From Atractiella rhizophila (Eukaryota): a stretch of DNA of 64,000 bases. Where the stretch lies: contig MU271190.1 in NCBI GenBank assembly GCA_021432655.1, positions 15,866 to 79,865 on the forward strand, in the 5' to 3' direction. Below the pieces are notes generated by a model. That model was not told the origin of the DNA, ran no database searches, and was given only the letters and a program-made list of their open reading frames with translations. Position 1 is the first letter of the stretch; the number at the start of each line of letters is the position of its first letter. Shown here piece after piece: positions 1 to 64,000 of the stretch. Made by a program: the position numbers and the translations under genes.

Positions 1-724
1 AAAACCAATCATGAAAAAAGGAGGCGTGCCAGTCCAGATCTCCCATATTCTCAAACAAAGCACGAACACTTTCAATGGATAAGATGAGATATACCTAAAC
101 TTCACATGCCTGGCAATTCATATTTCTCATTTTGTTTGAGGTTTGTGCAGTTTGAAAATCGGAGGGGATGGTACATACGGAGTGGGTGAATAAAGGAGCC
201 AGACGGTGAAAGAGGAAGAGCGAGAGGCAGGGGGAGCTGGGCGAGCAGGGAGCAGCGTAGTGATGGTGTACCCGGGACTCTTACATAGTCTCCGTATCGA
301 GTTCTACCCCAACCAGTTCTATACCTGTCCGGTTCTACCTCTAACCTCTGCCCTAACCTGAGTTCCCACTTCAACCCTTTTTGTACCTTCTTGGCTCTGT
401 CACTAAGTAACTACGCTGAAACTACAGAAGGTTTATAGTGGTAACCCTTTGTTCCTAGCCAGCTCTCTTCTTCAAGAGCATCAATACTGCATCGATATTT
501 CGACTTCTTTGTACCACCGTCACTGCTTTCGGTCACCCTTGCGAAACCATAACGAGCTTTGACAGTACCCGACAGCAGGGAAGTGCGCTCAAGCCTTCAA
601 GCGAGTCTTCATTGTTCCCGAACACTTGTAGGTAGTCATCCAGTCCGAAGGGAAGAGGGAGTGAAGGGTTTTGATGAGATTTGGTTGTCATCAGTTTTGT
701 CCTCCTACCACATTATTCACAACA

Positions 725-2968
725 ATGAGCTCTCGAGCTCCGACTCCTCCACAATCGAGTCTAGCGCCCAGTTCAAATCAACTAAAAGTAACGCCCCGAC
801 GTACCACCAGTCGCTCTAGCTTTCACAGTCAAGCTTCGCAGAGTGACGGGGCGGATGAAGCCAAATTTTCTGCCGCTCGAGAAATGAAGGGACGCTTCGT
901 CTACGTGGATGTCGAGGCGTTCCTGGACTTGCTGCCCCCTGGTCCTGTCATGCCAGAACAAACAGTCCCTCCAACCCTCTCCGACCATGAGAATTTCGAG
1001 CATTATAACCCTTTTGTGAGTGCTCTTTCGTTGTGATGGCTTAGTATTTATGTACATTCTTCTTAGATCGACTATATGTCTTCATTCGTGGGGGATTGGA
1101 AACTAGCGAACACTAGCCAGTCCAACGATGGCCGGTGCTTTGCGCCAGTGTTTGGATCTGATCGTGGTAAACCCGATGTCACTCTTTACGATCCGTCATC
1201 TGAACTCGAGCAGAGTGAGGGTACCAAAGGTTACAAGGCCGACATGGCAAGGGCAGAATTGTTTGGGGAATTCAAAGTCAAAAAGGAATGCGATCCTTTC
1301 GAAGACACAGTCGACCTGGGAACCGGCGCCGAAGGCATCGTAGAGACGGAAAGCTTGACAGGACAGAAGACACGAGGCCAGATCATTATCTACAGCACGA
1401 TGGTTCTATCAACTCAGCAACGAACTCGTGTTTTCTCGTTTTACGTGCGAGGTCACAACGCGCGATTGATCTGCCACTCACGGACTGGGTTTCAAGTTAC
1501 GCGGTCTTTCGATTACTCGAAGGATCCCTACCTTCAAGAGTTCTTCTGGAGATATACGAACGCCAGCCGAGACGACCGTGGTCATGATCCGACCTTTGTC
1601 TTAGCACAAGACAATCAACTATCTCATCGTGCTCGGGAGGTTCTGAAGCTTAGCGCGAATGAACCGCTCTTCAGGGTATCAGTCGGTATGACCGATGCGG
1701 AAACTCGACACTTCTACGTTTCGACCCCGTTTACATACCGGCATAACGTCCCAGTCGGTCGTGGCACGAGATGCTTTCGAGCATTTGATCCAAATGGAGA
1801 CACCGACGAAGAACAGCGCGTTTTCTTGAAAGATACGTGGCGTAATGTGGGATACGCTAAGGCGGAAGGAGAAATTTACGAGCTGTTAAAAGCGAAAGGA
1901 GTGCCTCATGTTCTGAAACCCGTCGCTCACGGTGATGTCCCTGGAATGCTGCAACTCGCATCTACAGGGGAGAAATCTCTCCGTCACTATCGATTGGTTT
2001 TGGACAAGGTCGTCCGTCCTCTGTGGGAGTTCCCATCCACGAAATGCTTGGTTCAGACTTTGGCTGATGCTCTCGAAGGTATGTAAATTTTCTTGACAAC
2101 ACCAAGCTCTTATCCATCCACCCACTTTAGCTCATCAGAAAGCCTTCGATTCCTCCAATGGCCAGGCTTCGATCCTTCATAGAGATATATCTGAAGGTAA
2201 CATTCTTTTCGACGACAACGGACGCGGTTTCCTTGGTGATTGGGAGTTGGCTATGGTGGGGGAGGACACGTCTGAGGCGAATGAACGAACTGCAAGTGTT
2301 GTTGTTCAGTCCGAATGCCATTAGTGACGGCTTGACAGGGAACAGAGGAGTTTATGTCTCTGCGTCTCCTAGAGAGCATGGTGCATGATTCGCCGATACA
2401 GCATGAAGTACAGGACGACGTGGAGTCAATCATCTATGTTCTCTTGTGGACCGCAGCCTCGTATGCGCCTAGCACCATGACCCCCGACGAACGCGGACGA
2501 TTCCTCTCAAATTTTGACAGAGTGCCACTCTCCGAACTTTCTGCATCGGTCGAGGCACGAAAAATGGTGATCGGATCGCAAAGGACTGTTGACGGGCTCA
2601 AGATGACGACTGCGCCAGCATTCAAGAAAGTGCTTGAGAAAGTCCTGGGTGCTTTGAGGCAGACTGTTCTAGGTCTGACAGATGCGGAGAAGGAGCTAAT
2701 CAGGCTAAAAATACAGCTGGCAAATAAGGAGGGACCATTCGAATTGGAGAGTTTAGCTGAAGTAGAGGAGACGAAGTTACGACATCAAATGGTCACGCAT
2801 GATCGTGTACTGGAATTGTTGAACAGTTCACTGATATCGGGAGACTGGGGAGATCAGAAGGATAAGGGCATTCTTCATGAGGCAAGGGGGAAGAGAGGGA
2901 CAACAAAAAAGAGGAAAGGGGATAAAGCGGTCTCCAGTCGAGCTTCTAAAAAATCTAAAGGCCCTTGA
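725..2968 (+). CDS. Fungal-type protein kinase (FunK1/Pkinase_fungal) with N-terminal PD-(D/E)xK-like segment; 4 exons
   Basis: Introns 1016-1066 (GTGAGT..TAG), 2079-2130 (GTATGT..TAG) and 2292-2338 (GCAAGT..CAG) join one frame. Motifs: KPDV..GEFK, RGQ..Y, GRGTR, FLKDTWR, ILHRDISEGNI, GFLGDWELA, RTGT.EFMS, HEVQDDVES. Confidence 0.9.
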
Positions 2969-3468
2969 GTGACTACCAAACTGTATTATCCTTGTTCAAT
3001 AACTGAATGAAATTGTTTTGGCGTCGTTTACACTTGAGGCTTTGGATTTGAGGCTAAACAGTCATTCCTCAGGCAAGAGTGCGGGCGAAAGGTGCCGTTA
3101 TTACATCGTTTCGGGATCATCCAGTCACGGTACCTTTAGGGATGAGAGGAACAGGATCTCAACATCAGAAAAACCACAACCCTACGGTGCCTACGATAGA
3201 ATTTCCCATAAGAAGCTCCTATTGGTCCTAATGACGATAGGCGTACTTACTCCAGATGAAGTTGCTTCTCTGGTTGTTTCTTTGTTCCGCATTCTATGTT
3301 CTATTCAAGTCAACCAGAGAAAATGCAGCAGCATTCCCCTGCAGGTACATCCTCCATTTGGGTCGGAGGTCTTGTAGCTGATGCATGGGATAGATCTCAA
3401 ACGCCCACACCCAGGATCCTCTCCAGCAATAGGAGGAAACATGCCGCTGCCACCCGACAATGTTGAAA

Positions 3469-3584
3469 CTGAGGTTCATCAGAGTGACAGAACGAAGAAA
3501 AGATCAGCATTGCATGAACGTTGGTGAGGAGTCACCTACCTGAGGTTCATCAGAGTGACAGAACGAAGAAAAGATGAACCTCAG
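3469..3584 (-). other. Hairpin-exon / duplicated-3'-end intron module, instance 1
   Basis: 36-nt perfect direct repeat at 3469-3504 and 3540-3575. 12-bp perfect inverted repeat at 3540-3551 and 3573-3584. On the minus strand, 3539-3469 reads GTAGGT...CAG (71 nt). Confidence 0.7.
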
Positions 3585-3759
3585 ATAGCTGAAAAACAGA
3601 CTAAACTACGGGAGCGGGCGGAACTGACACCAGATGTGATAGCCAGCTCAAAAGGGCAGAAAGAAAGTAAAAGTCAAAAACGTAATAACTTCAACAGACA
3701 ACACTTCCCAGTTTCTCGCCCCAGTTCGACCTCCACTACCAACCACCTCCCAGGCGGAC

Positions 3760-5602
3760 ATGATGAGAGCTCTCAATGCGGTCCTGCTGCGGCCTTCCCT
3801 ACTTTCGAACACGTGTGGGAACGTTTACGGTGCGGAAATCCGAATGGGACAGCCGCTCAATCAGAGAAATCGTCCCTTCCTGTTGCATCGCTGGACCGGT
3901 CAGCTTATCTTGTCCCTTCCCGGGCAGAAGAACGTCTCGACATTGCATGTTACAGCACCGTCTCTCGATGGCGTGGGTCCAGCTTATGACGTGCAAGTCG
4001 TATATCTGTCATAGCTACACAATGATATGCTAACTCCAAGATTGTCTAGGGCTGAAATACCGTGGGGTTCCGGGCCGCTCTTTCAAACATTCATACTCCC
4101 CAGTAAAATAGCCTACCTGATACGTTGGTGGGGCAACTACTCAGTACCAGTGCTGGCACTCTCGCCATCGGAAGGACCCGGTGTGCCTGCCGATAATGAA
4201 ACTGCTTTCAACAACTTGATTCAATTCCTAAAGTCACCAGGTCGCGTCATGTTGTTTCAGTTCAAAAACTTAGGGCTGCTCAATGGCCTCCTGCTCTGCA
4301 ATTTAGGATCGAACGCCTCATCCGTTCGAGCCCTCGCCTTCGCTTTCCACAAGCAACCCCTCCCTATCAAACTAGTGCCTCACGAACTGAGGCTTAGAAC
4401 TTCCGCAGCCATGCAACCGAAACCAACGTTGTCCAATCCCCCCTTTGCAATACATGTATGGTCACGGAACAATTCTCAGCTAGGTATACACAAGCTGCAC
4501 CGCAGTTCATGAAGGGGCCCGTCCCTGCGTACGAACCAACGGCTCTGTTGGCTACCATACCATCAACTGGTGCGGTAAAGTCTCAGTTGGCGCATGTCAA
4601 CATCATCACCACGTCGGATTCAAGTTGCAGTGGATCATTTCAGCTCTCCATTCTCCCTCGGTCCTATCTCGCATTCCCCTGTCAATGCACAAGTTCCGTG
4701 TCACTTTTGTCCTCCTTCCTTCTATGCCTGCGGATTTTTTTAGAGAATTTGTCCTCCAAATTGTCGTATTTCTCGATCGAATGTCTAGAAAATGGAGTTG
4801 AAAACAATGGTGTAGCGGATCTTCACATCATTTTTGACATCACCTTCAACTTGGACAATGGCCCATTGGCGATGTATTGTTTTACACCTGTTTTGGACAG
4901 TCCACCTGCGGCCAGTGAGGTTTTCACTCGCGAGTTTTCTCTCCTTCCAGAAGATCGCTCACTGGCCATCTTCACCCCTGTCGCCTCGCCTTGTTCTGCG
5001 AAGATAAACGGTGTTTCGTTTCTATCACTCCTGAAGACTCATATTCCCCCCCAAGTCCCATCCTTCAGTCAATGGTCCGCAAACATTATCCAACTCTCGA
5101 TCGTTCCACCTGCTCTGCTGAGGCTTGCTTTATCTCCCTACTACCCATCGAACTCCTTTCTCGCATCTTCGATTGCCTAAACAACGGCAAAATATTGATA
5201 TGGGATAGGAAGCAATATAAAAACTATAACGCGACAGCTTTCCATGACGTTTGCAAGCTCTGAAGGACTGTTTCAATTCCGTATTGGGCTGAACCTTATT
5301 GCGTGAAGAAGAAACATGCTCTCTTGAAACTCTATCCTGATGCTGGTCGTCTATGGACAAGGCTGTGCTTTCAGCTAAATATCAGTGTTGCTACGACGAA
5401 GGAGATCATCATGGGCTCACCAAACATTACGACCCTTGTGCTTAGTGCTTGTTGGTATGGAGAGGAGGCGAAGGTCGTGTTGAATGTAATTAAAGGCTTG
5501 AGTCGGTTGGACGATATCCGCTTTGACGGGAAAGGTGGGAGAAGGTGGAGAAGGGACGAGGTTGAAGACTTTATGAGGACGATGAGTGGGAGGATCAGGG
5601 AA
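3760..5602 (+). pseudogene. Degraded F-box-like gene (paralogue of 8522-10051), truncated at the 3' end
   Basis: CFISLLPIELLSRIFDCL F-box-like motif. CKL*RTVSIPYW has TGA at 5261-5263 where the paralogue has W (CQLWKAVSVPY). YPDAGRLW and EEAKVVL match the paralogue. Frames are broken upstream and similarity stops near 5600. The 5' limit is uncertain. Confidence 0.7.
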
Positions 5603-5636
5603 GACAGATTGGCGTCTCGTTGTGAGTGCGCATTGG

Positions 5637-6341
5637 TAGGGCTTTGCACCGTCACCGTCAAGACGGGTGACGGGTCCGGGACGGACGGCATTTTTGGTCA
5701 CTCGTCCCGTCACCGTCACAACAACTTTGATTTTTTGACGACGGACGGTATAAACGGACGGGTGCTACCCGTCCGTCAGCCCTCTCATGCGCTTCCATGA
5801 CGGGTCAGACGGGAACAAGGGGTGTTATATATGAATTTTAAGTTTTAAACCTGTTTTACCGGTTTTTTGCTTGTTTTGCTGCCAGCTTTTCGTAATTTCA
5901 TATTTTCTTGTTTTTCTTGTTTGCAGCAGAGCAAACATTCCTTTGCATGGCCCGAAACGGCCAGAAAGGGACTTCCGGGCCAGTACAAACCTAACCTTAT
6001 GTGGGCCGGCTGCGTGCGGGCCATAGCCGGCTCAACCAAATCACCTTTCCGCCCAGGCAAACTGGCCTAGTCTTGCCAGCATTAGTAGTTAGCGGCTAGA
6101 ATATGGCATGAATGAGATATTCCGGTGGTGCCGGACAGAATAAAGAACATTTTGTTGAACACCCGTGTTCACCGTCAAAACCCGTCCGTCGGCACCCCGT
6201 TTCTTGCCGTCGCATTCCCGTCACCGTCAGACAGTCCCCGTGTTCAGTACCTTCAGCGACGGTGCGGTGACGGGACGGGGTCACCCGTCCCGTCGCCGTC
6301 TCAGGCACAAAAATCGACGGACGGGACGGTACAAAGCCCTA
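5637..6341. mobile_element. Non-autonomous hAT-superfamily DNA transposon (MITE, 705 bp)
   Basis: 17-bp TIRs TAGGGCTTTGCACCGTC / GACGGTACAAAGCCCTA (1 mismatch). Perfect 8-bp TSD CGCATTGG at 5629-5636 and 6342-6349. Many subterminal GACGG/CCGTC motifs. No transposase ORF. Confidence 0.9.
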
Positions 6342-7628
6342 CGCATTGGGAACGCGGCGCGGTCTGAATTTGACCTGAAAAGCGAAAGCGAACGAGTTTT
6401 CGGTTAGTCCTCCTCCGAAGCGACGAACATCTCACACCACTGCGCCTCACCCTCGCGCTGGTTCTCTCGCTCTTGCCACCCATCATCCTTCGTTCCTCCA
6501 GTAACCTCTATGCCCTCCGAATTGAACGCCAAGGCCAAGTTGAAAGTCGAATCGCGAAAGCAGAGAACGGAAGTGACACAGCAGGTCGGGCATTGCGATG
6601 GACATGGGAGAGGGATGGGATGCTTTCTCTAACCTACCGCTACCTCTCGTTTCACCTCGCTCTCCAACATCACTCAAACTAGTTTCCACCGTCCCTCACC
6701 TTTGTTTCGTCCTAGACATCCGAAATCAACCACGAAGCGTAGTGGTGGGTTGTGATGGCCAAAAAACTGGATTGCGGCGCAGATGGGGTGAAAAAGAGGA
6801 GAAAGACGTCGCGTCCCACCCATTCGCCCATCCCCAGTCGTGCCCCGTCTTTCGCCCACGCGCCTATTCTCTTCGCTGTCCACATTGCATAGGCAACGCA
6901 TTCCCACTCCACCATCGCTCTTCTATCTTCTCTCGCATATTGGTAATCTAAAATCGACCCATAGAGCGACGGGCACATCAAATGACAAAAAATGTGGACA
7001 GAGCGAACGAGTTCGGCTGATGATCGCAGAAGGACGGGAGAATGACCGTCCAGCGTCTCTCCCGCTCCTTTTCCACCTACCATCTCCTTTTGCCTCATTT
7101 ACCCTCTCGCTCCACCTCGCATCCCTCTCCGCCAAGGTTCATCCTTCATTTCTAATCCCCCCAACCCCTCCACCTTTTTGCACGTTCTGACCTCGTTGCG
7201 GCATTCCATTCTGGTGGCAGTGTATTCCGTTTCTCCCTTCCTCTCTCCCTGCTACAAGTGTCTTAACTGACATGCCCACTAGGTCCCTTGCTCCGCGGCT
7301 CCATTTTCTGCTTCACTTACTCCACCTCCCCTCACACTCCACCACCTCTCACCCCTCCACCAGGTCCGTGAAAGCGCGGAAGTCCAACGTGGACTGAAGA
7401 TTGGAAGTTGGATACCGAAGGGGGAGGCAGGAGTTCCACTCTGTCTCACACTCCGTTGATCACCTTCGACCGACGCTTGCTTCGTGACATCGAGGTCGAC
7501 GATGTAACGGCTCATCGAGAAAGAGGAGCGCTAGGTGGACTGTTTAGTCAAGGACCACAACAAACAGTGCCACCCGAAGTAGTGAAAATGTACAATTAGG
7601 AATCCAATCAGCAGGTAACCAATGACAG

Positions 7629-7748
7629 GCCAATATTACCACCTAAATAATTTTTAATTAAAACTAAAATATCTTTAGTTTTTTGATCAACTTGATAATT
7701 TAATCTAACCTCTATTCTGTTAATGCTTCTTTGTAATAATTTAATTTG
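7629..7748 (-). pseudogene. NUMT: fragment of a mitochondrial LAGLIDADG homing-endonuclease ORF
   Basis: Abrupt AT-rich patch. Minus strand reads QIKLLQRSINRIEVRLNYQVDQKTKDILVLIKNYLGGNIG with TTA/ATT-rich codons, like fungal mitochondrial intron LAGLIDADG ORFs. Confidence 0.75.
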
Positions 7749-8521
7749 ACCGTAAACAATGGAAGATCACAACAATTGAGAAAAAAGAGTAATCCTATTT
7801 CTAAAAAGTATAGCCGGGCCTTCCCTCCTGACTCGAACATCAACGATGTTCTCGCTGAGATGCAAGCGAGCTCCTCTACCACCTCCGCCAGCCTGATTGC
7901 CGACCACCCACCATAGTTTCCCAGGCTTATGTAGCCTTGCCTATCGCATTCGGATCATCACGGAACGAAACATCATTACCAGAGCGTAGTGCTCTAGCTC
8001 TCGTTTGAAAGTGTAATTTAGGTACTAATATTGCAAAGTATTCAGTTCATTTGCACATTTCCTGTGGCAATATGAGGTAGTCAAGTGCCCGAGACCTAAA
8101 GCCTTCAACGTCCGGACGCCCACTTCCACCAACACCATCCTAACGTGAATCTGTCCTAATTGCAACAGTCGTCTGATCCACCAGTTCCACGAACAGTTTT
8201 GCCATCTCCATCCTCACGATCGTGATGTTTGATCATTACTCGGAGAATGTCGAGATGGTTGGACAACGCGCGGATGCGCTACAGGCATGATATGATCTTT
8301 TCTCTTCTCTTTGTCCGTTTAACATGAATTCGTGGTCTTAGTCCAGCATGTTTTCTTCCAGAATGAAAAAAAGAAGAACATTGATTTCACAGGAGGATGA
8401 TCAGGGAACAGAGTCAATCGCACGGGTCCATCTCATCACCCCAGTATTCCTACGACATGGCAGTCTGCTACATCTATCCATTCTTCCCTCTTTCCTTTCT
8501 CGCCTACCTCCATCAATTCAC

Positions 8522-10051
8522 ATGCTCCGGATATTTGTTGAATTCTGGAGCGATTATTATGGGCCATCGAAATCATCCTACTTCTCTCTGGCAGGTCTCG
8601 AAAATGAAATCGAACCCGACGGTACAGTGATTCTTTGTGTCGCGGAGGAGGAGGAAAGTATTGCAGTGACTTTTAGGGATGCCAATTATCTTGCATATGT
8701 GGATATGGATGACCTGGTGCTGTCCTTCACATGCACGTTTCACCTTCCAGATAATCGCTCTGAGGCCATCTTCGAACCTATCGCCCTATACTGCGAGGAG
8801 GAGGAACAGTGTTTCATTCCTCTCAGCGAATGGGAGGAATCAACCATCCCATCCACCAGTCTGGGGAGAACCATCCAACTCTCCCTCTCCACAACTCGAC
8901 CTACAGGTATTAGTACATGCAGTATCACACACCTTCCTACTGAGATCCTCTCACTCATCTTCAAGTTTCTTTCATTTGATGAAGATAACTATCTCGTTTC
9001 CTTCAAGCGACTTTCTGCTGTCTGTCAGCTTTGGAAGGCTGTTTCAGTCCCTTATCTGAATGAATATGTTTCTGTAAAGGAGAAGCATGCTCGTTTGACA
9101 GCTTATCCTAATGCCGGGCATTTGTGGACATCCCTCCGGTTTATGAAACAGCTTGACTATGACGTCAGCGTTGAGATGGTGAAAGACGTCATCGCTGGCT
9201 CGCCGAATGTTAAGGTGATGGAGATGGATGCATTGTGGAATGAAGAAGAGGCGAAGGTTGTGTTGCATGCGATTGAAGGCTTGAGGAAGTTGGATTTCGT
9301 AACCTTTGGAATGGGAGGTTGGAGAAAGTGGAAGAAGAGTGAGGTCCAGAATTTTATGTGGAGGACGGGTAATAGGAGCAGATCCTTCCGTGCTTTCAAA
9401 GTGGAGGACTCTGCCTCGTCGACATCACCAGGCCTTCAATTGTCTTCTGACCTCAAAAGACTAGTGCTTTATGCATACCCGCCTCTCCCATCGCTCTCCC
9501 TCCCAAAGACTCTCAAATATTTGTTTCTCTCCAATCTGTGTCCCCTCCCTCCCTCCGTCTCAGGCTCCTGTCTGCCGCCTCTTCTAGAATATCTCGAGAT
9601 CACACTTGCCCCCTACTCGCCTGCTGGAAAGACCTCCATCCTACCAACTCCGCTCGAGTTATCACACCTCAAACATCTCATTAACCTCTACCTCGACGGT
9701 GGTGAGGAAACTTCCAACCTCGTTTCCCCCCAGTTCTTCCACTCCCTCAGAAATGCAATAGCGATAACAACCATAGATGTTTGGTACTGTGTGGTGGACT
9801 GGGAATTCACAGGGTTCATATTCACAGATTTCATCTGCTGGTTCTTTGGAGACAGGGGGGTGAAGGAGGAGGGAGATACGGCAGATGGAGCTGCAAAGGT
9901 GAAGATGACAAGAGGACGCGAGTTGAGGGTTCAGCTATTCTTTGGAGGGTGGCTTCAGGAAGAGATATGCAAGGCAAGAAGCCTGTTGAGAGAGTTCGGG
10001 GTGAGTGAGGGGAGTAAATGGAAATGGATTCAGGAGGGTGAGGAGGAGTGA
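8522..10051 (+). CDS. F-box-like / LRR-like protein of a lineage-expanded family (ORF open from 8348)
   Basis: Long intact ORF with CSITHLPTEILSLIFKFL...LSAVCQLWKAVS F-box motif followed by LxxLxL-like repeats. Start codon uncertain (8348 or 8522). Confidence 0.75.
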   Translation: MLRIFVEFWSDYYGPSKSSYFSLAGLENEIEPDGTVILCVAEEEESIAVTFRDANYLAYVDMDDLVLSFTCTFHLPDNRSEAIFEPIALYCEEEEQCFIPLSEWEESTIPSTSLGRTIQLSLSTTRPTGISTCSITHLPTEILSLIFKFLSFDEDNYLVSFKRLSAVCQLWKAVSVPYLNEYVSVKEKHARLTAYPNAGHLWTSLRFMKQLDYDVSVEMVKDVIAGSPNVKVMEMDALWNEEEAKVVLHAIEGLRKLDFVTFGMGGWRKWKKSEVQNFMWRTGNRSRSFRAFKVEDSASSTSPGLQLSSDLKRLVLYAYPPLPSLSLPKTLKYLFLSNLCPLPPSVSGSCLPPLLEYLEITLAPYSPAGKTSILPTPLELSHLKHLINLYLDGGEETSNLVSPQFFHSLRNAIAITTIDVWYCVVDWEFTGFIFTDFICWFFGDRGVKEEGDTADGAAKVKMTRGRELRVQLFFGGWLQEEICKARSLLREFGVSEGSKWKWIQEGEEE

Positions 10052-10122
10052 TGCTGGAGATACTCGGATTTCACCAACGGTCCAGGAAGACACAAGAAGA
10101 AGGTGCGCAGTTGTATCCTTCT

Positions 10123-10365
10123 CCCCATCTAACGCACATCCTGTTGATTCTTCATCCTGAAGATCTTATCAGGGACGAGGCAGCCATCGATCGAGTAATT
10201 CAAGCTGAGCTGTGTGATCCGGACAAGGACCCTGTATTGTTTGAATAGTCACCAAACATATGCTACATGGTCCATGCGGCGAACATAATCCACATGCACG
10301 TTGCATGGTTGATGGAAAGTGTGGCAAAGGGTACCCCAAGCCTTTTGTCGAGGAAACAAAAACAA
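10123..10365 (+). mobile_element. Helitron Rep-domain fragment (pseudogenised)
   Basis: PHLTHILLIL...IDRVIQAELCDPDKDPVLFE*VTKHMLHGPCGEHNPHARCMVDGKCGKGYPKPF matches the Helitron HUH Rep region. In-frame TAG at 10246-10248. Confidence 0.85.
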
Positions 10366-10409
10366 TGCAAATGGTTAACCTACTACTATTCCTTCACGAC
10401 GGAACTGTT

Positions 10410-10524
10410 CCTACTAAGGGTACATTAGGGTTCAACCCTGGCTCTTTCAGGAATGAGATCCAGGCTGAATCCTTGCCTCCTGGGCACCTAGGGTACAACC
10501 CTGCCTATGTCAGGAACTGGATCC
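10410..10524 (+). repeat. Partial copy of the 63-bp minisatellite block
   Basis: About 113 bp matching 10742-10855 with a few substitutions. Confidence 0.85.
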
Positions 10525-10617
10525 TAACCCTAACCCTAACCCTAACCCTAACCCTAACCCTAACCCTAACCCTAACCCTAACCCTAACCCTAACCCTAAC
10601 CCTAACCCTAACCCTAA
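10523..10617 (+). repeat. Interstitial telomeric tract (CCCTAA)~16
   Basis: CCTAA followed by 15 perfect CCCTAA units. Confidence 0.97.
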
Positions 10618-10740
10618 AGTACTGGAGGGAAGCCTTAGACGGACGGTGCCTGAGGAAGAGGATCGAGTCCTACATGGATGGGGGCACGGGCGAAGGGTGC
10701 AGAGAGGGCGAAGAGCAGTGCTCGAACTGCGAAGGCATCC
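10618..10740 (+). pseudogene. Fragment of a RecQ-like (telomere-linked helicase) Zn-binding region
   Basis: CLRKRIESYMDGGTGEGCREGEEQCSNC fits the C.R..(I/L)..Y.DG...C....C..C pattern of fungal RecQ/TLH C-termini. It abuts the telomeric tract directly. Confidence 0.65.
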
Positions 10741-11081
10741 CCCTACTAAGGGTACTTTAGGGTTCAACCCTGGCTGTTTCAGGAATGAGATCCAGGCTGA
10801 ATCCTCGCCTCCTGGGCACCTAGGGTACAACCCTGCCTCTGTCAGGAACAGGATCCTGGCTGAATCCTTGCCTCCTGGCTGCCCAGGGTACAACCCTACC
10901 TCTGTTAGGAACAAGATCCTGGCTACATGCTTGCCTCTTAGGCACCCAGGGTATGAACCTGATGCTGTCGGGAACAGGATCCCACCTACATCCTTGCCTC
11001 CTCGCCGCCTAGGGTACAACCCTGCCTATGTCAGGAACAGGATCCTGGCTGAATCCTTGCCTCCTCGCGGCCTAGGGTACA
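10741..11081 (+). repeat. 63-bp minisatellite, ~5.3 units
   Basis: (T/C)AGGGT recurs at 10758, 10821, 10884, 10947, 11010 and 11073. Most units carry the AGGGT-NNN-ACCCT palindrome. Confidence 0.9.
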
Positions 11082-11991
11082 AATCCACACTACCCATCTC
11101 GCGTTATCAGCAGATCATAGACACCTCTGACGGCGAGAGAGGACACGAGAGAGAGGGAGTGAGTGAGGCGTCAGAATGCACTCCATTACCCTCTTAATCC
11201 CTCTGCCCTCTTCACACCCCTTTCAAGCACTCAGCTGGCTCTCCGCCTTCCCTCTACATATCTGTTGCCACTGGCACAGTCGTCACCGTTCCCCTCGCTC
11301 CGCCGCCACTTACCAGCCCTTACCTGCGCGCGTTTCTCTCTCAGCTTACCGCTCTCTCTTATCCCATACCAATCTGCAGCTGGTGAGGAGGAGGGAGGGA
11401 GGTCGATAAGGGATGCCGAACGAATGCAGCAGCAGGGAAAGACGACATCGGCTAGCCCTGCCCACCTCGTCTGCAGCCGCCGCCTCCTTCACCTCTGGCA
11501 GACCGCCATACCAGGTCGTCTACCCCGTGTGTTCTGTCTCCTTCTCTGTCTTTGTTCGGATATGGACATCGGAGAGGTGGAGGAGGGCGAGAGGCATGTC
11601 GGATGACCATGAAGAATAAATGTGGTTAAAGACAGCTGCTTTCACCTACTGCCGTCTCCTTAACTAACCCTCGCTCTCCTCTGGAGCTCAACCGTCGTCC
11701 ACCCTTGCGTTGCTCGCCAGAAGCTGCTAGCACGTTTCAAATCCAGTGTCGTCTTGTCTTCAATAATATATTGCAATGTGTTGAAACGAGTTCAATGTAA
11801 TCACAATATAGAATATCGGGGAAATGAAACTTGGTCATTTGTTAGATGCCACATGATAACAGAGAAGAGGATGATGGATACATGACAAGTACAAAGATTC
11901 TGGCTGAACAATTAGTTGAATCATTAACCACACTTGTACATGGGTTGCCCATTGGCTGATAGTGTTCGAGAATTGCTCGACTGAAAAGCTA

Positions 11992-13083
11992 TCACATAGG
12001 TGACCATGCTCCTATTCTAAAGCTGCTAGCTCCTCCACACTTCGGAACGTGATAGGCTTGTCCTTCCAATTCCATAGAAGAAGCTTTGGTGGAGCTGTCG
12101 ACACGCAGATGTCCTGCTGGACAGCAGGCACTGCCGTCGTCGAGTTGCTGCTCCGTCTGAGGTGGGCCCATCGAAAGGAGGCTCTTGAATTGGTCGATAG
12201 CGATAGATTGATGGTCGAAAGGGGAGATGAGATGTTGGAGGCCGGGAGATTGAGCCAACAAGATCCACAGCATGGATGGAAGGTAGCACTCGGAGTTTAG
12301 GGCGAGCGAAGCAGAAAAATCAAGCAGGTCTTCCCCTGAATGGAAAATTTCTCCGAGAAGTCGGTATGGAACGGGTTGTGTATGAATCCATAGCTGGCTT
12401 TAGTGCTGGCAAATCCACAAGAGAACTGGCGGCAGGATAAGCAGCATAAGCAGAAGTCACATCCATAAATCACGCACCTTGTCGACGATTGACCTACACC
12501 CTCGGGACTTCTTGCTAAAATCGAATACTGTCGGGGTATCCCCTTTGATATACTCGTGCATACCCGCTTGAAATTTATGGGAAACAGACGGGATTCTCTC
12601 ATCCATCGTAACTAGAGACTTGTCTCGCCATGAGATGCCATGATCTGGATACAACTCAAGATTCCTTTGCTGTTGGAGAAGTAGAGGCGAGTCGGCATGA
12701 ACTTTGAAGGTCTGGTAAAGGTCTTTTAAAACCGGCAACACCCGAGCACCGAAGTGGCTCAAAACATCCTCGGCAAGACAGACCTCATCCATGTGCATGT
12801 ACTCCGTGTAGATTGTAAACCTCGAGGCAAGATTGTCGACAGCCCCAGAAACGAGAATATCATCCGTCACACTTGGGCTGTCCAAAAAGTTAAACAACTG
12901 TTGAGCGAGACGAGGACCCATGTCGGGCTCTCGAATCGCGGCATATGGAAGAATATGTGGCGTAACTAGCCTTGAGGTGTGGGGTGATTTGTGACTGCTT
13001 CTATGGATGCAGGTAATCTTGGGGACAGGGAAGTGGGTATCCTGAAGAAACTGTTTGAGCCTCAAAATTTGGCTTCGCGACAT
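11992..13083 (-). pseudogene. Repeated-family gene (MSRSQILRLKQFLQD...), putative PD-(D/E)xK-like nuclease; frameshifted in exon 2
   Basis: Paralogue of 52986-54006. A 1-nt loss near 12315 (CLIFLLRSP* vs CLIFSASLAL) breaks the frame. Fold assignment is inference. Confidence 0.6.
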
Positions 13084-13377
13084 GCTTAACGGGAGATTAG
13101 AACCTTTCTTCCTGCATATCTTTTAGCATAGGATACAACAGACAATCCCCTGATCAGTATGACGTACCGGGAGGTTTAGCTGAGGACTTGGGTGAGGAGT
13201 CAAATGCGTTGTTGTCGTGATCTCGGGAGTTGCTCCAAGCTTTCGGTTCCGGATATTATCTTTGTCCACCTTGCTTTCCTTCAGCAGTGCAGCCGTCTTC
13301 TTCGTCACCTCTCACAGAGATTAAAGATTGCCCCGCCGCTGTCGCCCCATAACTGGATGGCTCCTTTTGGCTTGAGG

Positions 13378-13563
13378 CCTAAAAGATCCCCAATCACACA
13401 GAAGTGAGCACAATGAAATGTATTATGATGTGATTTGGTATAAAGTACATCTATTCGAAAGCGTACCTAAAAGATCCCCAATCACACAGAAGTGAGCACA
13501 ATGAAATGTATTATGATGTGATTGGGGAAAGAAAATATGGATTCCCAGGTGCCTCCTTATAAG
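13378..13563 (-). promoter_or_regulatory. TATA + hairpin-exon / duplicated-3'-end intron module, instance 2
   Basis: 58-nt perfect direct repeat at 13378-13435 and 13466-13523. 12-bp inverted repeat at 13475-13486 and 13517-13528. Minus-strand GTACGC...TTTTAG intron at 13466-13379 (88 nt). TATAA at 13561-13557. Confidence 0.7.
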
Positions 13564-13869
13564 ACCGGACTTGCGGTGAAGTGCCACATGTTTGCATCTG
13601 CATCGGAACGCGCGGCAAACACCTCAACACACTTCATATCTCCACCCCATCTTGCCTTGCAACACCCTCGCTCATTCTTGCGTTGACTCCTCAAGAAGTC
13701 GTTAGCGTCATTATTCATTCACGGTCAAGTGTTGTCTTGTCTTCATGTTGCACTCTCTTAAACTCTAAAACGATTTCAATGCACTCACAATGAAGAGTAT
13801 TTTGGGAAATCAGTTATTTGATATGAAATGACAAAGAGAAGAGGATGACAGATACTTGACAACTGTTGG

Positions 13870-14050
13870 GTAGGCGGGGACCATTCCTAGCTCTCGAATA
13901 CCGGCATAAGGGTGGATTCCAATTTGTAGAATTTGCCCAGGGACCGAGCATGACAGCACTCGTTGTTCGCGTGAGAGTCTGATGGTTAGGGAAGCGGGTA
14001 TGCTGAAGAAACGTTTTCAGCCGAAAAACTTGGCTTCGTGACAAAATGCG
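13870..14050 (-). pseudogene. Diverged, truncated paralogue of the MSRSQ family
   Basis: LSRSQVFRLKTFLQHTRFP matches MSRSQILRLKQFLQDTHFP, then degenerates. Confidence 0.7.
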
Positions 14051-14204
14051 AAAAGATATACATGCTGTGTCCATGAGACAAGCCGTCATGCATAACAAGA
14101 ATACGCACCTCAGTCCATTGTAGTATTTGTACTACGTACGACGTTAGTGTCAATGTTGACCTCCGAATACCTAGACGAGTACGATGCAAGCTCAAAATCT
14201 TAGG

Positions 14205-14572
14205 ACGTGATCTCTACCTCTTTCATGGCACTTGGTCAAATTTGACGTTGACGAACTTTCGACTTGTGCGACCATTCTGACTAAATCCAGCTTCTGTGGA
14301 AGGCGTGTGACTTTCACATTTGGCCAGGGCAGGGGTTACGTGGGTTATATAAGCAGTTAAGGTGCACTAGATCAACTCTGTTCTGTTGGCTGTGGGAGCT
14401 GTGAACTCGTCATGGGGAAGAGGGCTGATGCTCTTCGCTGGGAGCACAGGAGGTCAGAAACTTGACTGCCCACTACGATGATAACCCATCGACTGACACC
14501 ATCCCCTTTCCTTACCGTTCTCGCATTAATCTCGTCCGTTCATATCCACCCGCATCGGCAGAACCCCTCACC
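14205..14572 (+). repeat. Duplicated promoter, 5'UTR and signal-peptide segment of the TRP-like gene (source 19646-20013)
   Basis: ~368-bp near-identical direct copy including TTATATAA and ATGATAACC. A 1-nt deletion stops the copied ORF early. Confidence 0.95.
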
Positions 14573-14611
14573 TACCAGGTTACACTAGTACCCATCTTTT
14601 TCTCGGTCAAT

Positions 14612-14962
14612 ATGTCCGGTCCCGTGTCGCTCCGACCAACCTACATCAAAGGTTACGAACTAAGCTACAGGAAGTTAGCCGACAGGCTCGGAGTGACTTC
14701 GAAAACTGATCCGAAGGTTTTGTCTGCCGTAGAAATGACTGTCCACGATTGGATCGGTCGAGACCAATATCTTTTCATCGGTGGCGCAACGGAGCGTGAC
14801 GCCACGACGAATCAACCTCGTTTCGTTACAGTTGTTGTCTTAGACGAGGATTACGATGAAGCGAAATTGAAAAATCGAATAACACCCGATTTCGTTGTAG
14901 ATGAGAAAGTGAAGAGATTGGCTTTGGGGGATGAAGTTAGGGTTTGGGAGAGATGCATCTAA
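14612..14962 (+). CDS. Small hypothetical protein (116 aa)
   Basis: Intronless ORF MSGPVSLRPTYIKGYELSY...VWERCI with protein-like composition. Confidence 0.55.
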   Translation: MSGPVSLRPTYIKGYELSYRKLADRLGVTSKTDPKVLSAVEMTVHDWIGRDQYLFIGGATERDATTNQPRFVTVVVLDEDYDEAKLKNRITPDFVVDEKVKRLALGDEVRVWERCI

Positions 14963-15244
14963 AGAATATCAATGTGAGCAAATGTTCTATTGTCTCTGTG
15001 GACTGGGGTGGAGAAGGCATTTTCTACGTCTTTCTAACAAGACTTTCGGCTAGTCTGCGATCATAATCTCCATCGCGCCAGTACTTCACGTAACGTAACT
15101 ACTCTGAATATGTTCTGTGGGCTTCGGTGACACTGTCTAGATATTAGTCTTTATAAGTTTAACTTCGGTGGGTTGCATTTGAGAATGATTTGTTCACCAT
15201 AGCTACAATAACCGTACCAGTGGGGAGGTTTGAGAAAGTTTTGC

Positions 15245-15435
15245 ATGACACAGTGTAAGAGGTCCATAACCAGACTTTCCAGAGGTGTGCCTATTACCCT
15301 CATCTGTGTTATCTTCAGTTATCTGGATGCCCACGAATGCACCAAGCTCTCCCACGTCTGCAAACTCTGGAAATATGTCTCGGTTCCTTATTGGGACGTA
15401 CCAGGTACCGTGGCGGAGAAACTTGCTCGCATGCA
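15245..15435 (+). pseudogene. F-box fragment of the same family as 8522-10051
   Basis: PITLICVIFSYLD...LSHVCKLWKYVSVPYW...TVAEKLAR. Confidence 0.65.
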
Positions 15436-16065
15436 ACTGAATCATGACGGACAGATTTCGGCCACAATGGCAACGCCCAGTCCCCAACACCATCCATCCC
15501 CTTCACGCCCTTCATGCAACATCACTTTTATCCCACCCTTCCATCATTCGACCTCCCCAGAATGCCTTCTTTGCTTTCCCAAAGGAGGTGTTGGACCTCA
15601 TTTTCTAGAATCTCTTTCAGCAGGAGTCCAGCAATCCAAGTTGGGATCTCTGGCACCACCAGATCAGGAAGTACCTACTACTGTGTTGACACCAGAACTG
15701 TGAAGTCGGACACTTGGTCCGATCCATACCGGCGGCAGAGATTTCTCTCGCGACAGGCATCATGTATGTCCAGTTGAAATATGGCTCCTTGTTGTCTGAA
15801 AAACTCCTCAAAAATGGATGAGCAGTGGCAACCTCATGATGGTGGCGAAGTTCAGCTGCTGTCGCTGTTCGACCCTGAGTCGCATGCCCTCGTGGGAAGA
15901 AATCACGTTGAAGTGACATTCCGATTGCACGAGTAACGGCATTAGGCATTCAGGGAGCTGAAACAGTTGCCCTAATGTGTTCTTCACTCGGCGGAAAGCG
16001 TTCACGATGTCACGATCTCCAGTGTCATGGACGGGAGGAGTTTGGCTTCGAGAAGCATGTGAGGC

Positions 16066-16568
16066 TCAAATGATCCAGCATTGAGTGTCATGATGCACAA
16101 GAGATTGATACTGATCAAGATTACCATGAGCTTGCCAGACTAGCAAACGAATTAGAGAAAATAAGTGATGGAATGACCACAGGGTTATACGAGGCGTTGG
16201 GTGTTGTACTACGAGAGGTGAATCGTGCAACTGGACCACAATATGGAGATGTCCAGGCACTCGAACTTCTCCCCAATAATCCGATAGCCGACAGGCAGGG
16301 TCCAGTTCTTTTAATCTTTCGGATGGGAACTTGGTCGTCTTCAGAAGATCTTGCTTACTGGTTCCTTTGGGTTTAGCATCCACAAATCAAATTCTTTTCT
16401 GTGCAGTTTTTCGCCCCACTTTGAAGGATTGCCTATTCTAACTCAGCAATCGCAATCGTTTTGATCCCAGGAAATTCGATAACAGACGTTTTTCCAACTA
16501 GCTGATTTTCATCACGGGATTGCACTACTTGATACAGTAAATCATAAACGTCGTTGTGGGCCGACATT
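16066..16568 (-). pseudogene. Crinkler (CRN)-type N-terminal ubiquitin-like header, degraded
   Basis: LKELDPACRLSDYWGEVRVPGHLHIVVQL resembles the L.P...LS.Y...HIHIVV.. end of the CRN header. The upstream frame (MSAHNDVYDLLYQVV) has a stop or frameshift. Confidence 0.6.
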
Positions 16569-17395
16569 GCACTCAAGATGGGACTAGAGTTGGACGAGTT
16601 GGGAATCTTGGGATGAAGAACGAACTTATGCAATGCATCGTGAGTTTGCGAAAGTGGCCAGAAGACGCAAGGAGAAAAAGTTTTGCGCTCTGATTTTGAG
16701 GAGATTTGCCCATCTAACATCAATACTTTTGGACCTGTTTTAACACTGACGGACGCCGACCCTTGGGTCTGCTGCACAACCGACAACGCCTCCGCCAGCG
16801 CAACCGCCACCGTTACTTCCGCCTCCGCCTCCTCAGCGTCTCTCACCCTAATCCCCCACCCTGCAAATGTGGCGAGCGCTCGACGGAGCACACCCTCTCC
16901 AAAGAGGGACCCAACAAGGGTCGGCTCTAGAGGCGAACCTGTACGGTACTGAAGGTGTGGGGGATGAAGCTTCTGAGCGACACTCAGGAGGAGGCGGGCT
17001 CCAAGCGAGCTCAGACGAGTGGGAGGGAGGATCAGGAGAGGGGAGCATGCGGTGTCTGTGTGGACTGAAAGCCATCCTGCTCACCGTCTCCAAAGAACGT
17101 CCGTCCCTCCTTTCTACTCCGTACTCCACTGGCTTCTACTCCACTGGGCCAATCTGATGGCTGACGATACACAGGCCTGAATATGAGCCGTCGGTATTAT
17201 AAATGCCTAAAGGTGTCAACGACCGCCAAATGCACCTTCTTCTAGTGAGCGGACGTGGCGAGTGGGGCGGGACTGCCGCCTGGCGCATGCTTCAGTTGTG
17301 GGATGGTGGGCCACTGAACGAAGAATTGTCGGCAGCCGGAGCAGTGATGGGTGGGAGAGGGTATGTCGTGACAAAATCGTGCGCCTCCTCCTTTC

Positions 17396-17620
17396 GCCAC
17401 TTGCGCACTTGCGCGTTTCCACTTTCGTCGAGCGTGTTCTGGAACTGTGGCAACTTCTCTTTTGCCACAGGGATCTTAGCTATAAAAGCCTTTCACCTGC
17501 AAGTGCGAGACTCACACTTATTTGTTATCTCGCACTTCGCAGGTAATGTAGTTCCCTTACACACTAAATGCAACACACACTTATTTGTTATCTCGCACTT
17601 CGCAGCGCTCGCACATTTGT
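17396..17620 (+). promoter_or_regulatory. TATA + hairpin-exon / duplicated-3'-end intron module, instance 3 (homologous to 51247-51469)
   Basis: TATAAAA at 17481. 10-bp stem at 17501-17510 and 17528-17537. 30-nt direct repeat at 17513-17542 and 17576-17605. GTAATGT...GCAG intron at 17543-17605 (63 nt). Upstream CTGTGGCAA/TTGCCACAG inverted repeat. Confidence 0.7.
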
Positions 17621-18687
17621 CATGTCGGTTAGGATTATAGGAGGAATATGGAGCAGAATATAGTGAGCTGCATGAGACGGCCATTTGCTGAGCATGAGGT
17701 GTTATCTTCGAGTTTCGAGACGCGCATTCTTCGTTCTTTGCGGTTGCTTGTATTGTTATCGTGCTGTCAAAGATATGTAGCCCCTCACTTGGCCTCACTC
17801 TGACGATTTGAAGTCTCTAGACTAGACCGAAATAGGCTGAACGATTCACAATGACCTGGACGACTCAGCTCATCGCCCAGGGGGTGATGAAATAAAACAC
17901 TCACGGAGTTCAAACGCGACTTTAACAAGTCCACATATAGGCGACCACGTCAACGGAACGTAATTTACTTGCTCTTGCCCAGCATTCTTACGCTCGCGGT
18001 TCCTGATCTGCAAGCGCGTCGTCTATGTGCTGAAGCTCTCTGATGTCCACTTCCTGATGACTTTATGATGCTCTTCCCCAGCTGGTAGAAAGACGAGATT
18101 ATGCACGAATGAACGTCCCCATTGTAACTTACTAATGGAGCGCTCACGACGCGAGAATAAACAACACAGAGGCAGAAGCAGCTGTCGAGGAGGGTCCAGG
18201 CATGGAGGCAGCGATGGCCGAATGGAATCAAGGTGACTGGGGCTGGATGACCGTATAGCCTCTCCAATCTGCAGCAACCATATCCATCGTACCATCCTCA
18301 AACCCAGATCACCCCAATACAACAAAACAGGAAGAAGTGGAGACGAGATTTGAAGATTATCTCCATCTGATCCGAGCTTACAGAGCAAATGGTCCGCACA
18401 GAAAATAGGTGGGGCACATAAAGTATTCGACTAAGAAGTTGGGGAAGGATTTGTAGGGGATTGAATTTGGAGGAAACCGATTCCTAAATTTCATGGTAAC
18501 AATGTCCAGGGATCGGTATGTAAATTTAAACACAAAGTACGAGAACAGGATGGTGCGAGAATGAGGTATGCGAAAATACACCGACCTCATGCCTCAACAG
18601 CAAACCCATAGAAAGGACTTAAGCGACAGGGGAACCGAATGTATGAGTGCTAGATCGATGCGTAGGAGAAGGGCTGGAGATGAAGAG

Positions 18688-19221
18688 TCATTTACATTCA
18701 GGTGAATGCTTTGAAAACATACGGTGGTGATGGAACTCGTTGTGATGGTCTATTGACCTTTTCTCGCTGAAGCTGCTCGAGCTGCTCCACTGAGGATTGT
18801 ATTGGTTAAAATTAATTCTGTGTAGCATGCAGGACTTACTCTTTTCCGCAGCTGACAGACAATGGCAAGCAGAGGTTTGGATGGCCTCTTCAATGACCCT
18901 CAGTCTTTCACCCACGTTGACGTTCTCTAAGCCTGTCGTTCGAGCTCTGATCTCCTGCATTAAGACCTCCCCCTGCCTATCGACCTTCTGTTCAAGTTGT
19001 GTGATTTGGCGAGATTGATGTTGGAAGAGCTGCTGTAGTTGAATGACATGTTCTCCTTGCCCATCGACTTTCCATTCAAGTCCAGAGATCTGTTGCGACT
19101 GTTGTTGAATCTGTCTCGATAGGTCTGAGATGAGAGGGAGTAGTTGGGCTACAACTGCCGAGGCGACATCGGTGACTGGTGGAGGGACTTGTGGCGTACT
19201 TGTAGACTGGTGCGAGGACAT
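18688..19221 (-). CDS. Hypothetical coiled-coil protein (probably spliced after ~18838)
   Basis: Q-rich heptads with an internal duplication (QQISGLEWKVDGQGE / RQITQLEQKVDRQGE). GTAAGT donor near 18838. Confidence 0.5.
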   Translation of the reverse strand: MSSHQSTSTPQVPPPVTDVASAVVAQLLPLISDLSRQIQQQSQQISGLEWKVDGQGEHVIQLQQLFQHQSRQITQLEQKVDRQGEVLMQEIRARTTGLENVNVGERLRVIEEAIQTSACHCLSAAEKSKSCMLHRINFNQYNPQWSSSSSFSEKRSIDHHNEFHHHRMFSKHSPECK

Positions 19222-19917
19222 AGCTGCTATTGTTATTGGTTGAGAGGGTGGAGACGAGTAAAAAAGGGGAGTGGAGGTTATTATTTTTGATCTCGTGATC
19301 AGTCACAAAAGGGGAAGGTGGCACACTCGCAAAGGTTCACGGAATTTCTCATCTATATCCTATACTCCTATCCTGAGATTCATCAGTTCTTGGCATGAGT
19401 CATAAAACGCACTTTTGAGCGCTCATACGCCCTCACCAGGCATATTGAAATGAAATGAGTTACACCATCTTACCGCATATGTTGCGCCTTTCTGAAGCTG
19501 CAAGGTAATTTTATTTTGGAGTAGTGAGAAAAGTGTTTTGCAGTGGACTCGAACCCTTACAGGGGTCACAGTAACCTTGCGAGTGGGTGGGGGCCTGAGC
19601 TTAGTTGTTTTGTTCTTAATCTCAACGAGCGAGAAGTGTTTCAGCACGTGATCTCTACCTCTTTCACGGCACTTGGTCAAATTTGGCGTTGACGAACTTT
19701 CGACTTGTGCGACCATTCTGACTAAATCCAGCTTCTGTGGAAGGCGTGTGACTTTCACATTTGGCCAGGGCAGGGGTTACGTGGGTTATATAAGCAGTTA
19801 AGGTGCGCTAGATCAACTCTGTTCTGTTGGCTGTGGGAGCTGTGAACTCGTCATGGGGAAAGGGCTGATGCTCTTCGCTGGGAGCACAGGAGGTCAGAAA
19901 CTTGACTACCCACTACG

Positions 19918-22900
19918 ATGATAACCCATCGACTGACACCATCCCCTTTCTTTACCATTCTCGCATTAATCTCGTCCGTTCATATCCACCCCACATCGGC
20001 AGAACCCCTCACCATCTCCCTCAACTCTCCTTCTTTCACCTCTTGCCTTAACACTCGCTCCGAGTTCGCGGCTCCAGCAGAGCAGCGGCTGGAGATCTCC
20101 CAGTTCTACGCCACCTTTGACACAGGACAAACATCACCCGGAGACTCCGGCGCTGGGGTACCTGTTGGAGGCCTTTTTGGGGGAATATTGGGGAATGGGA
20201 AGAAGGATCTTCTCCGTCTTGTTGGCGTGGGGACGGTCGGAGCCCAGTCTACTGGTTTTTCGAGCGAAACCAACTTCCTGTCCACGTTCGTTGTCGATAG
20301 CTCCGTGCTCAGTTTTCAGACCTTCAAGAATCAAAGCGCCTTATGCCATTCCATCCGCGAACCTGGATTCACAGGTTCAACAGACGGGGGGGACGCGCTA
20401 TCTGGATGTCCCTACGGTCCGGGCGATATTGCAGTGGGAGTTACCATCCCGCTCGATTATTCGTATCCTTTAACCACCATCAACTCTCGCTTCTCCGTCC
20501 TCGATACGAGTACACCTCCTCTCACACTCGCATGTTGGAATGTCGCCGTCACGCCTTATTATCCGCATGGGTATTACTACAAGCTCATCCTCTGGCTGCC
20601 AGTTTCCCTCGTCATCTGCTACTCCATTCTTCTCATTTCCGCTCGCGTTTACGCAGCCTACACATCTCTCCTAAGCGAACGAGAAACATTTCTAGCAGCT
20701 TCGGACGATGTTCAACAACAAGCAGATCAAGGAAGTAAGGTCGGAACGGTTTGGTGGAGAGCTTGGAGTGGCTTTGGGTTACAGGATAGCGGCAGTCTCC
20801 TCCGATTTGAGACGCCTGGGGTGTTGGATATCTGGGGAGCGGTTATTTGGACGTGGATGTTGGGCACTGTCGCCGTCAACTGGCCTGGCTTTGTCTGTAC
20901 GTTGACGCGACTCTCTTATACCTCTCTCATCAACGTATCGCAGATCCCATCCTTGCTCAAGTGTCCTGGTCTGCACTCCTCTTTAGTACAGCTCTCTTTC
21001 CTTCTCTCTCCTTCTGGTGACGATAGTTTACTGCAGATACAAGCCTCCCTACGGATCGGGAGAAATTGCAAGATCCCCTTGTTACGAGCTACAACCCTCC
21101 TTCAGGATACGTCACCCAATTCAACGACCCCTCCTCCCCAATATACATCGCACCAGATGTTCCTAACGTGCTCTCCAATATCGGTGTTGACGGTTCTATA
21201 TCCACCCATGGCATTAGCAATTTTGCTTATGCGATTGGCCTTCGTCCAGAGGATCTATTCCCAACAGCCATAACCTTCTGGCTCATCCTTGTCGGCGCTG
21301 CCATCGTCCTCAGCATTGGCGGTTACGTCATCCGTTTCGTCCATCAAAGAGTCACGAAAGGTGGGGAAAGTGGCAGGCGACGAGATTCGACAGAATCCGA
21401 TGGCTCACAGAGACCCGCCCCAATCCCTCTGCAAGGTGGTATGAGGAAAGAACACTCGGACGGGTCTATCATGGCTGCGTTCAGCACGGATGTTCTACCA
21501 TATGGATCGAATTCGTTGGGTGGTAGTAAGGCATTTGAACCAAAAAAGCCGAACGGGAAGAAGATGTGGAGATTAGGCGCAACAGGTGATGACTATTATA
21601 AGGAGACGATGGGAAGTTATCATTGGAGACTGCTTCACGGTGTGTGCTCTCATCTATCACCAGTATAGCGTAGAGTGCTGAGCAGGAAATAAACAGGGAA
21701 CGTAGTTCGACTTATAATCCTGTTCCAACTGCCTCTTACTATCCTTGCAGTCTATCAGATCTATCTCCACAGCAAAGGAATTGGTTCGACAGCCGCCTTT
21801 GCAGCCGCATGCGTCTCCCTCGCCATTATATCCGTCATCGCTCCTGTCTACATCTCCTTCTTTGTTTACCGCACCCCAGTGGATACACTTACGATGACCT
21901 TCCCACCATCCTTGCATTTGGACCTTTCTACAACGCCTTCGCGCCGGGATGCCAGCTTTTCAGTGCCGTCAGATTCGGCACAAACCTCTTTATTGGTGTG
22001 ATTGTAGGGAGCTTGCAAAGCCAAGGGACAATCCAGGCTGCCGTCATACTCGTAGTGGAGATCGCAGATACTTTGGTGACAGTGAGTAAACTGCTCTTCC
22101 TCCGTTGCTGCTTATCAATGGGTTCCGTGAACGCAGAGTTTATGGCTCCCATGGGGAGAAGATGCAGTAATGGGTCCCTTGGCATTCGTTTTTTCCGTCG
22201 CCAAAATAATCATCGGCGTACTTCTTGTCATTATCAGTCCAGACGTCAAATCCAGTCAAACCGCTATCGGCTGGATCACCTACGTCATCCTCCTCCTGCA
22301 AGCTCTCACCTACCTCCTCATCGTCCTCATCTTCTGCGTCAAATTGGTAGAGCTTGGTCTGCGAATATTTGGACACGTACCGTTCGATGAATCCGGTAGG
22401 AAGAGCTATGGAGGACTAGGTGGAGTTCTCCGGAGGATGGATACAGGTGCCAAGGGATCAACTGGTGGCAAACCCCGTCCTAGCCGTCGACGTCGACGAG
22501 ACCCTTTCGAACAAAGGGATCGACAAAGTGGAAGCAGCTCAGGACCAACAAGACTCATGCTGAAAACATCAATGGGGCACAGCGATAACGCAACTAGCAT
22601 ATCAGGTCAGAGCGGATTTCTGCCAGGCGATGACTACGAGGATAACGGGTTCATTATGTCTGCCATGTCGACAGGACAGTGGGCCAGACCAGTCAGCGGT
22701 CAATACAACGGCTACCTACCACCCGCCAGTTATTCTCAGGATCCGAAGCATAGACCTCCACCAAACCAGTGGAGTCCTAGTCCTTCAGCACCTCCAACCC
22801 AATCCACATCCGGCTTCACTCGAGTGGGAGGATATAAAGCCACGAACAACACTCCTTTCCTCCGTCAAGGCGAAATGGGAAGATATACTGCTGACGATTC

Positions 22901-23315
22901 CCTTGGAGCGAGGTTTGGATCTACCGAGGCCAAATCACGTCCGGGGCTCCCTGTCACGTCGAATCTGCTGTCTAACAGCGCTCAAAACTCATCTAAGAGC
23001 GCTGCCGCTCTCTTGTCACGCCAGGATTCTGACACATCTACTCCTGGAGAAGAAACCAGAACGGGATTCTTCGGTCGATTTACTCGTCCTCGGCGGGCGA
23101 GGAGAGATCCAGAACTGTCGAGCGACGAGGACACGGATGGAACGGACGAAGGGGAACCTTCTTCTCCTCCTCGCAGAACCTTTTTCAATCCTTTCGCCAG
23201 ACGAGGTCCGCGATCGCCTCAGGAAGAGCCCAGTTCCCCTGTTGCTGCCACTGGGTTTGAGGTAGTAAGGCGGCCACGTCCGCGGCCGAATCCTCCGCAA
23301 GATGGACCATCCTAA
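19918..23315 (+). CDS. TRP-like / flavin carrier (FLC/Pkd2 family) membrane protein, multi-exon
   Basis: Signal peptide and Cys-containing ML-like N-domain (GCPYGPG, TLAC), many TM segments, 'VNWPGF', 'FGPFYN.F', and a disordered C-tail. Several GT-AG introns. Confidence 0.8.
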
Positions 23316-23775
23316 GTCATGAGATAACAATAGCAATGGACCTTTCGTGTAATTCATTTTTAATTGCTTTCCTTCACTTCATATACTGTTTGATATATTG
23401 CATTGCTTAGTCCCTCCGACGACATCACTTTCGCATAGCTTCTTTTCATAACTAAAGTCACAGAACAGGAAGCAAGGGATGTCAACCGTGATAAGATAAG
23501 TACCGTTAATGAGATGGATTGCATTACGTGGATGCCGTGATTTACAATGATGGATTGACCGTTCCTTAACATGCAGCCCAGAGAGAGGTAATGAAGACAA
23601 AATTTATCGACAGAGAAACACAGAAATGAACGTTTGGAGAACTGATTCGACAGGGCGAATATATATATATACTAAAGAGATCTTTGGGTAGCGTTAACTG
23701 GAGATGCCGATGAGGTATTTAGAGTCAAAAAGGGTTAGCAAGAGGACAGCAAGGAAGGGAAAGAAACTGTGGTCG

Positions 23776-26232
<2,457 letters not shown>

Positions 26233-26373
26233 GGCTGGCTTGTGGCAGGGACTCGCAATAAGAAAGGCAACGAAAGCCTTCAACAAGGACGTATGTTTTG
26301 AATGACTCAAGTTCGAGCCTTCCAAAGAGCTCAAGACAATCAAAGCCAACCGTATGACAAAGGTGAGGTGTGC

Positions 26374-26411
26374 GAGATTCGAACTCTGCGCGAAGGCAGT
26401 AGGTATATAAA
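26374..26411 (+). promoter_or_regulatory. Putative U6 upstream elements: reverse B-box-like motif and TATA box
   Basis: Reverse complement of 26374-26386 is GAGTTCGAATCTC. TATATAAA at 26404-26411 lies ~30 nt before U6 +1. Confidence 0.55.
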
Positions 26412-26433
26412 TTACAAGCAGAGACTTTACTAC

Positions 26434-26458
26434 GCCTCCCTTCGGGGAGTGCATACGA

Positions 26459-26490
<32 letters not shown>

Positions 26491-26553
26491 GGCCCCTGCA
26501 TAAGGATGACACATTGCGACAGAATGGAAGCCTCTAAGGAGGCAAATTTTTTT
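26434..26553 (+). ncRNA. U6: U6 spliceosomal snRNA
   Basis: 5' stem with TTCG loop, AAATTGGAACGATACAGAGAAGATTAGCATGGCCCCTGC..AAGGATGACAC core and T7 terminator. No intron. Confidence 0.97.
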
Positions 26554-27150
26554 ATAGAGACAATCTTTTTTTATAACCAATCCTTTGCCCATCACCAGAA
26601 TCTGGTTCCCAGGAAAAGCGGCAACTCTCCCATCAACTGCAAGCGCAAGCGAGCAAGCAAGAGTCTTGTTTCGTAAACTCTTATCCCCGCTGTCTAACTA
26701 CTTAACTACTTCGGGAATGCTCAGCGTGTTTCTATAATTGTCGCAAGGATAGGCTAGCCAGTAAAGTGCCCAGCAGTTCAAGTTCTTTGTTTGATAAGCC
26801 ATCTGATATCTTACTTTGGGGACAGAATGACATTCGCTCCGCCAGAAGGACCACCACCACCTCTTCCGTTGAACCTCCCGTTCTGCCATCCCGTCGATCT
26901 TGCCCGGTTTCACAAGCGAGGATGGATGCCCATCGATTTAGCTGCTGTTTCTCTCCCCGATATACCAGATGTTCACGAGCATTTCCTCCAGCTTTTCGAC
27001 CTCGGCAAATCTTTCTTTAACGAACCATTATCGTCGAAAGAAGCGTACGATTTCAGTGGTGTAGAAGGATCCGAACATGGGTGGAGTCGTGTCGAAGGGG
27101 AGAAGGAACTGCTGACGGTTCGTTCGAAAGAGTCAACACCTCCGGTCCTA

Positions 27151-27175
27151 GCCTCCCTTCGGGGAGTGCATACGA

Positions 27176-27207
<32 letters not shown>

Positions 27208-27269
27208 GGCCCCTGCATAAGGATGACACATTGCGACAGAATGGAAGCCTCTAGGGAGGCAAATTTTTT
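27151..27269 (+). ncRNA. U6: Second U6 copy lacking the upstream TATA/B-box (possibly an assembly duplicate)
   Basis: Identical core. Starts exactly at the duplication junction. Confidence 0.7.
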
Positions 27270-27542
27270 ATAGAGACAATCTCTTTTTATAACCAATCCT
27301 TTGCCCATCACCAGAATCTGGTTCCCAGGAAAAGCGGCAACTCTCCCATCAACTGCAAGCGCAAGCGAGCAAGCAAGAGTCTTGTTTCGTAAACTCTTAT
27401 CCCCGCTGTCTAACTACTTAACTACTTCGGGAATGCTCAGCGTGTTTCTATAATTGTCGCAAGGATAGGCTAGCCAGTAAAGTGCCCAGCAGTTCAAGTT
27501 CTTTGTTTGATAAGCCATCTGATATCTTACTTTGGGGACAGA

Positions 27543-28631
27543 ATGACATTCGCTCCGCCAGAAGGACCACCACCACCTCTTCCGTTGAACCTCCCGTTCT
27601 GCCATCCCGTCGATCTTGCCCGGTTTCACAAGCGAGGATGGATGCCCATCGATTTAGCTGCTGTTTCTCTCCCCGATATACCAGATGTTCACGAGCATTT
27701 CCTCCAGCTTTTCGACCTCGGCAAATCTTTCTTTGACGAACCATTGTCGTCGAAAGAAGCGTTCGATTTCAGTGGTGTAGAAGGATCCGAACATGGGTGG
27801 AGTCGTGTCGAAGGGGAGAAGGAACTGCTGACGGTTCGTTCGAAAGAGTCAACACCTCCGGTCCTCCAAAATCAAGCAGAGCTCATTTGGGATATATTTG
27901 GACGCCTCATCAAACTCATTGTTTCGGAAATCGAAATATCGCTGAAATGGGAAACTGGTAGCTTGAGCAAACTCGTCGACCCTTGCATTAAGGCACTCCC
28001 CTTGTCGAAAGAGGAAAAGGTAGCAACTCTACTTCGAATGTTTCGCTACGAACAACACACGACCGACATCGTCAGCAAGGCAGCCAATGGAGCGCCATTA
28101 CCTCCAGGCATACGACTCGTGGGGTACCCGCACGCTGATTTGGGGGTTCTATCACTCGTCATCGGTTCTTCTCCAGGACTTCAAGCTCACGACACGTATG
28201 CTGGCCAATGGATTTCGATCGAGGAACCTTACTTCCTTCCCTGGACTCCTCGACTTCCGTGTACCCTCCTGGTCGGCCATACGCTCTCCAAGTTGACCAA
28301 TGGCGTTTATTCTCCAGGAATGCATGCCGTCGTGGTTCCCCCGGACTTGGGAAATGACCCCTTTCGTTTCTCACTGGTCTTCGCAGTCCGCGCTCACGAC
28401 ACGGTGGTTGTCGATACCAAGGAGCTCGAGACTTCTGTCACCGGTCCGTTCTCGAGTGCGAACAAGGCTGAGGGAATAACCGGCTTAGAGTTGTGGTCGT
28501 CCATTGCGAAGACAAAGGTCAGTATCAACTCCCAGTCGTCGCGTGCAAGGCTTGTGGAAGTGATGGGTGAAGAGCGCGCAAACGTACTGATAAAGGAACG
28601 TGGCTTTGTTACTGGAAATAAAATGGGTTAG
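27543..28631 (+). CDS. 2-oxoglutarate/Fe(II) dioxygenase (IPNS/DIOX-like)
   Basis: LLRMFRY, PHADLG (HxD), GMHAV (distal His), RFSLVF (RxS). Confidence 0.88.
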   Translation: MTFAPPEGPPPPLPLNLPFCHPVDLARFHKRGWMPIDLAAVSLPDIPDVHEHFLQLFDLGKSFFDEPLSSKEAFDFSGVEGSEHGWSRVEGEKELLTVRSKESTPPVLQNQAELIWDIFGRLIKLIVSEIEISLKWETGSLSKLVDPCIKALPLSKEEKVATLLRMFRYEQHTTDIVSKAANGAPLPPGIRLVGYPHADLGVLSLVIGSSPGLQAHDTYAGQWISIEEPYFLPWTPRLPCTLLVGHTLSKLTNGVYSPGMHAVVVPPDLGNDPFRFSLVFAVRAHDTVVVDTKELETSVTGPFSSANKAEGITGLELWSSIAKTKVSINSQSSRARLVEVMGEERANVLIKERGFVTGNKMG

Positions 28632-28748
28632 GCTGTTACGACGATTGTGACTCGCGAATTGAATTGTACGTTACTAAGTTACAGGGAAGGAAGTACTTTA
28701 CATTACATAAGTGTTCACTCGCACTAAAAAGATATGGAAGAAGAATCG

Positions 28749-30062
28749 TTATTCGTGCCTGTTACGTTTTCTTGAACTGCCGTCATCATAATCTCCTCCG
28801 CCCATACCTCCTCCATTGAAAAATTGACCTCCTGGCTGCTGGAATCCTCCTCTTCCACCTTGAAAGCCTCCCCTCATGCCCATGGGGAACCCACCACCGC
28901 CCCTCCCCCTCATCTGGTTCATGAATGCCTGGGCGACGGGATTATTCTGGGTGAAGTTCTGAGGCATCATCCCCTGCTGAGGCTGCATGTTCATCATTCC
29001 CATCCCTCCTCCCATTCCAGTATTCATTCCCATCATCGGGTTCATCGGTCCGCCGCGGGCCATCCCTCCCCCTCGCCCTCCTGAAAATGGTTGCTGCATA
29101 GGTCGATTGTTGTATCCACCACCGCTACCAAAACTCTGATTGTTGTAAGCTCCATCGCGGTTCCCACGGCCACGTCCACCTCCAGCTCCATCACGCGCAG
29201 TCGGTTCTATAAACTTGTCAAAAAAAAACGGCACCAATGGAACAAAGTTCTGTACCTTTGGGTAGAGTCCTGAAAGGGTTTCCTTCTCTCGAAGATCCAA
29301 CACTGATCTGGAGGCGCTTGCCTTGAAAATCACTGCCATAACCATTGATTCTGCACCGCACCGAATGAAGCAGAACCTTACGTGCTAATAAAATGATTTC
29401 TCGCAATCTCGGCTTCTTGAGAGTTACTAAATTCAACGAAAGCGATGCTAAAAAGCGGTTAGGATAGGCGTTCATTTGAAAGGTGATGACAAACCCTTTA
29501 GACTTTCCGTTCACCTTATGCTCTGAGAACGTGATGTCTTTATGGTCAATAGAGATTCCAAGTTTTTGAATAGCAGCGCGGATGTCTTCGTCCGTTGTCC
29601 ACTCCAGCGCTCATCAGCTTTATGGATTACATGGGGAGAAAAATACATACCCAGTGAAGCTCAGAAAGATAGAGCCCGTTGTTCACAAGGTTCTGTTTAC
29701 TACCAGAGGGCTAGACTCTCATCAGTGACACGCTGTCGTCATAGACGGAGTGGCGTACATTTCTCGAGTCCCCATTAGAGAAGCCATTCGACGGAGCTGC
29801 ATTGGCTGTAAAATCCTCAAGTTTTGGCACTTTGGAAGGACGAGAGTCTGCAGTCGGGGACTGCGAGCGATTAGAGGAATCAAAATCCCCACCAGAAGGT
29901 ACTTCCCCTCCACCGTCGTAAGCATTTAAATCACCGTAGAGGTCGGAATCCTGGTTCTCGAAATTGAGCCTCCCCTGCACATTTCTTCATAGAACTCACG
30001 CCAGCTGGTTGTTCCACATCTCCATAGATGTCCAAATCGTCATCTGCAGTGCGAGGAGCCAT
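28749..30062 (-). CDS. CFIm68/CPSF6-like RRM protein with RGG/Met-Gly-rich tail, multi-exon
   Basis: DDLDIYGD N-terminus, [16 protein letters not shown]...[14 protein letters not shown] (CPSF6-type RRM), and an RGG-rich C-terminus. Confidence 0.8.
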
Positions 30063-30898
30063 AGTTTCGAAAAGCGAATTGGTTGCAACGTATGATCCTA
30101 TTGATAAAAGCCATATTACGCGTCTAATATACAGGCAACGAGCGAGACATCGTCAGAACTTCTCGACAGCGGAGGAATTCACAGGCTACAGAACACAGTT
30201 TGACAGACTCTTGAATTGTATGGACATGCTGGGCCTTCTAACATGTTGTGTAGGTAGCGCACAACAGAGACTCCTCCCTTCTTTCCACCCACCGCCTCAA
30301 ACCCCATCATCAGCTTGCCAAAAATACTCACCGTTCGCTATGTGTTTGCGTCACAAGGATGTTCACGTCTCCGTCGCTACCGTTTCTGTTCTGCGAAGAC
30401 TTCGTAGGATTTGGCAGGCAGAAGACTTTGTTGGTTATGCACATTTCTTCATAGAACTCACGCCAGCTGGTTGTTCCACATCTCCATAGATGTCCAAATC
30501 GTCATCTGCAGTGCGAGGAGCCATAGTTTCGAAAAGCGAATTGGTTGCAACGTATGATCCTATTGATAAAAGCCATATTACGCGTCTAATATACAGGCAA
30601 CGAGCGAGACATCGTCAGAACTTCTCGACAGCGGAGGAATTCACAGGCTACAGAACACAGTTTGACAGACTCTTGAATTGTATGGACATGCTGGGCCTTC
30701 TAACATGTTGTGTAGGTAGCGCACAACAGAGACTCCTCCCTTCTTTCCACCCACCGCCTCAAACCCCATCATCAGCTTGCCAAAAATACTCACCGTTCGC
30801 TATGTGTTTGCGTCACAAGGATGTTCACGTCTCCGTCGCTACCGTTTCTGTTCTGCGAAGACTTCGTAGGATTTGGCAGGCAGAAGACTTTGTTGGTT
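29976..30898 (+). repeat. 461-bp apparently identical tandem duplication
   Basis: 29976-30436 and 30438-30898, separated by one extra A. Confidence 0.95.
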
Positions 30899-31079
30899 GG
30901 TTGTCGTTCGTCTCTCACTTTCCTGAAGTAGGGTTAGGTCTATCTCACGTGCGTATGACGCGCTCATTAGTTTCCTTTCAAAGTTCAAACAACCAAATCT
31001 GCCCAACATCCTCTGCTGCTAGAGGTGTCCTCTACCTATATTTCTTGGCTTCGATTTTCTTGGATCGACATTTTTGAAT

Positions 31080-34000
31080 ATGTATCGCAAGGCGACCGCG
31101 TACGGTCGTAGACAGACCAATTATTACCAGCTCACAACATGGGACGTTAGCCCCGTCAAGGAAGCTATCACCTCAGAAGAGGAGCTCTCAGATGGTGATT
31201 ACAACTCTCCCTCCAAGCGAACGAGCGGCTACGTCAAATCCCAGCGTCGGAAAGCAACTGGCAAGCCGTCACGAAAGAATTTGAAGAAAGACCAACCGCC
31301 GTCGCGAAGTGGTCTAGAACACTTGGATAAGGATTTGTCGACTGTAGTTATTGATTACGCAGTGAAAACTTCTCAGGTGATTGTCTCGTGAATTCATGCG
31401 AACAGTGCTCACTCTTCATGAGTTTGTGCAGGTTCAGAAACTCTCCAACAAACCGGAGGACAACTCGCCTCTCCATTTGGAAAATGACCTTCCTGTAGTC
31501 GCGGTTGATCATGCAATGTCGCCCCTCGTATTTTTGACGCCGTCGAAGCCTTCCAGGGTAATTGTGCTCGAATCCCGCGCCATAGTTCTGACCCAGGCTG
31601 CAGTTCCCAGGATCCGTGAAGGAGCCAGATGACGTGCTCAGGGTCGCATTACAGCATCAAGAAGCGCTTCGACGCACACCTCTGATACAGCGTACACTGA
31701 ATGCGCCTACTCCCATCGCCGCCAAGTCTATCCATCCAAAGCCGAACAAAGCTCGCGTTAACAAGCTCGCGTCTTTCGAGTCCACTCGCCGACCTCCGCT
31801 GAAACCCAAATCTACGAATCCTCTAAGCCTTCATTCTGCGCCACCTGATCCTTTGCCTAGGAATGAGGCAGTTCCAAAGTCAAAGTCGAGAAAAATCGAT
31901 GGACTGAAGCCGCGGATGGGAAAGGACAAAAGTCTGAAGGCTGCAGTGCTGATCCCAAAGAGAACAACGCATCTCATTGAGGGTTCGGACTCAGCCGAAC
32001 GTGCTTTGGTCATCCAGCCTCCGAAGCACTTTGTTAAGATCAAAACTGCAGATGGACTTGGAGATCGCGAGCTACCTGATTGTGTTGCAGATGAAGAATA
32101 CAGGCAGCCAGTTGGACCTTGGATGAAACGGACGTCCCGAAAACAAGAGAAGCTATTGAAAGAAGACTCTGTACATAGTCCCGAGACTTCTGCGAGCGGT
32201 ACGACGCCACAACATCTGTCTCCAGACCCTATCACCCCCACGGGATCACCGGTGACAAGGCAGCTTATTTCTGAAGCGGATCCTACAGCCTCCCAACTAG
32301 CGCCGTCCCCACCACCAGCGAAACTGCATTCCCAGCATTCTTGCGATTCACCAAAGAAAGCTGTTGTAGACCGCCTTCTGACTGACGATGTAATGAAGCA
32401 CACGGTGTTGGATCATAGCGCTCCACCGTCGTCTCGCTCACCTCTCAATGTGGATCGTCTCGTATCTCTTACCGTTGATCAGCCTCCTTTTATCCTCACA
32501 CCATGCGACAGCAGTGCGCCATCTTCGCTGCAAGATCATCCACAAGAGACAAAGTCCATCAAACCGAGTAGGCGTACCCGTCAGAGTTTGCCTGCTCAGT
32601 TGTCCAAACAAAAGATCTTCTCCGCCGACATCGTCCCTCTCATCACCTATTCGCGAAACACTTCTCCTCATTTCCAGCTCTCCGCCGATAAACCCCTTCT
32701 GCTCTCCTCCATTGGCGGCCCAAAGGCATCATGGAAGAAGATCGCAGAGGCATCTTACTCGGAAGTCTACCGAGTCGTAATTCCAGGCTTTGGAGATTTC
32801 GTTGTCAAGATTATTCCCATCACCATGGTGGGAGAAGAAGCGAATGAGGATGTGCCTGTGACTAGTGATTGGGATGCAATTAGGAGGGAAGTGCAGATTA
32901 CTCAAGGAGTCGCCAACTTTGATGGTTTCGTCAAGTTACATGGGTTTGTCCCACCATTTCTGTCGTTTGTTAACCTCATCCCACAATCTAGGTGGTGCAT
33001 TGCTCAAGGAAAATATCCTCCACGTCTTCTGTCCGAATGGGATGCATACAAAGCTTCCCATCCCGAGTACAAGTGTGAAAACATTCGTCCCAGTCAGTTC
33101 CCTCCCACTTTTGTGTCTCGATGCTGAAGTGATCAACAAGGCGTATTCAGTGAAAAGCAGAATTATGCCTTACTCTTCTTACATGACGGAGGGGAAGCTC
33201 TTGAAGATTTCCGATTGAGATCTTGGGAAGAAGCACTCGACGTGTTCAAGCAGGTGTCACAAAGTCTGGCCGAAGCTGAAGCCACTTCAAGATTTGAGGT
33301 ACGTCTCACAGCAGCTAATGAACTCGGTTGACTTTCGCTGGCAGCATCGCGATTTGCATTGGGGTCGGTCTCTTCCAATTCCTCTTTTGGTGCTCAATAT
33401 TGCTTACTGAGTAGGCAATATCCTCGTGCGACGAACTACCCCGAATGAGCTTTCCGATCGCATCAGCAAGTCTACTCTTCGTACTACTGTTATCGATTTC
33501 ACGCTTTCGCGAATGGAAGGGGAGGATGGTCCTGTCGCTACTGAGCTCGAGGGGGAACTTTTTGAGGGATTGGGTGAGTTGCCTTGCATGTTCTGTTCAG
33601 GCAACAGATTCTGAAGAACAGTCGAAGGAGACATGCAATTTGACGTTTATCGTCAAATGAGGCATATTTCGAAGTCGAAGTGGACACAGTACCACAACAC
33701 CAACATCCTCGTTCGTTTTCTCTTTTGATATCTCAACAACTTCCCCATTCCCTATATAGTGGCTCTCATATCTCGCGTCTAAGCTCGTACACGACAAGAA
33801 CATTCGTCCGATTCATCCTGAATTCACATCCCCCATCAAGACCCGTCGCAAACGTGCTGATCTTGCCCAGTTTCTCCAATCCCCTGTGAAACCGTCTTTG
33901 AAGAAGCCATCTAGGGCTGAGATTCAAGCATTCAACTGCCTTCAGACGGTGGAGAGATTGTTGCAAGAAACGGTTAATGCTCTGTTGAACAGGCCAAAGA

Positions 34001-34083
34001 AAAGGGGGAAAGGGAGGTCTGAAATACAGAGTACAGTTCCTTTTGAAGACATAGGAGAACTTGTTCGGTGGCTCCTCAAATGA
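31080..34083 (+). CDS. Haspin-family protein kinase, multi-exon
   Basis: Long disordered N-terminus; KIAEASYSEVY, FEHRDLHWGNILV (split by a micro-exon), VIDFTLSR, GDMQFDVYRQMR, TNILWLSYL. Confidence 0.9.
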
Positions 34084-34486
34084 ACCATTTTAGGAGACCT
34101 TGGTTAGAAACAGGGTTTCACTTTCTTGTTTGTCATTTTTGATTTGTAGTGTCCCTTCATCATGTTCTTGTTCTTTGATTCGTCCACTTTTTGAAAGCTT
34201 TGATATGTCTGTCAATTGATGTCAATTTGTTCTGTCATTTTGTAAGTGTTGAGTCTGATCAGGCTGAAGTTCTACATATCACAAACCTGAAGCGCCCACT
34301 TCACGGCTAACTTAGTCCATTCTCCTACGTAGGCTCTACCAGCAGAATGCAGGAATGCAACACCAGTGCATTACTAAACACAAGACCTCCTATTGCAATA
34401 GAAACCAGTGATGCTCAATTGTGTCGTTTTCCTACCCAACCCTTTAACCTTTCGCGACTCCATCGTTAAGCTCGAAGAAGTGAACA

Positions 34487-35354
34487 CTAAATTTCAGCCC
34501 TTGCAGTCACAACCCAATTGCCCACCAACTCACTAGCAATCCTCATCCTCTCCGCTGCAGCGTCCCTGACATCTTGCGTCTTCCATTCTTTCCTAGTCTC
34601 CTCTAGTTTTCCATTGTCCTGTTGCTGTTGCTGCTGAGGCAAGGATGCTTGGGGAGGAACTGCCAATGTCGAGATCTCACAAAGATACTCTTCACCAAGG
34701 GGCACGAAAGCGTCTTGCGAGGACGTGGCGTGCGGATTTTGGACGAGGAATTGGAATATTTGAATCTGCACATTGGCTGGATAGGTCCCGAGATGCAAAC
34801 AGAAACGAATGCCTTTCCGTCCTAGTTGATGCCGTGGTCTACCCTTCAGTATTACTTTAACCCTTCATGGGATTGGAAAAGTATACAGAAATCCCATTCC
34901 CTGCAGGAAGGAAGCGCCGTTACCGCTCACAATTGGAGTCGAACTTTGCTGGCGTGCAAGGAAGTGAGGGAAGACGCGGACTGGTTCTGGTGGCATGAGG
35001 AGGTGCAGGCTCCTTCTTCGCATTCGAGTCAGCTTCACGGTATCTGGAATAAGGACGGAAGGAGAAAGACGGACCAAGACCCTTCGTCTCCTTCGATGTC
35101 CTCGTTGATCAAGTGTCTAGAACGCACGTCCCCGGTTTTCTTCTCAACTTCCGAACGAGACGCGGTGGATGAATCCCAAAGAATTTCATGCTCGAGAAAA
35201 TGGAAAGATCGTGCGCTCCGCGACTTGAGGAACTGGACTAAGGGTCTGTTTGCTTGTTACGAGGTTTAACGAGTTGAAGAGCGAAGAGCACGAACGCGTG
35301 GAGATCTTTTCCAAATTGACCTGCTGCAGAAAACTGTAGCAATAATTGGGACAT
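34487..35354 (-). CDS. Probable Mediator subunit Med18-like protein, multi-exon
   Basis: MSQLLLQFSAAGQ start, FLQGMGF, KGIRF..NVQIQIFQ and size resemble Med18. Similarity is weak and judged by eye. Confidence 0.45.
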
Positions 35355-36296
35355 GACTGAACTCTCTTCTCGTTCCTTGTTCTTCCTTTCCCGTACCTGA
35401 CCTGCTTGAACTAGAGAGAGCTTGGGGTGAGGCCTTAGGGGCTTTCAACTTTCAATGTGTTACATTTTTGCAGCATTCGATTATTCGATTGATAATTACA
35501 GTATCATGACAAGGACAGTATTCTGCTACTCTCTATAAGGGAGAACGCCCGCCTGAGAAACCATTATGTGAAACAAAGTTCCCACTACAGTCTAAGGCAA
35601 GGTCGCTAGCCTCCACACGGACGTATATTTTTTCTTACATATTTTGCCACAGGAATCGACTCCCTCACACAATCTGCTTATTCACGCGATGAGTTGCAGC
35701 GGCGACTCTAAGGTCTAACTGCTGGTTGATGAGAGAAAGGAGCTTGAAGCCTTTGCCTTTGTATTGCGCGATTGCCTTCTGTGCCTTTCGGCAATATCGA
35801 GACCAGTCAAGGTCATCGTTATACCGTCCAAACATGCCGAATCGTTGTCAATCAGGTCAACAACTTTCTTCTTACAGCAATAAGGCAACTCAAGTTGATA
35901 CCGTCTTGAGCGTGCGAGTGCTTTTGCCAGGCTTGAGTCTGTCGATTGAAGTCAATGCTGCGTTAAGACTTACGCTTTCCGCTCAGGCACTAGTTATTGT
36001 AAGTAAACAGCATGGACTAAACATTTACAAACAATCATTAGTACCAAAGAAATGAAGCAGCTGTGTTAGGACATCTTGCCTCCTCAAACTTCTTCCACGA
36101 TCAGATCATGCTGACTGACGGGCAGAGGGTGAGCTGTTCTTGCTCCTTTCATAGAACCTTCGTGTCACAGACTCATCGATGCACCTTTTGGATACTATGT
36201 TGGGAAGTTGGAATAGCAGGACACAATTTCTGAATTCTATTACTCCCTGTGAAACAACGGAACAACAATAATGCTAAAGAGAGCACAACACTATGC

Positions 36297-37639
36297 CTAT
36301 AGATTAGTATTCTTCTGAAGGAATTCCATCGTAAGTTCATAAGCGAGGAAAGTAGAGCCTGCTGCCGGTATACTGCAAAGAGAACCATAATCAATGCAAT
36401 TGAGCAACAATGAAAACGGGAACGGTACCTTCGAAGGTCTAGATACGCAAGCCAGGTCAGGTGATATTGTGAGCAAACATGACACTTACAAGTTGCTGAA
36501 AGTCCTCTGGTGAATGCTCGCCTATTTTTGTAACGTTAAATCTCCATCCTTGCAAGTGAATAAGACCCACCATCCTTCCCGTTGTAAAATCGAACGGAAC
36601 TCATGTGAAATGTAATTCCATCCTTTGGGTGGCAGTTCCGCCATCTGTACTCTTGATTTCAAGACATCTAACAAAAATGACAGCGAAAGCGTGAGTTTGG
36701 GCCGGCTTGAGATGGATTAAGCTGAGAAGGGGGACGGGGATGCAAACCTAGTGGATAGCAAGCCGTCCAATAACTTATCCCGCCGATCGCTCCACTCGAT
36801 AAGAGAATCCACACTGGAGGCGAAGATGTAGACTTGTGATACCTGCCCACCAGATTGCGTTTCGTGTATTCGTAACCAGCGTAGAAACCTAGCCGGACAG
36901 ACGATCAACGCCTGCTCTGTCTCGAAAAGAACGAATGTACCAGCATAAGCAGGAATTTCACGGAACATGGTAACCTATCTCGTAGCAAATCAGCGTTCCA
37001 CAGCTGCAGCGTATGAGAGCTGACTAACCCAGAATCCTCGCATCACACCCTTTCTAAAGCCATACTTGGTCCACATTTCAGCAGCAACATCACCCAGCTT
37101 CCTGACTTCTCCACTCCGCCCATACTGTGCCTGCATCCTGATTTTGAACAGCTCCACTGGACTAGCCAGGATGGTATTCGCAGCTCCGGCCATGCCTCCA
37201 GCAACGGCGATGAGGGGGATGGAAGGGTCAGGGTATGGTGAGACGACACGGCGAGAGAGATTGTAGGAGAAGAAGAGGAGGGAGTTCACCCCAGAAATTC
37301 CGATGAGAGGGGAAACGGTACCTGTATTAAACAAGCGTCAGGTTTGTAAACCAAAAGTTGAAGAGAAAGAACAGACCTTTGTACAGTGCCAGAACGCCTT
37401 CTTTTCTGATTGTTTGTACGGCGACATCGAGAGGACCTTTGAACTGTCCAGGAGGAGCAATCTGCGTGCGAACTTTGACTGTATCCTAACACAAACGGCG
37501 ATCAGCATATCTAAGCAAAATACGGCGCGTAACTTACAAGAGGCTGTCCCACAAGCACCTGAGCAGCTCCACCAACACTGCCAGCGATAACAGAAGCCCA
37601 AGGAGATGGTTTCTTCTTTTCTACTAATGTGTCTGCCAT
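36297..37639 (-). CDS. Mitochondrial carrier family protein (carnitine/ornithine/Ymc-like)
   Basis: IAGSVGGAAQVLVGQPL-DTVKVR, SPVELFKIRMQ, FREIPAYAG, YPL-DVLKSRVQ (PxDxxKxR signatures). Confidence 0.92.
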
Positions 37640-37828
37640 ATTATACTGTTAATGCCTTCTCTCGCACAGTTGATAATTTAATTCTTTGCAATGCATTCCT
37701 GCTTTTGAAGCCTGGATGACGCGATCGAGTTGCGCATGGTTTTTGCCGCAGCTGACCCTGCGCGATCGCGCGCTCCAACCCCCTTGCATAATCCTTAGCT
37801 ACATCATTACATACAGAAAATAACCGAC

Positions 37829-40153
37829 ATGAGCAGCAGCACTAGCACCGTTCTAGGGAAGAGACCACGGACATTCAGCAGAGGAGCGGATGATCCCTTT
37901 GCCACGGGAATGCTGCAATCCTCAAGCAATGCCAGACGTCGGTACCTTCAAGAAACCTCTCTCCCTAAGAAGTACGAACATTCGGTGTATATGTTTTCCT
38001 TTTCATAGTCTGTGAGAACTCACGACTCTTTCTCAGAGATTTAATTGGCCATTACGGATGCGTCAACACTCTGAACATATCACCGAACGGACGATGGCTC
38101 GCCAGTGGTGGCGACGGTGAGCTCTCTTTTTGGTTCTCTCCGACTTTCTTCTGTCATTCAAGCTTCTGACGACCTTTGGACGGATTTAGACAAACGAATT
38201 CTCATTTGGGACACTTTCTCTGACATTTGTGCAATGACGCCAAGCACCATCCTTACTGGACATCAAGTTCGTTTTCAGGATTTCTCCTATTTTGCTTCCA
38301 AAAGTAATTAATCCAATCCAGAGCAATATCTTCTCCGTGTCCTTTTCTAAAGACAACACCAAGCTGTTCTCGTGGGTCTTCTGTTCCTTTGCAACCGGAG
38401 TCGTTTGATATACCTCCTTCCCCTCAGAGGTGCGAATGATGACCTTGTTCACATATACGACCTCGAAGTGGGACTCTCTGTGTCCACATCACATTCTCGT
38501 GGGAAGGAGGCGAGAACCTACGATCCCATCAATATACGGAGAGAGCATATGGTATATCTCTGCTCCAGAGTAAAACTTGAGTTTTATTTCCATCAAGGCA
38601 CCAGTTAATCGCGTAGATGCACATCCTGTCATCCCAACCCTCTTCATCTCCTCGAGGTATGGATTTCCCCTCTTCCCTAATACGGTGACATGTGACATGG
38701 AAATGGAAATCGGATATCGTAGTCAGGATGGAACGGTGCGCCAATACGACACTCGAACCCCAGATACGTCTGTCGGCGTCCTTTATTTCCATGAGGAAGA
38801 ATTTAAAAGGCAATCTTTTAATGATTGCTTGTACAATCCTCAAATGCCGGAACAAATCGCCACCGCAGGACCGGATAGCAATATATTGTGCGGTTTCTCC
38901 TCAGGTTCCCTCAACGGCACGCAAAAGTGACAACTCCTTTGGTAGTTTGCATGACGTACGGACTTGCTTTGGGACTCGTGGAGGGGATCTCAAAGATCGC
39001 GCCGTGATGGAGGTGTGCACTCCTTCTCCAACCCGAAAGGCATGATGTATCAAATTTTCATAGTTCGCCACGAACCTGTCTCGCCGAAAACTTCTGCAAA
39101 CGCCACGTCCAGAATGCAATTCTCTTGCTTTCTCTCCGTGTGGTACTCTGCTCGCTGCACACTTGAGTCATTGGGCTCCAACACTTTGGTCGCTTGACGA
39201 TCCTCTTCCTGTGGCAATAATGGAAGGGGAAGGTTTTCTTGACAATTGTACGACGAAGGTGAATTTCAATTCTCCTCGCCCATACCCGAATTGTGAGGCT
39301 GATACTGAGTATACAGCACGGAGCCTTTGGAAGTGTCGGCGACAGGTTGCTCTTTGCTGCCGGATCCGATAATTACGATGCATTCGTATGGGAGGTCCCC
39401 CCAGTGTCACAGTTGAAAACTTTGCGACAAGAAGTCGACTTTGAGGCTTGGATGAAGGACGAGACTTTCAACGACCCGAAAAACGAAACAGGTACAGTAC
39501 ATCTTCTCCCACGAAATCTTGTGAGCTCACTCTTTACTCGGATAGCCTTCGCGGTGCAGAAATACACAAATCGTTTTCTCCCAGCTCGCCTGCCAGCACA
39601 TGAGCGCCTCACACCCCACCGTTCCATAGTGAACAACGTGATTTTCCACCCCACCCTCCCATATCTCTTCACGAGCGGCATTGAGAAGCGCATTATTGCC
39701 CATTCTCCTCTTGAATTTTCAAATCCCCATCGATCCTCGAGCGTGAACGCCACTGAACAGAGAAAGAGAATCCAATTCAAGTATCCTCTCAACGCAGCGG
39801 CTGTCGTCCTCATGCACGATCTTGCTTGGACTCTTACTCCGGATGATGAAGACGACGAGACGGAGTTGTATGAACAGGTCAGGCTCCGAGAGGACGAAGG
39901 TGCGCGCTTTTTATCTTCCTTCGTCTTTTGCTAACGCTAGGCTGAACGGCAAGATGTCATACTCTATTTCGATGCTTTAGCGCAGGACGAAGCAAATCAA
40001 GAGGACATCCTTTTTAAAGGGCGCACTGAAGAAAGTCGCTTGTGGGATGCTTTAGCTTTTGATTCCTCAACCGAACTGGATTCAAGTTCGGCAGAGGGCG
40101 AACTTGATTTTGAACTTGAAGAGGAGGAGATCCAGGATGAGGATGAAGTGTAG
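37829..40153 (+). CDS. WD40-repeat protein, DCAF5/DCAF8-like
   Basis: LIGHYGCVNTLNISPNGRWLASGGD-DKRILIWD, SQDGTVRQYD, AAGSDN, HRSIVNNVIFHP..TSGIEK, and an acidic tail. Confidence 0.85.
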
Positions 40154-40432
40154 TCTGTACTCTCTTTCAACTTTACTCGCATTCTCCTCACAAAAATGCA
40201 GGTCGTTTTAAATACCGCCTTGCAATTGATATTTACTCTTCTTTTGCTGTCATTGTCTCATTGTCTCCGTCTCCTCTCCCTCCGGGCCGAGAGCATGCCG
40301 GAAGAAAGGCTCCGCTGGACCACAATTACAAACAAAAGAGAAGACGTCGACGAAAGCCAACGCCTGCAAAACCCTTCCTCCTCCAACCTCAGCTGATTAG
40401 TCCTTAGTCTTTCCATTGATATTATTGCAAAG

Positions 40433-41967
40433 ATGGCCACGACAATGAAAGCTCTCGTTGTGAAGGGGCCGTTTAAGGTAGCAGTAGAAGATCGTGATAT
40501 TCCAGTTCCCCAATCTCCAGGGGATGTGATCGTCAAGGTGAGCTATTCTCACCAGATAGTGGTTAGAACTGATCAAACGCTGATTCAAGGTTACCACTTC
40601 CGCTCTTTGTGGTTCAGGTTAGTGACTTCTGCAAAGCCAGTCAAAACCACGGGCTAATCGGCATCGCTTAGACCTCCATGTCTATCGTGGGCGTGAAGAT
40701 AATGCAACCTGGAATTTTGTAATGGTATGCGATCCTACAGATGTTGGATTCCAAGACTCAAGCGACGTCCCCAGGGACACGAGTTCGTGGGAGTAATACA
40801 CTCACTACATCCTCAAACTACAGTCAAGAGTTTCAAGATTGGCGATAAAGTGATTTCGCCGTTTACGATCAGTTGTGGCGACTGCTTCTTCTGCCAAAAG
40901 GGCTGGACCAGTCGGTGAGTTGCGTTCCGCGCTTATCTCAAAAGAGACTGACCCTCGTCACCTTGTAGATGCGAGCAGAGCGTCCTGTTTGGGTGTCCCA
41001 AACTTGATGGGGGCCAGGCTGAATACGTCAGGGTTCCTTTGGCAGAGTCAACGCTTTTCCATGCGCCAACTGACATCAAAGAAGCCAATTTGATAATTTT
41101 GGCTGATATTCTACCTACCGGTCTCTTTGCAGCCAAGAACGCTTGGAGTATGCTCAATGAGGAGGAGCGTAAAGATGCAATCGCCGTCGTTCTCGGTTGT
41201 GGTCCAGTAAGTCGTTTTCTCACTCCCCAAACAAATGAGATGGAACTTTTGTAGGTCGGACTTTGTGCTATCACCGCTGCTGTTCAGCGCTTTTCTAAGG
41301 TCATAGCAATTGACAGCGTTCCAGAACGACTAGGTAAGCAGCTCAAACCTTCGGCTCTTAGAGACATTTACCAAATTAACTAGCTCAAGCTGAGGAACAT
41401 GGAGCGATCACAGTCAATCTACAGTCATCGTCTCCAACCCCCAAAGAGTTCATTCTCTCTCACACGAACGGAAGGGGAGCCGATGCAGCTCTCGAAATCG
41501 TTGGTTCTCCTGACGCTCTCAAATTAGGCATTGATCTAGTACGGAATGGAGGAGTCGTGGCCTCTGTTGGTGAGCAAAGGCATTCTATTTTCTTTTCATG
41601 GCTAAGGGGCATGCCACAGGGGTGCATGGCCCGAAGATCGAACTGGAAGGTAGTTTATTGTATAATAAGAATGTCAGGTTGCAATTTGGTCGTTGCCCTG
41701 GTCAGTATCGTTTTATTATAGATCGTTACTGAACCATGATAACAGTTCGAGCGTTGTTTCCGGAGGCTCTGGAACTCTTGAAGAAAATTTCAAAGGAAAG
41801 TGATCTGTTTGAGAGATTTGTTCAGAAACGTGTTGGGCTCTCCGAGGCACCTTTGGTATGTCCTTTCGCTAAATGTGCATGGACGATGCACTTAACAAGC
41901 ATGGAAACAGTATTATCAGTTATTCAACGAGCAAAAAGTCGGTAAAACAGTTTTCAATGGCGTTTGA
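40433..41967 (+). CDS. Zn-dependent alcohol dehydrogenase (MDR family)
   Basis: LCGS-DLHVYRG, GHEFVG, CGDCFFCQKG...C, LADILPTG, VLGCGPVG. Confidence 0.93.
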
Positions 41968-42059
41968 ACGAAGCCTTGTATTGAAACAGTGCAAAATGAA
42001 ATGAGATCCTTGTCTAGTACACTGTGAAGACATTCTTACATACAAAAAGCAAAAGGACT

Positions 42060-43403
42060 TCAATTCCCACCTCCTTTACTTTCCAACGTGCAAACGTCTA
42101 GCGTAGTCTGCACACCCTTCCAAATCTTCTGTTCTGCGACCCTCATCTCCTTCACCGCCTGCGTGAGCGCTGGCACCTGGGATTGCGCTTGAGATGGAGG
42201 TGGAGGCACCATCGGCGTGCGTTGTGGGCGTGAGAAAGCCGTCGTCGGCGCTACGGATGGAGAAGGGACGTTAGGTGGCTTCGGGAAGGACGGTGCTGTT
42301 ATGGAAGACGCTTGTGTTGGTTTCGAGCCCGTTTGCTCCAACATGCCAAGGACGTTTGCTACCCAATTTGCGTTCGTAAGATTGGAGAGATCTGCTGGAC
42401 TTTCAAGATGCTATTCACGTCTCTCAAGTTAACCATGGATACAACACTGTTAGAGTTATTTAGACTCACAGCTTTAACACGCTTGTATGCAGCCTCCCTG
42501 CCCCTCTGCTCCCTAATCACCTCTTCGGTCCCAAATTTATGGTATATTCGTGTATCGAATATCCGGAAGAGAACCTGATCGACTCGGAGGAAGAAGCGAG
42601 CAAGGATGAAAAAGCAGCTGGGCATTACTCTCTTCATGGAAGCGACGCATAAGTGTATACACCAGTGAAAAGGCAAAAATGAGGCTTACAATTTTCACGC
42701 TAAAATATGAGGTTCCGTTGTCCCCTAACTCATCTTCGAAGAAGGGAACGTCATCGTAGAAGAATATAGGTTCTGGTACTGTGAGAGAAGCTAATGGAAT
42801 GCCTGGGTGCGAAGGAGGAGGAGGGGTGAAATTCTGTAACCCCTGTCATTTCTGAGACATAGAGGGGAGAGGATGTACGCTGGAGGAAGGAGAGCAACGT
42901 CCTGGGTAACAAGTACTATACGTCCAATCATATGGCTTCTGCACAACTGCAGCCTGACTCTCTGGCGTCGCGTTGGCAGGATTCGATCTTCAAACCGAAA
43001 ACACGATGACCACGTTGCACCATTTTGGTACAGAAACAGAAAACGTACCTACCCCTTTCCCACTCATCGGCATAAGCAACCTTGATTCCCGTCCCTTCTC
43101 CAACCTCAACCTCTCTCAGCGCCTCCAATCCCTCAATCTCATACTCGAATCCGAATTGCTCATTCGATATTCTCAGGTAATTCTCCCCAAAGACGATTTC
43201 TGGTAGGTTAACAGGCACGGTTTTTGAGATCCTACCCATGGATTACGAAAGTGAGCAATGAACTGGACGAGAAGAACCTACTCTTCAAGTTGCGCCGAAT
43301 TCGAGATCGGTTTCTTACGCGTCTCTATCTTCCAGCCATTGACGAGTATAGAACGCACAGCTCCGTCCTCAACCACCTCAGGCTGCTTCAAGTTGGTCGC
43401 CAT
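42060..43403 (-). CDS. TIP41: TIP41 (PP2A/Tap42-interacting regulator)
   Basis: GWKIETRKKPISNS, LPEIVFGEN, YDWTYSTCYPG, PIFFYDDVPFFEDELGDNG, RVMPSCFFILARFFLRVDQVLFRIFDTRIYH. Confidence 0.95.
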
Positions 43404-43888
43404 TAATGCATTTCCGATCGTCGATCACAACTTCACAAGTCAGTGCACAGGCACACATGACACAGGACATGTGTATTTGTATTTAAGTATTTAACAAAAG
43501 CAGAAGGATTATTGAGATGCAGGTACACGAGTATATAACATACGGTGCTTTATTTGCTTATTCGGATCGAATGAAATCAAGTAAGGCAAAGAAGGGGGGA
43601 GAAATGGCATAGGTACTGTGACTTGAAGATGGAAGAACGAGAACAGGAACGAGGCAAAGAGAAGCATGGTTACGTTACTTTGTTGGAGGAAAATGAATGA
43701 TTCTGTGCTTTTTTAATCAACAAGCGTGAATTCGAATACTAGGATCCTAGGAGAGAAAGGGATTGAGACCAGACAGACGAGACCCAAAGAAATCAAGACT
43801 CATAAGAAAAACAACGTTAAGATCTAGATGATTAGAAAGCTATCGACAAACCGCCTCGAAAACAAGAATACCCACACATATGCAACAA

Positions 43889-46225
43889 TTAGTCCGCTCC
43901 ATTGCCATGGGTATAACTGCTCCCTTGATACCCCTCATCTTCCTCTCCGATCTCAGCGGTCCTTTCCCCCATCTTCCTCGCATAGATAATACTGCTATCC
44001 TCCAACGCCGGATGCCTCGCGTGAGAATGGGGATGTGGATGAACCGGTCTCCTCTGCCTCTGCTCCACGAAGTCAGGTGGCGGTTTCCGGATCTCCACTT
44101 TCTTCTCCAAGCTCCTCGCAGGGGTGAAGTACAGTGGCGCGACAGGTTGAACCAAGGGATGAGGCGACAGTTCATATTCAGAGGCATAGTAAGTAGGGAC
44201 AGGCTGGAAAGGGGGAGGAGTAGGCGTGAAGTATCCACTTGTCATCGGATATGGATGATGGTAGACTGGTTGTGGAGGAGCGTAATAGGGATCGAAATAT
44301 CCGTAACCTGCTGGTGGTGGAGACATGACCTGTTGTTGAGGAGGGACAGACGCGGCGTAAGGTGGAGTAGGAGCGAAGAAAGCGGATGGGGAGGCAGGCA
44401 GTGGTTGCGGGTATTGAGGGGAAACGTAAACGGGGTAGACTGGAGAAATGGTTGGAGGAGGAGGCAGCACCGGAGGCAGATAAGCAGCGGTGGCAGGAGA
44501 AGCTTCTCGCATGAAAGGCGGCTCTTCCAATTCCACGTAAGTCGGTCGAGGTGGAGGCGCCTTTGCCTTGGGTTTCGAAGTGGATGCTACGGGCTCCATG
44601 ATCTCCACCGTCGTAGTAGCGACCATGGCTGGAGACTGTACCTCCTCCTTCTGCGCGATCTCCTCGGCAGGCGGGCCGGGGAAGTCCTTCTTGCCTTCCC
44701 TCAGCTTTTGCCAGCTGTTGCCGTGTCCGAGCTTCACTGATGACTGTAACAACGCCTTCCCTTCCCCAATCGAGGCTTCGGATTCAGGCTTGACCTTTAA
44801 CCTAAACCGCCAACCTCCCTCCCTCTCCCTATACCCTTCCCTGACCCTCGCACCCAACTTAATCCTCCCAAGCACAATTTTAGAGCCAATCTCCTCCTCT
44901 CCCTCCCTTGCACCAGGACGGTCAATGACGAAGGCCCTACTATCGCGTTCGTTAAAGAGGAATGGTACGGAGGACTTGACGGTCCATGCCGGTTCAGGTC
45001 TTTCTGAGCGGTCCATTCCAGTTGGAGTGCCTTGATATGAGAAGGTGCGGCGACGAAGATTTGAAGGGTGATAGGGGAGGGAAGACAGCTTTGGAGGACG
45101 GTATGGCCTCGCCTGAGAATCCGCCGCCTCTTCCGTGGAGTCTGCCGGCAGAGGAAAGTCGACTGAGGAGCGTGATGGTGCCATCCTCCCGCCCACGTTA
45201 TGAAAGCCTCCTCTCCCCCTTCCCCTTCCTCTTCCATACACATAAGATCTACGCTCCTCCTCTCCATCATAAAGATCGTGACTCCACGCTTCCTCCTTCT
45301 CTACCTCCTTTTCTTGGATCCCTTCAGCCTCACGCCCCCGTTCACGATCTACCATCCTCCTTCCTCCCCTCCCTCTCCCTCTCCCTCCTCCACGCCACCA
45401 ACTGCTCAGGCCCTTCAAATCATCCTCCAGGAGCCGCTCATCATGTGTCCAAAACCTTCCCAATTTCGGAACATAGGACGGATCAGTCGAGAGACGCTGA
45501 GTGTACTTTGTTCTCGGAGAAGGTGCACGTGGACCCTCTCGTTTCTCCTTCTGATAGACGGCTTCTTCCGTGATCGCAGTGGGAGGGATGTCAACAGAAG
45601 CGGAGGTGGATGGTTGATTCGACACAGGCGATTGAACAGATTTCGTCGTCTCTTTGAGCGCAAGCTTTCGTTCCTTCCTCTTCTCTTTCTGCCTCAACTT
45701 CTTCTCCTTCCTCTTCTGCTCCATCCTTTCCTCCTTCGCTTTCCTGCTTTCCTCCTTGCTCGCCTTTCCATTCCACGACTCCTTCGTTTGCGTTTGTCTA
45801 TCCTTTGACGTCGAAGAAGAGTTGACAAACGTGTCAAACTCGATGACCGGGAGAGAGGTATCCTTCCCGTCCTTCTCCATCACTGACTCGGACCACAAGG
45901 CCAGCCGGTTCGTCTTAGGGGGTGAGGCTGGGCCAGCCTGAGGAGGAGGCGGCGGAGTGGCTATTTTAGCTCTCCTAGGAGCGTCCTCCACTTCCTCTTC
46001 CTCATCCTCATCCTCCGACACCGCGTCACTCACGAACGAATGCTCGGAATCGTCCCTCATCGAACCCGAACCGTCTGCGAGGCCAACGCCAGCGCCATCG
46101 CTCTCGCTCTCGCTCTCGTCCATCACCCCCCTCCTGCCCCTACGTGCCCTCCTGTGCTTAGACGCAGCTTTCGTTTTCAGGTCGTCGCTATTGTTGTTCC
46201 TCAACGAAGAGGCGGGTCGTGACAT
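43889..46225 (-). CDS. CASC3/Barentsz (Btz domain) exon-junction-complex protein
   Basis: DPSYVPKLGRFWTHDER and WSHDLYD Btz motifs, RGG segments and a Pro/Tyr-rich C-terminus. Intronless. Confidence 0.85.
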   Translation of the reverse strand: MSRPASSLRNNNSDDLKTKAASKHRRARRGRRGVMDESESESDGAGVGLADGSGSMRDDSEHSFVSDAVSEDEDEEEEVEDAPRRAKIATPPPPPQAGPASPPKTNRLALWSESVMEKDGKDTSLPVIEFDTFVNSSSTSKDRQTQTKESWNGKASKEESRKAKEERMEQKRKEKKLRQKEKRKERKLALKETTKSVQSPVSNQPSTSASVDIPPTAITEEAVYQKEKREGPRAPSPRTKYTQRLSTDPSYVPKLGRFWTHDERLLEDDLKGLSSWWRGGGRGRGRGGRRMVDRERGREAEGIQEKEVEKEEAWSHDLYDGEEERRSYVYGRGRGRGRGGFHNVGGRMAPSRSSVDFPLPADSTEEAADSQARPYRPPKLSSLPYHPSNLRRRTFSYQGTPTGMDRSERPEPAWTVKSSVPFLFNERDSRAFVIDRPGAREGEEEIGSKIVLGRIKLGARVREGYREREGGWRFRLKVKPESEASIGEGKALLQSSVKLGHGNSWQKLREGKKDFPGPPAEEIAQKEEVQSPAMVATTTVEIMEPVASTSKPKAKAPPPRPTYVELEEPPFMREASPATAAYLPPVLPPPPTISPVYPVYVSPQYPQPLPASPSAFFAPTPPYAASVPPQQQVMSPPPAGYGYFDPYYAPPQPVYHHPYPMTSGYFTPTPPPFQPVPTYYASEYELSPHPLVQPVAPLYFTPARSLEKKVEIRKPPPDFVEQRQRRPVHPHPHSHARHPALEDSSIIYARKMGERTAEIGEEDEGYQGSSYTHGNGAD

Positions 46226-48494
46226 GTTTCTGCTCACTCATGTACTCAGCTCCACTCCTGCCTGAACACGTAGCGCGAAGGGAAACTCACAAGGGATATA
46301 AATGGTATTACTCGATGCTATGAACTTTTGGACTCCAAATAACGCGACGGAGTGGTTGAGGTCGTCGTTTCGTGACGGAAAAGTTTGACGGACTGTCGTT
46401 CGCCACCCGCAGCAGAAGCGAGTCACGAATCACCAAAATCTTCCTGCTTTCTGTAAACAACCTCAGGATGGATTGGGACTTTAGCTACGATTTGATTTAC
46501 GATGACACTTTAGGACGGTTTATGAGGAGATGAGGCTGAAATCACGGGCTCATAGTGGAAGGAACAAAGAACTGCCGGATGGGATGGCGTTTCGTGAGCT
46601 TCTGATTTACTGTAAAGCTTCAAGGAGAAGGGCATACGTCTGTCGTCGTGCATTCAAGTTATCCGCAATGGAGACGAGACGAAGGTTGCTGAGTTGCTGA
46701 CAAGTGCATGAGGGGCAGCGTAAAAGTTGGAAGCCCTCCTGCCAGCCAACACTCTGTCATATCCTGCTCAGAATCAGCGAATCACATTCCCTGATTATAT
46801 ATTTGAATTGCAATTGTTCGAGTGCTCTTTTATGATGACGTTCGTTGTCGGAGCGCTTTTGCACCAAAAATGTGCAGACTCGGAGAGCCAACCACTTTGG
46901 CTCCAGTCTTCATCCCAGTTACCCCAGCCGACAGAATGTAAACTATATCCTACCTGCTCTAAGCTGGCCTGGTCATGCGTAAACGGTGACTTTTATGGGG
47001 ATGGACGTGCGCAAGTGAACTGACTAGCATATGCTGGCCGCAATAAGCCACGCCATCGGAACCCTCGTCATCGGACTTTTTTAAGTGTTGACTGTCCCCA
47101 ACCACGTTCATTCGAAGGGAACTGTCCGTCGGTAGAGAGGATTTGGAGGCAGCGCTTGCAGAGAGCACGGCTCGAGCAATGATTTCGTGGATGAGAATAG
47201 CAACGAGTCTACTACAAGCAAGTAATGATTTGAAAGTGGAACGGTGGAAGATTCAGGTCAAAGACCTTTCTTTCTTCGATCTTTGAACCCTCCAGCAGCT
47301 TCTTCCAACTATGAATACCAACACGGAACGGTCCACTTGAAAGAATTGACAGGCAAATGCTGTCTAGAGTGCTCATTGTTGCTGTGAACGGATGGAAGCA
47401 TCACCGGAAGGCCATTGGCTGGTGGCTCCTGTGAAAACTTCGTGAACACTGCATGATCTGTACATCATCGGCATGGCACATTGACGATTCAGTCAACGAG
47501 AATCCGATTTGGATGCGCATCCAAGATATCCAAATAACTTGCTTATCGGTGCCTCATGACATCCTAGTGAGAGTCGGAGAGCTGGTGTTCCATGGTCTTT
47601 CGGCAGTCATAAAGAGAAGTTCTTGGATATGAAAACAAAGGAGTAAGAAAAAAGATGACGCCTCACTAAGGCTGTAGAATAAGAATGTGGTAGCTGGTTC
47701 GTTCTTTTTTTTGGACAGCGAGATGACTGAGTGGATAGGAGGTAGGTAGGTAGGCTTGTACTTTACATGCCCAGATGCCTCTTGACTCAGACACGTGGCT
47801 CTGTTATAAACTTAAAAGCAGAAGGGCACCAGCGTCTGAGGTGGAAGGCTAAAAGTCGGCGCAGCTTTGTTTGCGTTGCGTACAGTGGCTCAGAAACTTA
47901 TTGGAGCCCTGCGTTCTTCACAGCATAGGGCTCTTAGCTCTGCACTTAGCAGTGTTATGAGCCTAACAATATATTGCAACTTGGAATGTGGATATGTTCA
48001 GAACTTGACTTTGATCTGCCTACTAGGTTGAGAGTTCGAGAGATAGGACCGCTGTATATGAAGGAGAGTTCGTCATAGTGGGGTAAGAGTGCATCAGGGA
48101 TAGAGAGGGTAGTTACGAGAGGTATAGCAACTGCTTCAAGCGAAGCTATAAACATTCCAAGTACACAGTACCTGTACACTTGTGAGAAGCAATGCTGTTG
48201 GTCCTCAAACTCGCCAATCCATTTCCACAACTGGTTTGCAATCCTAATGTTTAAAATGGCAGCGCTCTTAGATGTGGTTTGAGCGCTGTCAAAGAGCAGA
48301 TTCGAGGACATGATTTACTCTCGGCAGATCTAACCGAAAGGAGCCATACACAGTGTGTCTTGTGGAGGCACACAAAGGGGTATGGGGAATGGAGGTGGAG
48401 TTAGTGAGAACTCAGGCTGACCAATTTTGGTTTAATAAGACAGATGCGATAATAGGAAGGAGGAGGTAGGACAGATTAAGAGATTGATGTGATC

Positions 48495-48665
48495 TGCGCC
48501 TACGCCGGTCCTTTCGTGACTTTTGAGGGGTGCTGTAACAGCCAAACCTACGATGGCAGCGCCGACGAGAATGACCCAGACGCTGACGGCCGTTGAGAAT
48601 ATGTCCTCTAGACAAAGGCCAATCGGGTAGGCAGAAGCACTAATGCCATGGTGAGTAGCGCATAT
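48495..48665 (-). pseudogene. Diverged internal fragment of the TRP-like gene (cf. 21200-21365)
   Basis: HGISASAYPIGLCLEDIFSTAVSVWVILVGAAIV vs HGISNFAYAIGLRPEDLFPTAITFWLILVGAAIV; shared AGTCACGAAAGG. Confidence 0.8.
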
Positions 48666-49190
48666 CCCTATCCATAACGCACCCCATCGCTCACATACGG
48701 AACACAGCGAGATAAGCAAACAAACTGAACGTTGTTCTCTCCGAGTTCGCACTACAGATGGAGTCAAAGGGTACAAACCAAAGTTGAGGACAACGTAACA
48801 AGCTTCGAACAACAATGCTGGATAACGATGCTTAGAAGAATGTATTTGACCATCAGTTAGATAATGTCTTCTCAGTTTGAGCGCGTGAGTTTTGCGTGAT
48901 CCATGTTGAAAGTGGTTTTCTGCAACTGCAGGTGCAGGGCGAAACGAGCCTGAATCCCCTTTGATCGTTGAGTGGAGAGATGAAAGTGCCGCGAAATTGC
49001 GATGGCATGTCACGAATCACATCGATGACATCAATGACAATACAATATTCAACACAAGCAGCTCCAGGAACTCTAGAATAACTTCGTTCACGAGAAGAAC
49101 AAATCTCTTATATAAGCGGAACCCCATCTGTTTATAAGGCACGGCGTGTCGAAGTCTGAATCTCCCTCACCATCAACATCGCGTTCCATT

Positions 49191-50525
49191 ATGCAGTCCA
49201 CAGGGAGAGATTCGTCTGACTGCAACACGTTGAGATTCCGTCTCGCTGTCAGGAGTAGAAGTCTGCTAGACTTATTGACTCGAGTGCGACCACGGAGGTC
49301 GTCTCACACCTCCGATAGATCCCCTGTTGTCGAAGATGCTCCTACGCCGTATCTTGCACCATCTAGCGAAACTGTCCCTACTATCTACGAACGTCCTACG
49401 ACTGATAGGCTTGATACAACTCGATTGCTTCCGGTTCCCATTCCCACCTTGACCTTGGTGAGTCCATGCGAATCTGTTGACAACGAGGCATTTCCCCTTC
49501 TGCGTCGAGGTCCTCCTTCAGCGCGGAGCTCAGGGGGCTCTCCCTCGACTCCTACCGCAGAGCTCACGGTTACTCGGTCAGAATCCTGGATCAGCCGTTC
49601 CTCATCCGATGGTGCAACACTCTATCCTCGACTGGACGATAATCGAGAACAAATTTTTCTTGAAGCAACCTTAAGCATTGGCGATATTCACACTTCAACA
49701 GGTTCCTCTCATCGCCCACTTGGCGCAGAGTTTTCTATTACCAGGGATAATCTGCCTCCGACATTTGCGTCGACTTGTTCTCGATCTCCAGCCATCCAAG
49801 TCGACGATGCGGGAGATAATCCTGCCGGAGATTTTGTGACATCTGGTCTTTTCTTCGACAGTCTGGACAACAATTACCCTCTGGTTGATTCTGGTTTCGG
49901 TGAATTCTCTCAGAGTTGGTCGCCAATACTTCGCTCTATCAACGAAACGCTGAATTCTGAGCGAGACCTTTTTGATACTGACGTTTGTCACGAGGAATTT
50001 ATCCCAGCCCCAGGTGCCCAGGCTGTGGAGGATTCAAGCCCGAATGAAGGCAGTTCCCATTCTCCTACAGTCGTTTTGGAACCTTTGAACGCCATCAAGG
50101 CTTCACCGCATGGCGGGATTCTCACAATCTACCCAATGACGGACGATCTTATCTCTTACTGGGACCATCAAAATAAAAAGCTTCACACAAAGGTCCCTCG
50201 TTATCCTTCAGAAATGTTTCATTGCGTAAAAACGAAACAGATGAAACATCGGTGGAAGAGACTTGTGTTTGATAAGCAAACCTACGTAGAAGTTCGACTA
50301 GGGGGGAAGGTTGTCCTGCCCTCAGATGGTGGTGAAGGTGCGCTTTCGTTAAGTTTATGGTATGTGATACGTTCTTATATGATGCAGTAGAATGGTTCAA
50401 AGGACAGCTGCTACACATCGGTTTGTGCTTCCTCAAGTTGCCCACTCTCCACTGAGCACCTTTCCAACAGGCAACTGTCAAAATCCGTCCTTCAAGTTTC
50501 TCTCGGAGGACTTCACGACAAATGA
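49191..50525 (+). CDS. Hypothetical Ser/Pro-rich protein
   Basis: ~400-codon ORF after TATA-like motifs (49108, 49132). Likely intron from 50360. The 3' end is uncertain. Confidence 0.5.
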
Positions 50526-51246
50526 CCCAAACAACCCACCGATGCTTGCTGGCGATCCTTTCGTCGCAAGGCCCATCAGGGCGAGGTCGGTCTTTTCTCT
50601 TGCTCTGCCATGTGGCTGGAACCCATCTGACCGCGATGGTAGGAAACACATTGCCACCAGCAGATGCCCCGCTCACGACCAACAAGAAAGTCTTATTGAG
50701 CTATGTCGCTTACAGGTTGAGCTGGTCAACTCTCGTTCTCGGTCCAAGACCACCAAGCGCAGCTCCAAGATCAGGTCCAGGACCAGCAAGTCTAGAGTTA
50801 GAGCCTAGAGCGGTAGAGTGACGTTGGTTGGCCTACACTCTTTCTCTTTATGTTCGTCTTTTCAACCTCACCCGTCCAAACTGATTCCTTCATCGTGATA
50901 CAGTCAACTGGAATGTTCGAAGTCGATCACACTTTTTATTTCCTTATTCTTCCTTGACTACACATGGCAGTGCCTCAAGAAGTGTATGATGTATGATGAG
51001 ATGTATGAGCATGCTAGGTTGGCTGTATCCTTGTGGCGAATGGTGGTTTTCCGAATTGCATGAGTCCAAATCAGGGTAGGATGGTATATCTGTAGAGTAT
51101 TCAAATGAATATAGTAACTTTAAGAAGCCTGCCGCGCGCCAGACCATGCTTCCATTACCTCTGGAGTTTACCCTGAACTCGAACCAGGTCAGGATCACGT
51201 GCTGAGGAATCCTTTTCGTTGATGAGCTGAGCTGAGGTTTTCATTC

Positions 51247-51469
51247 ACCACTTGCGCGCTTGCGCGTTTAGTTTCCTTCGAGCGCTTTTTGGAACTGTGG
51301 CCAATCTTTGCCACAGGGATCTCTCTGTTATAAAAGCTTGTAGACATGCTAGTGCGAGATTCATACTCAGTGTTATCTCGCACTTCGCAGGTAATGTAGT
51401 TTCCTTACCAACTGAATGCAATTGATACTCAGTGTTATCTCGCACTTCGCAGCGCTTATACATTTGTCA
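51247..51469 (+). promoter_or_regulatory. TATA + hairpin-exon / duplicated-3'-end intron module, instance 4
   Basis: TATAAAA at 51329. 10-bp stem at 51351-51360 and 51375-51384. 28-nt direct repeat at 51363-51390 and 51425-51452. GTAATGT...GCAG intron at 51391-51452 (62 nt). Confidence 0.7.
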
Positions 51470-52440
51470 AGGTTCTCCCCTATGCCCCCATTCGAGAGCC
51501 AGGAATGGCTCCCCGCCTTACCCAATAGCTGTTCGATTTCTTGGACAGTCCAGCCACAACGAATGATATCCTTGTTCCCGGAGCTGTCGACGACCTGACG
51601 GAGACGTTTCTGATCCACACGCACCGCATGCATCAGGACGCGATCCGATTCGAGGACGAGGTTTTGGGCTGCTACAGCAGACATCAAGAAGCTAGAAGCT
51701 TGCGACGGTTTACGTGAGCGTTCCTACTGGGATGGGAGAGTGAAAGATCCTCAGAGCCGTTTTATTGTTCTCAAGGGTATGTTTTTCCAATTCTGAATCG
51801 GCTGACGAGGGGATAGCTTCAGTTTAACTTGGACAATTTTGCCCTCAAAGGGTATGATCCGTCTCTCACACATTTGATTTTTTCCCACAGCGAGTCGCGA
51901 GCTTCACCTCTGCCTTCACTGAAGAACGAACCACACATTTGTCTCAATCAGGAATTCGATTTTGAAGTGTTGCACAGTGGTATAAGCGGTGTTTGGGTCT
52001 TTGAGGACATCTGCCCTGTACCACCTTCTCAGTCATCGCAGAGAGGTTTGACGAGCTTCAAAGAGCCCATGTTTCATGAATTATCAGTCCATCGCTACCT
52101 CGCTCCGGATTGCCGGCCCTGGGTTCCTAAAGCGTACGGCGTCTGGCAACTAGGGAAAGAGCATTGGATGCACTTTCTAAGTCTGGCAGGCTGTGGAAGA
52201 TTTCTCGGCAGCGACAAGTGCGTTTCTTTGTATAATGCTTGTATAGATTGCTCCATTAATGCTGTACTATAGAATGAAACTTTAGAAGGCATTGTCACTT
52301 TGCCTAGCGCTGGCGTTGCGATGGTCTTTCGGGGTCATGCATTTCCATATGGCTGAAATTAGGCATAATTTCGCAGGACTGGAAGCGTGTTCAGAGTTGG
52401 AGACTTTCATGTGGGAGCTTTATCCAAGAGGGGATTGATC
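51470..52440 (+). pseudogene. Diverged MSRSQ-family paralogue followed by a kinase-like remnant
   Basis: VLPYAPIREPGMAPRLTQ*LFDFLDSPATTNDILVPGAVDDL matches the family. HELSVHRYLAPDCRPWVPKAYGVWQ and ...GSVFRVGDF resemble fungal atypical kinase subdomains. Confidence 0.6.
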
Positions 52441-52479
52441 GCGACAGAAAAGATTCGTTCAGGTCTGAGTCTCTGTCAT

Positions 52480-54973
52480 GTTGTCATGTATCTGTCATCC
52501 TCTTCTCCTTTGTCATTTCATATCACATAACTGATTTCCCAAAATATTCATTCATTGTGATTGCATTGAAATCATTTTAGATTTTAAGAGAATGCAACAT
52601 ATTACTGTATTTGAAGACAAGACGACGCTGGACCGGAAAAAATGACGCTAACGCTTCTGAGGAGCCAACGCAAGAATGAGCGAGGGTGAGGGCCAAAAGG
52701 AGCTAGAAGCGTCCAGTTATGGGTCGAAAGCGGCGGGGCAATCTTTAATCTCTGTGAGAGGTGACGAAGAAGACGGCTGCACTGCTGAAGGAAAGCAAGG
52801 TGGACAAAGATAATATCCGGAACCGAAAGCTTGGAGCAACTCCCGAGATCACGACAATAATGCATTTGACTCCTCACCCAAGTCCTCAGCTAAACCTCCT
52901 GGTGCGTCATACTGATCAGGGGATTGTCTGTTGTATCCTATGCTAAAAGATATGCAGGAAGAAAGGTTCTAATCTCCCGTTCAGCATGTCGCGAAGCCAA
53001 ATTTTGAGGCTCAAACAGTTTCTTCAGGATACCCGCTTCCCTGTCCCCAAGATTACCCGCGTCCACAGAAGCAGTCACAAATCACCCCACACCTCAAGGC
53101 TGGTTACGCCACATATTCTTCCATATGCCGCGATTCGAGAGCCCGACATGGGTCCTCGTCTCACTCAACAGTTGTTTAATTTTTTAGACAGCCCAAGTGT
53201 GACGGATGATATTCTCGTTTCTGGGGCTGTCGACAATCTTGCCTCGAAGTTTATGATCCACACGGAGGACATGCACCAGCTTGAGATCTGTATTGCCGAG
53301 GATGCTTTGACCTGCTTCGGTGCTCGGGTGTTGCCGGTTTTAAAAGACCTTTACAAGACCTTCAAAGGTCATGCCGACTCGCCTCTGCTTCTCCAACAGC
53401 AAAGGAATCTTGAGTTGTATCCAGATCATGGCATCTCATGGCGAAACAAGTCTCTAGTTACGATGGATGAGAGAATCCCGTCCATGTCCCATAAATTTCA
53501 AGCGCGTATGCACGAGTATATCAAAGGGGATACCCCGACAGTATTCGATTTTAGCAAGAAGTCCCGAGGGCGTCGGTCAACCATCAACAAGGTGCGTGAT
53601 GTATGGATGTGACTTCTGCTTACACCGCTTATCCTTCCGTTAGTTCTCTTGGGTATTTGCCAGCACGACGGCCAGATATGGATTCATACACGACATGTTC
53701 AATGCCAACTTGTCCGAGAAATTTTCCATTCAAGGGAAGACCTGCTTGATTTTCTCTGCTTCGCTCGCCCTAAACTCCGAGTGCTACCTTCCATCCATGC
53801 TGTGGATGTTGTTGGCTCAATCTCCCAACCTACAACATCTCATCTCCCCTTTCGACCATCAATCCATCGCCATCGACAAATTCAAGAGCCTCCTTCCGAT
53901 GGGTCCACTTCAGACGGAGCAGCAACTCGGCAACGGCAGCGCGGTCTGCTGTCCAGCAGGACATCTGTGTGTTGACAGCTCCACCAAAGCTTCTCCTATG
54001 GAATGAAGGAAAAGGCTATCACAGGTGTTCCGAAGTGTGGAGGAGCTGGCAGCTTTAGAATAGGAGCATGGTGACCTAAGTGATGGCTTTTCAGTCGAGC
54101 AATTCTCGAACTACCAACCAATGGGCAACCCATGTGCATGTGTGGTTAATGATTCAACTAATTGTTGAGCCAGAATCTTTGTACGTGTCATGTATCAGTC
54201 ATCCTCTTCTCTGCTATCATGTGGCATCTAACAAATGTCCAAGTTTCATTTCACCAATATTCTTTATTGTGATTACATTGAAATCGTTTTAACACAATGC
54301 AATATATTATTGATGACAACACGACAGTGGACTTTGAAATGTGCTAGCAGCTTCTGGCGAGCAACGCAAGGGTGGACGACGGTTGAGCTCCAGAGGAGAG
54401 CGAGGGAAAGTTAAGGAGACAGCAGTGGGTGAAAGGAGCGTTCTTTAACTACATTTATTCCTCATCGGCATCCGACATGCCTCTCGCCCTCCGCCACCTC
54501 TACAATGTCCTTGTCCGAACAAAGACAGAGAGGGAGGCAGAACACACATGGTAGACGACCTGGTACAGCGGTCTGCCAGAGGTGATGGAGGCGGCAGCTG
54601 TAGACGAGGTGGGCAGGGCTAACCGATGTCGTCTTTCCGTGCTGCTGCATTCGTTCGGCATCCCCTATCGATCTCCCTCCATCCTCCTCACTAGCTGCAG
54701 ATTGGTATGGGATAAGAGAAGGCGGTAAGCTGAGAGAGAAACGTGCGCGGGTGAGGGCTGGTAAGTGGCGGCGGAGCGAGGGGAACGGTGACGACTGTGG
54801 CGACAGATATGATGAGGATGGCGCACCCGAGTGCTCGAAAGGGGCTGTAAAAGAGGGCAGAGGGATTAAGAGGTAATGGAGTGCGACGCCTTGTTTACTC
54901 CCGCTCTCTCGTGTGCTCTCTCGCCGTCAGAGGTGTCTGTCATCCGCTGATGACGCGAGATGACAGTGTGGAT
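52480..54973 (+). repeat. Copy 2 of the inverted duplication (partner 11083-13863)
   Basis: Reverse-complement match. Includes ~200-bp diverged direct repeats at 52480-52688 and ~54180-54406. Confidence 0.92.
52986..54006 (+). CDS. MSRSQ-family protein, putative PD-(D/E)xK-like nuclease (2 exons; possibly truncated)
   Basis: Intron 53592-53643 (GTGCGT..TAG) joins ..STINK to FSWVFASTTARYGFIHDMF.. in frame. YPDHGISW...LVTMDER..P..YGF pattern and a CCPAGHLC cluster. Confidence 0.55.
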
Positions 54974-55760
54974 GAGAGCGTTGACAGAGGTCGAGTGCTA
55001 TAGGAGTGCGTAGAGAGGACGAAGGAGTGGGAGAGCTGAGGGATCTCCCAACGCTGTAACTCACTTCCCAACAACATGTGCGGTCGCGCCATCCCAGTTG
55101 ACACACATTAAGTTGTTCATATCTGCGTCAGCTTGCTTTTTCGCCTTGCCTCCTCCGTGCCTCCACTTTTGAGCAGGTCCCCGTTTCCTTAAATCCTCCC
55201 TCGGGGTTGTGCAGTGTGCTTGGTGGCTTTCTGCCTTACATCAGCCTCGTTCGCGGTGTGCCTAGAACCGCCTCATCCCTCCCAACACTTGCGCCGCTCC
55301 TCCCATAGGCAAGGCCGGAACAGAGCAAACATCAAAGCAGCCATTTTAGTTTACGAGTTTTGTCTCTTCTAGCCTCGTTCGAAAATTTCATTTCACCTTT
55401 TCAACACACGAGTAGAAAAGTCGGCATCGACGCCAGAGTAGCCCAGAGTAGCGTGTTTGGACGGAAACAAACGTTTACATGACCGCCTTCCGATAACTCT
55501 TGATGGGCTCGCGAATAGAGACCCATAAACCGTTACCTTCTTAGTCACCTGCCTACCTCCCAACCCGCGTTGAGATTTGCTTGATTGTGGGGGTTGAGAA
55601 TGACCACGAGCAACTGAGAGAAAGGCACTGATTTGGTACGTAACTCAAACAAAAAAGGGTTTGTAGTCTTTACGGCGATTCTCATAACCAGGAAACGCTG
55701 CTTCATAACCTTGCCTCTCAGTCGCATCACCGTCTTGTTCTTTACTACATACATAGAAGC

Positions 55761-56637
55761 ATGGAGACCCCTACCGTCAGGCCTCAACCACAACCTCCAA
55801 CCCGACGAAGATACGTAGTTCCCACCCGCGTAATTTTCTATCGACCCGAACCTCTTCAAAAACTCATTTCTTTGCCTAAGTTGGATCCTCTGCCAGGAAC
55901 CTTGGACTTCGGGATTAGTCACAAATTCGCACTGGATGTCTGCAGGATCCTAGCAAACGACTTCGGGGGACACCTAAAGAAACGAGGAAGCGACGAGCAA
56001 ATTGGCGCCACCGTGGTAACCCTGGATGGATCCGAATACTTCTACTACTCAGAAGGACTTCGGAATTACAAAATCATAACCCACTTTCGGGCATGGACGC
56101 CACCTCCTGATCCACCAGCGCATTGGAAAGATGCTTTGGAGGCGTCATGGCCACCACCCATCGAGAGACCACCGCTTCGGACCAATGTCCCTGCAGCCGG
56201 GATGGCAGAGGCGGTAAAAGCAGACGGGAAGTGTGTCGTTTCTTCATGGCGTACGTTCTCCTCCTGCTGATGTAACTATGGCTTATTGGGTTATAGCGGC
56301 TAATTCTGCTTTGCAAAACGCTCACTTGGTGCCCACTTGGGAGGAGCACTGGTTCAAATACCATGCGCAGGAAGAACGCAATGCGAACAATGTGGCGGCA
56401 GGGATCGACGACTTATCAAATGGACTTGCGATGCGAGCCGACGTTCACACTCTGATGGATGCGAACGTATACGTTCTAGCACCTGTCTATGGACAGATAG
56501 TCTCATACTTCCTCGTCTGGGATGAAACATATGTCTCAGACTATCACTTGTGTCAGATTGGTCTTCCGACTCGTACCTCTGTCCATCATCTGTATTCTCG
56601 TTTCGCATATTCTGTCATCCAGAACTCCCGAATTTAA
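55761..56637 (+). CDS. Fungal HNH endonuclease (HNH_2-type); 3' part may continue to 57186 via frameshift or intron
   Basis: Intron 56251-56296. KCVVS..LQNAHLVP...IDDLSNGLAMRADVHTLMD, LYSRFAY. Confidence 0.85.
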
Positions 56638-59600
56638 CCTGACGCGCGAAATACTTTCCCAATTCCCGCAACCTTTGCGGTCAAAATTTCGTCTGAGGAG
56701 AGCAGGGAGATAACATCTCATTGTTCAGAAAGTGCCCTTGAGGAGCACGAAGGCATGTCCTTCCATTTCTTGGGAAAGTTAGTAGCTGATTCCTTCTTCG
56801 TATAGGCGCGGGAGATGAAGCTCCAGATGTTCACCTTCGTAAGTTGTTTAGCCTCCTGCCCATACAGCTGATTACATTAAGAAACTACTGGTCGGTTCAC
56901 AAAGACAGAGAAGAAGCAGATTCTCCGCGATCGTTGGGTTGACAGGCATCCCGAAATAAGAGTTGTTGTGGGTATGACCGAAGAGAACGATGGGGAAAGA
57001 GGAGACGAGATGAAGGAGAAGAAGAAACAGTCTCAAGAGCAAAACGAGGAGGTGACGGATCTGAAGCAGAAAGTGAAAGGAGGGAAGACGGCAGGCCAAG
57101 CATCCGACGCTGGTTTCAGCCAGGACGACAGAAGCGAAGACGCTCCCGAAGACAGAGTCAAGAGATGGCGATCCAGGATAACTTAGCGGAAATTGCCCAT
57201 GTATCACGGTTATTCACAAACTCGAGATTACTCAACCCTTCGCACCTTGGCGTTCCCATTCCGCCAATGCAATTCACCTTAGTTCAGGGTCTGTAACCCG
57301 TCTCTCTCCTTACTCGAAGCATGCCCTGGCAACCCCAACTGTATTTATCAAGAGAAAGAGAGGCAGGAGTCGTGGCAAACTAGTCACTCCAAGTATGCGT
57401 CAGTGGCTGAAGGCTGCGTTCAAAATGGTTTGCTCCTCAGTTTGCAAAGGGGTTTTCGCCGGCGGCACTGGTCTGCTCCTTTCTGCTCCTTGAACTCCAT
57501 TCACTTCCAGTTGAAAACGAAAGCGAAGATTGCCAATGTCCATTACTCATTCCAAATCGAAAGCTCTGAACAGCTCTTAAAAGGTTGACTCTTGCTGAAG
57601 AGCTTCCATCGGTCTCCGATCTTTTCAAGCATCCCTTTTATAATCTAACAGGAAGGGAAAGCGGTTATAAGTAGATTGCAATAATTTTTAACCTTCGAGC
57701 GCTCGAGCGGATTGACTGTGCTCAATCTGGTCACCTCCTGTACTTTGAGCCTCAAAGTCAAACTAGCCCAGTCCAAAGCAAGTCTCTTATTGCCTTCGTC
57801 CTCTTCAGACGGGATACAATATGTCGCCTCATTCTTGATCATTTTGAGACTGTCACTGGTGCCGACAAGGATAATCTTCAAAGCTTTCTTCTATCCATTC
57901 TGCCACACCGAACAGTCAGCTCATTGGCGATCAGTCAGCTAGGATATCAGTCTCCAATCATTGACTACAACGTCACGAAATTCACTTCCATTCGGATAGG
58001 AAGACTCAGACGAAACCTGCAGAAAGCGATACCATTGCACAGCTCATTTCCTCACACGGACTGCTACCTTTTCGCGGAAGAGAGTGGTAAAACAATTCGA
58101 CTGCCATCCGATTTCCGTCCGGCTTTTCGCTGTCCAATTAACAAGACTGTCAATCGCTGAAAGCGCTTTTTCAATGGAAGAAGCTACGGACCCAGATTCT
58201 GAAACAGACGCAAAATGGTACAGTTACTTTCACTCCAATCCCCTTCTCTCAATGACAGTAGGCAACGTTGTCAGTGTGCGCTCGTGCTGCTCTGTCCGGT
58301 GTCAGATGGGTCTGCGTTACAATCACCTTAATCAGATTGTGAATGACGAAAAAGAAGAGCTTGATGGTCAGAACCGTCTTTTGCAAGTTGGCCTGGTAAA
58401 AGAGCGGTTGGACTGAAAACCAGACGGCCTCAACTCCGTATGCTTCCTCCCATTCGAGATTTCATCAATTCCAAGTTGGATACTAGTCACGGTCATGGTT
58501 GAATCTGTCTGCGTGCCACCTTCAAAACTTCACGAAGTTGAGGCTCAGATTACAGTCGTGGGACTTTGACGTGTTTTAACGTTCTCCAAGTCAACGGGAG
58601 TGTTCGACAATTACTCCGGCAGCCGGTCGTTGCTGCTGGTGAGGTCATAAAATGCTCCGGCAAGATTATAAGGCATGCACCTTTTGCCATCGTTGATGAA
58701 TCTGCCAATTTGACGGAACTGAAGCGTCGGGCTTTCACTACCTTTGACGACTGCAAAAATAGAGGCCTGGAATTTATTTGAAAGCTGCAATTTTCCTAGC
58801 GAACATTTATTCCTTATCTGAAGACTTTCTCCTCGCAGCGTGTTATGTAAGTTAGAAATCGCACCGAATAATGAAGATAATGTTTGCAGTGGTTGATATC
58901 ATCTGCTCTTGCCCTTCCATTCATTCCGTTGGTGGAGAAAGGGAGAGCTGGTCAGGTGGCTGGAGGGAGGGATGGAGTACTTGGATGTGACTGAGCGAAA
59001 GGGAGAGTTCGATTGTCGGAGTGAAGAGGGAGAGAGAGAGGCTGATCGATTGATTGCGCCGTCCGCAGAGGAGATTTCGAGTTTCGCTGTGGCGTTGGTG
59101 GTGATGGCGATAGTGATGACTGGGTCGACGTTGAGGCTTAAGAGGGAGTTCTGGAGTGGACATGGAGTGACCACTGGATTAGCTGTGACGAGTAGTAGGA
59201 TCTTGAGCAGCGCCTCCTCCATCTCTGACATTCGAACTGACGATTGGATGCGAATATACTAGTGAGACTGTTCGATAGAGCGAAGGAAGTGGGAGGAAAC
59301 GGTTTCGAGAGGTCCCAGCATACCGCTTTCCACTCTTTCAGTGAGCAGCCATGAGAGAAGGGGTTCTTGTAACTCGACTAAATCATGAACAATGAAAAAT
59401 GAAGTTCCTCCCACTGACTCCAAAGCTAAAGCATAAAGCGTAAACAGGACTTAAAGTCATCCTTCCCAGCCAATGCATATTAGATCACATGTCTATCAGC
59501 ATACCAATTTAGCCAGATGGCATCACTGGAAGTCTGGAACTCTCCTGCTCATTAGGCTTATCACTCTGGCTCTTGTAAGCCTGAGCCCGTCGGAGCATCT

Positions 59601-60388
59601 TGGGGATGTGGGATAGAGTATTGAATAATGAATGGACAAGCGCCTTCTGGAACCCATCCTTGTCTCCATCAATCGACGAACACTCTGATCTCTCACGCTG
59701 TCAAGGTGAGCGAGATATTGAACTATTCGTCGGTTTTGCGCGTTGAGTGCCAAGTGCCAGCAGTTGGTTGTTACTGTACGATCAGAGAAAGTCTCGGGGT
59801 GGGAGGGTACGTGTGAGTCTCAATTATTAACTTAGCATTGTTGAACACGAGATGAGAGACGAGTGGAGTTGGTGGGATAAATTTTATGTTCTCCCTCATC
59901 AATTCGATATTGTGCAGCCTTCTATCTCCAGCCTTCTCTCCATTGGCTTAAGGTCAAGCACGACTTCGACTTGTCATCCACAATCGCAATTCTTCAGAGG
60001 ACACTTCCGCTCCTTCAACAAGAGATGTTCAGTGCCGGATGGTCCATAGTGCCATCGTTCTTTTCTTAGCATTCGTTCCTCCTTGCAATTTGACAAATTG
60101 TCCAAGTTGCCCTAAGCTTCCCTCCTCTCCTCTTCTCATCCTCACACCTTCACCTTCGTTTGATTTTCTTTCATGCATTCGTACGTACAGATCGTTGGAT
60201 CGGAATGCTCCTCTGATGTATTCCTTGTTTCTTCTTCTTCTTCTTCACATTCAGTTTCAAGTATCCTTTCGCTGCTCTCCCTCCACGTAGCTCTAGTCCA
60301 GATCTGACATGCATTTCCTCAGTTTCGACTCACGTTTTACAAGGAGTTCTGGGTCAATCGTCATCGATTCCATCTCGTGCTCTAGGCG

Positions 60389-63300
60389 ATGGACGCCTCA
60401 GCCTTGGGGAAGGCGCCTAAGCCTTCTTCATCAAATGCTAGCGACCATGAAGAACCAGGGAATTTGTCAGACGACGACCACGCATTCAGCGCCCATTCGC
60501 GAGAAGATTCTCGTTCTAATGAAGGCATCGGAGTTCAAAATCATTCAGTATTGCAGCTGTACTCTCAACCTAGCCGTTTCCTCAGCGCCAAACAGACAAT
60601 TTTTGGTCCACAATTTCGCTTCCTATCGCGGACCGCATTGCCTCTTGCCTCCAGAGCCGCTATAACACCTTTCTCATCCCTCAGCCCCTCCCAAGCTCAA
60701 ACCATGAAGATTTTCAAAGTCCCCAGGAATGTCAAGAAGACGAACGACCAAGGCGTCCGAATCCTTGCTATTGACAACGGCGGCATCTGTACATTTTCCA
60801 CGCTTTACATGCTCGAAGTCGTCATGTTCCATGTTGGAGAACTCCTCGGCGTTCCAGAAGGAGAAGAGATTCGACCCTGCGATGTTTTCGATCTCATATG
60901 TGGCACTTCTACAGGAGGATGGATCGCCCTCATGCTCGGACGATTGGGAATGACTGTTCGAGAATGCATCGGTGCATACGAACAGATCGTGCAGCACGTC
61001 TTTTCAGAAAGAAACTCCAATCTCGAAAGAAGGTTATGTGTACTCTGCAGAGAGGCTCGAAGCCGTCGTCTTCGACATCATTGCTCGACATGCTCCGTCA
61101 TCCGGACCGTCATCCCATCTTCCTATGAAAGATGACAAGATCGGAGATCGATGCAGAACTTTCGTCGTCTCCAGGTACGAATCAGACGTCGCCGTTTCTA
61201 CAGATATGCGCACATACGACGTCCGCCATGCAGCTCGATTTGCTGCTCCCTGTGCGGTATGGGAGGCAGCCAGAGCAACGTCCTCTGATCCTGACTTCTT
61301 CCCTCCTATCGTCATCGACAAAACGAAATACGTCACTGTGGGAAACAATAACCCAGCAGCATTAGCGATTGAGGAGTCAAAGAGGATTTGGGGAGAAAGA
61401 AGCCAAGTTGCCTGTCTCCTATCTTTGGGGTCAGGGCTCGCTCAGGCTGTCCCATTGGGTCACACGACATCTGAGATTGAGCGGGCTGTGAAGGCTATCG
61501 TCGAGGATTGCTCCCGCGTGTCGGATCAGTTGAAGATGAAGATGCAGGATCGCTGTCTAGGGCATCGCTATCACCGCTTCTCAGTCCACACGATGGGAGA
61601 CGTCAAGTGGGAGGAGTGGGAGCGAACAAAGGACGTCGTGGGTCGGACAAAAGCCTATATGGAAGCAATGGGTCACGAAGCTTATAATGCTGCTGAATAT
61701 CTCGTGCAGGGTATGTTCTCTTACCTCTTGCGTAGCTACTGTGTTGATGTTCTTGTAGTGTTTAGTGATCGGGTTGCAGTTCGTCGACGGTCGCCATTAC
61801 CGCCTGCAGGCGCCTGTTTTGGCCGCGAAGATGAGATCCAACGTGCTAGAAAAGCTATACTTGACGGGTGTCACGTTGCGATTGTGGGTGGAGCTGGAAA
61901 CGGCAAATCCACCGTTGCCCTCGACACCATGCACTGTGAAGAGATTGAGCAGTCCTTCACAGATTCAACAGGAAGCACTCGAGAGGATCTCCGCTTCTGG
62001 GTTCGCTGCGACAAGTTTGATTCTTTTGCCAGGCTTGCAGACCACATATGCCACGATGTCTTTGCACTGCCCCAATCTAGCGAACCACTTAAAGTCTTGG
62101 CTGACTACTTCAAACGTCGAAAATGTCTTCTCGTTTTGGACAATTTTGAAACTCCTCTTCGTGCTAACAAGGGCAAGATCCAAAACTTCTTTCGAACTCT
62201 TCTATCGGATAACTCAAAGAAGTCGGACAACTCAAAAGCGTCGGTACTCGTCGTGGCCCATCGGGGAAATCAAGTGGAACGTTTGGATGTGAAGGGGGAC
62301 AAAGCTGTAAAGTTTGTCAAGGTCTCAGTTGGTGCTTTGCCAGAAAATGGTGCACTCACACTCTTCGAAAATTCATATCAGAGGGAAGACGAGTTCTCAC
62401 TACCACTGGTCCAGCGCCTAGTGAAACAGCTAGATTTCCATGCTCTGTCAATCAAGCTATTTGTTCTACGAGCCAACAGGGATTCAACCATGACACTTGA
62501 ACAATTGGCAGACAAGTGGGAGGAAAAAAAGACTGGCATTCTTTGGAACAAACACAGCGAAGACACAATCACGCTTGAAACGTCCATATCATTCTCCCTC
62601 GACTCTCCGGCTCTCAAAGAAGAGGGAGAACGTGGACTCTTTGTGCTTGCTCTGCTGTCATGGGCTCCCGACGGTCTAACCCATGACGATTTGTCAGCCC
62701 TCATTTCCGACTCTTATGAGTCTGAGAACATCTTCCAAGTTATTGATGTAATTTCAACGATTGGGCTTGCTGATGACTTCAAAGACACTCTCCGTATGCT
62801 CGCTCCTATTCGCGAATACCTCAACCACCTTGTGTCTCGTTCCGAATCACCATTTTCGATGACTGTACCTACGTCACTCCTGCCGCTTGTGCACCATCTC
62901 ATGGGAAAAGCTGAGGCAAACATCAAACAGTTCGAGGTCGGCAAGAATCGTGATGCACTGCGTCTCTTCCGTGAACAGTACCCAAATCTTGAACATGTCC
63001 TTCTCACAGGCATGTTGAACCTACCTGATCCTTTATCAATCCTACAGCACTTGGAGAACACATCTGAGTTCCTACGCCTGAAACATCGGCTCTCGACTGC
63101 ACTCTTCCAACAGGCAATGCACATTGTGAACACGTGGCTAGGAACAACATGTTCACCGGATCACAGACAGACCAAATGGTTAGAACTAAAGCGTTCACTG
63201 ACGCAATCTCTTGGTTATTGCTATTTCAGGTTAGGTGAGAACCAGAATGCGCGGATAAAATTCAAGGAGGCGAAGGAGCTCTACATAGTTGTGGCAGATC

Positions 63301-64000
63301 GACAGGGTCAAGCCAACTGTGTCTTCAACATCGGAGAGATCGATTTTCGATGTGGGCGGAATGAGGATGCTCTGAAGGCATACAAGGAGGCGAAGGAGCT
63401 CTACATAATCGTGGGAGATCGACTGGGACAAGCCCACTGCGCCTTTAACTTTGGGGAGATCAATTTTGGACGTGGGCAGAACGAGGATGCTCTGAAGGCA
63501 TACAAGGAGGCTAGGAAACTCTATGAGGAAGTGGGATATCGACAGGGTGAAGCCAACTGCATCTTCAGCATTGGGAAGATCAATTTTCGATATGGGCGGA
63601 ATGAGGATGCTCTGAAGGCATACAATCAGGCGAAGGAGATCTACATAGTCGTAGGAGATCGACTGGGTCAAGCTAACTGCGCCTTCAATGTGGGGGAGAT
63701 CAATTTTCAATATGAGCAGAACGAGGATGCTCTGAAGGCATACAAGGAGGCGAAGGAGCTCTACATAATTGTGGGAGATCGACTGGGACAAGCCAACTGC
63801 GCCTTTAACTTTGGGGAGATCAATTTTGGACGTGGGCAGAACGAGGATGCTCTGAAGGTGTACAAGGAGGCGAAGGAGCTCTATGTGGAAGTGGGATATC
63901 GACAAGGTGAAGCCAACTGCATCTTCAATATCGGTAGTATCAATTTTCGATGTGGACGGAATGAGAATGCTGTGAAGGCATATAAGGAGGCGAAGGAGCT
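60389..64000 (+). CDS. Fungal NLR: patatin - NB-ARC-like STAND - TPR, with an apparent +1 frameshift at ~61004; runs off the window
   Basis: RILAIDNGG, DLICGTSTGG, WEAARATS, CLLSLGSG; FGREDE, GGAGNGKS (Walker A), CLLVLDNFET (Walker B); 40-aa TPR repeats. In-frame 48-nt intron at 61711-61758. Confidence 0.9.
63230..64000 (+). repeat. 120-bp tandem array encoding highly conserved TPR repeats (>6 units)
   Basis: Units of the type EDALKAYKEAKELY..VGDRLGQANC.FN.GEINF at 120-nt period. Confidence 0.95.

Follow-up and report, generated by a model that had tools for sequence, protein, structure and literature searches.

Four loci within a 64-kb stretch of Atractiella rhizophila DNA, which was analyzed at its full length and is called the window below, share a repeat module that looks like an unusual, actively homogenised case of introns being born from local duplications, and not like a proven RNA switch. 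At each locus a putative first exon is followed by a predicted intron, and this intron ends with an exact copy of the exon. X1 and X2 denote the first and the second exon copy, and U denotes the unique part of the intron, i.e., its first 30-35 nt. The parts of the four loci are as follows.

3469..3592, minus strand: module of locus 1, predicted intron of 71 nt, TATA box absent
3584-3573, minus strand: 5' arm of the locus 1 inverted repeat, extending to 3592 at 90% complementarity
3575-3540 and 3504-3469, minus strand: X1 and X2 of locus 1, exact direct repeat of 36 nt, spacing 71, X2 ending with AG
3539-3505, minus strand: U of locus 1, starting with GTAGGT
13372..13643, minus strand: cassette of locus 2, about 270 nt
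13378..13561, minus strand: module of locus 2, predicted intron of 88 nt
13561-13555, minus strand: TATAAGG of locus 2
13528-13517, minus strand: 5' arm of locus 2
13523-13466 and 13435-13378, minus strand: X1 and X2 of locus 2, exact direct repeat of 58 nt, spacing 88
13465-13436, minus strand: U of locus 2
17393..17622, plus strand: cassette of locus 3, ending in a 17-nt tail in common with locus 4
17398-17413, plus strand: tandem of two CACTTGCG in locus 3
17445-17470, plus strand: hairpin of locus 3
17481-17488, plus strand: TATAAAAG (TATA) of locus 3
17501-17510, plus strand: 5' arm of locus 3
17513-17542 and 17576-17605, plus strand: X1 and X2 of locus 3, exact direct repeat of 30 nt, spacing 63
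17543-17575, plus strand: U of locus 3
51244..51469, plus strand: cassette of locus 4
51329-51336, plus strand: TATAAAAG (TATA) of locus 4
51351-51360, plus strand: 5' arm of locus 4
51363-51390 and 51425-51452, plus strand: X1 and X2 of locus 4, exact direct repeat of 28 nt, spacing 62
51391-51424, plus strand: U of locus 4

The preliminary description had reported a hairpin, an AG|GT junction and an intronic copy of the exon at these four loci, and the letters, the repeats and their ends were indeed as claimed. In all four cases copy 1 ended with AG and was followed by GT, copy 2 also ended with AG, and a perfect inverted repeat of 10-12 bp was present at the module. The TATA box that had been noted ahead of three of the four loci was found at loci 2, 3 and 4, and not at locus 1. 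It was also correct that the same architecture recurs on differing sequence, and the modules belong to two unrelated sequence families.

The module was exclusive within the window. A scan for exact repeats of at least 14 nt with a spacing of 20-300 yielded 33 rows, 29 of which fell into three tandem arrays (the telomere repeat, a 63-nt array and a 120-nt coding repeat), and the other four were the four modules. The longest other exact repeat outside the arrays of the window was 12 nt. When the window was scanned for AGGT...AG with at least 15/20 identity between the copies, 10 rows were obtained, i.e., the four modules (all 20/20) and six array rows. The same scan gave a mean of 0.1 rows on ten shuffles. 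Decayed or imperfect modules were not detected in the 64-kb window at this threshold. Perfect inverted repeats with a stem of at least 10 and a loop of at most 40 were found in 18 nested rows (1.85 rows in 20 shuffles), which correspond to 11 distinct hairpins by count, and four of these were the modules. As a control, 80 metagenome loci (491,284 nt in total) were scanned, which are for the most part fungal relatives of a poly(A) polymerase exon. Seven non-tandem exact repeats of at least 16 nt were present on these contigs, and none of the seven had the AG|GT signature of the module. Judging from this comparison, the module does not appear to be a general fungal feature.

The segments of 62-88 nt from the AG|GT junction through copy 2 resemble genuine short introns, with GT...AG at their ends and branch-like motifs of the form CTNAY. 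A modelled intron of a neighbouring gene is similar in size (52 nt) and has the signals GTGCGT...CTTAC...TTAG. No AG of the predicted intron comes after the one that closes X2, and the only earlier AG lies within 15 nt of the donor in loci 1-3; locus 4 has one extra AG at position 42. The two bases after copy 2 are TT, GC, CG and CG, while copy 1 is always followed by GT, and the base preceding X2 is a G in two of the four loci.

The left end of the repeat also coincides with a landmark. In three loci the repeat starts at YYC|A (ttc|A, ccc|A, ttc|A), and in locus 3 the A is the second base of the repeat (ct|CA). The distance from the first T of the TATA box to the repeat start is 32 and 34 nt in loci 3 and 4, respectively, and 38 nt in locus 2. 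The U6 gene of the window can serve for calibration, and the distance from its TATA box (26404) to +1 is 30 nt. Because the repeats start at a similar spacing, X looks like the entire first exon, from the predicted start to the splice donor. The 5' arm, in contrast, occupies +20..+29 and +22..+31 from the first T in loci 3 and 4, i.e., it lies between the TATA box and the predicted start, and a start at the U6-like spacing would thus leave it outside the RNA. In locus 2 the 5' arm is found at +33..+44.

Each locus looks like a small cassette of promoter and leader, and the cassettes appear to have been copied as units to new places. The cassettes of loci 3 and 4 (about 230 nt) are 80% identical, while their flanks are unrelated. 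For locus 2 an empty site could be compared, and the genes involved are the following.

11083..13371, minus strand: gene downstream of the locus 2 cassette, member of a multi-copy family
52480..54973, plus strand: paralogous gene copy without the cassette, the empty-site comparison for locus 2

The block 11083..13371 (-) is 91% identical to 52692-54973 (+), and the cassette is absent from this copy (insertion point 52688/52692). It breaks the predicted CDS of the family after about codon 5. The cassette is likewise missing from the CDS model of a third paralogue, whose start MSEGERQKEP runs across the insertion point. Within the family, the first 146 residues of P0002 are identical to the ORF 12457-13122. 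The cassette of locus 4 is joined directly to a degenerate piece of the locus 2 gene family (51473-51636). Loci 1 and 3 have no clear downstream ORF, and both face the 3' end of a neighbouring gene. Reading of the alignments revealed no terminal inverted repeat (TIR) at the intron or cassette ends and no LTR ends or clean target duplication at the cassette limits, and none of the 146 ORFs of the window matched reverse transcriptase, integrase or transposase families. A solo LTR or another classified transposon was rejected, because TG...CA or TIR termini and a clean target duplication were not seen at the cassette limits, nor element proteins among these ORFs.

Comparison of the loci with one another revealed how differently the parts have evolved. 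The three repeat sets had been described as unrelated. This is true for the repeats X, which differ, and not for the intron parts, because U of locus 1 resembles U of locus 4 at 19/22 aligned positions and at the same offset, a score that was reached by none of 2000 shuffles. The similarity of the unique intron parts points to a distant relationship of locus 1 to loci 3 and 4. When loci 1 and 4 are compared, U is more conserved than X or the promoter, and X, promoter and tail lack significant similarity, which is odd for plain paralogues. Further U-like copies, beyond the three related modules, were not found in the 64-kb window. The repeats of loci 3 and 4 differ by three substitutions and one indel, all four of which are mirrored in both copies, and unshared differences between the copies do not occur. 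The co-varying positions fall into the loop part of the repeat. U of these two loci has diverged as much as the rest of the common cassette, and thus it was probably already present before loci 3 and 4 separated.

The explanation that we favour, and hold tentatively, is a local duplication of promoter-proximal sequence together with the leader, which turned into a 5'-UTR intron, and conversion that keeps the exon copies identical. The cassette would consist of a TATA box (in three of the four loci), a short non-coding exon X of 28-58 nt about 30-38 nt later, and a GT-AG intron of 62-88 nt. It would have originated by a local, near-tandem duplication of promoter-proximal bases plus leader exon. 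Unit 1 would have been kept as core promoter and exon 1, while the promoter-proximal part of unit 2 would have decayed and become the 5' half of the intron. An intron spliced out between the GT that follows copy 1 and the final AG of copy 2 would correspond to exactly one repeat unit, and the mRNA leader would thus be the same as before the duplication. Recurrent conversion would hold both X copies identical while the surroundings diverge. The most economical donor would be the spliced transcript, either as cDNA or as an RNA template, because the block of identity extends from the predicted cap site to the donor, and because X2 and the downstream exon have the same order as in the spliced mRNA that is predicted. 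This route through the transcript is conjectural, and the 146 ORFs of the window include no match to reverse transcriptase. The inverted repeat of 10-12 bp would be mainly a DNA-level feature around the start site.

Adjacent direct copies of the exon part are exact in all four loci, and the whole unit is recognisable in locus 2 only. There, the repeat extends upstream of X to 79 nt at 89% identity. The 30 nt ahead of X1 match U in register at 15/30 positions (p = 0.004; global alignment p = 0.023), and by eye AGGC is seen where unit 1 begins and again behind unit 2, with AGGT at the unit junction. The corresponding values in register are 10/35 (p = 0.38) for locus 1, 8/33 (p = 0.67) for locus 3 and 8/34 (p = 0.72) for locus 4; a global alignment was marginal for locus 3 (p = 0.057). 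In loci 3 and 4 the repeat has frayed edges and covers 33 and 32 nt, respectively, at 97%. For repeats of 28-58 nt with only 30-35 nt between them, gene conversion is not known to work efficiently, and deletion would be expected. Duplication and conversion also leave two features unaccounted for, i.e., the perfect inverted repeat at all four modules of both sequence families and the movement of the cassettes.

A more far-reaching version is possible, although rather unlikely. The intronic X2 would be continually overwritten from the spliced transcript, the design would resist intron loss mediated by reverse transcriptase, and the modules would belong to a wider process of duplication that is anchored at RNA 5' ends. 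Conversion templated by cDNA or RNA would meet uninterrupted homology at X2 and exon 2, and as a result X2 would be homogenised to X1 and the intron would not be deleted. That process would also have produced the following tandem duplication.

26434..27865, plus strand: tandem duplication of 717 nt, left boundary at U6 snRNA position 1 (26434, 27151)

The duplication itself could instead have been RNA-templated. A break in an older first intron would have exposed a downstream end that was extended along the spliced transcript up to the cap and then joined to the upstream end, which would place a whole copy of exon 1 before exon 2. The repeat is bounded by RNA landmarks, with the predicted cap site on one side and the splice donor on the other, and X2 and the downstream exon adjoin without a gap, just as they would in the spliced mRNA. 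The G before X2 in two of the loci would fit as well, because reverse transcriptases add such a base at caps, and the 717-nt tandem would be another duplication that is tied to the 5' end of an RNA. We nevertheless regard this origin as unlikely. The similarity in locus 2 reaches 21-30 nt beyond the upstream end of the repeat, into promoter-proximal DNA that a transcript could not have supplied, the repeats of loci 3 and 4 have edges frayed by one mismatch, the start sites are predictions, and the hairpin is left unexplained. In addition, RNA polymerase III is unlikely to produce a U6 read-through transcript as long as 716 nt. The hairpin is the central part of the bistable splicing switch that had been proposed in the preliminary description. 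Transcription would start upstream of the 5' arm, and the arm would pair with either the exon copy or the intron copy and thereby regulate splicing of the leader. Pairing with the exon copy would hide the 5' splice site and free the 3' site, while pairing with the intron copy would mask the 3' site. As had been stated, the arm, if transcribed, is able to pair with either copy, because the same perfect complement of 10-12 bp is present in both. In the minimum-energy fold the partner of the arm is copy 2 in locus 4 and copy 1 in the other three loci, and this split indicates that the two states are close in energy. The stem spans AG|GT in locus 1 (20 nt, 90%) and in locus 3 (16 bp, one bulge), and thus the donor would be occluded. 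Hairpin and repeat occur together in 4/4 loci and in both sequence families, and the arm of locus 2 may be transcribed, so that the idea survives for this locus. However, the switch is disfavoured for loci 3 and 4, because their arms (+20..+31, compared with the U6 start at +30) probably lie outside the RNA with the predicted start; an RNA that begins downstream of the arm had been named in the preliminary description as speaking against the switch. It would also not require the exact identity of the loop or its co-variation between loci 3 and 4, the inverted repeat crosses the exon-intron junction for copy 1 only, and locus 1 lacks a recognisable promoter. No Rfam family or aptamer matched any of the four loci, and the four matches of the Rfam scan of the whole window (E up to 1) all lay elsewhere. 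Overall, we regard the switch as quite improbable.

The similarity of U between loci 1 and 4, which is significant while X, promoter and tail lack it, would also be expected if U were a tiny introner-like mobile element that carries a 5' splice site, duplicates a target of 28-58 nt and uses the AG of the target as 3' site. The pattern NAG|gt...nag with a 3' site from the target duplication has been described for some introners, but the target duplications of introners are 3-9 bp (PMC9860276). Moreover, the window contains no U-like copies beyond the three modules, U of loci 3 and 4 has diverged like the whole cassette and thus predates their separation, and the repeat is internal to the common cassette and not part of a host target. 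This origin is therefore very improbable. Finally, the segments might not be introns at all, and duplicated promoter-proximal DNA with paired protein sites, or the end of a mobile element, would then contain AG|GT incidentally or secondarily. The distribution of CGCACTTGC in loci 3 and 4 would fit, with two tandem copies upstream, an inverted one in the 5' arm and one in each X, and so would the behaviour of the cassettes as units of insertion or deletion and the position of loci 1 and 3, which lack a clear downstream ORF and face a neighbour's 3' end. Nevertheless, copy 1 finishes with AG|GTA and copy 2 with AG in 4/4 loci of the two unrelated families, the sizes fit short fungal introns, and neither element proteins among the 146 ORFs nor element termini or a clean target duplication at the cassette ends were seen. 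We would be surprised if this reading were correct. A spliced-leader RNA gene was rejected, because there is no Rfam match, the exon varies between loci while the intron part is more conserved, and the exon copy is present in cis directly behind the intron part.

If duplication with subsequent homogenisation is true, introns were born by duplication at promoters of Atractiella rhizophila repeatedly and in unrelated sequences, and the intronic exon copy stays letter-perfect amid decay. The latter would require either a homogenising mechanism that works efficiently on stretches as short as 28-58 nt or strong selection to keep the copies identical, and either would inform about intron gain, protection from intron loss and feedback of sequence from transcript to gene. 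In addition, portable promoter-leader cassettes that can be grafted onto or into genes would be a route to new transcription units.

Several known systems share features with the modules. In the introns of fungal TPP riboswitches an RNA structure controls splicing, and pairing hides or exposes splice sites, as in the switch discussed above; unlike these introns, the modules have no aptamer or Rfam match, and the 5' arm of loci 3 and 4 is probably upstream of the start. Intron loss mediated by reverse transcriptase through gene conversion with cDNA (Fink 1987; Derr and Strathern) and break repair templated by transcripts in yeast (Keskin et al. 2014) have reportedly been observed. In both, a spliced transcript gives sequence to its own gene, which is our conjecture here and fits the block of identity from cap to junction. 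To our knowledge, these processes delete introns or patch breaks, and they are not known to maintain an intronic exon copy. Introners can co-opt a splice site from a target-site duplication, which is 3-9 bp long in the cases considered (Gozashti et al. 2022, PMC9860276). As in the introners described there, the intron finishes with a repeat of the last part of the upstream exon, and a unique part is common to dissimilar loci (locus 1 versus loci 3/4). Unlike them, the repeat is 28-58 nt long, TIRs were not found at the cassettes, and 5'-UTR/promoter cassettes are involved instead of coding exons. Another parallel is intron creation by tandem genomic duplication, which has been documented (2011, PMC3265369; Ma et al. 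2016, PMC4974935). Both cases have in common a local direct duplication whose upstream copy provides the GT and whose downstream copy provides the AG, and an mRNA that is restored by splicing, which is predicted here. The documented introns arose from a coding AGGT segment, while promoter-proximal DNA and a whole 5'-UTR leader are concerned here. In the classical AGGT model the downstream exon starts like the intron, which is the case in none of the four loci. Compared with the introns in these accounts, the modules stand out in that the exon part alone stays 100% identical while the rest is decayed or unrecognisable, and in the co-variation of paralogous cassettes, the perfect inverted repeat and the portability of whole cassettes.

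The four loci that had been described as sharing one architecture were reread, and the shared architecture was borne out in all four sequences:

3469-3592, minus strand: locus 1
13372-13643, minus strand: locus 2, a cassette of promoter, X1, U and X2
17393-17622, plus strand: locus 3
51244-51469, plus strand: locus 4

Each module consists of a 5' arm, a first copy of the putative leader exon (X1), a unique part of the predicted intron (U), and a second copy (X2). A perfect inverted repeat of 10-12 bp was present in each locus, and the direct repeat X was 36, 58, 30, and 28 nt long in loci 1, 2, 3, and 4, respectively. In all four cases X1 terminates in AG and is followed by GT, and X2 is an exact second X that also terminates in AG. 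U has lengths of 35, 30, 33, and 34 nt, and the predicted introns have sizes of 71, 88, 63, and 62 nt (same order).

This arrangement was compared with chance. The window was scanned for exact direct repeats of at least 14 nt with a spacing of 20-300, and 29 of the 33 rows were accounted for by three tandem arrays, the remaining four being loci 1-4. The longest other repeat outside the tandem arrays had 12 nt. A simple tandem repeat was rejected as an explanation, since the modules were not reported by TRF. A scan of the window for AGGT...AG pairs whose 20 upstream bases agree at 15 or more positions returned the four loci at 20/20 each and six rows within the arrays, versus a mean of 0.1 rows in shuffled sequence; at this threshold no decayed modules were found in the window. 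Perfect hairpins with a stem of at least 10 were represented by 18 nested rows in the window, about 11 of them distinct, versus 1.85 in shuffles, and four of these hairpins are the modules. As an outside control, 80 metagenome loci, mostly fungal (491,284 nt), were used. They contained seven non-tandem repeats of at least 16 nt, none of which had the AG|GT signature. In one exact-pattern scan of the metagenome contigs, a 19-nt core of the repeat of loci 3 and 4 had no match, and Rfam revealed no known RNA families at the four loci. The literature searches yielded no account of an intron whose 3' end is a copy of its own exon, and none that dealt with introns of Atractiella rhizophila.

The repeats had been regarded as three unrelated sequence sets. 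This holds for locus 2, which is unrelated to the others, but U of locus 1 is related to U of locus 4: with matching offsets, the alignment has 19 identities in 22 positions, a score reached by none of 2000 shuffles. X, promoter, and tail of these two loci are without match. Self-comparison and alignment revealed that loci 3 and 4 have a stretch of 230 nt with 80% identity in common, which begins about 90 nt ahead of the TATA box and ends 17 nt beyond X2, and that their flanks are unrelated. The repeats of these two loci differ by three substitutions and one indel, all in the 5' part. Each of the four changes occurs in X1 as well as in X2 at either locus, and no difference is confined to one copy. 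Such mirrored changes, at a divergence of 20% of the surrounding cassette, indicate that the X copies are homogenised or selected for identity.

The U6 snRNA gene of the window is part of a tandem duplication, which is a parallel to the predicted leader duplications within the window:

26434-26551, plus strand: U6 snRNA gene, 79.9 bits
27151-27268, plus strand: U6 snRNA gene, 79.9 bits
26434-27149 and 27151-27865, plus strand: 717-nt tandem duplication, 99% identical, with a single A between the units

Position 1 of the Rfam U6 model is at 26434, which is exactly the left limit of the duplication, and TATATAAA begins at 26404, 30 nt before position 1. This box 30 nt upstream is present only at the first U6 copy. 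Each U6 match covers 118 nt against a model of 105 positions, and thus an insertion or an intron in U6 is possible. At the three modules that have a TATA box, the distance between its first T and the start of the exact repeat is 32 nt at locus 3, 34 nt at locus 4, and 38 nt at locus 2. Based on the 30 nt between TATA box and start in U6, the left limit of X is at the expected start site. In three loci the first base of the repeat is the A of a YYC|A site, and at locus 3 an A of this type lies one base within the repeat. The right limit of X would be the splice donor, and X has the appearance of a complete first exon.

All that is said here on start sites, splicing, and conversion is predicted from the 64-kb sequence. 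Transcription would begin at X1, and joining of the GT after X1 to the AG that closes X2 would remove one unit and leave the original leader. X2 directly adjoins the downstream sequence, in the way expected of exon 1 after splicing. Every predicted intron contains branch-like CTNAY motifs. Before the terminal AG, the only other AG in loci 1-3 is one within 15 nt of the donor, and the intron of locus 4 has one further AG at position 42. The modelled intron of a neighbouring gene has 52 nt (GTGCGT...CTTAC...TTAG). It is possible that U is instead read as an intron in antisense direction at loci 1, 3, and 4 (3505-3539, 17543-17575, and 51391-51424), because its reverse complement has GTRAGG, a good match to a 5' splice site; however, the given strand is favoured by the orientation of the TATA boxes and by the host genes that lie downstream of loci 2 and 4. 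The favoured conjecture is that the spliced transcript acts as a conversion donor and keeps the X copies identical. It would be colinear with X2 and exon 2, and the sharp boundary of identity on the left would correspond to the transcript end.

The hairpin had been proposed to be a bistable splicing switch, in which the 5' arm pairs with either copy. If transcribed, the arm could indeed pair with either, but the predicted starts speak against the switch at loci 3 and 4. There the arm is at +20..+29 and +22..+31 from the TATA box, respectively, i.e., mostly ahead of the predicted start. At locus 2 it is at +33..+44 and may be transcribed. The stem reaches across the exon-intron junction for copy 1 only (20 nt at 90% at locus 1, 16 bp with a bulge at locus 3), and the hairpin is perfect in both unrelated sequence families. 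It might be a fragile structure by which the duplication is provoked, result from template switching, or act as a promoter element or, at locus 2, as an RNA element. A further inverted repeat of 11 bp, likewise perfect (TTCTCTGGTTG / CAACCAGAGAA, loop 34), was seen at 3266-3321, about 150 nt downstream of locus 1.

At locus 2 the cassette could be compared with copies of the gene behind it, which belongs to a multi-copy family:

11083-13371, minus strand: gene behind locus 2
52692-54973: its paralogue, 91% identical

Homology with the paralogue picks up upstream (13663-13863 versus 52688-52480), and the paralogue lacks the about 270 nt between, i.e., promoter, X1, U, and X2. The protein model of a third paralogue starts with MSEGERQKEP, across the insertion point, which places the locus 2 cassette after about codon 5 of the predicted CDS of the family. 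The first 146 residues of the annotated protein P0002 are identical to the ORF 12457-13122, and the source names its relatives as hypothetical proteins of Atractiella rhizophila. At locus 4 the cassette runs directly into a decayed fragment of this gene family. Downstream of loci 1 and 3 no clear ORF is present, and both loci point towards the 3' ends of neighbour genes.

A transposon was rejected, since no reverse transcriptase, integrase, or transposase was found among 146 ORFs of the window, and no TIR, LTR termini, TG...CA ends, or clean target duplication was seen at the cassettes. A split-direct-repeat element (DIRS/Ngaro-like) was also rejected, since U has no second copy anywhere in the window. 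A head-to-tail retroelement junction (HeT-A-like) was rejected because the locus 2 cassette is inserted into otherwise uninterrupted host sequence and because the locus 3/4 homology ends 17 nt past X2. By eye only, the left end of the locus 2 cassette has a weak 9/11 resemblance to the host target.

The window is fungal and its genes include a FunK1-type kinase, F-box, Btz, poly(A) polymerase, TIP41, and NACHT-TPR. At 60386-63998 (plus strand) a patatin-like ORF precedes a long open frame with NACHT and TPR repeats. This is an NLR-like gene, and its 120-nt coding repeats extend to the window end. Segments of about 200 nt with 69-85% identity (11691-11888, 13663-13863, 52480-52688, and 54186-54383) lie on both sides of each copy of the multi-copy gene, as old flanking direct repeats. 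Within a 63-nt satellite (5.2 copies at 10758-11082, one more unit at 10426-10522) is an internal repeat of telomere type, (CCCTAA) x 15.8 at 10523-10617 (region 10426-11082). The 3' end of the locus 2 gene immediately adjoins this region, which hints at a chromosome end or subtelomere that once lay here. The telomere-type repeat cuts off an ORF fragment at 10042-10400 (plus strand) with HGPCG...C.KGYPK, a putative motif of Helitron-type helicases; Pfam gave no match for this fragment. A 372-nt direct repeat (14202-14572 / 19643-20013, 97% identical, 5.4 kb apart) duplicates the first codons of the gene 19906-21273 and the region ahead of them, and locus 3 is situated between both copies. A perfect tandem duplication at 29976-30898 (462-nt unit, 2.0 copies, 100% identical) has a period divisible by 3 and overlaps ORFs at 30028-31074.

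With respect to the origin of the modules, the similarity at locus 2 carries on upstream of X, and the repeat finder stretches the repeat to 79 nt at 89%. The 30 nt preceding X1 match U in register at 15/30 positions (p = 0.004; global alignment, p = 0.023). By eye, AGGC is found at the start of unit 1 and behind unit 2, and AGGT at the unit junction. A microhomology-flanked tandem duplication of an 88-nt unit, comprising promoter-proximal bases and leader, would leave such a remnant, and the leader alone would have been kept identical afterwards. At loci 1, 3, and 4 the duplication signal is weak, with in-register identities of upstream bases and U of 10/35, 8/33, and 8/34, respectively (global alignment of locus 3, p = 0.057), and the repeat edges of loci 3 and 4 fray with one mismatch. 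Older decayed units upstream were represented by a single 10-mer in locus 4 (p = 0.014) and were not significant upstream of loci 1-3. Tandem genomic duplication is an established route of intron creation according to PMC3265369 and PMC4974935. Loci 1-4 differ from the classical AGGT duplication, in which the downstream exon begins like the intron.

Follow-up and report, generated by a model that had tools for sequence, protein, structure and literature searches.

Four short units in the window, the stretch of 64,000 nucleotides from Atractiella rhizophila that was analysed, are read as solo long terminal repeats (LTRs) of LTR retrotransposons belonging to three sequence families. Each unit carries a segment, X, in two identical copies, the first (X1) ending at the donor of a GT..AG unit and the second (X2) forming the 3′ end of that unit. 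The explanation favoured here, with a probability of roughly 45%, is that the copies may stay identical via the reverse transcription of a spliced leader RNA.

The segment is present twice per locus at 17.5 kb (element A, 30 nt) and at 51.4 kb (element B, 28 nt). At both loci X1 ends in AG|GTAATG and X2 ends in AG 62–63 nt further on. The parts of the two elements are:

17369–17622, plus strand: element A, 254 bp, read as a solo LTR with TGACAAA...TTTGTCA ends and the target duplication TGTCG at 17364–17368 and 17623–17627
17481–17488, plus strand: TATA box of A, TATAAAAG, with X1 starting 32 nt past its first T
17495–17510, plus strand: upstream strand of the A hairpin, predicted to pair with 17528–17544 including the donor G|GU; the presumed U3 terminus, preceding the start site
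17513–17542, plus strand: X1 of A, the “exon” copy of 30 nt from the exact-repeat scan; the presumed exon 1, bounded by the transcription start and the donor
17543–17605, plus strand: GT..AG unit of A, 63 nt, composed of a 33-nt spacer (17543–17575) and X2 (17576–17605)
17606–17622, plus strand: terminal segment of A, 17 nt, directly 3′ of X2; presumed to be the U5 end or integrase site
51240–51469, plus strand: element B, 230 bp, read as an LTR and homologue of A, with the same 3′ end (...TTTGTCA) and AGGTT flanks at 51235–51239 and 51470–51474
51363–51390, plus strand: X1 of B, 28 nt, starting 34 nt past the first T of its TATA box (51329)
51391–51452, plus strand: GT..AG unit of B, 62 nt, composed of a 34-nt spacer and X2 (51425–51452)

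The 19-mer common to the two repeat sequences has exactly four matches in the window (17524, 17587, 51372 and 51434), all on the plus strand, and a count of zero in 100 shuffles. X1 is identical to X2 within A and again within B, and the alignment of A with B contains four changes (C>T, T>C, a 1-nt gap and T>G) that are the same in both copies. The spacer between the copies is also homologous, with approximately 6–7 of its 33–34 positions changed. An earlier note had described these copies as homologous and co-varying between the two loci, and the four shared changes bear this out. The clustering by locus that it predicted holds for A and B, the single homologous pair to which strict co-variation applies.

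An exact-repeat scan of the window (at least 12 nt, 35–400 nt spacing) returned 54 direct repeats. Once two satellite zones are set aside, only four direct repeats of at least 20 nt remain, and every one has the form X-AG|GTA...X-AG|, which exceeds what chance would give. Two of these lie on the minus strand, at 3469–3575 (36 nt) and at about 13378–13523 (57 nt), and define instances 1 and 2:

3461–3696, minus strand: instance 1, 236 bp, read as a solo LTR of a family unrelated to A and B, its ends being TGTTGAA...TTCAACA and its target duplication TTGTC (3456–3460 and 3697–3701)
3540–3575, minus strand: X1 of instance 1, from the exact-repeat scan
3469–3539, minus strand: putative intron of instance 1, 71 nt, with X2 at 3469–3504
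13373–13661, minus strand: instance 2, 289 bp, an LTR-like unit that belongs to a third family and has TG...CA ends
13467–13523, minus strand: X1 of instance 2, 57 nt, from the exact-repeat scan
13379–13466, minus strand: putative intron of instance 2, 88 nt, with X2 at 13379–13435
10.4–11.1 kb and 63.2–64 kb: the satellite zones set aside in the exact-repeat count

A relaxed scan of the window (at least 19/24 identity) gave no decayed X pairs, its 17 rows being the four known pairs at 24/24 and 13 satellite rows. As all four pairs are perfect, maintenance in situ is indistinguishable on this measure from a set of young insertions. Searches for outside copies in metagenome, genome and viral collections yielded 0 matches.

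The identification of the units as LTRs begins with their borders. The whole window was scanned for the combination of a 5-bp target duplication, TG...CA ends and perfect 7-bp inverted ends at a spacing of 150–700 bp. This returned exactly two hits, 3461–3696 and 17369–17622, both of which bear the repeat, while 20 simulated windows produced five hits altogether. The ends form an inverted repeat at 7/7 positions in A and instance 1; instance 2 has TG..CA only, and B, which begins with TTCATTC rather than TG, lacks the 5′ signature. Target duplications are present in A, instance 1 and B and absent in instance 2, where the flanks do not match (GGTGT versus AGCCA). Dispersal with the same borders was examined for A. 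Three contigs of run X6 and a contig of run X1 leave the window sequence upstream of 17367–17369, a contig of run X2 leaves it after 17623, and the run X1 contig is identical to A over 187 nt. A further contig from run X6 joins 13371 to 13663 via three other letters, skipping 13372–13662, which fits the absence of instance 2 in a relative. The homology between A and B ends at the LTR end. As the units are bounded mobile elements, A and B are taken to be two separate insertions of diverged relatives within one retroelement family. No reverse transcriptase, integrase or gag was recognised in the 108 ORF translations scanned, out of 190 window ORFs of at least 90 aa, and the window contains no full-length element or primer-binding site. 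The designation as LTRs is therefore based on three features: ends, target duplications and dispersal.

The units share a common order: U3 (with a TATA box in 3/4), a strand able to pair with the donor region, X1, a spacer of 31–35 nt, X2 and a terminal segment of 6–17 nt. There are exactly two copies of X in each of the four elements. Measured from the first T of the TATA box, the start of X lies 32 nt downstream in A, 34 nt in B and 38 nt in instance 2 (where the box is at 13561, 38 nt before X1), while no TATA box is present in instance 1. The 5′ edge of X, in the context of X1, is C|A in 3/4 units, and its 3′ edge is AG followed by GTA in three unrelated families. The sequences that follow X1 and X2 are unrelated, with 2/8, 1/6, 5/17 and 7/17 matches. 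It follows that X2 with its terminal segment resembles a processed leader, as opposed to the second unit of a tandem duplication.

The GT..AG units are 62–88 nt long, have the donors GTAATG, GTAGGT and GTACGC, and all end in AG. Six host introns taken from spliced contigs measure 47–88 nt and their varied donors include GTATTC, GTACAG and GTGCAC, and the units of the four instances fall within this range in borders, length and donor. Matches to a CTRAY-like branch site upstream of the acceptor, judged by eye, are weak in A and B (CTAAA and CTGAA); instance 1 has CTGAT across the border of spacer and X2, and instance 2 has CTCAC inside X. Of 40 contig joints, the 15 listed include none at the four units, and contigs drop rare forms and cannot show starts.

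A strong hairpin is predicted at each X1. Folds of the U3 strand with X1 range from −20.9 to −29.8 kcal/mol in the four units (z −4.1 to −7.2), and 0/200 shuffles are as stable. The predicted value for A is −26.7 kcal/mol (z −7.2, 0/200 shuffles as good) and for instance 1 is −29.8 kcal/mol (z −6.2), with a stem spanning CAG|GUAG. For instance 2 it is −22.4 kcal/mol (z −5.3), with a stem that stops 9 nt short of the donor. The donor lies inside the stem in A, B and instance 1, and all units have a short strand whose complement is the end of X. RNAs that start at X1 are predicted to have no more structure than shuffles (z +1.4, 0.0 and −0.9). The upstream strand, or “5′ arm”, is probably upstream of the transcription start, in which case it would be transcribed from the 3′ LTR only; in A and B it starts 14–15 nt past the first T of the TATA box. 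In the minimum-energy fold of the longer 3′-LTR-type RNA of B, the U3 strand pairs with the X2 arm and not with X1, so that a rule of masked X1 and free X2 is not general. In self-priming LTR elements of the Tf1/sushi type, a primer-binding site just 3′ of the 5′ LTR is complementary to the initial ~11 nt of the transcript. The complementarity seen here instead joins the presumed U3 strand to the end of X inside the LTR, and only solo LTRs are present.

The proposed route of copying takes X1 as exon 1, extending from the transcription start to AG|GTA, and the final AG of X2 as the acceptor. Transcripts from the 5′ LTR would lack the upstream strand, leaving the donor free and allowing the 62–88-nt leader intron to be spliced. 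The donor of the 3′ LTR would be transcribed together with the U3 strand and could be locked in the hairpin. Minus-strand strong-stop cDNA made on the spliced leader would be the complement of X and the terminal segment. This would match the contiguous X2 and terminal segment of an unspliced LTR transcript, on which the cDNA may land before copying on through the spacer, X1 and U3. The new LTR would thereby regain the intron, with its new X2 templated by the exon copy of the parent. Over repeated cycles X1 and X2 would stay the same within a lineage and drift between lineages, giving the co-variation of A and B. Such a strand transfer would also account for the two sharp repeat edges, the transcription start on one side and the exon–exon junction on the other. 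Direct observation covers the repeats and where they end, the borders of the elements and the predicted hairpins; the transcription start, the splicing, the strand-transfer route and any benefit of keeping the intron are inferred.

Instance 2 provides a second indication of copying. Identity is 57/57 within X and 12/21 in the 21 nt just upstream, a contrast that amounts to homogenisation with a sharp edge. Together with the changes shared by A and B, this agrees with the earlier view that a one-off duplication is inadequate, and it indicates that some active copying is needed. That view had left a choice between selection for identity and copying; copying is now preferred, in the form of an RNA-templated process, and selection for the identity of the loop is not needed. 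Nor is a trans factor called for. The simplest means of copying is the element’s own reverse transcription, as opposed to conversion in place. The description of the repeats as exon and intron parts of host genes does not stand, given that the units are bounded mobile elements with TG..CA ends, 5-bp target duplications and copies in other flanks.

Solo LTRs could also carry such repeats without any splicing, and this is the rather unlikely alternative for which the LTR evidence is equal to that for the spliced-leader route. The tandem repeat of X1 and X2 would then owe both its origin and its homogenisation to reverse-transcription strand transfers that are misaligned or premature, in cycles of expansion and contraction, and the GT after X1 would be at most a U1 site controlling polyadenylation. 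Repeats inside LTRs are a common product of template switching by reverse transcriptase in retroviruses, which lends this account some weight, and the final AG of X2 would simply be copied from X1 and would not count as independent evidence. A precedent for the GT is the foamy-virus donor in R, described in the portions of the source available as acting independently of splicing (PMC3694450). What such an account does not provide is a reason for the 3′ edge at AG|GTA in three unrelated families, or for the 5′ edge at C|A 32–38 nt past the TATA box. It also predicts a variable copy number, against the two copies and 31–35-nt spacers of all four elements. Small non-autonomous DNA transposons (MITE-like, e.g., with an integrase-related transposase) carrying a promoter and a mini-intron are quite improbable. 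The 7-bp terminal inverted repeats, the 5-bp target duplications, the lack of retroelement genes nearby and the recent activity implied by the identical 187-nt copy in run X1 would all suit them. Their repeat identity would come from youth only, which explains neither the four changes shared by A and B nor the contrast within instance 2. Cut-and-paste DNA copying moreover gives no route to homogenisation, and TG..CA ends, a 5-bp duplication and an internal TATA-driven unit make up the classic picture of a solo LTR.

Little credence is given to 5′-UTR introns of host genes that arose by tandem duplication, with either gene conversion at the locus or selection for a shared binding site or RNA structure holding the copies identical. 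The perfection of 4/4 pairs with no decayed pair in the window, the strong hairpins and the diverged 21 nt before X2 of instance 2, which resemble an old DNA duplication, are in keeping with it. It is difficult to reconcile with the transposon borders, the presence of units elsewhere with other flanks, the halt of A/B homology at the LTR end and the recognition of a downstream gene for 0/4 units. It would take a coincidence for conversion tracts of 28–57 nt to be edged by a start-like site and a splice junction in each of three families, and the unrelated sequence that follows X1 and X2 differs from the AGGT tandem-duplication model, in which the same sequence follows both. An origin of the intron by AGGT tandem duplication was rejected on these low downstream matches (only 2/8 to 7/17, as given above). 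There is a general likeness to introners and AGGT-duplication introns, in that a repeat of exon sequence stands at the 3′ end of the intron and mobile DNA is involved, as far as the source was available (PMC12130899). In introners, according to the same partial source, the intron consists of the entire inserted element and the repeat of a short target duplication (PMC12130899), whereas here an intron of 62–88 nt would lie inside a 230–289-bp element with a repeat of 28–57 nt. An introner was rejected as the GT..AG unit lies wholly inside the element and the external 5-bp target duplications carry no splice site.

In their inverted TG...CA ends, 5-bp target duplication, length of 230–290 bp, internal TATA box and dispersed copies, the units resemble fungal solo LTRs of the Ty3/gypsy or Ty1/copia type. 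They differ in that the R/U5 part holds a full GT..AG unit, the last 28–57 nt of which repeat the segment before the donor. No description of an LTR with such a unit was found in literature listings and the few passages available. A parallel is the foamy virus, in which, according to the part of the source available, the major splice donor lies in R and is hidden at the 3′ LTR by a U3-dependent RNA fold, with a few U3 nucleotides, present only in 3′-LTR transcripts, altering the fold (PMC3694450). Here too the donor lies inside the LTR past a presumed start, and a 16-nt U3 strand is predicted to pair across it. The foamy-virus acceptor is far downstream and the function shown, in the passages available, is the control of polyadenylation (PMC3694450), whereas the putative acceptor here is also inside the LTR and comes after a second copy of the presumed exon 1.

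Split-intron retroviral vectors (Ismail et al. 2000) are described in part of a review as rebuilding an intron in the provirus through LTR duplication (PMC3182074), and the restoration of an intron by the reverse-transcription duplication of LTR sequence is likewise proposed here. As far as that review was available, these vectors are engineered, with a donor placed within the 3′ LTR and an acceptor that lies beyond the LTR, and are aimed at splicing out the packaging signal as opposed to retaining an intron through spliced genomic RNA (PMC3182074). Penelope-like retroelements are of a different class, marked by a telomerase-like reverse transcriptase and the lack of integrase-type ends, and such genes are absent from the 108 ORF translations of the window that were scanned. 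Their intron is located in the terminal repeats. According to the portion of the source available, they retain spliceosomal introns although they replicate through RNA (PMC4209133).

The sharp edges of the repeats yield predictions, open to test, of where transcription starts and where the splice junction lies. Because the units mimic promoters with 5′-UTR introns, gene prediction can be misled by them, as can work on intron gain. An element whose replication passes through RNA is expected to lose its introns, and yet many fungi express intron-less genes poorly. It is tentatively proposed that these fungal LTR retrotransposons have solved this “intron problem”. A leader intron with a built-in copy of exon 1 as a landing pad would allow an intron-bearing LTR to be regenerated from spliced genomic RNA, with a U3-dependent hairpin limiting use of the donor to the 5′ LTR. 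The design recurs in three sequence-unrelated families, so it would either be ancient or have arisen by convergence, and this suggests strong pressure in favour of splicing, be it for expression, export or escape from RNA surveillance. If true, an LTR with an intron and a “processed” copy of exon 1 would allow the element to be spliced and yet pass the intron on. This would be a new replication trick of LTR retrotransposons, a natural counterpart of the engineered split-intron vectors and, after foamy viruses, the second case of a U3-dependent fold that distinguishes the 5′ LTR from the 3′ LTR.

A direct-repeat scan of the window for exact copies of at least 12 nt, spaced 35-400 nt apart, listed 54 repeats. 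Leaving aside those in two satellite zones (10.4-11.1 kb and 63.2-64 kb), just four repeats reach 20 nt or more, and all four have the form X-AG/GTA...X-AG/, the slash marking the edge of the repeat. The segment X is present twice in each unit: the first copy (X1) is the putative exon copy and the second (X2) closes a GT..AG unit. The part upstream of X1 is termed U3, the sequence between the copies the spacer, and that following X2 the terminal segment. Two units, A and B, are homologous; the repeats of instance 1 (the 3.5-kb instance) and instance 2 (the 13.4-kb unit) are unrelated in sequence to the others. Kinship among the resulting three families was rejected, as a four-way alignment gave no global homology except between A and B.

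Anatomy of the four units (TATA-to-X1, nucleotides between the first T of the TATA box and the first base of X1; X copies of A and B from the exact-repeat scan)
A, 17369-17622, forward strand: putative LTR of 254 bp; U3 144 nt; TATA-to-X1 32; X 30 nt, at 17513-17542 and 17576-17605; spacer 33; terminal segment 17 nt
B, 51240-51469, forward strand: putative LTR of 230 bp; U3 123 nt; TATA-to-X1 34; X 28 nt, at 51363-51390 and 51425-51452; spacer 34; terminal segment 17 nt
Instance 1, 3461-3696, reverse strand: putative LTR of 236 bp; U3 121 nt; no TATA; X 36 nt, repeat at 3469-3575, unit 71 nt; spacer 35; terminal segment 8 nt
Instance 2, 13373-13661, reverse strand: putative LTR of 289 bp; U3 138 nt; TATA-to-X1 38; X 57 nt, repeat at 13378-13523, unit 88 nt; spacer 31; terminal segment 6 nt

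The strings reported for A and B in the earlier note were found in place: a shared 19-mer of X occurs four times in the window, always on the forward strand (17524, 17587, 51372 and 51434), and in none of 100 shuffles. The homology between A and B extends over ~230 bp. X1 is identical to X2 within each locus, and X1 and X2 alike differ between the loci by a common set of changes, three substitutions and a gap of 1 nt, which is the grouping by locus that had been anticipated. The spacers are homologous and differ at ~6-7 positions. In both units GTAATG directly follows X1, and the GT..AG unit measures 63 nt in A and 62 nt in B. A relaxed scan of the window (at least 19/24 identity) returned 17 rows, with the four X pairs at 24/24, the other 13 within satellites and no decayed X pair. 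The 19-mer has no match in the metagenome, genome and viral contigs searched, nor does the conserved U3 palindrome of A and B in metagenome contigs.

The units display the testable features of solo LTRs and are known here as single units; we put the probability that they are solo LTRs of three families at roughly 0.85. The homology of A and B ends abruptly at ...TTTGTCA (17622 and 51469). A is flanked on either side by TGTCG and has the ends TGACAAA and TTTGTCA, while instance 1 is flanked by TTGTC and has the ends TGTTGAA and TTCAACA. B shares the 3′ end of A and has AGGTT on either flank, its 5′ start reading TTCATTC, not TG. Instance 2 has TG..CA ends and no matching duplication. The whole window was scanned without bias for units of 150-700 bp that begin and end in TG..CA, have perfect inverted ends of 7 bp and are flanked by a 5-bp duplication; exactly two matches emerged, A and instance 1, and 20 simulated windows gave five in total. 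LTR-like units at 560-831, 20833-21177 and 29141-29302, with 6/7 inverted ends, were set aside, as they do not exceed what the simulations give by chance and lack the repeat structure.

Other contigs lend independent support. Those from runs X6 (n=3), X1 and X2 (run names given independently of the repeat copies) follow A to 17367-17369 or 17623 and then continue into different sequence, and one contig of run X1 matches A without a difference over 187 nt. In a run X6 contig, three other letters stand between 13371 and 13663, which fits the absence of instance 2 in a relative. No reverse transcriptase, integrase or gag domain was found in the window among the 108 ORF translations scanned, from a set of 190 ORFs that reach 90 aa or more. 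If the units are solo LTRs, A and B represent two separate insertions of diverged relatives and not paralogous host genes. A 372-bp pair enclosing A (14201-14573 and 19642-20014; 96-98% identity, 5441 nt apart) was considered as LTRs and rejected, since TG..CA ends are missing. The pair is a duplication of a gene start, with a TATA box, an ATG and an intron of 87-88 nt whose splicing is seen in contigs of runs X2 and X6.

The host is a fungus, with a FunK1-type kinase, F-box and NACHT-TPR genes, TTAGGG-type repeats and short introns; the nearest atlas clusters of the kinase ORF are fungal (Basidiomycota or Zoopagomycota), with no finer placement. An F-box-like ORF at 8342-10051 has very high summed depth from many run X6 contigs that are 90-95% alike, and it therefore belongs to a large paralogous family. 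One run X6 contig passes from 9970 straight into the start of an A-type LTR (17367), indicating a further insertion of this LTR beside a paralogue. In the region 10410-11110, an interstitial telomere-type array, (CCCTAA) x 15.8 at 10523-10617, adjoins a satellite of 63 nt (5.2 copies at 10758-11082) and a 116-nt repeat with a spacing of 332 nt; this may be what remains of a chromosome end or fusion. A perfect tandem duplication (462-bp unit, 2.0 copies, 100% identity) lies at 29976-30898. A patatin-like ORF (60386-61132) sits just upstream of the NACHT-TPR (NLR-like) gene at 60954-64000, which continues past the window end and whose TPR part consists of 120-nt units (77-87% identical, 6.2 copies). 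ARAGORN called no tRNA genes in the window; the reverse complement of 19540-19560 reads GGTTCGAGTCC, resembling a tRNA T-arm.

On sequence grounds, the GT..AG units look like host introns. Six host introns from spliced contigs measure 47-88 nt and have the donors GTATTC, GTACGT, GTACAG, GTGTGT, GTGCAC and GTATAA. The branch-site match is good in instance 1 (CTGAT at the border of spacer and X2), plausible in instance 2 (CTCAC) and weak in A and B. Among the joints, starts and ends listed for contigs of four runs, which had small word shares, none falls at the four units. Rfam reported nothing at the units and only two U6 snRNA genes in the window (26434-26551 and 27151-27268, 79.9 bits each), which sit in a direct duplication of 99-100% identity at 716-717-nt spacing. 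The spacers of B (51409-51424, forward) and instance 1 (3505-3523, reverse), units otherwise unrelated, carry ACCAAC and, 3-4 nt on, ATGCAAT directly before X2; A reads AATGCAAC at the corresponding place. This motif may mark a functional site common to both (branch region or poly(A) site) or be due to chance.

Both edges of the repeat appear to be fixed. At the 5′ edge, the context of X1 is C/A in three of the four units and T/CA in A. The sequences after X1 and after X2 are unrelated (2/8, 1/6, 5/17 and 7/17 matches), as are those before the copies in three units (6/21, 4/21 and 5/21). In instance 2, a 12/21 match before the copies directly adjoins 57/57 inside X. This sharp step independently points, for a second time, to homogenisation that is ongoing and has fixed edges. 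In three unrelated families the 3′ edge coincides with AG/GTA, and without splicing this is difficult to account for; since X2 takes its AG from X1, that AG adds no independent evidence.

Several other origins of this arrangement were weighed. Misaligned strand transfers, forming and homogenising the repeat without splicing, would retain the LTR reading, but they leave both edges unexplained and predict a variable copy number, whereas all four elements have exactly two copies. Host 5′-UTR introns, with conversion or selection at the locus holding the copies identical, have the element borders and dispersed copies against them, and the host-gene frame of the earlier note is not supported. Conversion or selection as an additional process would be compatible with the perfection of all four X pairs; the insertions may also simply be young. 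Small DNA transposons would fit the short inverted ends and the absent internal genes, yet they offer no route to homogenisation. The units also differ from introners, as the intron here lies inside the element. The AGGT tandem-duplication model is at odds with them too, the sequences downstream of the two X copies being unrelated.

In all four units the predicted fold pairs the end of X1 with the strand immediately preceding X1, at -26.7 kcal/mol in A (z -7.2), -20.9 in B (z -4.1), -29.8 in instance 1 (z -6.2) and -22.4 in instance 2 (z -5.3); for each, 0/200 shuffles were as stable. The stem spans the donor (CAG/GU) in A, B and instance 1 and ends 9 nt short of it in instance 2. In A and B the upstream strand starts only 14-15 nt past the first T of the TATA box. 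As transcription usually starts ~30 nt from the TATA box, this strand would not be transcribed from the unit's own promoter. RNAs starting at X1 show no more structure than shuffled sequences do (z +1.4 in A, 0.0 in instance 1 and -0.9 in B). The hairpin is therefore expected only in transcripts entering the LTR from upstream, which in a full-length element means the 3′ LTR. In longer RNAs of the 3′-LTR type, the stem lies on X1 in A and instance 1, and the minimum-energy fold of B pairs with the identical arm in X2 instead. A general fold with X1 masked and X2 free was accordingly rejected, as it holds for the predicted folds of A and instance 1 and fails for B.

The model proposed here is that of a spliced leader landing on an unspliced LTR transcript, and in its full form we give it slightly under even odds. 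With X taken as exon 1, from transcription start to donor, splicing of the leader in the 5′ LTR would join X directly to the terminal segment. Minus-strand strong-stop cDNA made on this leader would be the complement of X plus terminal segment, and thus exactly complementary to the contiguous X2 and terminal segment of an unspliced LTR transcript, which could be the 3′ R region or an unspliced leader packaged alongside. Landing there and copying through the spacer, X1 and U3 would restore an entire LTR, intron included, in which X2 is templated by the exon copy of the parent. The U3-dependent hairpin would restrict donor use to the 5′ LTR. Identity within elements alongside drift between lineages (A versus B) would follow from this model, as would a 5′ edge at a start-like site, a 3′ edge at an exon-exon junction and the lack of homology after the two copies. 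The earlier suggestion of active, perhaps RNA-templated copying is supported in spirit; the trans factor proposed with it is not supported.

Precedents for the proposed mechanism exist in the foamy-virus LTR and split-intron vectors. In foamy viruses, PMC3694450 places the major donor within R, with 5′ polyadenylation suppressed by U1 binding and 13 nt of U3 changing the fold so as to mask the donor at the 3′ LTR. In engineered split-intron vectors the intron is rebuilt via LTR duplication, according to a review (PMC3182074). The literature surveyed, partly as extracts and with subscription journals outside its coverage, describes neither an intron within a fungal LTR nor an LTR in which exon 1 is repeated. 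Under the landing model, such a design would have been kept because spliced genomic RNA could pass on an intron.
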